DNA of 64,000 nt from Amoebophrya sp. A120. Lineage: Eukaryota; Protista; Dinoflagellata. The notes beneath the pieces are model-generated. The model ran no database searches and had not been told where the DNA came from. It worked only from the letters and a program-made list of their open reading frames with translations. This document shows, in pieces, positions 1-64,000 of the stretch; position 1 is the stretch's first letter; each line of letters begins with the position of its first letter. Location of the stretch: the NCBI GenBank assembly GCA_905178155.1, contig CAJINV010000003.1, positions 10,726,298 through 10,790,297 on the forward strand, in the 5' to 3' direction. The position numbers and the translations under genes are program-made.

Positions 1-49
1 TGAACAAGATACCTCCACCACCCTTGTGCAAAAAAAAAAAAACACCAGA

Positions 50-3000
50 TTCGAACAGAATTTCGTGATTACCATCGGCGTTGATTTTCGCATGAAGACG
101 ATCGAGCGAGGCAACAAGAAGCTACGGGTGCAGGTTTGGGATACCGCGGGACAAGAGCGGTTTCGCACGATCACGCCGGCCTACTACCGAAGTGCAATGG
201 GAGTTGTATACGAGAGTGCATAAATCCTCCTCGCTCCTTCGTCCCCTCGCTTGATGATGTTATTCAACAACCACGCAGCTTTGCCAGTTGTTCATTTTCA
301 ATATGTTCGCTTGACCATGTGGCAATGACTGAGAAGGGACTCCAGCAACTCAAACAGTTACAGTAGCAGCACTACAATCCGCCATAAATTTCAATTTGTC
401 ATGCAGACGACATCGACTTCAAATTCAATCACCTTTGCAGCTAAGTACTGCTTCGGCTTCTGTTGCTGCTCGTCATGGCCTCCAAGAAATGACGGGGAGT
501 GGGACCGAGTTTTGTTGCACTTTCATATGCCCATGTGCTACGACATAACGGATATCAAAAGGAAACACGATCCCCCGTCCCCATATCGAAACGAAGTTTC
601 TGATGTTGGATTTGCGTAGACAAATCAGACCTGTCTTGCTGGAGAGGACTGCAGGCCCATATCAAGCCGGAGTAGAGAGGTTTTGGCCTGGGCGCTTAGC
701 ATGAAGAACGTCCGTAATCTAGAAGGCCCAACAGCATCGCAAACTGTTGGTCATGTAGTGATCTAGGGCCTACCTCCACGCAAGACTGAAGCTTCTACGA
801 GATCCCGAAACGCCTGCGCTCTACATGCAAACGATGACGAGTTGAGCAAATCAGGACCCTAGGACGTTCCGCGTTTTGTTCTCCCGATCTGTATGCCCTG
901 GGCTAGGATTTTACTCAGGACCGGCGCCCTGGATAAAGCCCTTACCCAGGATGGCCGCCCTAGATCAAACCCTAGCCAGGAAGATGCTATGGCACCAATT
1001 TGGCCGACCTCAGGAGGTCCCAGATTCTGGCCAGTTCCTGGATCAAAACTTTAGCCAGGAGCGCCGTCCTAGATAAAGTCGCAGCATACAGAAGGGGAGA
1101 CGTCTCATGATCTTAGCGCTGAGGTCTTGTGATGGTGGAATGATGAATGATGGCGCGCCTTGGATGGTGAATCTTCACAGGATGCAACGCAGCCAGAGGC
1201 TCTCCCCCTGTCTGCTCAGAGATTGAAGCGCTTGCGGTGATTGGCAGACCCTATCAGGTAGAAGCTTTGGCCACTCAGTGGGGCGGGTGTGCTCAAAGTC
1301 CAGCACAAACACAAAGCGCCGGCATAATGAGGCGGAACCTGTGGCGTTGCCATTTTGCAAGACAGGCGCGATCTGTGGCCACAAATCAGCAAAAGAAATA
1401 CTCGAAAACATACCATGCCAATATGAGGAGGGGGAGTCTTTCCTTTTCATAACGGACGACGCGACTTTCGACAACGTGGAGATGTTATCCTGTGCAAAAG
1501 TATCGCATTCGTACTAGCAATGCCAGCTTCGCCTGGAAGTAGGGATTAGAAGATACGCAAACGTCAGCTAGCTAGCATGGCTAGATAGCGAATTAGAAAG
1601 AAAAAAGCGCCGGGCCCCGAAGCAAAACAAAGCGCCGGCGCGCCCAATGTGCTTCGTTGTCGCGGCTCCCGCGCGCCCAGATTGGTCGCTCCATTTCCGG
1701 CTCCCCAATCTGATCGTCCCGGCTCCGAGGTTCCCGATCTGGTCGTCCCGGCTTCGGCGCGCCCAATCTGGTCAACCCGGCCCCGAAGGTGCATGGACGT
1801 GACTCGGTGGCGCCGGACAACTTCGGACCCGTCGGATTATTTTTGGTTGTCCGGCGAAGGTCGTCGGGCGACTTTTGGCCGGCCGTCCGTTCGAGCGCCG
1901 GCCGTCGGACGACTTTTCGCCGTTCGGCGGCCGTCGGACGACTTTTGGCCGTCCGACGGCCGTCGGGCGATTTTTGGCTGTCCGATGGCCGTCGGGCGAC
2001 TTTTGGCCGTCAGACAACTTTCGGTTGCCCGACGGCCGTCGGACGACTTTCGGTTGTCCGGCGGCCGTTGGGCGACTTTTGGCCGTCCGACGGTCGTCGG
2101 GCGACTTTCGGTTGTCCGACGGCCGTCGGACAACTTCTGAGCCGTCGGGTCCGACGGTCGTCGGGCGACTTTTGGCTGTCCGACGGCCGTCGGACAACTT
2201 CTGAGCCGTCGGGTCCGACGGTCGTCGGGCGACTTTTGGCTGTCCGACGGCCGTCGGACAACTTCTGAGCCGTCGGGCGAATTTTGGTTGTCCGAGGATG
2301 GCCGTCGGACATACAACTGCTGAGCCGTCGGGCGACTTTTGTCCCAAGCTCAAACTCGAGCTTGTATCTCAAGTTCAATCTCGAGCTTCTTGTGCCTCAG
2401 ACTCAAACTGGAGTTTCTATCTCAAACTCCAGCGTGTATCTGAGTTTCAAACTCGAGCTGGTGTCTCAAAATCAAACTGGAACTTGTGTCGCAAACTCGA
2501 GCCTCACACTTAAACTCAAACCTGAAGCCCAAGCTCGAGCGTGATGAAACTTAAGCTCGAGTTTGAAACTCGAGCTCATCGATAACTCATATTAATACAA
2601 ACAGAATCCCCTGGCCACAGAGAAACGGCAAAAAATTTCAAGACGCGCGCGCGCGCGCGTTACGCGCGCGCGGGTAACGCGTGCGCGAGCGCGGGCGCGC
2701 GTAATGCGCGCACGCGCGTAACGCGTACAGGGCCGGCAGGTTGCGGGGGCGGGGAATGGGGGGGGCCGCGCCCCCCCCCCCCGGCCGGGCAGGCAGGCAC
2801 GCAGCCGGAAGGGAGCGGCAGCTGGCGGGGGCCGCGCCCCCTCCTCGGCGGCCGGGGGCCGGGCGCCGCGGGCACGCAGGCAGGCGGCCGGGAGCGGCAG
2901 CTGCCGGGGGCGGGGAGTGGGGGGGGCCNNNNNNNNNNNNNNNNNNNNNNNNNNNNNNNNNNNNNNNNNNNNNNNNNNNNNNNNNNNNNNNNNNNNNNNN

Positions 3001-5321
3001 NNNNNNNNNNNNNNNNNNNNNNNNNNNNNNNNNNNNNNNNNNNNNNNNNNNNNNNNNNNNNNNNNNNNNNNNNNNNNNNNNNNNNNNNNNNNNNNNNNNN
3101 NNNNNNNNNNNNNNNNNNNNNNNNNNNNNNNNNNNNNNNNNNNNNNNNNNNNNNNNNNNNNNNNNNNNNNNNNNNNNNNNNNNNNNNNNNNNNNNNNNNN
3201 NNNNNNNNNNNNNNNNNNNNNNNNNNNNNNNNNNNNNNNNNNNNNNNNNNNNNNNNNNNNNNNNNNNNNNNNNNNNNNNNNNNNNNNNNNNNNNNNNNNN
3301 NNNNNNNNNNNNNNNNNNNNNNNNNNNNNNNNNNNNNNNNNNNNNNNNNNNNNNNNNNNNNNNNNNNNNNNNNNNNNNNNNNNNNNNNNNNNNNNNNNNN
3401 NNNNNNNNNNNNNNNNNNNNNNNNNNNNNNNNNNNNNNNNNNNNNNNNNNNNNNNNNNNNNNNNNNNNNNNNNNNNNNNNNNNNNNNNNNNNNNNNNNNN
3501 NNNNNNNNNNNNNNNNNNNNNNNNNNNNNNNNNNNNNNNNNNNNNNNNNNNNNNNNNNNNNNNNNNNNNNNNNNNNNNNNNNNNNNNNNNNNNNNNNNNN
3601 NNNNNNNNNNNNNNNNNNNNNNNNNNNNNNNNNNNNNNNNNNNNNNNNNNNNNNNNNNNNNNNNNNNNNNNNNNGGGCGGGGGAACGGCGGCCGCGGGTC
3701 GGGCGGGCAGGCGGCAGGGATCGGCAGCGGGCCAGGCGGGGGCGCCACGGCCCGATGGGGGCCCGTTACCGATGGGCCCCTGGCTTAACGTTTAGATGGG
3801 GCTGCGCGCCGAAGCGCGGTTGGACGACACCGACGGCACTTTTTGAATTAACGTTTGGACGAAAATCTTGGCGCGCAGTTTTTTATTTTTCGAAGTTTCT
3901 TAATATTTTTCGAACGAACGACAGCGCGCGCGGTTTTTCTACCTAGCCGCACGAATTCCGCGGCCTTCAGTCTGTAACTTTTTGCTTTAACTGTACTGGC
4001 CAGGGGCCGGACTGCTTTCCCTAGTATTGTAGATATATAAGATTGCTTGCAAACATGCATTACAAATCTTTTTCTTGAGGTCGTAGATCAGCACGACTAC
4101 AAATTTCATTTCTCATGCTGGGAAAATTTAAATTTGTAAATGTAATGCGTTTATTTTTGTACGAGTACTACGTACAGAGCGATATTTTTGCAATGCATAG
4201 ATGTGGCTAAATAACCTCGACCAGCACGGCAGTTCCGCTATGACCTTCGTAGATGGAGTCTTAATCTCAACCAACGGAGCATAATTTATTTATAAAGAAA
4301 AATAAATGATGAAGAAGATAATCTGTCACTGTCTAGCTCTACTCGTCTGGGTACTGAGCATAACATTAGACCTGGCGCTCCTGCAGATTAGGAGCGCCAG
4401 GTCTCGTGGCGACAGGAATTCGTTGGCATTTAAAGACGCAGCACGCGGACGAGACTCTCACGTCACTGTCTACAATTACAATTGCTCCAGTTGGGTTTGA
4501 TGCTTCTTCAGCTGGCCATTTCATATCCGACGTCCAGAAAATTTTGATCGGCAACAAGAGCGACCTGGAGGAAAAGCGAAAAGTGCCGAAGGAGCGCGGC
4601 TTCGAGCTCGCGGCCAAGCATAAAATGCAGTTTTACGAGACCTCCGCGAAAACGGGGGATTTTGTCGAGGACTATCCACAGAAAATTTACCATGCGCGTA
4701 TGTCTCATTGTGTTTTTGCATGACGTCAATGTCAATGATTTTTACTCTTTATAAGTTTTTCGTATTTGCAGATGCAGTGTCATTGTGTATGATTGTGATT
4801 CCAAGCGGCGAAGAAAATTCGTCGTGTGTATCATTATTTTGTAATGATCCAAATAGTAGAAGTAGACGAAAAGAAATAAGTACTAAGTACAAGGATTGTC
4901 GCAATCGCGCTCATTGTTCCAGTAAATCTAAATGATCCTGTTGCGCGCTCTCTCGCTATGATTTCCGTTTTGCTGAAAATTAGTAGAACAGGTCATGCGT
5001 TTTGTACTAAGTGTAAGTACGTTGACGTCGCATGCGGGAAATGATTTGTACTCCTTGTATAAGGGCGCCTTCAATGACATCGCCGACGCCGTAGTTGTCT
5101 GTAGGTACTCTGGCGATGCAGCAGGTAGCAATACTGCAAGTCCCTCGGCAGCGGGTGGCAAAAATACAACTGGAGCAAGTGCGCCCTCCGGTTCTAGTGC
5201 AGCCGCCTCCTCAGCAGGAAGCGGCTCAGCAGGGCAAAGCGGTAACATCACGCTCACAGCAGAGAATGCAGCAGGTCCGGGAGGACACAAGAACAAAAAA
5301 AAAGGGAAGTGTGCCTGTTGA
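50..5321 (+). CDS. Rab GTPase (Rab8/Sec4-like), 6 exons in window; 5' end lies upstream of the window
   Basis: Exons ~50-208, 533-552, 1457-1485, 4205-4238, 4531-4672 and 5067-5321 join in frame to give [79 protein letters not shown]. This contains the G2-G5 motifs and a C-terminal CxC prenylation motif. Confidence 0.95.
209..527 (+). mobile_element. Non-canonical introner (Rab intron)
   Basis: Terminal inverted repeat TACGAGAGTGCA / TGCACTTTCATA (10/12). Removing the element plus 5 nt restores GVV-MCYD. The direct repeat is degenerate. Confidence 0.75.
553..1451 (+). mobile_element. Non-canonical introner (Rab intron), long member of the family also found at 63061-63387
   Basis: TATCAAAAGGAAA...TTTCCTTTTCATA termini with perfect 5-bp direct repeat ACGGA (548-552, 1452-1456). 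Removal restores YDITD-DATF. Confidence 0.9.
1800..2340. repeat. GC-rich quasi-palindromic minisatellite (~30-bp unit)
   Basis: Tandem degenerate GGCCGTCGGGCGACTTTTGGCCGTCCGAC units, with a higher-order ~62-bp duplication at 2090-2280. Confidence 0.9.
2345..2580. repeat. Degenerate short repeat rich in CTCAAA / AAACTCGAG
   Basis: Many AAACTCGAG, CTCAAACT and CTCGAG motifs in a cluster. Confidence 0.7.
2929..3674. other. Assembly gap flanked by extremely GC/G-rich sequence
   Basis: Run of N; flanks contain (CG)n tracts (2643-2725) and G-runs. Confidence 1.
4239..4525 (+). mobile_element. Non-canonical introner (Rab intron)
   Basis: TATGA...TCATA termini with direct repeat TCCGC/TCCGA (4/5). 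Removal restores [14 protein letters not shown]. Confidence 0.85.
4673..5061 (+). mobile_element. Non-canonical introner (Rab intron)
   Basis: TAT...ATA termini with direct repeat AGGAC/AGGGC (4/5). Removal restores FVE-(G/D)AFNDIA. Confidence 0.8.
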
Positions 5322-6246
5322 TGTGCTAAAATTTTCTTCAGAATTAGGCAACCACGTGACCTTTAATATTTTGCTGTGTCAGTTTGTGGCCTGTGGCTGT
5401 AAGTGTGTGCCTCTGGTAGGTGAAGCTGTGGATAGTCTGATGTAGAAAGAAAAGCTTTCGCTTCTCCGAAGGCTCTACGTAGCTGCAAGCCCGTGGCTGT
5501 AGCGATCACGTTTATTGAAGATATTTGGTGAACATGGGTTCAGCTGCCGTCCTGCCGCTACTAACAAGTAAAGCTCTTGCGCTAAGTTTTCGTCCTTGAT
5601 CGAGGTGGGAGTGGCACAGCTGAGAGTTCGCTGGCGAGGTAGACTCGTCATGTTATCACTCCCTATGTAAGAGAGGCATCTGAAGACCTTCTGCACTCAG
5701 CAGTGGTTATGGAGGTGAGATGTTTTTTTAGTTCTCGCACAATTAAAAGACCTAGACCTACATAGCCCCTACCCGGGCAAAAAGGAAGCTGCAGCTCCTC
5801 TCTGCCAGCTCCTGTATGCGTTCCGATTTGGTTATCTCGTCTGGTTTGGCTGCGTTGTGCATGTGCTCGTGGCATGTCGGTGCACTTAGTCAAAACCTGA
5901 GAGTGAGATCGCTCCTGACGCGGAGAGTGAATGAGGCAGTGGCACATGCAATTGCGGAGCATTTTTTTCCTACTTTATGACCTTTTTTCTTCTTTCAAAT
6001 GATGAAGGCTGGTATTGAAGCCGATCAGAGATGATATTGGGGGGAACCGACAGACCTACTCTTTTATCTTCGTAGTTAGAAATGCGACTGATACAAACAT
6101 TCTGTTTCTGGGAACATGACAAGAAAAAGTAGAATGAACTACGTGTTGAGATTTGCTGTTCATGAGTGGCGCTTGTAAGAAAACCTGACTTCGTGTTGTA
6201 ATTGTGTATTTCGTTATAGGTTTCGTTTTGCCAGACCAAAATCATC

Positions 6247-9200
6247 ATGCAGCTGCATGAATTCATCTACTTTATCTTTTTGTTCTTTGCATCTTCAAGC
6301 GTCCTTCATCCTCTTGGCCTTGTCGTCAGCGCCAACGAGGAGTACAAGGTACTAGACCCTGTTTACGCCGGCACCAACATTGTATACGAAAACCCGAATA
6401 TATATGCCGGAAGCAAGTGCCAAGACAACCAGATTTTTCGTGACGAGGCAAACTTGCCGTGCTCTTACTGGATCGGGAAGGCCAGCTGCCGCGATGAGGC
6501 GACGCAGCGGAAGGGCTACTCGGCGTTCGGCGTCGAGCAGTTGCTTTGCAACTGCCCACGGGCCTGCGGCTTGGGAGAGACTGGCAATTGCCGGTCGGTC
6601 CGGTGCCTGCGGCGATGCCGCGCACCCAGGGGGCCCGTGCACAGCATTACGCAACTTGGACAGGGCGCGACGCATTTGCTGCCGAACTACTGCGTTCTTG
6701 CATTGCCAAATGGGCAATCCTGCACGCATCCGCACATGTGCCAAAGCGGCTACTGCGACCCGTTTCAGCGTCAGTGCCGCCAATCCTCTTCGGTCGCCGG
6801 CTTCGCCGTTTCGGACACAGCCTCCATGACGTCATATTGACTGTAACTATGTCTGGGTCTCCTGGTAATAGGATGGACATAGAGCCTTTATTTTCGTGCA
6901 GCAAACTCACAAGACCACAAATCAAATTCAAATCAAGCACTTCTGTTTTTCTTTTTGCCACTGCATGAGCGCCAAGAACGGAAAGGTCCTGCTGTCCATT
7001 TCTTGCTACGCATAGAATACTAGCGAATTACTTGCGTCTTCATCCGACTTGGCAGGTTGCACGCACATCGGGACTGTGATGGCGGAGCCGGATCTGAGTC
7101 GGATCTCCAAGCCATGAGAAGAAATGTGTACCTAAAGCAAGTTCCAAAAAATGCACGTTGACAAAAACAATAAATGCGCGCAAGTGATTATCTTCAAAGC
7201 GGCTTTGAATGGGTAATGGGTAAGCCCGCCAGCGCCAGCCCCAGACATATGCGCCACGCATACGTCAGATTCTGTCGCGATACGCACACAAGGCACCACG
7301 GACGAGGAGCTGGAGTCTCTCTATGTTTGCGACGGTCGCGGCGAGGTGCTGTCGTCCGCCAAATGGGGTAAGTGCCACAATTTTGGCGCTGACGTCGATC
7401 CAAGCCTGGCACAATGCCGCTGCCGGTTTTCGTTTTTGCTGCAGTACTGGGCCAACCACTGGGCGCCCTGCCATACACAAGCGGCGGGAAAGAACTTTTG
7501 CACCTACTTCGGCGACCAAGACCGGCACGTGCGAATCGCGATGAAGTTTTCCTTGCTTCTTCCAGAGGACGCAACTACCGCCACTTTCTCCCGCGATGTG
7601 TACATCAAAACCGCTGTTGCCGCCGCTATCGAGACAGCTGTCGCCACACCGTGTCCAAGCCTTGCCGTGTTCGACATTGCGCTGGAAACGATTGAAGTGA
7701 GCGGCTCTGGCTTTCGCAGTGCGCCCCCGTACAACGCGGTGCCTCGGGAAACCAGGATCGTCGCGAAGCTGCTTGTCGCACAGTCAAAGGCAACACTGGC
7801 AAGAACTTGCCTCGTGAGCTCGGCGTTTCGCACCGCATTTCGTGCCGAATTCGGTGCGGATTACCGCGACCGCGAACACAAGTGCCGGTTTTCGCGGCAG
7901 CTTCTGAACGAGGGAAGCGCCGCGGTCTTTTGCAAAGGCGAGCTCGCTGCTGTTTACGCAAACTCCTACGCGCAACTGTTTCACCAGAATGCCGTTGACG
8001 GGTCGACGGCCTATCAACAGGCATACCTAACCATTTTTCAGCGGACGCAAAATTTGATTACGGAGCCGGTGATTCTGATTGAATCCGTGGATGCGGTGTC
8101 CGAACTGCCCGCGCACGAGTCGAATGCAGCTTCGGCGACCGACTATGAAACTATCTCAACAGTGGCTCGTCCTTTCGCAAATAACGGCGCGGAAGGCAAT
8201 TTCAGCTCGGGACTACTGGCGGCGTCTTCTGCCACGACTACCACGACAGCAATTTACTTTTCCAATAACCACCTGCCTTTGCCAGAGCAGGGTGCTGACA
8301 TGGAAGCGAATACCTTCCACACGAGTACCACGACAACCACCACCACCAATCTAGCCTATTCACTGCGCGCCAGCGTGAAGCTGTCTGTCATCCCGCCGCC
8401 CGGAACGATTTGCATTATGAGAGTGTCAAGGTTGGATGAAATCGACAGGGTGAATAAAACATTGCCTCGTGCGTATTCAAATCGATACAAATGCAAGTGT
8501 CTCCCTCCATCATTCGTAAGTGGTGCCTTACTAATTTAGCCAACGTTCTTCAGATTGCTGCTTTATCATTCTGTCATGTTGCGTAGCGGAAAGACCGGCC
8601 GGGGCGCTCCTCCTGTCCTGTTCTTTCGCAACCCTTCCCGTGCGGCTAGCCACGCTTACTTACAGCCGGCCTCACTTTCTATTCCTGCAAGACAGGCACA
8701 ACTCGAGGCCCCGCATTATGTCTTGTTCTTGCGTTGCAAGTTTATTCCGCCACTTTCTTGTCGATTTCCAAACAATCCTGACCACGCTTCCATATGCAGC
8801 GCAGCGTACTTAGTGTCACAGCTAAGCAGTCCTTTCCGCAACGGGATCGCACGATATCTCGACGTTGCGCCGGAGTCCGTTAGTCTGCTAGACGCCAACT
8901 GTCTACCGGAGTACCTAGTCCCAACGCCGGTAACGAGCACGAGTGTAGCTGGAGCAACGCCCGCCTGGGCTGCAACCAGCAGCGCGATTGGAGGTGGTCC
9001 GGAGCGGGTGCGCAAACAAGTACGGCGGCGATTGGGTATCGGTTTTCGCGCTGAGATCGCGTACCAGGTAAGTGGCTTCACAGACAGAGACACCGCTAGC
9101 GCCGCAGGCGACCGCGTTTCGGTCACCGACAGTGCACAGGCCGCGGTGTTTGAGCAAACGCTGCATGCATGCTTCTCGGAGCACGACCCGGAACTTGGAG

Positions 9201-11131
9201 TGCTGTCCGTTGCTCAAGGGTCTACTTTGCCGACAGTTTCCGTCGCGGGCGGAAATGGAAGCATACGGGGGGCGGATGGTGCTGCAGCAAGCGCAGGGAT
9301 GAGCCCGACTGTGATCGCGCTCCTTGTCTGCTTTCTTTTGCTGGTTGCCTGTGTGCCCGCAATCGGAGTCGTATTGCGCCGCTACGAAATGCTTTCGCCG
9401 GCATGGACTGCTCGGGTTGACTGGTTTCAGAGGCAGTTGCTGCACCCATTCTACAACAAGCTGCTGGCCCTTACCCACCCACCTGTGGCTCGTGGATATC
9501 TGAAACCGGAGCGGGCGGAGAAAAATCAGCTGCGATTTGGAAAGAAAGCAACTTCAGGAGACGTGGCAGAATCGAAAAACTCCCGAGGAAAGTACGTTGA
9601 CGAGGAGATCTCCTCTGTCGCTGGCGAAAGTGAAGATGGTTCTTTTGGTGCTGCTTTTCCCAGTAGATCAGATCTGGAGTGGTCGTCGTCTCCGAGCAAC
9701 AAGTTGTCAGACACGACAACAAGTGCCGCGGCTAGGAGTAGAGACAATCTCCATCGAGCTCCATTTGTTGCAGAAACTAAGGACAATCAAAATGCTACAA
9801 AGGATACGTCCCTTTCAACAAGCAACAATAAAATGCTTCGCTTCAATAATGTCGAAGGCGATGAAGTTGAAGAAGCTGCAGGGATGAAACATGAAAAAGA
9901 GACGAGATCATGTTCCTCGAGCACCACAATAAGAAACGAAAGAACTACTGACCCCGGGTCAGCCGACGCAGCAGGACTAGAGAGCCCTACAAAACCGACT
10001 GGCGGTGGCGGCACCATCTACCTGCAGGACCTTGCTGCCCTCGGGAAGACTGCGCCAAGATACGTGAAAAACAATTTTGATCGCGTCCTTAATCGCGTGC
10101 GGTGTGGGTTTTCAGGACTCCTCCAAAGTGGGAAGTCACGGCAACATACCGGCAAAGTGGCACCTGCTTCGTCCGCCTTGTCAAATGGTTGTGGTTCATC
10201 TGCAGGACGGTACCACCTGGATCGAGAAGCCCAAGCGGATGCTGTGGGTGGTCACCTCCACATCACCGTTGAAAAATCACAGTCGGGAATTGATTCTGTT
10301 TCTGCCGATACCCGGCTACGAGAGACTAGTACTGCCAAGGGGGGCGAAATAAATAGCATAAGTGCTGCAATCGAAGCACGAGCAAGTGCTGCCGATAGAA
10401 ATAGTGACCAGGAACCGATCTTTGCACGACCATTCGAAACAGGAGCCGCATCTTCGTGGGAGCCACCAGATCCAGAGAATTTTCAGGCAACAATATTGTC
10501 TGCAATAGATGAAAAAGGCGAGAGTCCGTACCTTATTTCGCACTTTTCGCCTCTGCGGCCAGCGGGGGTGGACAACATTCCGGTGCCCGCTCTTCTAAGG
10601 AACGGCGGCGTGATGCGGGCAGCATCCCAGTTGTTACCGCAAAGTCCGCCGGAGCCGGACGAGAAACAAAGTAACACTGGGCAGGTACATCTTGGAAGTC
10701 AAGCCCTTGCCATTCCCCCAGCTAATTCCAGCGGTATTCTGCACACAGTCGGCACCGCAGGAGGCCACACGGAGCCACAACACGCAACAGAAAGCGAAAT
10801 CGCCCAACAGCATGAGCACTACATGCTATATAATATGCAGGCTGTCCAGGAGCTGCACCTGCAGCAGCAGGTTACCAACCAGTGGCAGGCGCCGCAGCAC
10901 CTTCACCAGCAGCAGCATCAAGTGCTCTTCGGCCGACGTCAACAGGAAGCTACAAGTGGCGCAGCTGCAGTGGGGCAGTCTCACTACCACCCGGCCCAGT
11001 CAGCAACCAGCACTGCAGCTCATGTGCTAGTAAAGGCACAGAACTCACAAATGAGAATGACTCTCGATGCGGGAAATGTCTACCACCAGCAACAGCTGCA
11101 GCGGCAGCTGGGTTCGTTTTGGATGACTTGA
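6247..11131 (+). CDS. Probable multi-exon secreted/type I membrane protein with Cys-rich ectodomain; could be two genes
   Basis: The 6247 ORF has a hydrophobic N-terminal signal, an ShK-like module (CQD..C..W..C..NCPRACG) and a second Cys knot. The long ORFs ~7240-8415 and ~8770-11131 carry a TM helix (VIALLVCFLLLVACVPAIGVVL) and a low-complexity S/Q-rich tail. Exon joins not resolved. Confidence 0.55.
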
Positions 11132-11682
11132 CTTCATCTACGTGTACGTGCCCAAAATTAAATGTATTGACTTTGACCTCAAAATTAGATTTATTTGTTT
11201 TCTTCTTCTTGATAAGTTCTTCGCGATTTTTCCGGGGACGAGGAGGTACTCTTGAACTACAAAAGTACAAAAAACAGTTGATCCCGATAGGTCTGATTAC
11301 TTCTTTTCTTTTCAGTGTATTGCAGACTTAGCTTCTTTATTTGGCCGCAAGCAGGCAACCAGCATGATGCAACACCTTTCTGAAACATACGCCATCATCA
11401 AAACCGTCTAAGAGTGTATTTCTGACAAAGTTCTTGAAGATGGAGGCGGAGTTGTAGATGCATATAGTCTGGTGATGCAGAAGCGCCAGAATGGATGTTG
11501 AGTGTAAGCACAAATTTGCCTGATGGTGATGACTTTGGCAAGTACAACTCTTCTTCCCAACGTATTCGTATCTTCAATTCGAGCAGCATTTTGAAAACAA
11601 CTACTTTAGGCGCTGCAAGCGTCACAGCGCGAAAAAGAGATAGCGTTCTGCGTTCCGAAAGAAAATAAGTCTGCCGCTGGAA

Positions 11683-11876
11683 TGGATGCATGGAAAAAAA
11701 TACATGATCGTGGAATAAACGGGTTTAGGGTTTTTACTTGTATAGCGACGCAGTAGTATACAAAATAGCTTACAGATCATTTTATTTGTAAGACGACCTA
11801 ATACATAAACGGGTTTAGGGTTCCGGCTTGTGTTCAGGCCTGAGAGGCGTCCACACTGCTCCTTTCATTCTAGTCG
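11683..11876 (+). repeat. Left half of a host repeat unit split by the giant transposon; contains GGGTTTAGGG motifs
   Basis: Similar to 38276-38467, e.g. AATACATAAACGGGTTTAGGGTTCCGGCTTGTGTTCAGGCCTGAGAGGCG is shared. Confidence 0.9.
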
Positions 11877-12018
11877 TATAACACGCCCAACGATTAAATC
11901 CTAAAAGAGTTTAAAAAATGCTATCTAGCTTTTGAATTTACTATGCGTATAGCTATGTAAAACGTGATTAGCTAGGTGGTTAAATAGCTATGAGGAACGA
12001 CCGCTCCGGATGTGTCTC
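11877..12018 (+). repeat. Left terminal inverted repeat (142 bp)
   Basis: Exact reverse complement of 37935-38076; starts TATAACACGCCC. Confidence 0.98.
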
Positions 12019-13030
12019 CTAACGCTGAACCCTGTGCGACGTCGACGGATGTGGACCGTGGAGATTGAGGCGCGAAGTGTCTGTGATGTAACGAATTGGT
12101 AATAGTTGTGCAAAGAAAAACTGCTGAGAAATTGAGATGTGTTGTGTGTGTGTAGCAACCAATACAAAAACAAAGATATTTGCAGCATAAGAAATACAAA
12201 GTCACAAAGTAGGCTTCGAGATCGAGAAACAAAACGAATTTTATCGACTTAGCTCCTTCGCGAAAGGTGGAAACTGTGTTCAACGCACTGGAAATAAAGA
12301 ATACCATTTGTGGGCTTGATAAACGTCTTTTCCTTTTGATTGTTGTTGGGCTGGATCTGAAAAATGCCGCGTTGATGTTCGTCTTCAGAGTTTTCATTTT
12401 CCTCGTCGTCTTGCACTGTTTCACTTTTCAATCAAAGCAAAACCGTAGGGAAATCTGATAATCTCTTTTTGCGTTCCAATTGCGGAATCCAAAAACTTCA
12501 AAATGCCGCCGAAGAAGATCAACATTGGGACCGGCGCGGTTTGATGAATGACGCAAACCAGACAGCTGCCGGATTTCTTAAAGTTTAAAATTTTTTTTTC
12601 AATGTTTGTTGAACACCAGAAGCAACCGATCCTGCATAGTCACGTCGCTGCTGTGTCGCAGCAGCTTGTGTTCTAGTTAGTTTAAGCACTTCCTTGGTGT
12701 GCATCGCGGTGACATGAATAAAGCCACCCACGCACTTTACGGAAGGCGTTCTGTCTGTCCGCAACACGAACTCGCTTAGACGATAGTCGGCGGCTCCTGT
12801 TCGGCTGCTTCTCCTGCCGTGTGTTCGCTGCTGGTTTGTGAAGCATTATTCATATGCAAACGACATGCTTGTGATCATTAGCGCCATACTGACACACTAC
12901 ATGCATATCTGAGAAGTTAAAGGGCTAAAAGCTTCACAGTGCAGATCCGGTGAGATTTTACCTCCGCCTCAATGTAGGATCTAAATGCGTATTTAAAGTC
13001 TTTTTTTCACGAAGATCAAATTCTCATGAG

Positions 13031-14430
13031 CTACTGCCTTCGATCTTCCCAAGCATGCAAACCACTGCACTGTGAAGCTTCAGCCCGATATGTCAGTGCT
13101 CGCAAGCAACATGAGAGATTTTTTTTTGATAGAAGCGGTTCTTTATCAAGTGCAATGCAAATGCAATGCACGACCACCATCCGTGGACCGCTGGGTTCTC
13201 CGCGCTTCCATTTTTCCATCCGGCGGCGTTTTCGCATCTGTTCCTCTTTTTCCTTTCGTCCTTGTTCGCCGCCGGTCCGCTGCATCCGCTGCTGCCAGGA
13301 TATGCAGAACAAAAGCGCTATGGCCATCATCAACTCGCAGTCGCGCGCGATCATGCTTCTGTGCAAAAATGGCGATCACGTGCTGCATCGTCAAAACGAT
13401 TGTCGACTTGACGTCGTGTCGCAAAAAAAAGATTGCATTGAATCCGGAACATGCGAAGCGGGGTTTTTTTGAAATCGATGTGGTACATACAAAACGCGAC
13501 ATAGATACAAGGCAATCGCTTTTTTTGCCTGAGTTGAAGAAGTATTCCACGATGGGACTTTGGCATGACCTTCACCACCGCTTATTGATTTGGCCATAGC
13601 TCTTTTTTTTGGATATTCGCGGCGTCCCATGCGATTTCCATCAGGTTTGATCGAATCAAACAACCGCTGTCCGCTCCTTCGACGCGCTGGCTCCAATGCC
13701 CGTAGTCCAAATTTCCGCTTCCGCCGCAGCTTCTCCTTTCTGCTTTCCGTGTCCACCGTCCGCTCCGTCACGCGCAGCTGCTCCTCTCGCCGGCGCAGCT
13801 GGTCGTCCACTCGTCCTCCGTCGCAGCTGCTCCTCCACCCGCACTCGCGGGAAAGCCCGCACTCGCAGTGCCACCCGCACTCGCAGCTGCTCCTCGATTC
13901 GCGCCAGCAGCTGCTGCCGTATCCACCTTCCACTGAGCAACGCAGCAGCTCCTCCACCCGTCCACGGCGTCACTCGCAGCTGCCGTGACCACCGTCAGCT
14001 GCGTCACGCGCAGTGGTGGCTCGTCCACCCATCGCAGCTGGTGGTCCACCCGTTCTCCATCGCAGCTGCCTTTCCACTCGCGCTCGCAGCTGCTCCTCCA
14101 CCCGCACTCGCAGCTGCTCGTCCGTATCTGCAGAGTCCACCGTCGGGTGCATCGATGGCACCCGGCATCCACGCTGCCTCCACCCGGCATTGGACGATTG
14201 CGCGTTCACGGCATCGGACGGCGGTAAGACGGCTTCAACCGTCCACGCTGCCTCCACCCGCACCCGCTCCCAAGTAGCAACTGCCGTCGAACCACAACTC
14301 CAAGTGGCCCAGAGCAGCAGTCGAACCGCGGCTCCAAGTAGCTGCCGCGCGAGACAGCGCAGCAGAATCTCTCACGCATTCACCACCTGCGGAAGAGGTG
14401 GTGTTGTAACTAGTATGAACTTAAGCTAAT
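13031..14430 (-). pseudogene. Frameshifted repeat-containing coiled-coil ORF (EEQLR repeats), cargo of the transposon
   Basis: Repeated GCAGCTGCTCCTCCACCCG units on +. On the - strand, RVEEQLR-type peptides appear in several different frames. Confidence 0.45.
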
Positions 14431-15164
14431 GCTTTCTCATCAAGTGCGGTCTTTGTTATGAATCAATAAACATACTCACCGAGTAATTCCCTCTTTCTCA
14501 TGTGTCGCTGGTGTTGTAAGTGAAGTAACATTTTTCACAATATCAATTGCCACAAACCGAAAGACATAATACGACACTCTTTTGCATTTGTAATCAATAA
14601 CAGCGCCGCGATTGTTACATTTGCATTCTTCACATGTGAGAAAGAGAAAGGTGATCAATTCGATATTGCATTTGTGGAAAGAACATCGAGGCTTGCATTT
14701 TGAAAAAGCTGTTGCGGTGCACGTTCTTTTTTTATTTTCACTTTTACTCTGTGGTCTCAAAAAGAAGGATTTGTACAGGTCCTTTACTTTCATCGACAAA
14801 TAAATTGCTTGTTTTCGAATAGTCGCATAATCTGGTGGGTTTCTCGAAACAGAAACTTTTGTATAGACGGCTAACAGATACACCCTCGCGTCTTTTGGGA
14901 AAACCCACGCAGATTTATTTTCTCGAATGATGCGACCTCGAAATTATGCTCCAGGTGCACTATCTTTGCATCGCTGCGCGGAGAACGCAAATCCTATTTG
15001 CCCTTTTACAGAGCATACGTTCAAGAGAGAGTGCTTTTCTGCCAGCTCTCTACATGAACAAAAAGTAAAAACTACTGTACAGCACTTACTTCGTGATCAC
15101 TAGACGTTACTAATAAAACACTAATAAATGTAGCGCAATAGCCTTCGCTTTTTTACAAAGCCGA

Positions 15165-18100
15165 TTAGTCATCGGCCAACAGGTCATCCTCCTCGTCTTC
15201 GATGCCGTTGCTGGCCTCATTGTTGTTCACATTGTCGTTGTTGGCATCCTCGATCGGCTGCGGCGCGGCATTCGCGGCGTCCAAGTCATCGTCCAAGTCC
15301 ATAGACACCCTGCGCCTCTGCACGTACATGTCCGGTCGCATCTGCAGCGGCATGGCCTGATCCCCGTCGGCGGGATTGCCATTCGGCCATTTCCTGGTAA
15401 TCTGGCGGTACAGACTGTTACGACCTTCCCCACACGCTAATTCCCAGACTTCATCCGAGTTTTCGAACGCCAAGCTGGCAGCATCAAAGTCGCCTGATAG
15501 TTGTTTTTGTGTAGTGAAGAACATATCTGCATGTCTGTGATGAAGTTTTCTTGCATGAAGTGCAACTAGGCATGAAGATTCGCGTTTGGGTTTTTCATAC
15601 TGTTCTTTCTTCACTTCCTCTCCCTCTTCACAACTCTTTCTCGCAACCGATCTAGAAAACAAAAAGCAAAATCATACTTCCGATAATCGCCGTGGTGATC
15701 GCGGCCTGCGCCGGCAACAGGGTGTACACGCGGAACGCGGACATCATCTCCTGGAAGGCGATCTCGACCTCGTTGTAGGACAAAAGCACTTTGTTCCGGC
15801 ACACGGCGATATGGAAGTGAAAGCATTGTTTCCATCACACTACTTCGTCTCTTTGTCACGCTTTTTCACTTCAAGATCAGCATTGTTTCCAGCTAACATT
15901 GAATCAACATGCGAGACTCGAACTTGTGCCAGTGTTGTTTTTACATGACATTGTTATGCATAGAACCGAAGACGATAGCGTGATGGAAACATCGAATTGC
16001 ACTACATAGTCCAAGTGGGCAGCGACCTGCCGGGCCTTCTGCTCGCCCGTCTCGAGGTTGATCTGGTACTCGGAGTGGACGATGTTGCAGGCGAGGATCA
16101 ACGGACGAAACTGGTTGCGGACGGACAAGTTGTTGTACTCGGCCAACGCAGCGTGGACCTCGTCGCGGAGGGCCACGTTGTGGCTCCCGCCGGCATCCTG
16201 CGTCTGTTCGAACATCATCTTCATCTTCGACAAAATGCTCAGCATCCGCTTCACGTCCATGACAATCCGTTCTTCATCTAGCTTGAGGATCATGGAGCGC
16301 ACCTCCCCGACCAGATCGATGGTGATCCGGGCGGGTAACTTGGCAAAGGCCTCCAGGTCGTTCTCATGGATGGACTGACGCAGGCGATCCAAGCTGGAGA
16401 TGCAGGGGTGCGGCATGTCGTCCAGGGATCCGACGGTGTCGATCAAGTTCTGCATGAAGTCGCGCATGTCATCACGACGCTGTAGTGATGATGGTATTAA
16501 TTTAATTTCAGACTTTTCTTTCCACTACATGCTATGCACATCAAACCGAAGTAAACCGAAAGCCGAAATATGACGTTGTGCCACGTGATGTTGTATTTTT
16601 TACGTTAATGTGTGAAACTGAACCGACTCAACACTGATGTACAAAACAGATACGTACCAGCTGAAACAGTGTCACTTCGACCATCCCGTGGACCTTGTTG
16701 CACACCTTCCAGATGAAGAGTTCACCGCACTCATGGGCATCCAGCAGCTTGAACACGTGCGCGCTGTCGATCGACATGAGCATCGGGTCGTTCATGTGGT
16801 TCACCACCTTGACCAAGCCCTCCTCCAACATTTCCACCGTCGCAGCGGTATTCACAATCTGTACGTAATTTCAAATGCAAGTAGAGGGATTTTCTTTCAT
16901 GAAAGCCTCATTGTGTCATGCGAAAGTGATTGCTTATGCAAGTTCAGAGCGGTGCTATGTATGACATACCGTTTCGAGTTTCATCCAAGATTTATGTTGG
17001 GGCGTTTCGGTCTGGTTGAGGGCGATGACGTCACGCATCTTCAATTGGAGCTTCTGGACCTTCTTCTCGCGGCAGGCGCGGATCACCAGCTTCAAGTTGG
17101 CCTTCAAGTCGGGCATGTGCGTGGTAGGTCCGATGAAGAAACGACCGCGGTTCTCGGCCCTGGTATTAGTATTTTTTTCAATATTACATGAGTCCAAGAT
17201 AGAAAGCGCAATAGTTGCGTCATCGATGAAAAACACATGTATCACTACTAGACTTGATGCTCACACGAAGTACAAAAATACCACTCTGCCACTCCCTGCA
17301 GCGTACGGATCTTGGTGCTCACATTGGACCTCGCCGCGTTCACGATACCCTGGTCGAGACAATCGATGGCTCCGACTTCGCACCAGGCCAACCAGTTGTC
17401 GCTGCAGAATTCAGCGCACCAATCGAACACGTACAAGGCGGACAAGGCGGTGGACTCGTCGCTGAGACTCAACGCGCGGCTCGTCAGGTGTTCCTGAAAG
17501 AAGTTTTTATGCAATTTCAACATGATCTTGCTTTTCTGATCACACAAAATCCCTTTCTTGACGTGCTGCTAGGAAATTGGCACAAAGTTCTTATTTGTCA
17601 TGCAGTGTCGTAGGTACCTTGGCGACAAAGCCAGTTTTTTGAATCTACACAAGACAAGATGCAAGTGAACATGTTGAAATATTTTAGTACCAGGAGCGCC
17701 TGCGCGGATTCATCAGCGGTGCCTCTCAAAACGGTCTTGTCGGAGTCGCGGAACGTCGCGCGGTTATGGTGATGCAAGGTGGGAATTCCTGTTTTGTATG
17801 TTGAGGCCTAGTTGTCAAGTGTTCCTGAGCTGCTTTGTCATGCGTCGCGACATCAAAATAGTTGATGCGCAGATGATTCAAGATGACTCTTTCTAGAATT
17901 GCAAGTTTGTCATGCAGAACTAGACACAAAGTGCACGAATACATCACAGAATTCCCACAATTTACTATCATACAAAATACGATCAAAACGGGTCAGCAGC
18001 AAAACTTCACGAATAAATGTCGGCACCCGTTTGATTGCTTTCGCAATCAGTCGCTCATGACTCAAAGGAAGTCTCTGAATTTCTGCCTGGGACTTACGTC

Positions 18101-18588
18101 CCAGGGCCGCGATTCTCGCGTTAATTTTTGTACGCGTATAATTCTGATCACGCACAAGTTGCTTCAAAGCTTCGAAAATCGACGCCGAATTCTGTGATGT
18201 TTTTTTTTTTTGAATTTGAAACTGAAGTAGCATTGCATCTGTTTCTCATTTTGCATGATGAAGACATTCATTATACCGGTTCATCAGGAACTCTGGTTTT
18301 CAAAAGCATCGCATCTTTTCCATCTAAGTATCTAACAAAACGAAAGCCCATCTTTACTGTCATGCGCGTCGACTCTGCGACGGCCTGAGCCACCTGCTCA
18401 GTATCATGTCGTGTAAGGCGCGGTGGCATGAGTGGCTCAGATTCCTCAGAACTAGACTCACGATCAAGAATACTCTCTGCTGCTAAAGCCTCACCAGCCC
18501 ACAGTGTAGCGTTCAGAAGTCCCAAAGTGTGATAAGTGCTAGAGCGCTCTGATGTAGGAGTACTGCGAAGGCTGGATTGGCTGTTCAT
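15165..18588 (-). CDS. Multi-exon hypothetical helical protein with acidic C-terminus (transposon cargo)
   Basis: About 9 GC-rich coding blocks (e.g. 16010-16480, 16655-16860, 16970-17162, 17285-17495) separated by short AT-richer introns, several GT-AG. Ends ...EDEEDDLLADD*. No family recognised. Confidence 0.7.
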
Positions 18589-19993
18589 AATAATCGGCTA
18601 CGGTTTTTTATTGAAAAGGACGTTCAAAGAATTCAAATCAGCAGCTACCTCGCTCTGAAAAAAAAGAGAAAGAAAGAACCGACTCTGTGTGTGCAGCGAT
18701 ATCAATTCGCTGAGAAACAAAGAAGCACTTCTACTATATTTCAAATCTGTAGTACGAAACTGGATCTGTGATCACTTTTCAGTCATCATGTGCGTAAAAT
18801 ACACTTCAGGTGCTGAAACTTCTATTCATCAAGACCTTCGACGCGAACACGGTGCAGAAGATGTGAAAACGAGCTCAAGCACGCTGGCAAATAGGTACTA
18901 CTACTTTCTTTTCTGGTTTTGTACTGTAAATATGACGCGCAACTGATGCGAAGTATGCAGCAAAGTTATACACTGAAACTGTACAAGATTTTCGCGTGCT
19001 TTTTTGTTACTTTTCCACTATGTTTGCTATGCTGTGTTCATCTATCCCTTTTCCAAGCTTCAACTCAATGCTTTCCCATGCCATGCAAGATGTGTTACTT
19101 TTCTTCATGTATTCTATTACTATTTCTTCACTTTCATGTACTACATCGCGTCGCTTTTATACCTCTGTTAGTGGACGTCTACTACTGCGAAGCCTACTAC
19201 TGTAAAGCGTGCTTCTACTATTTGTTATTCTATCCTACATTCTATCAGGTACTATTGGAGGAGTCGATCGAGAAGGTGACGAAGATCGTGCAGCCCACCA
19301 AGTAGACACCATGGTCGTGCAGGTCGACGCGGACGTGGCCATGGAGTTCATCGCGGTCTTCGGTATGCATCTGCAGGATCTCCTTGGCAATACAAACTCA
19401 GGAACGCTGCATTACAAATCCAGAAGGTCGCCTTCTTGAAGTACAAAGCTGCCAGCATGACAAGCTCATGAACGCATCAGATCCAGGCTGCTCTACATGG
19501 CGGAGGTCATGCCAAGTCGATCCTGGTCACCTTCTCGTCGATTCCGGCTACAGATGATTGAAGTTGGGAACGTGAAAATCTAGATTTTACAAGAAGAAAG
19601 CTGTTCATTTTATTAAGAATACTTCAACTAGAACGACTCGCGAAAACTTAAGAAGGAGAGCAAGACTTTGAGTAGAATTATTGAGGCAATTATTATCTCA
19701 CTATTTTCAAAAACATATGTCCATTATTTTGTACGTTCCACGATGCTACGATCACGGTTATAGAGGTCTCATTATTTTCTCGAATGGACAAAATAATTTA
19801 TGTTTTTCTACATAAGATTTTCTTAATATTTTCTTAATATTTTGACTACCAAATGATCACGCTTTCTACAGAAGAGTCTTAAAAGAGAGAAAGTGAGTGC
19901 TTATTTTCTGAAGCTGCCGGCTGCTGCTGGAGAACGAGTTGCGTTCCCCCCTGGTCCTTCCAAATCGTTGTGTTCTTGTCGTCGATCCGCCCG

Positions 19994-22900
19994 TTACGCG
20001 GTGCCCATTTTCCGCAACAGGTTCTCTGCGGATTCCGGCTCTGGTTCTTCCGCAATAGCAGGCAGCTTTCCGCTCTTCTTCTTTCGCTTCTTCTTCTCCA
20101 GCAGCACGGGCAACTCATCACCATCCAACGCGTCCTCCGCTGCCGGAAAATCGTGGTAATGCGGCGCGACAAACGCAGGGTCCAAGCACTTCAATTCACC
20201 GTCGCCGATTGTCGCTTCAGCTTCGATCTCCACCCACTTCTTCCCGTTCACGGTTACCACCTGCTTCGCGTACTCCAGAATCTCGCTCATCGCCTCGTCG
20301 TACTGCAGCTTCAGCGCATCCACGTGGTGTTGGCCAGGAAAAGCGGTGGGATCTTTGTTGTGGAGGACGGCTCGTGGTGCTATGAAGCGCGCACGGCAAC
20401 TCCACACGTTTAGCATCAACTCGGTGAAGAAGTGGCCGCTGTGCTCGCCATGCCGCATGTACTTCACGGCGTTTTTCGTTGCCCCGGTCTTCATATTCAA
20501 GCACCGCGACGAATAGCAGTCCGCGATCTGCTTTTTCATCGTTCCGTGGATGCATTCCACCTTGAAACGCAAGCTGTCCTTGGCTTTCCCGCGGTTGTCG
20601 GACTTGCTGGTATTTTCGCTGACCTTGAAGCCGGAAATTCGCAGCGGATGCATCCGGGATGCGACGATCTTCTTCTGCCAAGCGAACTCCTTGCACTCCC
20701 GTCCATCGATCTGCACAGTCGCCTTCTGCGACACTTGGGAATCCAGAGACGTCTGCTGCGTTTGGGTATCCTTCTGCTTGCTCTGCGAAGAGAGCTCCGG
20801 AATAAGGTCGTCAGCAGCCAACGCGGCATCTTCATCCACTTCGCGGCGCAGCCGCACCACGACGCTCTGCTTCTCCTTCACCACGTAGATTTTGTCCTGT
20901 ACTTGCGGGTCAGCAGCTTATCCACGCTGCAAACGTAACCAAGCACCCGGTCTGTTCGGAGAAACGTCACATATGCATGTTTTTTGCATGGCAAAGTGCT
21001 TGTATTTCAGTCGCAGCTTCGGCTGCGGAGCAGTGCTTTTTTATCCACAGCACCAACCGCAACACCAGTCGCTCGCTCTGGTCGTATTTCTCCAGCAACC
21101 GACCACGAAGCTGCTTGGTTACGTTTCCACCGATACAATACGCAGTGCCACCGGCCGCATCGTCCGCTGAACGTTATCATTGAGAGCGTATCTCTCCATC
21201 AATGACATCTGCTTGATCGCGTCCTCGGAGATGGTCTTGTCGGGTTGCGGCTTCACTTTCACCGTCTTATCCAGGTTAATCGTGACCTGCTCTCCGCGAC
21301 ACACGCACGGAAGCGTCATCTTTGCGTCCGGTAGTAGCTTCATCGTGAAGAAGCTGTGCGCCTCCCCAAGGTCGTAATCCACGTCGCAGTCGGAGTAAAC
21401 CATCACGCAGGTTGGCGCGAATTTCTCGTCAAAAACGCCCTGCACTTCGTCTTTTCCAGCAGGCAGCTTCTGCAGCTGTATCGCCTTGAAATGCGCCGGA
21501 CCGCACATGATCTCCAGGATCATGAAGTCGTGCAGTTCGTTCGTCTCCTTGTGCCGCAGCTTCGTGATCAAGACGTTTGTCAGCAGCTTTTTCAAGTCGG
21601 AAGCCAACTTTTCCACCGCGGCAGCAACCTTCAAATCTCCGTCGATGATCTCCGCTTCTGGTTCCGGCTCCGGCAGGTTATCTTCCAAGCTTTCGTCGTC
21701 CTGCAGGTGGTGCAGCTGCAATTGCTCCACATATGAAGAAGGTATCACAGAAAAAGCATGCTTTTTCTTGCAAAAAAGAACTTGTCATGCGCAAGTGTTG
21801 CATTGCAAATTGTGGGTCAAGCGAAACAAGCTCGCATTCTTTTTGAAAAGCTAGTAGTTCTTCACTGTGATACCATTCTTCGTTTCTTTTGTATCCGTGC
21901 TGCACTTCTCTTTCAGCGTCTTGTTCTTCGCCCGCACGTACTTATCCAATATCGCCGCGACCAGTGGCACCTTCCGCGCTTTGACGCGTATTTCCGGCGG
22001 AGATTCGTTCTGCAGTGGCTGCAGGACCCGGGAGGTGGAGATTGGCAACAGCTTCCGGTAATCGTTCTTGTCAGTGACAAACTCACTACACACTGCGTCT
22101 TCCACCGCGAGGTAGTAACCACGCTCCGCCAGCGCCACCGGCTCCGCGCGATCCGGCCACTCATCCTCGCTTTCGCTTTCCGACTCGAACTTGGGTCCTG
22201 CTTTGACTTCTTTTTTGTTCTGCAGCTGCGCCATCGCTTCGTACTTCGTCTGCTCCGCAGCACTGCCCCAACTGTTCAGCAGGTGCGTTGTCTTCAGCGA
22301 TCCATGCTTTCCTTCCTGCTTTTCCACCGTCTTGTACTGGTGACTCCGTTTCATGTCGATTGCGCGCGGAACGTGGTAGGTGCGCTTCTTCGCCGCAGGT
22401 GCGCGGGCCTGCGTGTCATCGTCTGCGGGTGTGGTGTCGAACCGCTTTGCTTCGTCCACAGCAGAATCCCTGCAATTCTGCCAGTCCGTCCTGTTGCAGG
22501 CCGTGTCGGCCCCTGGTGTGCTTTTCAAACCGTGGCGGACTTCCCGCGATACCCGCTTGTACCGGCCGATTTTCCTCTCCACGTTCTTCGTCAGCCGGTT
22601 CCGCCGGTACAAATAGCAGCACGCCGAATGCAGACGACTCTTCCGCTGCTTCGGCGGCTGCGCCTTGTACCACGCCGCGAGGCTTTCCAGTGCCATCGTT
22701 CCCGGATCCCCCTGCTCGTAGTTTCCGTCCTGCCAGTTTTCCAATTCTTCGATGCACTTGGAGCGGTCTTTGAACATGTACTTGACGAGCCAGGAGTCGT
22801 GTTTGTTGGTTGAAAACTCGCGGTACCGCATTGATGTAATCGAGAAGTACAATCCCAACTGCGCCGCAACGCGGTGAAAGTCGATCTGTAAAGAATTTGT

Positions 22901-24907
22901 CATGCATTTGATGATGATGTTGGAAATTTGTCATGCGAAAACAGGTTTGCATTAGTCAAGCAATCTTCAACGTCGATACCAAGGCCTCCTGCGCTGCGGA
23001 AAATTGCACGTCCGGCTGCCCGACCCGGCAAAACAAGAACTTCATGTCAGACAAAACTGCCTCCCGGTTCCCGAGGTATTTTACTGCGTCGTTTACCTCC
23101 TGCAAAAACGTCCGCCACAGTTTCTGCGATTCGTCTCGGTCGCTCGACTTCAAAAGTTCGCGGCAGTAGTTGTCCGACGGGTTCAGGATAATCATCGCCA
23201 TCCAGATGCTAATGTTGTAGATGAACTGCATATCTGGGTCGTGTTTTCAGATTTGGAAATTTGTAATGCATTCTGGAAGCGACGACTCTGTAATGCATGT
23301 GGTTGCTTTAGCATGACATTTGCATTGCAAAATCTAGAACGAAGAGCCACGCGTGCTCTTTCTGCGTCATATCTTGAATCACAACAAAATATCAAAAAAA
23401 AAAACTTGTGCTTCCGCTCATGTTAAGCTGGAATTCGTGGGACAAGTATTGTTCATCTCCGAGCTTTATCGTCGACCCCAGCCCGATGAGAATCAGCGGC
23501 AAACAAAATGCACACATCGCCGCGTACTGTGCCAGTGCGATGGACACAGTTAGCCATCTGGTCCAGACGGGCAATCTGGTTCCTTTGTACAATTTATGTA
23601 CCGCCTGCGTAGCCTGTTCCCGTGCGGCGTGGGGCACCATCAGGTTGGTGCGTTTTACGTTGCATTTCAAGAAGAATTCTTTCTTCTTGATTGGAATCGG
23701 GATCCGGTTTACGAAGTCGACGAACTCCGGCTGCGGTGCTGGGTTGAAGGTTTCGCTAGACGCCTGCGAGATGTGCACTTTCATCTCTGCCAGCTTTGCA
23801 TGCGCCCGATCCTGCATCAGCTTGATGCTCATCCCCTGTAAGAAATAAATAATAAATTTATTTTGCATACTATCCACATCTTCACAGCATCACCCTTTGC
23901 ATGACAAAAATTCTCATACCTGCAGATACACCCTCCGTTGCCATCGCGTTTTGTCGAGTCCACACAGTCCCAGATACAGCTCGACACTGCTGCGGCCGGT
24001 GATGGCGACTTGGTGCGCGAGGCACCGAGTCGGCCACAGGATCACGTTGCTCCGCAGCCAGGAGTTGGACAGGAATACGGCGCCCACATAAAACAAACTG
24101 TTGATTGTGGATCCGCCACTATCAGTCGAGGGACTAAAAATTTTGACGGTCGCCGGGTGTAGATTTTTATACCACTCCTCCGGTCGGATGTAGCTGAGCA
24201 GCTGCTCAGCCACCTCCCACGCTTCACTGAAGCCCCGAAAACAGGATGCGTTCTTCTCGCCCAGCTTGGCACGGTCAAAAAAAATATCACAACCAAACTC
24301 GATGCTTGATGTGACTCGAAAGATTAGTGCTTCTGCATCACAAGTTCTGCATTACAGATCAGCTGCGAGGCAGCTGGTATTTATTATCGTCAGGTGATGT
24401 TGACTATCATCTGCGGACGTTTTGAGATTTGTCATGCAAATAGAATGAAAATGATCACACCAATCAGCATCGAGTTTTTTCATTTGGATACTTGCTGCTA
24501 TTCGGGTACAATACTGCATGTGCCGGAATGCACACGGTGCCGATACTGTCGTGCCCCCCGATGATGAAGTACACCGTGCAAAACATGAACATGATGTGCG
24601 CAAATATTCGCAGCCTGCCCACTGTCGACCCGGACCAGAATAGTTGTTGGGTCGTCGATCCGTCCATTTCGCATTTTACATCGACGACCTCGTACTTGAT
24701 GTCGTTGAAGTACGTCGATGATGTGCTTTTCGCGTTTCGGCACAGCAAACTACTCAACCTCCACGCGGCGCGAGCAGGCACTTCTCCTAACCCGTAGAAG
24801 AAGTCGAGCGCCGGATTGTTTTCTCGCGGCACAGGAGGTGGAGCAGGTACTTCCTCTGCTACCACCAGGTCCGTCTCCGCAGGTTTCCGCTTATTCTGCT
24901 TTTTCAT
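19994..24907 (-). CDS. hAT-like DDE transposase with long C-terminal extension; two apparent 1-nt frameshifts in the 3' part
   Basis: Motifs in hAT order across exons: CEMDGST (D1, ~24663), STDSGG (D2, ~24122), RCLAHQV (CxxH, ~24013-24024), LPVWTRW (TRW, ~23554-23562), LTKNVERKI (E, ~22578). Followed by an HMG-box-like segment (LLNSWGSAAEQTKYEAMA). Confidence 0.8.
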
Positions 24908-25003
24908 CTTGTAAAACCTGCGGGGATACTACGACGCAGATGTTAGATCAACAAACCGCGGCGGTATGTTGATGTTACAACCAGGGGGGAAGCTGCTAGT
25001 ATT

Positions 25004-26745
25004 TTAGAAAATATTGTGCTTCGCATCTTCTCCTGCGTTGCGTCTCGACTTCTTCTTCCATTGTCCATCCGCTCCTTCGCTCTTGTACTGCTTTATCTGC
25101 TCGAAACCTACACGAAAAACACTCTCATCTTCCCCGTTAGTATTATCGCACGAAGTGCGTTGAAAAACGTACTCATTCCCTCGCAGAAGTGACTTTCCGC
25201 TCTTCTTCCTGCAAATGCAACAAATGCGAACGGTAGTACGCTTGTTTGAGCTATAAACTAGTACATAAGCAAAAACAAAAGCAAAAAAAAGCACCGACCT
25301 AATGCTCGACCCTTTTCACTCGATGCACACGCCCGTTCTTGCGACACGAAAACAGAAAAGTAAGAACACTTCGATGGAAAAAACGCCTCAGAGTTTCATC
25401 CGGATTTTTGCTGTTTTCGGCAGCGGTCCCGAACTACTTCGAGTTCGCCTTCGCATTCATTAGATTTCTCATCCTTGGCGGTGCTTGTACATCTAAGATG
25501 AATGCTTCCCAGGGTAGTCAGATTGACGTTGCTAAACACTTACACTCGGGCAAAAACTTACAATTCGACTTTGCATTTTCTTTCTCATCAGCTACTGTTG
25601 CACACGACCACGTGCAAAACACTCTTCTCAAGGCCTTCGCCCGCGTTTTGACTGCGATAGATGCGACACGAAGACATTCGTCGTAGCGGCGGTCGTCCTG
25701 CTTTGGTTTTGTGAAAGAAGGAAAAAAGCATCAGACTTATATTGTCAGTTCGTGGGTATCCCACTTGCCTAGACGCTTGATGCGTCCGAGCTTAGTAGGG
25801 AAGTCGTACGCTTTCTCATCACGTGGTGCACTAAAATTGCATTACTTTTTTCGGAGGCAAGATGGCAGTTTTCTATTTGCATTTGACCTAAACACTTTGC
25901 AACTACAGACCAAAAAGAATATACGAAGCAGCGCAGCTACTTCGTGTGTAGCTAGCTTTCAATCATTAGTATCATATTTTTCGTCGATATGTTCCTCCGA
26001 TTCCGATGACCATACCTGCGTCTCCGTTATGCATCGCCGGCTCCGCAACGACTCCGATGGCTGTTCCTGGATGCAGTACGACGCGATCGGGTGTAGTTCA
26101 AGACGATCTTCTGGAAACGACGGCTTTCGGTGCGGCCGCTTTATGCCCGTGGTTAATCATGAGACGACTATCGAAAAGACTTAGACAACATGCAAAAGCG
26201 CATGACAACAACATTTTTTTTGACATGCGACCCAACTATTGCGACCACGTGCTCCAAAAAGGTTGCGGAGCTGGCAGTACTAATCACTTTGCTTTTTCTT
26301 GTTTAAATATAATGTCGCAATCGAGTCACGAGATGCATGGAGAACGCGATGCACTTAGTGCCACCTGTTTCGCATGCACGTCACCTCTTGGGTTGTCTAG
26401 TTTAGTTATCGATAGTTGTCTCCATTTTTTTTTTGATACAATCCAATCCGGGGCGCCCGGCTTGCACACTCGGTGGTCGCTGCTAGCGGTCCCCGATGTC
26501 GGCGTTGAACACACACGAAGAAAACACGACGATACGACCTCGAAATAGCTAGGAGATGCGCGGACGAACACAAGCATCATCATCGGCATAGCATGGGGGA
26601 GAACACTAGCACGAAAAAGTGCGGACGGCCATGCCGTCGCTGTCGAGTCCATATTGTGATGCGGATCGACAGATTCTGCATCACAAATCCTATCTATTTT
26701 ACTTCGAAAACGCATTATAATACTTAACGACCGCGACTGCTGCAT
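25004..26745 (-). CDS. Possible multi-exon hypothetical or decayed gene
   Basis: Short open blocks (26326-26745, ~25970-26155, 25004-25230) alternate with intron-like sequence. No coherent model built. Confidence 0.3.
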
Positions 26746-26979
26746 TTGCGGAACACACTGACCACCAAAACCTTAACAGGGGCGGAAGCGACGACTTCGG
26801 AACACAAAAAGGATGACTTTTTGTTTGAAAATTTTCAAAATTGTGAAAATTTAGGTCCTTCCAAGGGATCGATCGACGACCAAACAGAGGCGGCCGTCGA
26901 CGGATCTTAAACTAAAGAAATCCGGCAGAAAATGGGACGAAAATGATCATCCACCGCGCCGGTCCCAATCAACAGCGTG

Positions 26980-28837
26980 ATGGAAATCACCAAAGCGAAA
27001 GTTGGTGGCCCATCTAAGGCCGAGAAGGAGCTCGTCCGCGCCGCCCTGGATGAGATGGATGAGGCCGACCTGGCGGATGAAGAAGGATTCGTCTTGCTCT
27101 CGGAATTAGGCAAACAGGCCTTCCCCGGGACCATCGCCCGTATATCTTGTTTGTTTATCTGTGATGCTATATTCATGATTTTTTGATGATGATTCATAGT
27201 AATAGTTTGATACTGTGCGCGCACGTGTTGCTTCAGCTTGAGCATACAGACTGCGAGTAAAAAGCTCGTTTGTGATGCATGAAAACAGAAGCAGTCTACG
27301 CTGCTTTTCTATGTTGATATAGATAAGGAGAGCATTGAAGTGCCGCAGCATCTTCATCGTCATGCTATCGCGATACTGTATGCTCTATGACGAAGCAATA
27401 AACACGTGCGCAGATACATCTTCCAGCTCATCATCACACGCAAACGAATCGTCATCATCTTCATCGTCCAGGCTACTCCGACATCCCCATCGAGATGGCC
27501 CAAGTGATTTTGTCGACTCTGTGCCGGAAGAACGTGCTGTGGGTCGCGCGGTGCGTGTACACCACCAACCAGCTCCACTTCGTGTTGACCAAGATGCGGA
27601 TCCCGGTCGCGTTGGTAGCTGATTTTTGTATTTAGTTACGGTGTATGTGTTTTCAGCATGCAACTCATCTTGCGATTAGGTCCTAGCAAAACAGATGATT
27701 AGAGATTCCACAAATGCGCATGCTCGTCACATCCACTTTTGCATCTTCGTCATAATTATTGCGTCAAAAATAATACCAGATCATCGCCAAGGACAGCAAG
27801 TGCAAGCTCCGCAACTTGCAGCAGACCACCCGGAACCTGACGCACGCGGGTTCGCACAGCACCTGGTCCATCGTGGTGGAGCATTGCCCGGAACCCTCGA
27901 AGTGCATGTTGACGGACGTGGCGAAGAGCGTGTCGCAGGCGGAGCGCCAGGGCATGCCGACCCCGGGCATGTTCAACCCGTTTGGGATGACGCCGCAGTT
28001 CTCGCAGTTTGGAGTGACCCCCTCTGGCATGATGGGTATGACCCCGCACCCGCACGGCTTCGGCCCGATGAACATGCCCTCCAATGGTGGCGGTTTTGGG
28101 TCCTTCCAGATGACCCCCGGCCCGAGCGGAGCGGTATAATGATTTAGCACCTGTTATTAGATTTTTTTGAACATGCATATTTGTACGAGTGCGAAGATCT
28201 CGTGCGAGAAATTCTTTTGGAGCAAACAACTATCATCTCATCACAGGTGATGTTCGGGAACCCCATGGCGATGCAGTCGATGATGCCGCCGGCGATGCCG
28301 AACCAGGCCAACGCCGGTTCGTCCACCACCAACGTCACCAACATCGGAGTCAACGCGTCCGCCATGCGTGATTTCCACAAGAAGAACATCACGACCCCCG
28401 GTGGTCCGTGCTTGCCCACGGTGTTGGAGTTCCAGGACCCCGTGGACCCCGAGAAGAAGCACTCCTTGTCCATCCGCGACACGGACAAGAAGAAGTCCGG
28501 CAAGACCCCCGAGGAGAAGTGCAGCGACATGGTGTCCTCTGTGTTCAAGGACGATTTGGGCTCCTTTTTTGCCGGGAGCCTGTGGGAAGAGGACAAGCGC
28601 GTCTTGGACGAGATCAAAGCTGAGAACGACCGCTTGGACGCGGAACTGGAGAAGCAAAAGGTCGCCGAAGAAAAAGAAAAGGCGAAGAAGGAGAAAGCCG
28701 CCGCCAAGAAGGCGAAGGACGCCTCCAAAACAGCCGCTGACAAGAAAAACAAGCGTAAGTCTGGTTCCTCGTCCGGCAAGGCCCCGGTCATGAAAAAGAT
28801 GTCCAAGGCGAAGCCGACCCCGAAGAAGAAGAAGTGA
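26980..28837 (+). CDS. Multi-exon hypothetical protein with M/P/G-rich middle and Lys-rich basic tail (transposon cargo)
   Basis: Exons ~26980-27138, ~27472-27615, ~27780-28133 and 28248-28837. The last intron is GT-AG and in frame (GPSGA-VMFGNP). C-terminus KAPVMKKMSKAKPTPKKKK*. Confidence 0.75.
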
Positions 28838-28912
28838 AGAGAGCCGCCATGTCGTGTTTGTTGAAAAAAATCGAGAATTCAGATATGTTTCAGTGGTTCT
28901 ACCTGATTGCGC

Positions 28913-29059
28913 GACATGTAAACCCGCAGTGTGCCGTCGTGAGTAATGTTGTACTGCATGGCGTGACGCATGATCCCGTTTGTATTAGAAAAAAGGACGC
29001 CTCATAGCGTCGAGGGTGACATTACCCACCACGGTACTACTGCTGGTTTACACGTCATA
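28913..29059. mobile_element. Small foldback/MITE-like element in intergenic DNA
   Basis: Imperfect ~37-bp inverted repeats at 28913-28949 and 29019-29059; the right end terminates in TCATA like the introners. Confidence 0.6.
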
Positions 29060-29709
29060 ACACCACTAGTGTATTGTGTATCATTTATAGGTAGTTCCAC
29101 TTATGATGAAGTTTCACAAAATAAAAAATATATTAGAAATTTGAATTAAAAGTAATTCCATATTTTGCGCTGTCTTTGTCGGTTGCCGACAGGGCAGCAC
29201 GTATACTACTTACTGCACAGAAATGAAAGTAGATGCTATTGATTAATCGACTTCGGCCTTGTAATAAGTCAATACCTTCTGCAGCCTCACCGTGAATTTA
29301 GCAGCTGGTAGGTCGCGCCAGCTGCCGCACTTCTAGGCGATCAACTATGTTTTCGTGAAGCGGGGAAAATACTGCTGCAGAAATTCGCACTGGACAATCC
29401 GCACAATAGCTTCACACCGAAGCCTGAGATGATTGACAGTTGAGATTCTGAATCATGTGATGAGAAAAAATAAAAAAGCAAGTCTGTTGCTCGTGCCACT
29501 AAATCTGTTGTTGAGGAGGTGTTCGCAGTTGTGTTTGCTGCTGATTTTCGGTTGATGAGATGCACGGTAGTTGAGATGTAGAAGTGGAAGAAGAGACGCG
29601 CGTTGATCGTCGCAAATGTCGTCTCGTTTCGTACATGGTGCCAGGTCCCCGCGCTACCCTGAGTCTTTGTGTTTTGTATAGACGACTACTGTAATACGAC
29701 AATTATGGA

Positions 29710-32700
29710 GTGACGCAGTTCAATAATATGAATCCACCCGCGGCTCCGCCCGTGTACCGCGCGGCAGGAGCGTTTGAGAGACGTCCGGAGGACATACCGA
29801 TGCAGATACCTGCTGCGCATCTTCCCAATATTCCTGCCGTCCTCAAACCCGCGGCTACATTGTACACGGAAACTCCGATCCAGGGCGAGGAGTTTGGCAT
29901 ACCAATGCAAAAAATCACACATCCGCTCACGTGTAGACATTTCGTTTTGTATCATGAAGAAAAAACAACATCTATCTCGCGTTCCGCATGATAGTTTGCG
30001 CGCAAAACTCCTAAAGACATATTCTTGCGGCTCTGCCACCTTTCCTTGGGCCGCGCGAATGCAAGAATTCATGCGCGCTACCACATACACTAACAATCTG
30101 AGAAGCTGATGCTGTTTGCCCATCTACACGTGAAGGATGTGTGAGGTTTTGCGTTTGATATGTGTCTGACGAAGACTACGAATACGACAGCGAGGAGGAG
30201 CCGTGGACGGAAGATTTACCAGCCGGCAAAATCAAATCCAGTCGCGCAACCCGATGGGACAAGCCGTTTCGGTCCGAGCACAGTGGCCGCCCCGTCTACA
30301 AACTCAAGAGCATGGGTATGAGAGTGAAGATGTGGATTGCTTGCGTTTACGGCTACAAGGATACAAAACGCATATATATATATATATAGCGCATTTGAAT
30401 TTGTAACGCAGGACTGCATGAGATCAGCTGCAGATAAGCAGTAGTCGTGCTTGGTTGTGGTCTACATCTTCGCCAAGTCATACAGCCACCCACGCCGGCC
30501 TCGTATTTCGATTGGTTGAAACGCATCGTGCCGAAGGACTTGTCCGAAAAGTGTGGGATCACTTGGGAACCGTCCCCCGAAGGCGATGAGTGGGATGTGG
30601 TATCGTGAATTTTGTGATGCGCGATTCACACGCAGAAATGACATTTGTGATGCAAAAAAATATACTTGGACATCATATCTCCACATGCCTCCTCAGGTAA
30701 TGTGCTATCTCTGGTGGCGGGTGACCCAGAGCGCGAATATGGTGCTCGCTAAATTCGGAACCTGCGCACTTCGAGACGAATTGTACAGCCTCAACCCGAA
30801 CAACTTGTTTCTCTGCACGGAAGCCATCCGGAAGAAGTCGGAGGAGATGCTGGGACGGCAGGGTGCGGACGATGCCAGATTGCGAAGCCAGGCACTTATG
30901 CATAGTTTTAACATTGACCATGCCGTCGCGAGTAAGGTTATACTGCATGGGTGTACGGGAACAAAAAAAGCACAAGTAGTACCATCGTGAGTAATGTTTT
31001 GCTGCATGGCATGCTTACGAGAAAGTACATGGGTCGCAGTGCCGTCGTGTGTAACTTTATCCACGAGGAGAGCATAAGCATCAAAGCTCCAGGCTTTCGC
31101 ACTGCGGAGATACCAGGAATTCGTCATCATGAGCCGCGCGTTTGCTTGTGATGCCGATAGGGATAAAGAATGCTCCTTGCTTGCCGGGATTTGGCCGGAG
31201 TTGTCCTTCGGCAGCTTGGACTCGGCGGCTTGCCAGATCGCGGACTCGAGTACCGTGAGGAAAAACGGGGCGTGGGGCTCTCACGTATAGCACTTGCTGC
31301 CGTCGTGAATAATGTCTTGCACGATGGTACTGATTTAGATGAACTTGTCATGCATTTTGAGTCCATAGCCACGTCGTGCATAAAGTTACGCTGCATGCTA
31401 CTACAATGCAACTACTCTCCCAATACAAACACCAGTTCACCTACAGCGATTACGTCGACCCGAAAACAATGGAAAACCACTTGCCGCCGAGTCACCCGAT
31501 CTCTGAGGAGTTGCAGTTGCAGCCGAACCCGTTTCAGGTTGGTGGGCTATCCCGGCTCACCAGCCGAGTCCCCGGCACGAAGTCGCAGTACGTCGGGATG
31601 TTGAGCCTCTCGATGTGGATGAACTGCTTCGGCGAAGCGGTGATCAAGGAGCGATTCTGCGACAAGGGAAAACCGTGGCGCGAGATGAACTTGGACTACC
31701 TCCGGCGCACAAAGTCCGACGGTATCCGGTCGCTCATGGAGTTTTGCATCAAGTCGGATCAAGGGTCATCCGAATTGCGGTACAGCCAAAGCCAGATTTT
31801 GTTTCTCCCCGGCGCCTACTTCGACGGCGATCTGCATCGCGGTAGTAATGACGTCAAGGATTGTTGTCCGGAATTGAAAACCGCGAGGGACCTCTGGGAC
31901 ACCTGGGCGACCGGGCCGTGCAGGACTGCGCAGAACCAGGCGGAGTTTCTGTTCGCGAAAGAAGAACTGAAGGAAAAAGTCAACAAAGATCCCGAAGCGT
32001 CTGCTGGTAGGAAAAAGTGGCGGAGTCAGCTGCTGAAGGAGCAGAACTGCGTCAAAATGGAGGACGCCTTGGCGAAAAGTATATTCTGTGTTGTTTGGCG
32101 ATTTGTGATGCAAAGTCTCAGTGTAACTTTTCAATGAAATAGCCGGCGGTTACCCTCCGGTATAGGGGGGGGGTCAAGTGACCCCCTCCAGATCGATCAT
32201 ACCATGCAGGATAGCTTCAAGTAGTGTGTTTATAGACAGGGGGTTATAGGGGGGGGTCTGGCCCCCCTCTGAGAGGGTGTCCAGATGAGTCATTTTTGCA
32301 TGACAAATAACAAGCAACTCCAACCTGCAAACAACACAGAATTCAACTTCTTTCACGCGTCGCAGTCCCGATTCCATGGCGATTCGGAGTGGCGGAGCAT
32401 GATCCAGAAGTGCTACTACCTCGTGCTGTGCACGCTCTCCGCGATCATCGATAAGCAGAAGATCCACGGCCGCACTATGAAACTGATAATAGCCCGGCTT
32501 CGAGAAGTTTTGATGTAGTGCATTTCGTGCTTGATGAGCATAGTATTTGCATTACAAATTCTACAACGAAACTCTTCGAAATCGGGCTCATTTTCAAAGG
32601 ATATTTGAATTCATCAAAAGCGACGAAATCGAGAAGATTATGGAGGAAAACGGCTCCGAGTTGCTGCAGGCGAGGGATTTGTCGAAGGAGGAGCTGAAAC

Positions 32701-35549
32701 TCAAGCCGAAGTGGCTGGGCTACCACACCGAGCTCTACAAAGAGCTGACGGATTTCCACTACAAGTTGTTCAAGGTGCAGGAGCGGGTTGTTGCCGGGCA
32801 CTACTTCCATCATCTGTTGCTCCTCCACTTGGAAAAAAGTGGCCGCTTCCGCGCCAACGTCGACTCGTCGACGCTGCTGAACTGCTACCAGCGGTACGTG
32901 GATCCGACTGCAGTGCGGGGTCAAGTGCTGGCCACCACAGCAATCCAGGAGGCGCGGTCGAAAAACCGCAATAGAACCTGGCGGAATCTGACGTCGGATT
33001 TCTGCAAGGCCAGCAATGTCACTACGGACCACGAAGGCCCATCTTTCCGCTGCTTGCAGAAGTGCGTCAACGTGTGGTGGTATCAGACGGGCGACCCGCA
33101 GTACGGCCTGTTCGAATCGTACGCGAGCGGCAGCTTGAACCTGACCAAGGACATGATGGAGAATTTGGGCGATTACTACGTGTGCGATTTGTCGGTCAGT
33201 GCGAAGTACAACATCAAGGCCATCGTGGATCTGCCACCGGAGGAAGCCAAGCAGCTGATCGGGGAATGGGCCGGTCGCATCATCCGCTGTATCCCGCTGA
33301 CCGAATACATATGATTTTGCAAATCTGTCATGCTAAATGCGTGCTATTGCGCAGGGGATGAGATCAGCTGCTAGGGCAAGCCGCCTCCTGTTTGCATATG
33401 GAAATCATGCTGAAACTATTAGCATCACGCGACGATATAGAAGCCTGGCTTCGCAGTATTTGCATGACAAACTCGCCAGTGAAAAACTTGTGATGCAAAA
33501 CGCCGATCAGGAAGTTCTTCTCTTTTGTCGCAATAGCATGCAAGTATCATGATGGGAGTTTGCTTTTCATAGCGTATCCAGGAAAACCAGTTTCGGGAGC
33601 AAAAATTAACCCAGGGCCAACGACAGCGGGCGGGCCGGCACTTGATCTCCAAGCAGATCGACAAAGTCCGGCACTCCAACGATCAGCCCCGCATGTATCC
33701 GCCAAACCGGGTGAAGAATTGCAAGGACTTGCACATTCTGACGCCGCGCGAATTCAGTGAAATCCTGAAGCTGATTGTCCGCCGCAAAAAACCCGTGCCC
33801 CTCCCGCAGGACTTGAAGATGTTGCTGTTCTCCAACCACGAAAAGCGGGCGCGTGGAAAAGATCGCGGTCCGGAAATCACGAAGGCCTTCCAGGGGTTGA
33901 AGTTCATGGCGCAGATGGCTTGGCAGAACTACAACAAATTGCCGCAGGAAGTGAAGACCATTTTGGACCACGCCCTCAGTCAGGAGTTCGCTTCTACTCC
34001 GGCAAACAGGCTGGGGCTCCGGGGCGTGCAGGCGGTGTCCATCATGAACACGAAAACCAAGTCGAAGACGCAGATTAAGGCGAAGGCGGTTTTGGGAGCT
34101 CGATTCGCTGACGACCGCGCCTGGGATCTGCAGCTTGCCAACGCCGAGAGTCTGTGGCTCGTCGGCTGCCCCAAAGATGAAGATGAGAAAACCGCAGATC
34201 GCGTCCGCATCACGGCGCACGATAACGGGTGGGCGCAGGGATTGTACTTGGTGCGGGTCGGTCCGAAGATTTTCCGCATGCCTACTTCCGACGAGGAAGT
34301 GCGGAAGTACGGCGGCATGGTCACGGATCTGAAGATTTACGAGGGCACCGCGAAGCGCAAGTCCACCAATACATCTGCTGCCCCGTATTTCCACCTCAGT
34401 GGCCAGCTGTGGGCGCATCCCAACGACTGGATGCCCATCATGTGCCCGTCTATTCCGGATGAATTGCAGCTGGCGCTGTTGCAGCCCATCCAGAAGTCGT
34501 TCCCCCAGATCACGGGCGAGCACCTGCAGCTGCTGGACGAGTACAACAAGGCTTCTCTTTTCGAAATGATTGAAAGCGATATCATACTAAAAACCTTTCG
34601 CTCTGGATAAGTTTCTCTGTGTTTTATCTTTTCGCCATCATCTAATCTGTCATGCGAATGTTTTCAATACAAAAGCAAACATATTTGAGTGCGTAAATCA
34701 ATCCAGGGTGAATGATTTTTAGCTTTGATATCGGGAGTGAAATTCGATGAGGAATTTGCAGCGCGGATCATCCTCATCACCACCGAAGAACAAGAGGAAG
34801 AAATGCCGACTGCCAGTTTGCTCGCTCCAAAGCCGAAGAAGAAAGCGGCCGGGAAGAAGGTTCTGTTTCAGCAGGAAGTCCTCGGTCGGCCGTTCGGCCG
34901 CAGCTCTCCCATGAAGGACGGAATCACCCGCCACGCCGCCATCTACCGGCACAGTGTTGTTTCGACCATCCACGAGCCGGAGAAGGAGTATTGCGCCATC
35001 GCCTCCCACCGCGTCGATGGCGGTGAAAAAGAGGACAGAATCAGGATCCGGTGGAGTAACAATTACGTGCCTACGTTTGTGAAATATGCGCCGTCGACGA
35101 AAGCAACCGGCGATGTGCAGACCAATGTAGTCACGGAGTTACTTCCTTTCGTGATCTGCGAGTTTTCGCTGCAGCGCGACCAATTCGAATTGCGCCGCAT
35201 TGATGAAGGAGCGGGTATTCTCCTGAACTGCGCCATCCCGATTCTCGACTCCGCCTTCACCACGGCCGAAAACACTGATAAGATGCGAGCGGCTATTGCT
35301 GCCAAAAAGGCGGAGATCGAAAAGGAGCAGCAGGAACTGGAGGCGCAGCTCTTGGAGGAAGAGAAACCGATGGACATCCTCGATGAGCTGCCGGGTGATG
35401 AAGGGTTTCTCGAAGCCTATGGCGCGCGGAACAAGAACCAGTCAAGCACAACCAACAAGCGACCGCAGTCCCTCCTTGAGCAAACTTCTTCCAATGGTAA
35501 CAAAGCAGCCGGTAGCTCGTCTTCTTCTTCCAAGCTACAGAAAAGGTGA
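29710..35549 (+). CDS. Large multi-exon protein (~1500 aa), possibly a second highly divergent hAT-like transposase
   Basis: About 11 exons, most of which join in frame after removing TAT..ATA or GT-AG introns. The spliced junction 33310/33576 gives IPLTE(Y)IQENQFR, which has the spacing of the hAT PxTSxxxERxFS motif. Upstream GDEW, GADDA and CNFIH motifs are weak. An HMG-like segment follows (MAQMAWQNYNKLPQEVK). The gene is well supported; the family call is tentative. Confidence 0.6.
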
Positions 35550-36149
35550 TGATTTGAACCTGACCAAAGTTGTGCTGTCAATATTTCGTTTAATTAATAT
35601 TAGAAAGTGCGCGGGGACTTGAGTCGTGAAACAATATTTTTATTACACAGACTGCGGAAGTCTTACAGGTTCGATTTTATAAAATCAAAATATAATACTA
35701 CATCAGTTTATTACTGTTGATGCTTTTCCAGCAACACAGAATCCAAAAGCTGCTTGTTGTAGCAGCAACAAGCATTGAAAAATATATACAACCAAAGATG
35801 TTGAATTTAGAAAATACCCGTAGGATTAGCTGCAGCGAGATGACGGCTTCTCCGCTGCATATTTTTAGGAAACTACCTCGACTGCACACGTATAAATGAT
35901 AATATGAAATCTTCTCAGGTCAATTTGAAAGAGCTCTATTTGTTTCATGAAAGCCCAACTACCGATAAGAAAAAAGCAGCAAAAAATCAAAAAAATTAAA
36001 CACAGCGCTTGAGCTCCATTTTCAATGCATTTTTGTGCCAACAAATCCGAAAATCAAAAATGACAAAGCTGCAACGTGGAGAGCCGGCGCGTGTTGTTCG
36101 GTGTGGTTTTCTAGAAGATGGAAAAGTCGTCGCTTGTCTCCGTGAAAAT

Positions 36150-37552
36150 TTATTGTGGTTGTTGTGTCGACGAAGAAGAGGATGATTGTGATTCCTGGTT
36201 TTTGTCGTGTTGAAGGATCTGCTGCAGCCTGGTAGAAAAAGTACTTTCCAGATCCGCGCGCACGTAGAATTGTTCCAGTCGTCCATTTGGTCGCGGGCGC
36301 TTCACCCCGGGCGCATGAGGGAAGATGTCGAGGGTCTTCTTGCCGTTGCTGTTTGTCATGCACTAATTCGCATTCATGGTTCTTAGTGGCACAAGCACTA
36401 CGTAAAGCATAAACCTAACATCACAAACAAGATGGCGCGGAGCTACTTCGTCTTACCTGCTGTCGCTGGCCACAATGCCTGCTTCTTGCAGGACCTGCCG
36501 TGGCACCAAAGCGCTGCCATGCAATTCCCCGAATGAGCCCGCACCAAGATGGCGCCTGCTGTGCAGCAGCAAATAGTCGAAGTCATTCTCCCCGTATGCT
36601 CGTCCGGAAGACCTGGTTATTGAACGAGAGTCATTTGATGTGCTTTGGCTTATTGGCAGGTGTCGCGCTTGCACGCCAGCGGAGAATATACGGAGAGAAC
36701 AAACGTCGTGCCTTTTCATCGAGCATCGAAGGCTCAGCGTTGTCCCCTTCTCCCGGCGCGGATACAAAGCCTTCTCCTGCACGCGAAGTTTTTGAGTAGG
36801 ATTGCCGCGCACGGAAAGAAGTCCGTCGACCTGCATGAACTCGTCGATGGGAGGCTCGTAGACCAGGTCGGTGTCGTGGATTTTGGTCAGGAAAAGCTCG
36901 CGTGCATTTTTCTCCACCAGCGTCTCCTGGCTATAGGCCTGGAGAATAGCCATCGGATTCAGATGCCGAATGGCCGCGTGTCCGCGCCAGATTTGTTGCA
37001 ATTTCGGCTTCAGGTTTTCCACCGTAACGCACCCGCTGGCGATATCGAATTTTTCGTAGTTTTTGACCCGGTGGACCGGCTCAATGAAGAAGCGGGATGT
37101 GTCACCAACTGCCAGGCCCAATATGAAAAACACAATTGGCAACACTAGTGCCCAGCATCACAATACGCATGACAAATAGGCACTGTTTCTTGACATATGT
37201 AGGCCCATGTATGAGTGATCGCGTCGCACATGCAAACGAAAATAAAAAAGCTAGCCACTAGTGCTGCCACTTGTGTTGGCATATCTACCAGGATCGTTCC
37301 GTGCAACCGGTCCCGCTCGTTGTTGAGGATAAAGCGCAACCGGCGATCGAAGTCATCGCTCCAGTTAAGAGTAGACTTCAGTTGTACTCCATTCCAATGG
37401 TCATCCTGCGCGTCTTCCAATGCTGCTGGACACAATCGAGCGAACATATCTGAAGTGGTTTCGAAGATAAGTTTAATTTGGAAGGAATCGGAGATGAGAT
37501 TAACAAATTCCCGCCGAGCCTTGCGCTCGATCTCCATCGGTTTCGTTCCCAT
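36150..37552 (-). CDS. Putative PD-(D/E)XK-fold nuclease/DNA-binding protein, MepB-like (3 exons)
   Basis: VDGLL...RVQEK (D..QxK) followed by YGENDFDYLLLH and GSALVPRQVLQEAGIVASDSSNGKKTLDIFP, which resembles the MepB family C-terminal pattern. The last intron is GT-AG and in frame; the first is bounded by a GCACTAGTG direct repeat. Confidence 0.6.
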
Positions 37553-37934
37553 TTTTGTTCGTGCCAAAAATCGATCGTAAGCAGAGTTGATTTAGAGAAG
37601 ATATCGCGAGCAAAAATAATCAACACGTCACAGCTACGGGGCTAACGAACCAATCAAAAGCACTGGGCAGAAAATTCAAAACAAATGCCTTCATCAAAAT
37701 CCCAACAGTTCCCCCCGATTTCTGTGCTGTCTTCCCTCAATCCGATGAACTGCTTATTTTTGTCCACCGCCAGGCGCATTACTCTTGAGACCGATGCACT
37801 GCAACAGGACTGCGCACTGCTTTTTTATCTGCTAGTAGGAGGAGGCGTTTTTCGAAGATAGAGCATCCAAATCATTTGAAAACCCAAATAATGGCCATCG
37901 ACGCAGTCCCGTGCGGTTTCACGCCCGTCGTTAC

Positions 37935-38076
37935 GAGACACATCCGGAGCGGTCGTTCCTCATAGCTATTTAACCACCTAGCTAATCACGTTTTACATAG
38001 CTATACGCATAGTAAATTCAAAAGCTAGATAGCATTTTTTAAACTCTTTTAGGATTTAATCGTTGGGCGTGTTATA
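37935..38076 (-). repeat. Right terminal inverted repeat (142 bp)
   Basis: Exact reverse complement of 11877-12018; ends GGGCGTGTTATA. Confidence 0.98.
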
Positions 38077-38560
38077 AGTCGTGTGCCAGGTTGCGAACAG
38101 ATGTAAGCCCGCTCCTGTCTATCGAGGAACTGAGTAAGAGGCAACGCCAGTCACCACCTATACCCGTGCCTCCTCCTAGTCGTGTGCCAGGCTGCGAACA
38201 GATGTAAGCCCGCTCCTGTCTATCGAGGGACTGAGTAAGAGGCAACGCCAATCGCCCCTACATTCCGTGCCGGGATGGATGCATGCAAAAAAATGAATAC
38301 ATGATCGCGTAACAAACAGGTTTAGGGTTTTTATTTGTATAGCGACGCGGTAGTAAAAAAGTTGTTTACAGATCGTTTTTATAAGGAAGCCAATACATAA
38401 ACGGGTTTAGGGTTCCGGCTTGTGTTCAGGCCTGAGAGGCGACCACAGACACTGCCCTCTCCTAGTCGTGTGCCAGCTCGTGAACAGATGCAAGCCCACG
38501 TCTGTCTATCGAGGGTTGGGGTAAGAGGCAACGCCAATCACCACTATACTCCATGTCCAT
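38077..38560 (+). repeat. Host tandem repeat (three ~100-bp B units plus one ~190-bp A unit with TTTAGGG motifs)
   Basis: AGTCGTGTGCCAG...GTCTATCGAG...GTAAGAGGCAACGCCA recurs at 38077, 38178 and 38464. 38276-38467 matches 11683-11876. Confidence 0.9.
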
Positions 38561-38922
38561 GTAAAGCACTAAATGTCGCTGTCGCAAACCTTGCCGCATT
38601 GTGTTTGTGTGACTGAAGAGGAAAGAAACCGCACGAGTACGCTTTGGGAGGTGGTCCCGCAGCTCACTTTTAATTTGTAGTTGTAGTTGCGTCCGCTCCG
38701 CGACCGCCTCGTTTAATTTGCCCGAGTTGTTGATGAGGTAGAGCAAGATGCGTCCAGCATGTCCGTGACGACCATGTATCTGAGCAAGTAGTGGTAGGTC
38801 TTGGTGCTCGCAAACGCAGTAGGGGCTATGGTAAAAACCGCGTAGTGGGTGTCCTTTTGTATCCCAAAGGGGCTGGACAGACACAACGGGTCGTGCGACG
38901 GTGGCAGATCATTTGTGCAAAT

Positions 38923-41900
38923 ATGGGGCAGAGCGCTTCGACTTCGAGCCTAGCAGTTGGTGGACGCGGTGCGTGGTCTCCGGAGCGTGACCAACACGAA
39001 GAGGAAACATATCCACAAGATTCCCTCCCTCCAAGTTCTTTCGCTTCGTTGGTCCGCCGCAGTTTCAGCTTTTCCCGGCTTAACAGTGACTGCGACGTCA
39101 ATCTCGATCATGCTGCAGCAGACGGGACAACCACGCACATGGATCAGCAACCGGGTCAGTCGTTTGCGCACGATGTAGTTGCGAGTCTGGGACCACGGGC
39201 ACCTCCAACAGCAAGTGACTTCGACCGTCTGAACCTCGCAAATGTCAATACCTGCAGTCGTGGGAGTCGCACAAGCCTTGCGGAGCTGTTCGACAATCTG
39301 TCGCCACTGTTGGAGGAAGCGGACGGCGGCTGTGCAGCTGACGCACAATCCCATTCCGCAGCTGGTATTGATAAAAACCTAAACCAGATGAAGACGAGCC
39401 ACAGCCACTCCGAAGGAAGAGCGTCTTTGTCTGCAAAAGGTGACCACTTCGAGAATGAAGATTACTCCACGGACGATAACTTGGAAGACGAAGATGTCGA
39501 CGAGGCCCTGCGCACCCCTAAAAGCTCAACAGACGCCAGCTGTGGCGGCGTCGAGCCGGGCACAAATGTCGGGCAAGAACAACAACAACATCATGATCGC
39601 CACACTTTTGAAGACCTAGGAGGCGCTATCGCTGAAGCCATTGGTCAAGGCCGACTGCGAAAAGTGGGAAGTGGCGTCCTGTTCCGCGATAGCCAGTCCT
39701 CTGGTGGGCCAAGCACTTGCACCAGCAACACTCTGCAAAAGATCCCTGATGGTGCGACAAGATGCCGCAGCACTGCGCGATACGGACACGCACCACCACC
39801 AGAAGCGACAGCTTCGGCGTCGTGTTGTTCTTCAAGCCGCAAAAATCTCGATGCTGGTGCTGTTGAGCATGATACTAGTGAATCCGTCGAAGCTCCTCGT
39901 AGTTCTCTCCGCCGTTTGGACGACAGCGCCGCCATTGCAAAGAAGACGAGACCCGAAAACGCCGAGGAAAGCCATAACGTTGAACGCTGCGCAGAAGTTA
40001 GACGTGCAAATGCACCAGTAGCGGACGCGGAATACAGCCTCGAGGACGAGGTGGCGAAAATAAAGGGGACGAGTAACGGTTCTTTCTTCGAAGAGGAAAA
40101 TTCCGGCCGAAGGGCTATGTACCACATTCCAAGCGAAGTGTGGCAACAGATTGCGGCTTTTTTGCTGGACGGCAGCTTCAAAGATTTGTGCAATTTGTCC
40201 CAGGCATGCACTGGCACGTGGCACGCGATCTACCACAACGATCATTGCAACTCGGAGCTGCTTTGGGGCGCGATTCATCGACAGCTATTTGAGAACGAGT
40301 GCCGAGACTTTAGCTCTACCGTGTCGTACCGAGATCAGGTTCTGGTGCACTACTGCGTCCGCCGCCTTTTGCGACACGCGTTGGCTACCGAGGACTGGCG
40401 CGCGCTACACGACGTCGAGGTACTTCTAGACTTGAAGTTAAATCATGAAAGGGACTCAACATGTATAAAACTCTCCTGAAGGGGCGCGAAAGTAAGAGAA
40501 AGAAAAGGTACAGTTGCAGTTGGACGTGGTATCGTGATGACCTGATATTCATATCTATCCTCATGGTGATCACGATCTGGCTCGTCTTTATTGTTGATTT
40601 ATACTAGCAGCAACGATCTTGTATTTCAATACATAGCGTAAAAAAAACATTTTGAAGACATTACAAACGCGTCTTCAATCATCTCTGAAAACTCCCTCAG
40701 CTCTTACTGCGCGAAATGCACTTGCATGATCGCACGCGCTCCATCATCTTCTGCAAACGCGCGCTAGCACAGCGACCAAGCGTCCGTAGTCTGCGTTGGT
40801 TGTGGAATGTCGCCAATGCTCCTGCCAGTGAGGCCGAGAAGCTCGTCTGCATCAGTACCATGCCGCCCTCTTCTCAGCAGAACGCACCGACCCACGCGGT
40901 CCGCGGAGGTCGTGTGGAGCAGGAGTATGCGCAACGACGAGCAGACGCGAAAATTTGCGAGCTGCGGCAGTACCTCGGGCAGTTCGTCTCCGCGAAATTT
41001 TTGGAGGTGCCCCAATTCGACGGCAAGGAAGTGCCTCCGCTCGCCGCCAAGTTCCTCTACATTGCGGATGCGATCCAGGAGACGAACGGCCTCCTGCCGT
41101 CCGGGACGGTGCACAGCCTGGGTGGGTTAACCCAGCAGGTGGAGCGGTCTCTGTCGGAGAAGCAGGACGACCTTACGAAGTGGCTCTGCTACATCCTGGT
41201 GCTGAAAGCGGTTCGAATGACAAAGGACAAGCTGTGCTGGTTTCACAAAACCGAGCCGGAGTCGCCGGATCGTGCCAGTGAGAGCACGACAGATGATGCC
41301 GACGAAAGACAAACTGCTTCATTCGAGGATATTAGCACCGCGGAAGTTGTAGCCGGTCCTCCGGACGCAACTAGTAGTCGGCCACACGAAGCAAATGTTG
41401 ATATTCATAAAAATTTCGATAGGCCGGACGGGCTGGCTGTTGATGAGGAGCAGCTGCAGGAGGGACGAATGATGACTCGCAGCGACATCAACAGCACTGA
41501 GACTGACGACGCTGTTGAGGCGTCCCCGGTGAATGATCCACCTCCTCGCAGCTCAAGACGAGCACGAGCAGCCGTAGTAGTGCAGGAAAATATTGCGGCG
41601 CCGCGGACCAACCTGGTGGTGGGAGGCAACGAAGAGCCGGCGCAACCGGTAGGTCTTGGCCCGCAACAAGAACGTCGTACCCCGATGTTGAATCGCCACG
41701 TCGACAATCCTGCCGAGGCACAGTGGTCGGGCCTCATTTTGACGTGGGACCAAGAGCGCGGCGGTGCAACGCAAATTGAGTCAATCAATTATCTATCAAA
41801 TGCAAACATGTCTGGGTGATCTGGAAGGAAGCACAGGCAGATGCTTGCCATGCATTGTTGGCATCTGCAACAAGTAAAACTGGAACGCAGGACAAATTAA

Positions 41901-42328
41901 AACTATGCGGCGGCATGTTCTCTAACTTCATTGCTAGTCTGCATGAGCCAGGCCATGTCCTGGCGACGAAAATCGCGCACCTTTTGGTGACGACGCCATA
42001 GATATTGACTTTTGACTCTGCCTGTTCCAAAATCCACTTCACAAGGCGTTCACATCCTTCCCGCAGGCCTAGACATAATCTTGGTAATGCATACTATCCT
42101 CGGGAAGAAAAGTGCGACGAAGAGAACAAATTCAGTACGGTTTGGGACGACGTCGGCTACCGTGTAGAATGCAAGTGGAATGGTTCTCGTTATGAAGGTA
42201 AAGAAAACATCATAAAATACGACATAGATGCACAAACAAAGTCCCCGCACTGGTCGCAAGCGCATCCTCAACCTGCAAGCGCGCCTTTTGTAAATAAAAT
42301 TTTAGCCATGATCAGCAGGAGTCAGTGA
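38923..42328 (+). CDS. F-box protein with N-myristoylation-like start, multi-exon; 3' end uncertain
   Basis: MGQSAS start; F-box pattern IPSEVWQQIAAFL..DLCNLSQAC..W..LW at ~40120-40270. Following long ORFs 40716-41819 and 42005-42328 on the same strand are probable exons. Confidence 0.7.
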
Positions 42329-43594
42329 AGAATCAGAATGCCATTTTTTAATTTTTTATTTCAACATCATGCTCATGCCGTTGTTATTATGAGCTCTGTC
42401 ATTATTTAGTGATGCAGATGCTTGTTGAAAGTTGTCACTTTCGCACTTCCATTTGTTCAGAAACGAACAAAAACAAGGCGAACTGAAACGCTACGTGCAG
42501 GTGCTTTGTCCGACGAGCGTGCGCGCTCGAAGACCGGGTGCATGGTTTGGAAGACGCGTTTGTTGGATCATTTCGAGGAGACAAAGCGCTGCCGCCCACA
42601 GGAGGAATTCGTTGGTGTGTTTGGCGACCGTAGCAACATCAACAAATTCGGAGTTGCCTTTGTGAGCCGATAGTGCGACAAAACGTTCTTTTCGTTAATG
42701 CGGCTACAACTGACTATCGCTAAGGCTGGCAGCTGCTCTCTGCATGATCAGCACAACTTTAGTCATAGCGGCTGGATCACAAGAGAAGGATCTGCACAAA
42801 GGCGAAGGCTGTTTCCAAATTGTGCAGATCTGTTTGGTTTCGCATCTGGTAGCGCATTGCTCTTGTTGTTCCTCACGCGATCAGTTTTATATATGAGTTT
42901 CCTCTTGAACTTGATTTTTTTGAGTTTTTGAAGTTTGGACGTACGACAGAAAAACACAAAAAACGTCTCAGTCACAGAAAAAGCAAAAGAAGAACACAGA
43001 TGAAGCACGTGCACGCACCCCAGCAGCATATGGATAGGCATAGAATAAGTAAACGTCTTGGCTTGCGGAAAAAATAAGGGGAGGCTCCGCGAGGTCAGTT
43101 TTCGTATGAAACGTATCATGCTGGTACTTTTGATACGAAAGAATAACACTACAACTACATGCAGAGACAAAGAAAATTGCGAGAAGCCGCGTCGCTGATT
43201 CATGTTTTTGCAACACTCGCAAAAAGCAGCTTCCTCGCAGGCTTCTGTGCATCTTCGCTGTCTAACAAGCTACTAACTCCTACAAGTTGAAGATATACCA
43301 TCGAGGCCGTTTGAAGTAAGCTTGAACGACCTAGAACACTTCAATCCACCTCCCACGATATTTTTTTTTGGGAAATTTGGCGCTGTGCACAGAGATAAAA
43401 CTAATCAGCGCCCATTGACACCAGTTGTCGCATTATTAGAAGCAGTAAAGAGGTATAAGAACTAAAAACATAACCCTAGCCGCACTGGCGGCAAGCCCCA
43501 TGTGCACCATCAGAAGTGCAGCATTGGCCGTTCTACCGTTCTTTGCGGCGTCTCACCATCAGAAGTGCGAGCTGCGAAGGGCGGGGCGACCCCC

Positions 43595-43622
43595 CTAACT
43601 AACTAACTAACTAACTAACTAA
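43595..43622 (+). repeat. (CTAA)7 microsatellite
   Basis: Seven perfect CTAA units after a GC-rich hairpin. Confidence 0.95.
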
Positions 43623-44387
43623 CGTCTTTTTTGTTACCTATCTAAATCTATGTATTCACATCAAATAAAAAACGCAGTCTGCGTTTTTTATGTGTGATTG
43701 TGTCGTGCAAGAAGTAGAAGGTCAAGGAAAAAGAAAACTCAGCAAGAAGTTTTATCGAAAGAGATTTGCAAGCAGCGACGACACCCTTCACAGCGACGAC
43801 AGATCGGCGAAAGAAAGTAGTCGGTATTACTTCGTGAAGAGAAGCGGCGCTGTCTCTGCAAGAAAGAAAAAGATGAGAAAAAAAATAAAAATCTTTCCCA
43901 GGCGGGCTCTCTTGGTCCTGTCGCTAAGTCTCTACTTCGGACGGTTCGGCTGTACCAAAAAAGTGAACTTACTGCTGCCGGGTCATGAACCAAAGGCGAA
44001 TATATATAATTTAGAGGACTGGGTCCGTCTAATAGATAGTCCCCGTACTTAGGTGGCGCCCCTTGTGGCTGTCACGAGGTAGCTCGCACCCCCCCCCGGA
44101 GTAGGAGAGGGCTCGTTGCCGGGTTTCGGTGCCCTCTGAATACTTTATAGCTCGCGACGTGGAGCCATTTTTTGCTTGGTTGTGAATGTCACTAAGTAAG
44201 AGAGACGAGGACATCTCCAAGTTCAAAGCAGCTGCCTTTTGCGAGGAGGAGGGAGGGTGGCAGGGACGAAGCGAGAAGGAGGTGCGGCAGATACAGAAGG
44301 TGGAGGTGGGGTTGATAGATAAACAGCATTCGTCCGTTCCCCCCGATGATGTTGAAGTAGATTCAATTTGGAAACATAAAAAACAAA

Positions 44388-47300
44388 ATGCGCCGCGGCT
44401 TGGTTTCGTCTTCTGAGGGTATTTTTGAGGGCTTGCGTTCCAGGAACATGGTCTTCTCCGCGGCAGATCGAAATCGAGGTCGTGGCCATCCTGACGGAAG
44501 AGCAAACCTTTCTTTACTGATCTGCGCCTGGGTGTTTTGCTTTTCTCCAGCGCGCTTCGGCAGCGGCACGCAGGTCCTCGTGCACCACCAAGCGTCTGCC
44601 GTGCACATCAGAACAACGCTCAAGAAGGGCTCGGCGGGGGCACTGCAAGTACGACAACAAAGCTCCGTCCCTGTAGTTGATCCCGGCGCCCGTATTTCAC
44701 CTGGTCATTCTGGTGCGGTGATCAAGCAGAAAGCCAATCGTACAAGGACCCGGCATACACTTCCGAACAACGCACTCCCTTTCTCGGTGAAGGATTTTTG
44801 CAGCATCGACGACCACGTGAAAGAAACAGAAAGTAGCGAGCACTCTTTCCACTTCCTCCTCCAGCACGACAGCGCGACCACGAACGCAGACACAGTCGGT
44901 GCTTCCTCAAGTGGTGCAGATGACTCACCGGAGGGCCTGCTAGTAGCAGAGGAAGATCTGAGCAAGAACTACCTTTCTTCCGGAGTTAAAAAACCCGCGC
45001 CCTGGCCGGCGAATTTCCACGCTAATGCGGTGAAGTTTCCCGTGCAGTGCGAACAGCCGGATTGGTTATTGCGGAAGGACCAGTTGGTGTTGCCTGTGAA
45101 CAGCGAGAACGAAAAAAAAACGAAAACGAAAGCAGGCATTTCAGCTACAATGGTGCTGACGATGTTTCTGGGACCGAACGCGCCACAAGATTGGAAAAAC
45201 CCATCGGATAATACCCCAGCGGAATGGCTTCGAGCGCTCTTCGCCGCGAACGTGCAGGTGCTCCGCCAGTTTGGCCACGGGCTGATCTTACGGACGAAGT
45301 TTACGCCAGATGAATACGATGGCAAGACGAGCCTGAAGAAGTGGGAGGTCGAGAGCGAACAGTGTCGCGGGAAATCTGCAGAAGACTGCGTAAAGGAGTT
45401 CGAGCGGACGAATTCGCTGTTTGAAAAGCAACTGATGGTCGCGGATTACCTGAACTTGCGAAGTAAAGGAGATAGCAGTCCAGCTCTAGCAGGAGGTGGA
45501 ACCGCAGCAGGACGAGAGGATCAGGCACGGTACCTGTTTACGCACGTGTTTTCCCTTGACGCCGATGCTGCTCTGGTGAGTACCGCAATCGACTCAATAG
45601 GTCTGGCGGCGTGGAATCTAGCAGAGGCAAGAAAAGACGTTTTCGGGGCCAACGAGGACTGGCAGGAGCAAGAGAACAAAGGAAGCTGGGACCCGAACCA
45701 ATTCTGCCATGCTGTTAATACCGGGTTTCTACTCGCTTCGAACACGCCTTTCACCCGAACTCTTTTCAAGGACGTGTTTGAGGCGCACAAAAACGGCCCA
45801 AACGCCAAGGCCTGGAAAACCGCGGGACTGAGCAGTGTGGCGTGTACTAGCAATGATCAGGTGTGCTTGCAGAACACGGTTCCCACATTGCGGCAGCATT
45901 TTCTCGTGACGAGTGGCCAGTTCTGGAACCGCGCGCGGTTTGACATCGATAAAGCCGCGCCCGCGGTAAACAAAGTAGAAACGGGCGGGGATGGCCGCCA
46001 CGGGGATGAAACAACGACGACCCACGTCGTGCACTACATGAACGCGGATGGGAGGATGGACATTGCCGCTGAGGACTTCTGCCAGCCGGGATTCTTAGTA
46101 AAGCCGCTCGAGGAGGAAACGCGAGCTGCCTTAGGGGTGTGCAGAAGTATCACGGCAAAAAAGGAGCCGGGGGGGAATTTTAAGGAGGATGATGACCGGC
46201 AGCTACCGCAGTCGTGTACTTCCATTGCGCTAACAAGGAAGACTTCCAGCACCTCTTTCGTGTACCGACGCCAGGATGACGATGAACAGGCGACTGCGTC
46301 CGCGGCCGGTCTGCTGTCGACCACAGGGACGATGGAGAGAGGAGGCGCAGAGAAGGCAAAAAAAAATGATTTGTCACTGCGCATCTCGACTGGTCAAGCC
46401 GGAGAAGGGACATTATCTTCATCACATGAAAGCGAAGAGAAATCCACCACAGCCGATCTAAAAGTGCGCATTATGAAGACCAACCCAGCTGCCTTGTTGC
46501 CTTTTTTCACATCTTCTTCTGTCAGTCGGTTTCTCTCCCCGCCGCCCTTCTGCGAGGGCTGCTGCGTCGGGCCGGCCTCCGAGGCGCCGCCAGGCGCCAC
46601 CGTCTACGGGCATCTTACCTACCATTCCCGGTGCCTCGACGTACATAAATGCGCTGCGGCGAATGCGAATCGCGCGGGAAAAACAGAGGACGAAAACAAC
46701 CGCCCGCGCAGATATACTTTCGTACTCACACACAGTGGCGATATGCCGGCGCCGGAGGGAAAGTCAACAGCTTGGGTCGAGGAGATGTTTCCCAACCTGC
46801 GCAGCATGGAACTAGCCCGCCTTGGTGTCATGCGCAAAGCGAACAAGAACACACAAATCGACATCCTGCTCTATGTCGCGCTCCCACGCTACCAGCCGGA
46901 AAAATCTGCAGAGTGGTGGAACCGGCACACGTCCTACATGCAGACGGAGCTGCAGCGAGTCGCGCCGAGCCTGGTGGTGAAAAAAGTTCCCTTTGGCGTA
47001 CCAGCGAATGCGAAATCCGATTATAACAAAGGGTGTGAGAAGGACTTCATCCGGTTGAACAGCTTCGGAGAAACCAGCTACGACGCGATCGCCTACTACG
47101 ATCGCGACGTCGAGCTCCAGGACACGTCCGGGGACAACTTGCTTGCGCTCTTCCAATGCGTGGCGGAGCAAGACGTATTCCTCACGACGACAGGTGGGTT
47201 AAACGAGCCGGTTAATGTCGGTTTTTTTGCGCTGAAACCGAGACAGAAACTGCTGGATCTGGCATTGGAATTTTCCAAACTCGCCGACTACAACGAACAA

Positions 47301-50300
47301 ACTGGCTGGGCAAACAGCGGTTGGAGCCCGCAGGACGACCAGGGGCACGCGCCAACGCAGAAGGGGCACCAGTTGCTCGAGTCGACAAGGGTGGACCTCC
47401 GGAAGAGCAGCAACAAAAAGGCATCTCTATCAGTGACCTCAGCTACAGCTTCGTCAGGGCACCAGATAAAGATGAAGAACGGTAGAAGTTCCCGCTATTT
47501 TGTCGACGCAGAATGCGGTCAGGGATACTTCCTCACCCTGTTTCTGCATTTGCAAAACCCCACCGTGCAACAAGCGTATCAGAGAGCAAATGTACCCCTT
47601 GGGGACGTGAAGTTTCTCTCGCTTGACCGCTGTCAGTGGAATTACCAGACCGGCTGGTTCGGCATCTGCGACAAGATGCAAAAAAATGCCGCTTGCGACC
47701 GGATTATCGCGCACCACAAGCCTGGGCCGGACGTCTACGCCGCGGGGGATGACGTCGCAAAGCCGAACAAAAATGGTGAGTGCTTGAAGCGCGGACACCG
47801 GCGGCTGGAAGCCGAGGTGACAGCCCGTAGCGAGGGGCCCGGACGAGGATCTTCAAAACATATCTTCTTTGCGGTCACGACTGGTGGAAAGAAGGACGCC
47901 GGGTCGTGGGGAAAAGGTAGTGCCGCAACCTCTATCATGTCGTCGAGCTCTACGTGGTCCACCACCTCCAACAAATTATTGCATTCCCAGTTTCAAGACG
48001 TGAAGAACATGGACGCGTTAGCTGACGCAGCTGCTGTTGCGGCGCCAAGATTAAGCTCCTTCTCATCCGCTCGCGGCAAAGGTGGAGATGAAAACGACTT
48101 TTCCGATTCGCTGACCAACAGCAGGAGCCCCAGCAGTGTGGGCTTGCTGGAAGAAGGCAGGGAAAAAACCAAAAAGAAGAGAAGACTGAACGTGTTTTAC
48201 TACGTCGACGACCCGGACAAGCCGGACACAAAAAAGCACTTTCTTCGCTCCTTTCCTCTAAACGTGGAAACCTGGCTTCTGTACCTGCAATCGGAGACGG
48301 TCGAACCCCGCGTCATTCAAATTACCGACGCTACCGTAAAGAACTGGGTCCCGGACATGCCGCAAGAATTTTTCCGGCTTCCCTACCCTGCTGCGAAATC
48401 GGACTTGGTGAGGTACGGTTTACTTTACCACCAGGGCGGGATCTACCTGGATGGCGACTTCGTGCTACAGCGCCCGTTGCATGGCAACATCTTGGAGGCA
48501 CTGGCAGCAGGGCGGGAAGAATTTGCATTGCAAGAACAGTCCCTGTTTTTACAGACGAAACAGGACGAGGACGCAATTCCTCCCGTCTGGAAGAATTTTC
48601 TCACAAAGAAAATCCGCAAGGAACAGGATAAGAAAGCTGAAGGTCGAAGAAAAAAGCCCCAGCACCTCAAGAACGAAGAACTCGAAGCGGCCCGCCGAGC
48701 GAAACAGAAACCGGCGGGGCCGAGAAAAGCATATCAAAAAAGTAAACATGCGATGGAGCTGGAGGAGAACGAGAATGCAGGAACACACAAGAGTTCCGTA
48801 GAGAAAAAAGAACATCAAAGTGAAAGAGCTGGAAAAGCAAAAAAGAAGAAAGCCGCAAGTATTAATAAAAAGCAAGGGAAGAAGTGGACCGGAAGTCCGT
48901 TACCGTTTCCCATCGAGCTCTTCGCCTACGAGTATGACAATCAGTACTGCAGAGGGCGTGCGGCTACGCTGTGCATGCAAACGTAATATCGTAGTCGTAT
49001 ACATACTAGTGGGAGCAGTATGTTTCTTTGCAACCTTGCTGCGTGGGCCGCTGTGTGATTTGGTCTTCCCTGAGTCGACGTGAGACGTCGTTATTAGTAG
49101 GCCTAGAGAAGGCAAAGAGTAAGAGACGAACTTATCGTAGATCTCCTATCATGTTATGCAATTTTCTACGATCGCACGTTTGGGTTTGCAATGCATAGCG
49201 GCGCCGGAGTCTTCTAGTGGGAAAGAGTACCCGCCATCGTATTCCTCCAACTTTCAAGGTGCGACGCGGTACAGCATGTGGATGAAGCGCGTTTTTATCG
49301 TGATGGAAAACTGTTACTGTTACACACTGTGCTGCAGGCTGACAAGCAAGACATATAACCTTTGCGATGCCGATGAACAGGCTTGCGACCTTCTTTTCAT
49401 GCGTGAATTCCCTTCTGATCTACGCTTCCGCATCGCAATTTTTCTGTGTCATGCAGAGCAACTTTGTGTTGCTGTGTTGCTGGAGTTGCAGCAAAAGTTA
49501 AAGTTTTTAATTGTATCATAGTTCTTTTTTCCTTCGATAGTGTGGTATGAGAGTGCACTACACCTCCCCCTTTCCCCTCATTTGACATGCAGCAGAAATT
49601 GATATCTCACATACTTGCGGAAACCGAAACTGCAGGTGCAGAAATGTTCATGTTGCGTGTTCATGTTCTTACTTTTGTCCGATTGCGCTCCTTCAAATCA
49701 ATGAGACGCGGGGTGAAGCTGTAGTTGTGCACCTTCATACCCGGGATCTGCAGAGGAAAGCGCTGAACAACCCCTGCGAGGAGCCGGACAAGAAGGGCAA
49801 CGACATTTGTTGCTCCGGCAAAGACAAGACAAAGGAGTGTCACATCGCGTGGGGGGCGCTGGGGGAGGGGATCGCGACCGGCAGTCACGAGCACATCGGG
49901 CCGAAGCTTTCCTTGACCGCCGCGGGGGAGGAAGTTTTGAAGCAATTCGAAATTCCGCCGGAAGTCGCTACTGACCCGCTACGGATACTGATTGCCAAGA
50001 ACGTGGTGATATCCACTGTAAAAACGTCTCCACCTGTACCCCGCATTTATTGTCACGCAAAACCTCCTGCTGCAAGATGCCGAAAATGTAAGTAACTATG
50101 TCCGATGCAGCGCAGCCACCACATGAGAAGCGTTTTTTAATCCAGTGTGGGGGTTGGGTTTGACGTGCTAGAGCGAGGATCTGGAGGTGCTCGATTTGTG
50201 AATGTGCAAGGGCGCTAGCTAGACACGGCTACTTACTTCAAGTTCAGTTGTTTGTTTGTCTTTGTGTAAGCAGCAAAATCTTGACTCGTCTGGGGTGGGA

Positions 50301-51231
50301 AAGTTTTTTCACACGATCATACACGAAGAAGGGGAGCAACGACCCGGCGACTGGTTGCCAAAGCGAAGAAGATAAAATAGATGGCGGAGGTGATGCCAAA
50401 GAAGAAGAACCCACTCTGTTAGTTTCGGCGTTGGGAAAGAAATCCACATACCTATCCTCCACCCCAGTTACTGAGAAGCTGACACAATACCTGACAACCA
50501 ATACCGGGCTGCCCGGAGAACCAGCAACAGGCGGTGGCGCATCAGGTGAAGAGAAGCACCACGACGGTGGAACAAAACTCGAGGGGATCGTTGCCTGCTT
50601 CAAGCCCGAGCAGGGCTTTGCGTCGCTGTATCCGGACGTGATAGGGGGAAATTTGGTGCCGGGAAAAGACAACCAGGTGGTGAGAATGGATGGTGAGAAA
50701 GTGGACGTTCCCAACGCCTTGACCCGCACGGCTTACCACTTGTTTTCTTCCAACGGGCTACCAAAGTGGGCGGAGTACTCGTGCGAAGACTTTGCAAGGG
50801 ACAAGAGCTTGCTCGGGAGAATTTACCGCTCCGCGTTGGGGTTAACGGAAGATACGAAAAACAACGAACAAGACAAAAAAACTTTGGAAAGAATCTGTGC
50901 GCGGGACATTTTAGCGGAAGGAGTGCTGACCAAATCGGCCACTAAGAACCCTGACCTGCTCTTCCCGGTGCTGGACAGAATGGAGATTGACAAAGGAAAA
51001 CTGACGAGCGGCTTCGGCAGCACCTCCGCGGAGAAAAGTGACACGACAGCTGACGAAGGTCGAGTGGATGAAGAAGACGACGATATGTTGTATCAAATAA
51101 ATGTTTATATGTTTGGGTCTGCAAGAAAACATCAAAAACTAAAATACATTTGCCATGCAGTTTTTGCATATCCGCACAGGGCTTGGCGAATTCTGCGACT
51201 GCGGAGGCTTCTCCATACCAAACCAGCATGA
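44388..51231 (+). CDS. Large multi-domain glycosyltransferase (GT34/77-like + GT8-like + GT32-like), at least 4 exons
   Basis: Three DxD modules: SLDADAAL..NTGFLL..NDQVCL; FIRLNSF..YDAIAYYDRDV..NVGFFALKP..GQGYF..WNYQ..HHKP; AAKSDLVRYGLLYHQGGIYLDGDF. N-terminal hydrophobic anchor. Downstream exons ~49203-49295, ~49742-50008 and ~50325-51090. Confidence 0.8.
48965..49197 (+). mobile_element. Non-canonical introner in the glycosyltransferase gene
   Basis: TAC...ATA termini, TGCAAAC/GTTTGCA inverted repeat, perfect direct repeat GCGGC. Removal gives CRGRAA-PESSSG in frame. Confidence 0.85.
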
Positions 51232-51480
51232 ACATAATTCACTTCCGTGGACGAGACAAAAATCGCGTAATAGCACCTTTTGCTCGCGAAGCAATTCAGA
51301 TGAACTCTACCTGTTCCAGAAATCATTTCCACAACACTTCCAGACCCAGACATCTTTGCATGGGACATGTTGGGTACTGAAACAAGGTCTCCTTGCTCTG
51401 GGACGACGAGTACTAGAAGTAGTAGCTCCAGCGCGACTATGCACTTCAAAAGCATCGCGCAACTAGTACACGACATCGAA

Positions 51481-54200
51481 TTACGAATTTCCTCGAACGA
51501 AATTGCAACTTGAACTTGTGATGCTAGATAGGGTAGAAAAGTCAATCACAATCTGTGGCTGTGAAGATGCTGCAGGACTGCAATTACCTGGGACGAGCGC
51601 GATACTTTTGCGGAGGATAGCGACGTCCTTAGCGGAGACTTCGCGATGGCACTTGAAGTTGCGTGTGCAATCTCTGCAGGACGCAATTTGGTGGCGCAGC
51701 GATGTTCTGGCCGGCGGTAAAAATGACCACAGTAGTGAACATCGTGGACATGTTTGATAACAACCAGAACAAGGACCACCGCCCAACCTTTCCCCCGAAA
51801 GCTGTTTCCTCGATTGATGTGGCAGCACCAGCCGTGGTAGTGACGAGGAAGCCGCGCACAGATGCCATATAGACCTTCCTCCCGGGGAATAAAGCTGGGT
51901 CCTCCATCGATGTGGCACATCACAGATATCATACCAAAGAGGGAAATCAGCCCCCTGCTCTTTGTTCTTCCGCGCAACACATAGGAGAATGGCAAGCTCT
52001 ATGGAGTTTCTGTGATCTTGCGATAGGAGATGGCGCAGCCCCAGAAGATCTGGTCTTGCGCGTTTTCGGGTCATTTTGAGGTGGCCCAGCGAGCCATTTT
52101 TCCGGATTTGTTTCTTTCAAAGATAGATCAGGTTTTTGAAAATATCCACCGAAAATTTCTCCTCCTCCTCCAAAACGCATTTTTTTTGTATTGAAAAATA
52201 CCAAAAGTTCAGGCATCGAAAAAAAAAAAACTCAGGTATGACCACGAAGCGCATGCTGATCTCATGTGTGTGAGTTTCTCTAATATGTGTTTGTTTAGTT
52301 GTGCCCCATTTTAACTAGCTACAGTTTCTGGTAGGTGTAGGTGGACGACGCCGCATCGAGACTGCACATCCGCGACTGGGTCTGGTGATGCCCTCTGGCC
52401 CCATCAAGCGTCGCGACAAGCGGCTCGCTTGTCATCTCGTCTTCAAAAAGCTTGGGAGCCAGAGTCTGGTAGTCAATTTCGTCCTCGGGGATCTCGGATT
52501 TCAGGACTTGCAGCAGGGACTGGTGTGGTCTTGCCCGCACGCGCCGGAGTGCCACGAAAGCGACCGGCTTGCATTTTACGCTCCACAGAGCGGTCTCCAT
52601 GTCGCCCTGCCATCGTGTGGCGACATGAGAGGAGAGGGAGGGGCCTGGGAATTGATTGGGAAAAATTGATGCGGTGATGCAACGTCGCCACTTTTAGCCG
52701 TGGCCGTATCTCTGCAGGAGTGGTTGGTGAAGGTTGAGCCAACTTTTTTCTCATGGCAAATTCACAGCTGAAAACGAGTCCACTTTTCAGCTGGAGGAGA
52801 AATTTAGCACGACCTAACGGCCTTCAAAAAATTTCTCCTCCGCACTTTCTCTAAAAGAAAATCGAGAAAAACAAGTGGAGGAGAAATTTTCTGAAGGCCG
52901 TTAGGTCGTGCTAAATTTATCCTCCAGTCCAAAAGCGATCTCGTTTTCGGCTCGAAAAAACCAAAAAAAGAAAGCTGACGCAAGTTTTTCGACCAACCCC
53001 GGGACCTTTTTTTCTTGGAGTTGTTTTGTGTCCGTCCTCGTCAGCGAGCTATCGCAGGCGAGGCGCGGCGCCTGCAGATGCGCGGTCGCGGACCCGCAGG
53101 GCGGATATTTACTGTTGTGCGTGCAGTCACATAAGTCGCAAAATTCTGGGATTGGACGTGGCACAGTCTAGGGGGCCCAAAAGTGAATCAACTCCAAGAC
53201 TCGCTCGAAGCGCCTCGAGGGCCGACGCCGAGCCAGCTGCTCTGCGTATTCCTTCTGAATGACGAAGCGCTTTCTCGCACTCTCGCATCAAGCGTTGCGA
53301 CATGGCTTGGGGCCAGCGACGTTGCTCAGCCGGGAAGAGCTGCCTCCGATGGTGGCGCTGGGTTCCTGTATGCAAAACCTATCAGAAACTCGAGCTAGTT
53401 AACATAGAGAAGGGGCACTAAGTACGTAGGGTTTTCTAACATGGCGACGATAGCCACATGATTTTGCCATGCATATTGCAGGAAGACTACAAAATTTTTT
53501 GAAATTGATGTCGTTTTTTTCGTTTTTTTGCATGGAAAAAAATGGCATTTTGGAGGAGGAGGATAAATTTTGTGTGGATAGAAAACAGTTACATTAAATC
53601 ACTCGACTCCTCGCCACATCTCCATTTCGGACCTTTTACTTGTAGTTGTAGCCCTCACACTCACTTACAGCCAGGATCTTCTTCGTCGAAGGGGGGGCGC
53701 CGAAGTTTTACAGGCGGACTTCGCCTTCGTCTTCCCCTTGCAAAAAGGCACGGCTTCGCTTCCTTCAGGTCGGTGCCTCTCCACCCGCGTTCGCGCGATG
53801 CGTCAGCTTTCAAGTCCCAAGCTGTACTTTTGTAGGATAACCAAAGAAAAAGATCTAAACAAAAATAATAAAGACAGGCTACATCCCTTAACTGCAGACA
53901 TCGCAGACGCTAAGTAAGTAGGCCGTTGTGTTGCTTGCCTACGTATGAATGTAAGATGAGTTGACGTAGTTGAATATTATCCAAAGACAAAAGCAACCGT
54001 TTCCAGATTACAGCTTCCAAGAAGAATTCCAGGCTTCGCTTTTCTTTGCGGACTGGTCGACAAAGAAATGGCAATGTGCCGCGCTACACGATGGAGTTGG
54101 AGACACGGGCCATGGCGATGGCTTCGCCCGGTGGAATAAAGTCGCCACCTTGTATTTTGCAATGATTTTGTTCGTTTACTACCTCTGGTGCCTGAGTCCT
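51481..54200 (-). CDS. Possible multi-exon hypothetical gene
   Basis: Coding-like GC-rich blocks at ~52320-52650, 53030-53370 and 53670-53820 separated by AT-rich repeat-bearing spacers. No model completed. Confidence 0.3.
52791..52927. repeat. Foldback element with ~50-bp arms
   Basis: 52791-52841 is a near-perfect reverse complement of 52877-52927. Each arm is itself bounded by GGAGGAGAAATTT / AAATTT(C/A)TCCTCC. Confidence 0.9.
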
Positions 54201-54855
54201 GAATGGGACGCTGTTGGAGTATAGAAAAGCAAGACGAACGACAGACACAGAGCAGTAGCAGTTTACAAAAAAATATCGTGACATGTCCGAATATTAAGAT
54301 TAAAATACGATTGCCAGTTCCTCGTTGCAGTTGCTCTGAGTGTGAGTGTGCGAAATACTTCGCGTCAAAAATACCAGTATAGAAAAATTAACTCTGACCT
54401 CCTTCGAATGTCTCTGTTGGTCCTCGTCGTCCGGGTGGGCAGGTGTTGTCTAATTTTAATTGTGGCCACCTGGATTTATTCGTCTTGAAGAAAACTGCGA
54501 GTGCCATTGTCCGAGCGGTACTTATGGTTTTGAGTGGGCGTGCTTGAGATGTCGGGAGATTTTTCGCAGATGGACGAGTGAAGACGATGATGAGATGGTG
54601 AAGAATTATGACAACCCGTCCGTAGTCAAGAAACAGAAACGCAAAGCTCTCTACAGGTTTTTGCTCCGCGTCATGGTGCTCGTCCTGCTGCAGGCACTAC
54701 AATTTGCATTGCAGGATTGCTAGGTAGAAGTTCAACGAATCTTCGACGACGCGATGAAAATTATGTTTGCATACATAGTAGTTTATTTCATTGAGGGGCA
54801 CTAAATTGAGAAGAAAGGCAACTTAAATCCAAAATCAGAGGCACAGATTGACATC

Positions 54856-55857
54856 ATGACGAGCTCGTCCGCATCTTGTCGCACCTTTTCGCTCTCCCTG
54901 ACGGGCCACCTTGGCCGCCATGGTTCTCCGCCACCCGCGGCGTTGATGAGTAGTGGGCTCGTCGCTGTGACAAATAATGCTAAAGACGCCGATTTCACCC
55001 AAAGTGCAGTCGAACACTTGATGCACGATCGGATTATGGATGCGCAGCAATGGATTCGAGGCTCTCCTTCGCGCCGGTCGTTTGCACTCACTCGTCAGCA
55101 AAACAGCTCTCCCTCGCCAAGACCACGCGGAGAACAAATACCTACCTCTTGTTCTACGCAGCAGCAGCTCGAAAACAACCCTGCTGTTCGGAGCACATTG
55201 GCCCCGCAACGAAGGCGCAAAAACATGGGGCGCCCTATGGGCAAGGGCGCTTATCTGCGCTACCGACCGCAATCTCGTGGCAGAACGTCAGGAAGTTTCG
55301 GCACACTGCATGATCCGCACCCTGAGGCGACTTGTCACGACAAGCAGATGACGCGCCTCCTTCAAGCTCGGCAGCGGCGCTTGAAATTTTTAGAAGTGCA
55401 AAATGAGCTCCTTCGACATGAAAATCACCGGCTGCATGCGCACCCTCCGGTGACGGACTTCGCCCTTCGCTGCGGCAGGGATTACGAGACTTCAGCGCTG
55501 TCGGACCGAGTCCTACGAGCGTGGGTCGCACGCCCAGATGATGCGCTCTTTGCAACGGAGAAGAACCTCCTGCACGAACGGTATTACCAGCAACCCAAGG
55601 GCGACTATAGGAAGCGTCGGGGGCTGGCCCCCGATTTCGACAAAATGCACGCACGGGACCGGCGCCGGAAAGCAGAGGCCAAGAAACAACACGAGATCTG
55701 GCGCGACACCACCATTGCAGGAGGTGGTCCGCCTCGGAACGAATTAAATCTAAATCAGGGAAAGTCGTCCAAAGTTGTGAAGCGAAAGTTCACAGTCGAT
55801 CAATTGCCTGTCTATCTACAGGCACCAGAACTAATGCAATACGTTTGCTGCGATTGA
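54856..55857 (+). CDS. Hypothetical protein, 333 aa
   Basis: Uninterrupted ATG-started ORF with basic/coiled-coil segments; no family recognised. Confidence 0.6.
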   Translation: MTSSSASCRTFSLSLTGHLGRHGSPPPAALMSSGLVAVTNNAKDADFTQSAVEHLMHDRIMDAQQWIRGSPSRRSFALTRQQNSSPSPRPRGEQIPTSCSTQQQLENNPAVRSTLAPQRRRKNMGRPMGKGAYLRYRPQSRGRTSGSFGTLHDPHPEATCHDKQMTRLLQARQRRLKFLEVQNELLRHENHRLHAHPPVTDFALRCGRDYETSALSDRVLRAWVARPDDALFATEKNLLHERYYQQPKGDYRKRRGLAPDFDKMHARDRRRKAEAKKQHEIWRDTTIAGGGPPRNELNLNQGKSSKVVKRKFTVDQLPVYLQAPELMQYVCCD

Positions 55858-56607
55858 GATTGAGTATGAGTAGTATGACGACAAACAGGCTCTTGTGTTT
55901 TTTCTTTTGTATCTGAGCCACACATCACCTTAGTGATAAATGTGCTCTGGTCGTGAATTATTATGATATAGAGTATGCGCCATCACCACCAGACGCCTCA
56001 GTCGTGAACTATAATCACGAGTACTACGTGCGAAAACCGAGATCATGTAGTACTAACTTAGCTGGCAACAGCAGTAGGGGGGCGTCACCGATTCCTCGTC
56101 GATGCAAACCATCAAGTTGCACGTAGTACTTCTACCTCTTGTCGCTCGTTTGTTGCTTTCCTCAAGGCGAAAGTTGCAGTCGTGTACGCGGCGAGAACCG
56201 CGACTGTGTGACCTCGTCGTGGTTCCGGCAAGTCCAGAAGTAAAAATAATGAAGCAGAAAGTAGATGCGGCGCTGTACTAAACGGACCGACAATCACATA
56301 TGAGTATCAACATGCAGAGTGGAGGTCGTGTGCTGAGTAGCTTGAGTTTGACGAGCAGGAGATCGTGAGAGAATCTTTTTTCTCGGAATCCGCCGCACTT
56401 GTCTACTCATTCTTCTTGCACTTGTTCTTCACGATGCAGAAGCAGATACTACTGGCTTCTAGCTGCGAAAAAACCGACTTGAACTTGATAAGAAGGATAA
56501 ATTGTATACACATTTGATTAGGCCAAGTAAGTCTTCTTGTTTGCCTAGTTTCTTGTTCGGCGGGCCAGCACAAGGCTAGCTCCACATACGTACTGAAGAA
56601 CAACACT

Positions 56608-58470
56608 ATGGAATCCGCCCAGCAAGACCCAATTCCTGCAGAGGGGGAGGACGCCACGGGTGCCGCGGCGAACTTGGGTAGCAGTTTGAAATTTCTTCTC
56701 GCTGATGCAGGTGCTGCAGTGGAGGAGCCAGAAAAGCCGGAAATACCACACCCAGAGCACGATGCGAGAGGGTACAAAAAAGTACTAGATAATGAATGAC
56801 TAACACAGAATACAGGCAGAAAGCTTGCTCAGCTACCTGTGCCGGTTCTATGTGTATAGATTTAGATTCCAGAACTCACTAATCAAACATTAGCGGCAGG
56901 CGCTAACAATATTCGATGGGCTTGCCCTGCTCTTGCCATTAAGCGGCATCTGAATCGAATAACGGCATCACCATCTGCCTGTGTCGTGTCATCCCCGTTG
57001 ATGTCACTCTAAGAAAAAGAATATATAGCGGATAAATGCTAATGCATTTCGGCTATCCGAGTCCTCAACAAGATGAAGATGATTCTGTTCCCATAACTTG
57101 CTCCCTCTAGTGTTAGTGAAAGTCGTGGATGTTGCAACTGTCTATCGATGGATTACTATTTCTACAAGGTACGTGAACGCCGTGTGCATGCAACACCTGA
57201 CGCCCGGCCTGGAAGCGCTCCTTCACGTAGCAAAAGAGAAAGGCAAACTTCCGCCACTCGGAGGCGCAGACACACCACTGCAGCCACGATCAGTATTTTC
57301 TACGCCAAGAATTCTTTAGCGTTTGTAATTTTTTATTTTTCCTGGTCATGTCTTACTTCGGACTTCGTACTGAACCTCTACTATTTCTTGGGAAGGGGTG
57401 GACACTCTGGGACCCTAAATGTAGCTGCTTGCCCACCTCCTGAACTTTCCAAAACGAAACCAGCCCGGCTGGCCACGGGTAGTGCCCTTGTGATTCGGGT
57501 TCTCAATAAGGTCATGCATAGACTTGATGCGCCGCGCAGGCAGAACCTGCGCGGTTTGCCATCACTTTCGCGAATGGTGTTTCGGGTCTCGGAGCTTGTC
57601 GCTCTCTAGTAATAAACAAAAATACGCTACAACTATCTTACGAGAAACTGTGACAGTGCTGAAGGCGGGAGATGAATCACGCACATAGAAGATCTACACA
57701 GGCGCCTTGCTAAGCTAGGGGTCGAGGACGTGGCTAGCCCCTCCAATTCCCATCTAGACCGATGGAAAAGAAAATGAAAATGAAAAAGAATAAGGGGCGA
57801 CGTGTTTTCTTTTTTGGACAAAGCGTTTTTTTCAAAATGCCAGCTCTCCTTTGTATCTCCTGCGACTGACTTCTCGTCTCTTTTGTCATAAGGTAGAAGT
57901 AACGGACGAGGAAGATGCAGGCGCTCAGGAGGACGAAGACACCAAGTTTGATCCCCTTCGTATGGGACTGTCAGGATGGATGTCGTTAAAATACAAATAA
58001 TTAATTTGTCACGCATAGAAGTAATACCAGGTGTTGCCCTCCATGCTCTAAGCGATGTATCGCAAATTTTCTAGACATGCAGGGCCAATGAATCTGTCGA
58101 GCTGTTAGCGTTAGGAGCCAAGGCAAGGGCTGTTGTCATGCTCTTCAGCACCAATCCCATCCATGAGTGAGCCTAGTCATGCTTATACTCTGCCTCGCTC
58201 AGTTGCCCTCAGAGCAGTACAAACGTTATTTTGTGTGTGTTGCATTTCTTTTCATGCGTAGTTGCATACATCCATTTTCATTTTGTCGATTTTCAATTTG
58301 ACGCTTCCATACTTGGGTGGCTATCGGATTACCTGCGTCAGTATGTCGACAAGCCGGGGAAATACAAAGAACTCTTCAACCAGCGATTGGCAGACGCACA
58401 GCGAGAGCAAATGGCACAGTCTGCTGGTTCAATAGCCGGGCCGGGGGCGGCGGGCGGGGCTGCCACCTGA
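56608..58470 (+). CDS. Small Dpy-30/RIIa-like dimerisation-docking domain protein, 3 exons
   Basis: Exons ~56608-56775, ~57173-57290 and ~58295-58470 give YVNAVCMQHLTPGLEALL...ILGWLSDYLRQ. The first intron is bounded by a GGTAC direct repeat and joins in frame. Confidence 0.6.
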
Positions 58471-60779
58471 GTAGGATAGTGCAGCAACGTGGCCGCGGAT
58501 CGTCCCCGCTAGTGACTCTAAGTAAATCACTCAAGCTCCTCGCAAACGAACATCTCAGCAACGGAAAAATGTTATATATAGCACTCTCAAGAACTTGAAT
58601 TTTCGTCCACACGTTGGTATTCAATTGTGCTGTTCTTATGTTTTTTTTTTTTTGGTGTTGTCGATTTCATCTATTGATTGCATCGAGTCGGTTCTGGCTG
58701 TCCTCGTCATGTTGAAATAGCGCGGCGCATACTTAAGCACACTAAAGCCTGCCCGTTCTTCACTATGCTGCATGATGAAGACAAGATTGATTACATCCGT
58801 GATGACAATTCGGTGGCCCAAAGTTTCCAACTATGAGATGATGCATGAAGACATGACTTTATCGCTATCCGTGATGACGATTCACCGGTTTCCCGAGGAA
58901 GGGTTGCCGTAGTTGCAGGTGCTCTCGTTTTCTCGAGAGCCGCCATGATTGTGTCGGTCGTGCATTTATTCGGTTAAAAGAACTACTGATAAGTGTAAGC
59001 TTTTTAGGTCGTGCAAAAATCGTTTAGAAAGTGCGCGAGGCGCTAGAATGATAAATTTTGAGATTGGTAGAAATGGTACGTGCACCAAAGGCGTCCGCAT
59101 TGTCATGCACATCCGCATCTCCCAGAACTACTGGCTTCGGTCGTGCAGCAATCACAACTAACTTTCGGTACGTATTAAAAATCGTTCTGCTTCATCATCG
59201 TCTGATACGTGCCTGTCTCATCATCGTTCGTGCAAAAAGAAGTACCACAATGATGAAAACAAATCTTTTGAAGAACAGCTTAAGTTGACATAGGGTTTCC
59301 CCGTTGCCCTTGCGTGTCGACTGAAGTTTCCCCTCCCGCCTTTAGTATTCACCTATTGCTGCATCGAGCAGCTATATTCACTTGTTTTACAACTTTTCAT
59401 TATCGATTTTGTGTAAAAAATTAAACCAAAAGGCGTTGCGTTTCGGCGCATTTTTAAGCGTAAGACTGCAATCCCTTGCTCCACAACCAATACCAGCACG
59501 ACGCGCGGAAGAGCAAAGAACTGTCAGAGTTTCTGATCTTCCGATTTCTGATTCTGACAGGCAACTAATATCAACAGCATGGCGCCGATAGTTAAGGCTC
59601 GCGGCTCTCAGTCAGGGGATTTGACTATGATGGGCGACGCACACTTGGCCTGGGAGTCCGTGGTGAAAGACCGTATCCATTGCAAATATGTCTGCTGGGT
59701 CTGGAAAAAATGAAATTTGTGATCGTTCTACGAAAACCTGTATTGCATGAGCAGCAGCAAAGAAATGGCACTCAGATTTTTGCTTGCCGGAGATTTCATT
59801 TCTCAGGCAGGATAGGCATGAGATTGAGAAAGTCTATGCGAAACCTGTAATGCTAGGGCATGCATCAGAGACAGTCCGAAGGAAGAGAGATCTCCTGCGT
59901 CCGACGCTGCTTGCGGCGACGGTGCAAGGTTTTCGATGTGGTGCAGTCGGGTATGCGTGACAAATTCCTCCAATCTTCCAGAGGACCCAGTAGACGTATT
60001 TGCACTTGATAGACCAAGATCACGGACACTTTCTGATCTGCGTTTACGACAAGATTGCGGATAAAGTGACGGTAAGTAGACAGAGGATGTTTAAATTTAT
60101 GAAGAGTGAAGATGTTGACTTGTCTTTCATTTATTTTCTTTCCTTTTTCATCTTGTCTGTGGGCGTCTACGTGCTTTTCGTTTTCTTTTGCAGATGCCCT
60201 CCGATTCGTAGTACTTCTTTCTGTTCACCGAATCATATGTAGTGAGGTCACGAACGTTCTAATCTAGCGGTTTTTTTGCCATGCATTACGCAAAACGACC
60301 GGCAGTTTTCAAGCGTGCGGAAGTGTTTTTGGACATAAAAGATTTCCATTTATCAAGCGGCCGGGGCCTTGCTGTCAAACAAGCGCGAGCGGATTCTATC
60401 GATTCACGCTTGACAAAACGACGCAAGGGAGCCGCCAAAAGGGGCGCCCTTCTGAGGCGCCCACCGCCTTGGTTTCTGGCGATTTGGGGCGCCCAAAAAG
60501 GGGCGCCCAAAAAGCAGCAGCACGAAAAAAACAGCAAATCCGCATGTTATGGGCCTCATTTTGGCCCACATTCGGGCCCCGCAAAAGACGCCGCCAAGAT
60601 CTGCCATTTCAGAGGCGGACTGAAGGCCAGAAGATGCGACTTTTCAACAAAAAAAACCCAAAGAAGCAAAGTGCGCAAAAATCTGAAAGCCAATCCGCAT
60701 GCCACGGGCCCGATTCGGGGCGCCCAAGGGGCTGGCCCAGGTGGGGCCATAGCATGCGGGGAAGGTTTTTTGTGTCTAA

Positions 60780-62630
60780 ATCAAATGGAGGCCAGCTCTG
60801 GATCGAGATTTTTAGCGACCGCCGTGCCGTCGTGCATAACATTACCCACGACGGCATGGCGGGCGGAGAAGTTGCGTCTTTTTTGGCGTGAAGACAAAAA
60901 GACCGCCATGACCTCACTACCTCCGCGGACGCGGCTATTAATGGTATTTTTTTCTGTACTTTGCAGCGATCAAAGAAACGTAAATACTTGAAAAAGAAGC
61001 CTTTGTCTTGTTTCAATAGATTGTTATTGTACAACCAGGTGCACAAGTCGGGTGTGAGTCCGGAAACGCATTCCTCGCACGATGTGATTGCGGAAGAGAC
61101 CCAGGCCCTGGCGGAGCAGGGTATTGCGACCTGGGGGGCCTATTCGTGGAAGGCGATCCAGGACATGCGGCCAGGGAACAAGACCCACAGCTACCACACC
61201 GCCTGCGTGTTGTGCATCCCGAAGAACTGCCCTTATCCAGAGCAAATATGTCTGAGTTTGAAGGACTGAAGAAGTAGTGGCGCGCCATGTATTTTTTAGA
61301 CCTGCAACAAGGTCTGGATCTGGAATGCACACAAAGGCAAAGCCAAAGCAGGACACAATTCTCGGAGGCTTCTCCATGCCTCGCGCGAATGAGAAATGCT
61401 CTCATCGGGAGACAAAAAACACGTGCTTTTTACTGCCTACTTTTCGAGACAGATTTTTGGGTGATTTAGACTCACACGCAGCTCAGCATCACATTACAAA
61501 CCCAGACATACTTGCATTGCATAGCCCCGATGCGGAGCTGATCCAGAAGATCAAGAACCGCGTCTGCCAGGTGGTGTTCCAGCCTTGCGACGTCTACATC
61601 GAGGTGATATCCTGAGTAAAATCGATGCCCGCCACCCCATAGTCATCAAGATTCTGGGAACTTTGCTACACATGATGTCAGCAAGATATGGCAGTTGCGC
61701 ATGACAAGCTCGGACGACTGGCAGTGAGTGTATTGTACGAGCTTAGCCTGTGTCACTGCCAGAGCCAGAAAGGAACTCGATCACCTTATCCTGATAAATG
61801 AGCATGCGACCATTGAAAGATCGTTACTAGAAAATTTCCAATCATGCTTCTCAACATGTCTGGCCTGGCCTGCCCCTGCGCATGAATGCGATTATGAGCA
61901 TGCAAATTTGGATGACAAGAAGAAAACAGCACGACAAAACTGGGGGCTAGGGAAGTTTTTGCACATGATAGGCGAACGATGCCACCTACGTGGACGATCC
62001 GGAGTTTTGGATGCGCAAGCGTGCGGTGCACCCGGAGAACGTATCCTCTGTAAATTTGTCTGGGTCTCGAAAGTTGTCATCCTAACATGTGAATGACCAC
62101 GATAAACCAATTCCTGGGACAGACTGGTGGTGCAGATGTGTAAATTAAAACTAATACTCATCAGCTGAGATGCAAAACAAATCAATTGTGGACCGCCGGT
62201 TCTTGCGGTGTAGTAGAACGTAAACGTTGTAACACGTGTGAGAAACAGGGCTGCCTCGGCATATTGACACGAGCAGTGCGACTGCCATCGCCGACATGAG
62301 CGATGGAAGATCGAACAAGTTCAGCATTTCCATTCATCCAGGACCAGGTCCACTTGCAACATGCTTCCAGCAGACCAAGAGGCACTATTTGCAGTTGATA
62401 GAACACCACCCATTGCGATTTTGGCGGCGGCCACGTTCACGCGCAGGAGGACTGCGCCCACACGCAACACGTCAAGGAGATCCAGGAGCGCAAGCGCAAG
62501 TCGGATACCATCAAGGAGGAGAGAAAAAGCCAGGTAGAACATCAACCTTAAGACGACGATGGCGCACAATTTCAAGTTCTTACAGAAGAAATGCACCGAC
62601 TGATCAGGATCAGCAAATGCAGCCGCTCTG
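60780..62630 (+). pseudogene. Fragmentary coding-like exons with stops; unidentified
   Basis: GC3-rich blocks at 61038-61232, 61523-61610 and 62410-62600 that do not assemble into an intact frame. Confidence 0.25.
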
Positions 62631-62903
62631 ATCATTTTTGTGATAGAAACGCCACTTCCTTACGAGGAGCATAGCCAACATGATTGGCATTTTTTTCCTT
62701 CGAACCCGGTGCTATCGCTAGTATTAGTAAAGCAAGCCAAGGCGGAGGCCAAATAAAAAGCTGATCCGCCGTCGATCTTATTTTTTCGGTAGCGCGAGAC
62801 GCCTCGCCCAGTAGCAGGAGTGAGTTCTGCTTGTTGTCACGATACTCATAAATACGTATTCGAAACATCCCGAACCATGAACATCAACTAGGTTGTGAAA
62901 ACG

Positions 62904-63568
62904 ATGGAAGACGAGCGGAAACGACGCGTGGAGCTGTGGCAGAAGGCGATTCGATTGGCGGAGGGGTTGCGCAAGAAAAATCAGCAGGCGGCGCTGCGGG
63001 CTATGGACGAGGAGCAAAAGAGGCGGGTGCACGAGGATGGTACCATTCCCTCCAATGGTCTATCAGAACCAAAAATCCCCCCTCCCCATATCAAAACGAA
63101 GTTTCTGATGCTGGATTTGCGTACACAAATCAGATTTATATTGCTGGCGAGGACTGCAGGCCAATATCAAGCCTGAGAAGACAGGCACAGGTTGTGGCCT
63201 AGGCGCTTTGCGTGACAGGCTTATACGCTGTAGGAGCATGAGCATGACAAAGCGCCTGTAGAATGCGGCTGAGCCTGTGGAGTTGCCTGCATGCAACACA
63301 GAGACGATTTGTGGTCGCAAATCAGCAACGCAAATTTTCGACAACGTACCTTGTCAATATGGGGAGGGGGGATTTTTCCTTTTGATATGGTCACGAGGAA
63401 CGCTTCAACAAGATCAAGACCGAACTGGTCGCGCACGAAGCGGAAGTGAAGGCCTCAAAGGCCCAGCGCAAGCACAGCAGTCGTACTATTTTGGACCAAG
63501 TCATGGAGCGACAACGAGAATTGGTTGAGATGTGGGAAGCGAAGGAGAAAACCATGGAAAAGCTGAGG
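62904..63568 (+). CDS. Coiled-coil protein, first two exons; probably continues beyond the window
   Basis: MEDERKRR...IPSNG joins HEERFNKIKTEL...TMEKL in frame after removing the 63061-63387 element plus 5 nt. Followed by a GTAT donor. Confidence 0.75.
63061..63387 (+). mobile_element. Non-canonical introner, short member of the 553-1451 family
   Basis: TATCA...TGATA termini, internal CCCCCTCCCCATAT/ATATGGGGAGGGGG inverted repeat, perfect direct repeat TGGTC (63056-63060, 63388-63392). Confidence 0.92.
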
Positions 63569-63860
63569 TATCTATAATTAAAAATACTTGTTTGATGCTC
63601 GTCCTCCTACACCGATCTTCATCTTCTGCCGCGCTCTTGCGCGGTTCGTGCGTACCTTGTATATGAATAACGCAACCAAGACCACGAACATTTGATTTAC
63701 TAGCTCGGGGGAAGGAATCTCTAGGGAAAATAGTGCGGTCGCAGGGGCGGGGGGGGAAGAGAAGAACTAGGCGAGGACGGGAAGGAGGGGCGACGGCGCG
63801 CGGGGTAGAGCGCGGGGTCGCTCATCGCAGAGTCTAAAGCTTGAGCGCGGTGCTCCCTTT

Positions 63861-64000
63861 ACTGGGGCGGACGGACCTCACTCGCAAAACGCTGGGGCGG
63901 ACGGACCTCACTCGCAAAACACTGGGGCGGATGGACCTCACTCGCAAAACACTGGGGCGGATGGACCACGCGCGCAAAACACTGGGGCGGATGGACCACG
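63861..64000 (+). repeat. 30-bp tandem minisatellite running off the window end
   Basis: ACTGGGGCGGA(C/T)GGACCTCACTCGCAAAAC repeated about 4.7 times with no spacers. Confidence 0.95.

Follow-up and report, generated by a model that had tools for sequence, protein, structure and literature searches.

The window analysed here, a stretch of 64,000 bp from the marine parasite Amoebophrya A120, contains a 26.2-kb unit enclosed by long terminal inverted repeats (TIRs) and a short target site duplication (TSD). Is this unit a single giant multi-gene transposon with a hAT-like transposase, as proposed by a reading from the sequence alone, or does it have another composition? Our analysis indicates that it is probably a 14.4-kb TIR element nested in an 11.75-kb TIR element, each with its own predicted DDE transposase and likely mobilized by cut-and-paste.

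The outer element and its insertion site

The ends of the unit and its target are as follows:

11872..11876, left copy of the outer TSD (AGTCG)
11877..12018, plus strand, outer left TIR, 142 bp perfect, starting with TAT and with CCA at positions 11-13
37935..38076, minus strand, outer right TIR
38077..38081, right copy of the outer TSD (AGTCG)
38077..38549, host multicopy repeat with a unit of about 90 bp, three copies here, the outer element being inserted at its edge

The perfect 142-bp TIRs, the TATA termini and the 5-bp TSD described by the sequence-only reading are real. The inverted repeats extend over 148 nt at 99% identity (11877-12024 and 37929-38076), the first 142 nt being perfect, and both the flanking TSD copies and the empty site were seen. 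The latter, with a single AGTCG, was found both in adjacent copies of the host repeat and among the loose ends of runs X1, X3 and X4. In the DNA run X1, the left TIR forms a 142-bp unitig with a depth of 88, compared to 44 in the flank. Short derivatives carrying both outer TIR ends were found as a 1,777-bp contig (X1) and a 234-bp contig (X3), showing movement of the outer ends independently of the inner element.

The host repeat reaches a summed depth of more than 1,000 in X1 and has no Rfam or tRNA match. A small-RNA gene as target was considered and rejected on these grounds and on its folding z scores (-1.1 to +0.9). In the contigs, only a single full-length outer copy is evident.

An inner element splits a gene of the outer element

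Five features define the inner insertion:

12503..12524, plus strand, first seven codons of O1, severed by the inner insertion; the ATG is in frame with 26975 onward after removal
12519..12524, left copy of the inner TSD (TCAACA)
12525..26968, inner element, 14,444 bp, with TTGGG...CCCAA ends, supported by X1 unitig borders and depth
26969..26974, right copy of the inner TSD (TCAACA)
26975..28837, plus strand, remainder of O1, with a lysine-rich C-terminus

Unitigs of X1 start at 12525 and stop at 26968, which are the inner TIR/TSD borders to the base. Contig depth in this run, which is no strict measure of copy number, is 70-75 within the inner element compared to 42-44 outside, and the outer stretch 26939-37964 is one single-depth unitig. 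The outer element itself measures 11,750 bp, and removal of the inner element with one TSD restores the ATG-started frame of O1, which is split after codon 7. O1 has no Pfam match.

The inner TIRs consist of 16 perfect bp plus a 14-bp subterminal inverted repeat (12566/26928). Since 9 of 100 simulated sequences of 25.9 kb also contained a 16-bp perfect inverted repeat, nesting is called here from several signs taken together. The inner TSD is a perfect 6-bp repeat; an 8-bp reading costs one mismatch, and 7 bp are possible if the ends are asymmetric. Both TSDs are read from a single site, which readings with one base of asymmetry (a 6-bp outer and a 7-bp inner TSD) also fit.

About two copies of the inner element are present in X1. 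The second lies elsewhere, is about 99% identical and lacks the outer ends. Over 11000-26500, 57 differences were listed, of which 51 are transitions; no CpG-methylation signature was seen between the inner copies (12/38 transitions in CG against a background of 29%). A two-allele bubble at 18810-18816 has a depth of 35.5 of 75.1 in X1. The single X6 raw read over 11000-26500 and the single 36-bp partial match of X3/X4 inside the inner element give no evidence on expression.

The earlier proposal was right in seeing here a large and intact TIR transposon that has several genes and a perfect 5-bp TSD, but the unit is two elements, the inner one having its own TIRs, its own 6-bp TSD and a second copy free of outer ends. 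Instead of the roughly seven intron-containing genes announced earlier, we count five, O1, O2 and O3 in the outer and I1 and I2 in the inner element, with provisional exon borders.

Predicted transposases and other genes

The genes other than O1 are located as follows:

15165..18588, minus strand, I2, about 750 aa, encoded by about 10 exons
19994..25790, minus strand, I1, hAT-like DDE transposase of the inner element by motif order and spacing
29728..35549, plus strand, O2, predicted DDE transposase with homologs that conserve D, H and E
36150..37552, minus strand, O3, predicted PD-(D/E)xK restriction-like nuclease

Nine exons without a stop were modelled for O2, giving 1,391 aa of a protein estimated at about 1,500 aa. 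Its motif pattern is D-(125)-D-(25)-[GP]xxH...R[FW]...E, where the predicted acidic residues are D237, D363 and E715 (provisional numbering) and the second Asp and the Glu lie about 350 residues apart. A search of 1.84 billion representatives returned seven matches at E<=0.001, six of them related; the seventh, P0007, was discarded as an unrelated beta-propeller protein. Those relatives that have a name come from Amoebophrya, with identities of 19-27%: P0004 (CAD7963427.1, from Amoebophrya A25; blastp E 3e-64, 23% identity over O2 226-1301), which is colinear with four O2 exons, and P0005 from Amoebophrya AT5.2 (g20176). In this small alignment, among the rows covering each site, the first Asp is conserved in 2/2, the second in 6/6, the His in 6/6 and the Glu in 3/3. 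A Gly or Pro, not Cys or Asp, stands three residues before the His in all six rows, and in the aligned P0005 the R[WF] motif is missing. These homologs, found as protein sequences, could be ordinary host genes.

O2, P0004, P0005 and I1 have no match in Pfam, NCBIfam, PHROGs or PDB, and PDB sequence searches gave nothing below E 0.3. Word-based searches with the P0004 region and alignment A1 recovered P0004 only, a metagenome scan for O2 relatives returned none, and the best ESM Atlas score of the O2 core (0.83) was uninformative. The fold check proposed earlier, run with AlphaFold on the P0004 core (pLDDT 41, no Foldseek match) and on O3 (pLDDT 30), brought no structural support.

We propose O2 as the putative DDE transposase of the outer element, as judged from its conserved residues. 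It shares the layout of the hAT/MULE/P/Kolobok/Dada/IS256 group, with a pair of Asp residues, one His motif, a long insert and a late Glu, and its lineage is likely an unclassified one, so far mainly found in Amoebophrya. An undescribed DDE lineage, as suggested by the sequence-only reading, may indeed be involved, but the relevant protein is O2, which that reading did not single out. An autonomous outer element would encode in O2 a catalytically active protein with a DDE fold, which would recognise the TAT-ended TIRs of 142 bp, cut the element out and reinsert it through a 5-bp staggered cut; the element also carries O1, now split, and O3.

O3 has no Pfam match and no relative among viral contigs. 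Its nearest ESM Atlas clusters (TaqI/MjaI/Mrr, 0.85-0.87), to be taken as a lead only, are consistent with a predicted PD-(D/E)xK restriction-like nuclease. The intron at 37120-37286 corresponds to a 167-nt skip in one contig of X3, probably an RNA run, and this skip is absent from the DNA run X1.

The protein reported earlier to contain D, D, CxxH, TRW and E in hAT order corresponds to a single minus-strand gene, I1 (about 19994-25790). Its model has 1,340 aa in seven exons, the 5' exons being uncertain, and contains in order D (EMDGST), D (STDSGG), CxxH (RCLAH), TRW and E (NVER), which are D85, D203, C236xxH239, RW at 364-365 and E603 in the provisional model. This DDE triad with CxxH and RW suggests, by motif, a hAT-type transposase, which would use the TTGGG ends as its substrate and generate the 6-bp duplication. 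No relatives of I1 were found in Pfam, PDB or databases. The exon at 21854-22930 has no match to the Pfam hAT C-terminal domain at E<=10, a test weakened by strong divergence in this host, and 0/90 candidates were retained in a word-based homolog search with the I1 exon. Viral contigs contain no relative of the I1 exon carrying the Glu. Two weak metagenome loci were attributed to chance, one being a PolX-like frame and the other a frame with a stop.

I2 is possibly a decayed paralog of I1, with CLDQ in place of CLAH and KSW in place of TRW. The two align colinearly, yet 20/300 shuffles score equally high. Membership of I1 or I2 in the O2 family found no support.

Alternative explanations

The unit could in principle be a single 26.2-kb element, with the hAT-like I1 acting on the TATA TIRs and generating the 5-bp TSDs. 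With perfect outer TIRs and a perfect TSD, the whole could physically move together, and either insertion may have come first. However, the inner part has TIRs and a TSD of its own and splits O1, while its second copy without outer ends and the assembly breakpoints contradict a single element. Moreover, I1 and O2 show no sequence relationship, as 284/300 shuffles score as high as the real pair. We consider this explanation very improbable; the hAT-like transposase and the 5-bp TSD with TATA ends, paired earlier, belong to two different elements. Still less probable is an endogenous Polinton-like virus or virophage, whose retroviral-type integrase would have made a 5-6-bp TSD next to the long TIRs. 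Polinton TSDs are similar in length to the 5-6 bp found here, and the SDQGS motif of O2 is reminiscent of integrases. Size and long TIRs also resemble those of Polintons, given as 15-25 kb in PMC6431247. Against this, PolB, capsid, ATPase, protease and rve had no match among the 37 element ORFs compared to Pfam, or in PHROGs and NCBIfam, in agreement with the earlier reading, which recognised no PolB, integrase, ATPase or capsid genes. Furthermore, introns are frequent in the genes, the second Asp and the Glu of O2 lie about 350 residues apart, and two queries found no relative in viral contigs.

Another alternative accepts the nesting but sees O2 as a captured or domesticated host-type protein, the outer element being non-autonomous and depending on a transposase supplied in trans from elsewhere. 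The lack of a profile or structure match for O2, the single homolog each in A25 and AT5.2, and [GP]xxH in place of C/DxxH would all fit. On the other hand, at 19-27% identity the His and the acidic residues stay conserved, in DDE order; no gene between the perfect TIRs is larger than O2, which has nine modelled exons and no stop, and the word-based searches are insensitive at such distances, one of them having missed P0005 itself. We regard a captured O2 as unlikely and retain two nested elements with a transposase each.

A possible link to introners

The window also contains introners:

553..5061, plus strand, four TAT...ATA introners in a host Rab GTPase gene (553-1451, 1486-4199, 4239-4525, 4673-5061)
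51438-51619, 52143-53580, 59674-60011, 61608-61970 and 62042-62400, further introners
63061..63387, plus strand, 327-bp TAT...ATA introner with an exact 5-bp TSD, in a host reading frame

Each Rab-gene introner has a flush 5-bp duplication, exact in two cases and with one mismatch in the other two. Taking each introner out together with 5 nt leaves the Rab frame uninterrupted, and Pfam Ras matches 4370-4723 (E 1.9e-12). Among the 68 motif pairs of the window, five have exact flush 5-bp duplications (null 0.01), while exact duplications of 3, 4, 6, 7 and 8 bp number 0, 1, 0, 0 and 0. The outer element likewise has a TAT start and a flush 5-bp repeat, but the AAA that follows TAT-N7 in introners (positions 11-13) is CCA in its TIR.

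Farhat et al. (PMC7789003) report 29,850 repeated introns in Amoebophrya A120, with a direct repeat of 3-5 nt; they state that no transposase was found in the genome and judge a general transposase-driven spread of introns to be ruled out. Among 21 of the 58 A120 introner rows of a 2025 dataset (PMC12130899), 17 are labelled 'TIR DNA' and all 21 have the superfamily 'Unknown'. Since TAT start and 5-bp TSD are common to both and the AAA is absent from the outer TIR, the O2 lineage is a candidate introner transposase, not a proven one. Tentatively, and with some doubt, we suggest that O2 is the first member seen of a new, profile-invisible DDE lineage with TAT...ATA ends and 5-bp TSDs, and that this lineage, probably through a TAT-N7-AAA sister family rather than the outer copy, has driven the tens of thousands of introners creating the non-canonical introns of Amoebophrya.

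The window offers two intact-looking DDE-type genes missed by Pfam, one of them between ends with an introner-like TAT start and 5-bp TSD, which makes transposase-driven introner spread directly testable. If the introner link fails, the locus would represent a nested pair of large, unclassified protist transposons, of moderate interest.

Comparison with known systems

No description of the outer or inner element was found in the literature searched; an earlier Repbase or Dfam entry is possible. I1 resembles hAT transposases in the order D, D, CxxH, RW, E, and the inner element in its short TIRs. The inner TSD, in its perfect 6-bp reading, fits hAT6 rather than canonical hAT with 8 bp, and the outer 5-bp TSD is like that of hAT5 (PMC12730594). 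Families with 5-, 6- and 7-bp TSDs (hAT5, hAT6, hAT7) are already described there, hAT5 and hAT6 being placed in the animal Blackjack lineage. A 'hAT with a 5-bp TSD' also falls because the hAT-like protein belongs to the inner element. Unlike hAT, no Pfam hAT domain was detected in I1 or O2, the inner element spans 14.4 kb and contains two large genes, and the outer one combines [GP]xxH, 142-bp TIRs and no detectable similarity between O2 and I1.

The motif order of O2 is that described for Kat1/Hermes (PMC4763223). With a His motif about 25 residues after the second Asp, a late Glu and a 5-bp TSD within the 4-10-bp range, the outer element resembles the C/DxxH group of MuDR/MULE, P, Kolobok, Dada and IS256 (PMC3706591). 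Dada elements are 5-11 kb, intron-rich and present in the alveolate Perkinsus, but they lack TIRs, have 6-7-bp TSDs and target small-RNA genes (PMC3706591), whereas the outer element has long perfect TIRs, a 5-bp TSD and a target without Rfam match. CMCT/Transib elements carry C(2)C and H(3-4)H motifs and have CA..TG termini (PMC12730594), the latter in contrast to TAT..ATA and TTG..CAA here.

A120 introners (PMC7789003, PMC12130899) share with the outer element the TAT start, the inverted ends, the flush 5-bp duplication and the same genome window; they are 0.2-2.7 kb, non-coding and TAT-N7-AAA-ended, compared to an 11.75-kb coding element with CCA. In A25, introners begin with TTA. Size alone is not new, because TIR elements of 10-15 kb that carry additional genes are already documented, among other cases 16-20-kb EnSpm elements of Chondrus and TET-carrying fungal DNA transposons (PMC6431247, PMC12730594). 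From such large multi-ORF cut-and-paste elements, ours differ in their transposase and in a cargo that includes a predicted PD-(D/E)xK nuclease.

Ends of the outer element and nesting of a second transposon

The inverted repeats at 11877-12024 and 37929-38076 are 148 nt long and perfect over their first 142 nt, and AGTCG borders the outer element on either side, which bears out what the sequence-only reading had claimed for these ends. Because a single-AGTCG form of the site is present in adjacent host-repeat copies and in the loose ends of three runs, AGTCG is a true target duplication. The outer insertion junctions of the window recur in a further sample, S2.

The same reading had taken the whole for one giant transposon with a hAT-like transposase and a 5-bp TSD. 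Our analysis showed that it is not a single element but a 14,444-bp inner element (genes I1 and I2) nested in an 11,750-bp outer one (genes O1, O2 and O3). Contigs of public runs were aligned to the window, of which X1, a DNA run, contains every sampled word. In X1, depth is 42-44 in the flanks, at 11989-12554 and at 26939-37964 (one unitig), and rises to 70-75 solely within 12525-26968, with unitigs beginning and finishing at these coordinates. Contig depth is not a strict copy number, and the nesting argument is carried by the breakpoints and by allele bubbles, such as a two-allele bubble in X1 with a depth of 35.5 of 75.1. The inner ends carry the following features.

Exactly at 12525 / 26968: inner TIR, a 16-bp perfect inverted repeat starting with TTGGG
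Near the 12525 / 26968 ends: inner subterminal inverted repeat, 14 bp
At the 12525 / 26968 ends: inner TSD, a 6-bp direct repeat TCAACA

By itself the 16-bp inverted repeat arises in 9 of 100 simulations, but not combined with the other signs of nesting. Excision of 12525-26968 together with one TCAACA places the ATG at 12503 in frame with the exon at 26975. The two sizes thus follow from the depth step, unitig breakpoints, inverted repeats, TCAACA and restored frame. Nesting of transposons is ordinary. X1 and X3, a probable RNA run, contain short derivatives bearing both outer ends, which shows that these ends moved without the inner element.

Listed differences between X1 contigs and the window number 57 in 11000-26500, 51 of them transitions. 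Modelled exons hold 13 of the 40 given in detail (12 residue-changing, one silent, none stop-making), and the last I1 exon has a 4-base insertion in an X1 contig. These coding differences between inner copies are consistent with one or more of the copies decaying neutrally.

Pfam detected no transposon domain in the long ORFs flanking the outer element, which look like host genes. Towards its end, the host ORF at 44361-48986 (1,541 aa) encodes a glycosyltransferase domain of the DXD kind (PF04488, E 1.5e-10), and the host ORF at 38737-40479 has a weak F-box-like match (E 0.002). Multicopy units stand in tandem, with TTTAGGG motifs, at 38077-38549 and 11682-11876. The summed depth of the host unit of about 90 bp is >1,000 in X1 and 220-470 in S2 runs; it had no match in Rfam and could be a SINE-like repeat or encode an undescribed small RNA.

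Genes of the inner element

The hAT-type motifs reported from sequence were all located in I1, the minus-strand gene of the inner element (D85, D203, C236xxH239, RW 364-365 and E603 in a provisional model). Searches with I1 turned up neither a relative nor a Pfam domain, and nothing in the PDB matched it. When the second large gene, I2, is compared with I1, motifs align on motifs, though not significantly, as 20 of 300 shuffles score as high.

Between I1 and I2 lies a 269-bp stretch (19269-19537) with an 18-of-20 inverted repeat. The GC-rich region 13390-14430 has internal repeats of 24-28-nt units, 13747-13895 being similar to 13983-14122. One X1 contig follows the inner left end from 12525 to 12579 and then diverges, as another relative or a non-autonomous derivative of the inner family.

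Genes of the outer element

Since fold prediction gave it no support, we infer the transposase label of O2 from sequence. A phmmer search with its core exon against 1.84 billion representatives returned 7 matches, six of them related. Named relatives are CAD7963427.1 (Amoebophrya A25), colinear with four O2 exons (blastp against the O2 model, E 3e-64), and g20176 (AT5.2); one cluster includes an MMETSP transcript. In the family alignment, D1 is kept in both covering rows, the D of DQGS in 6/6 and the E of DPQxGxxE in 3/3, while R[WF] is found in two of the three long rows. A His lies 25 residues past the DQGS Asp in all six, preceded by G or P, not by C or D. O2 is a predicted transposase.

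The closest relatives of O2 are two fragments, P0001 and P0002 (46-50% identical), each on a 6,716-bp NCBI contig, probably one and the same; they represent a closer member of the family. A 35-nt motif (family D8) at 28931, 30920, 30979, 31297 and 60824, that is, in O2 introns, downstream of O1 (the gene split by the inner element) and at 60824, is probably a piece of an introner family.

For O3, the nearest ESM Atlas clusters are restriction endonucleases (0.85-0.87), and its motifs are presumably of the PD-(D/E)xK type; this predicted kinship is a lead. Its segment 37120-37286 is skipped in one X3 contig and retained in X1, a skip that comes from one study and from a run that we guess to be RNA. 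The O3 intron consists of a TAT...ATA unit and five further bases.

Introners in the window

Non-canonical introns with inverted ends and TTTAGGG motifs are present in the window and, together with the named relatives of O2, suggest an Amoebophrya-type syndinian as host. Combining introner-type end motifs (35 left, 40 right) that lie no more than 3 kb apart yields 68 pairs. Of these, 5 are flanked by a flush 5-bp duplication without mismatch, and 8 if one mismatch is allowed; the null means in 200 simulations are 0.01 and 0.26. Exact duplications of 4 bp occur once, and those of 3, 6, 7 or 8 bp not at all. At 553-5061, excision of four TAT...ATA elements with 5 nt each gives a continuous Rab GTPase frame (Pfam Ras match), and excision of another at 63061-63387 restores a second reading frame. 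The 5-bp duplications, the restored frames and the O3 intron mark these introners as footprints of a TAT-ended transposase with a 5-bp TSD.

In the Rab gene, the introner at 1486-4199 is at least 2 kb long, packed with 25-, 29- and 64-bp tandem repeats, and crosses an assembly gap (N 2929-3674). A 1.4-kb TAT...ATA element at 52143-53580 has nested inverted repeats (52315-53398) and a hairpin (52766-52952).

Comparison with known systems

A literature search, with Repbase and Dfam outside its scope, found no description of either element, and a novel DDE TIR transposon variant is likely to be present here. Cut-and-paste elements of 16-20 kb with several ORFs are already known, as the consulted part of one source describes (PMC6431247). 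The excerpts available describe hAT families with TSDs of 5, 6 and 7 bp (PMC12730594) and, for Kat1 and Hermes, the motif order of I1 (PMC4763223). The inner element is hAT-like in its predicted working and a candidate member of hAT. O2 has the layout of the C/DxxH group, as far as the portion seen of PMC3706591 defines it, but deviates at the C/D position.

Terminal bases and TSD length serve as lineage hallmarks. Like A120 introners, the outer element starts with TAT and has a 5-bp TSD, but introners have AAA where it has CCA. It is probably a sister family of introners rather than their direct partner, and the three-base terminal match is thin evidence for a link. That the outer DDE lineage is the motor of introners is plausible, if less likely than not. 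The relevant passages of PMC7789003 give A120 introner ends as TAT, seven variable bases and AAA, with direct repeats of 3-5 nt; they report that no transposase was found in A120 and rule out a general transposase-driven spread. Of the 58 A120 introner rows in PMC12130899, the 21 in the part consulted are all of superfamily Unknown, 17 being classed as TIR DNA.
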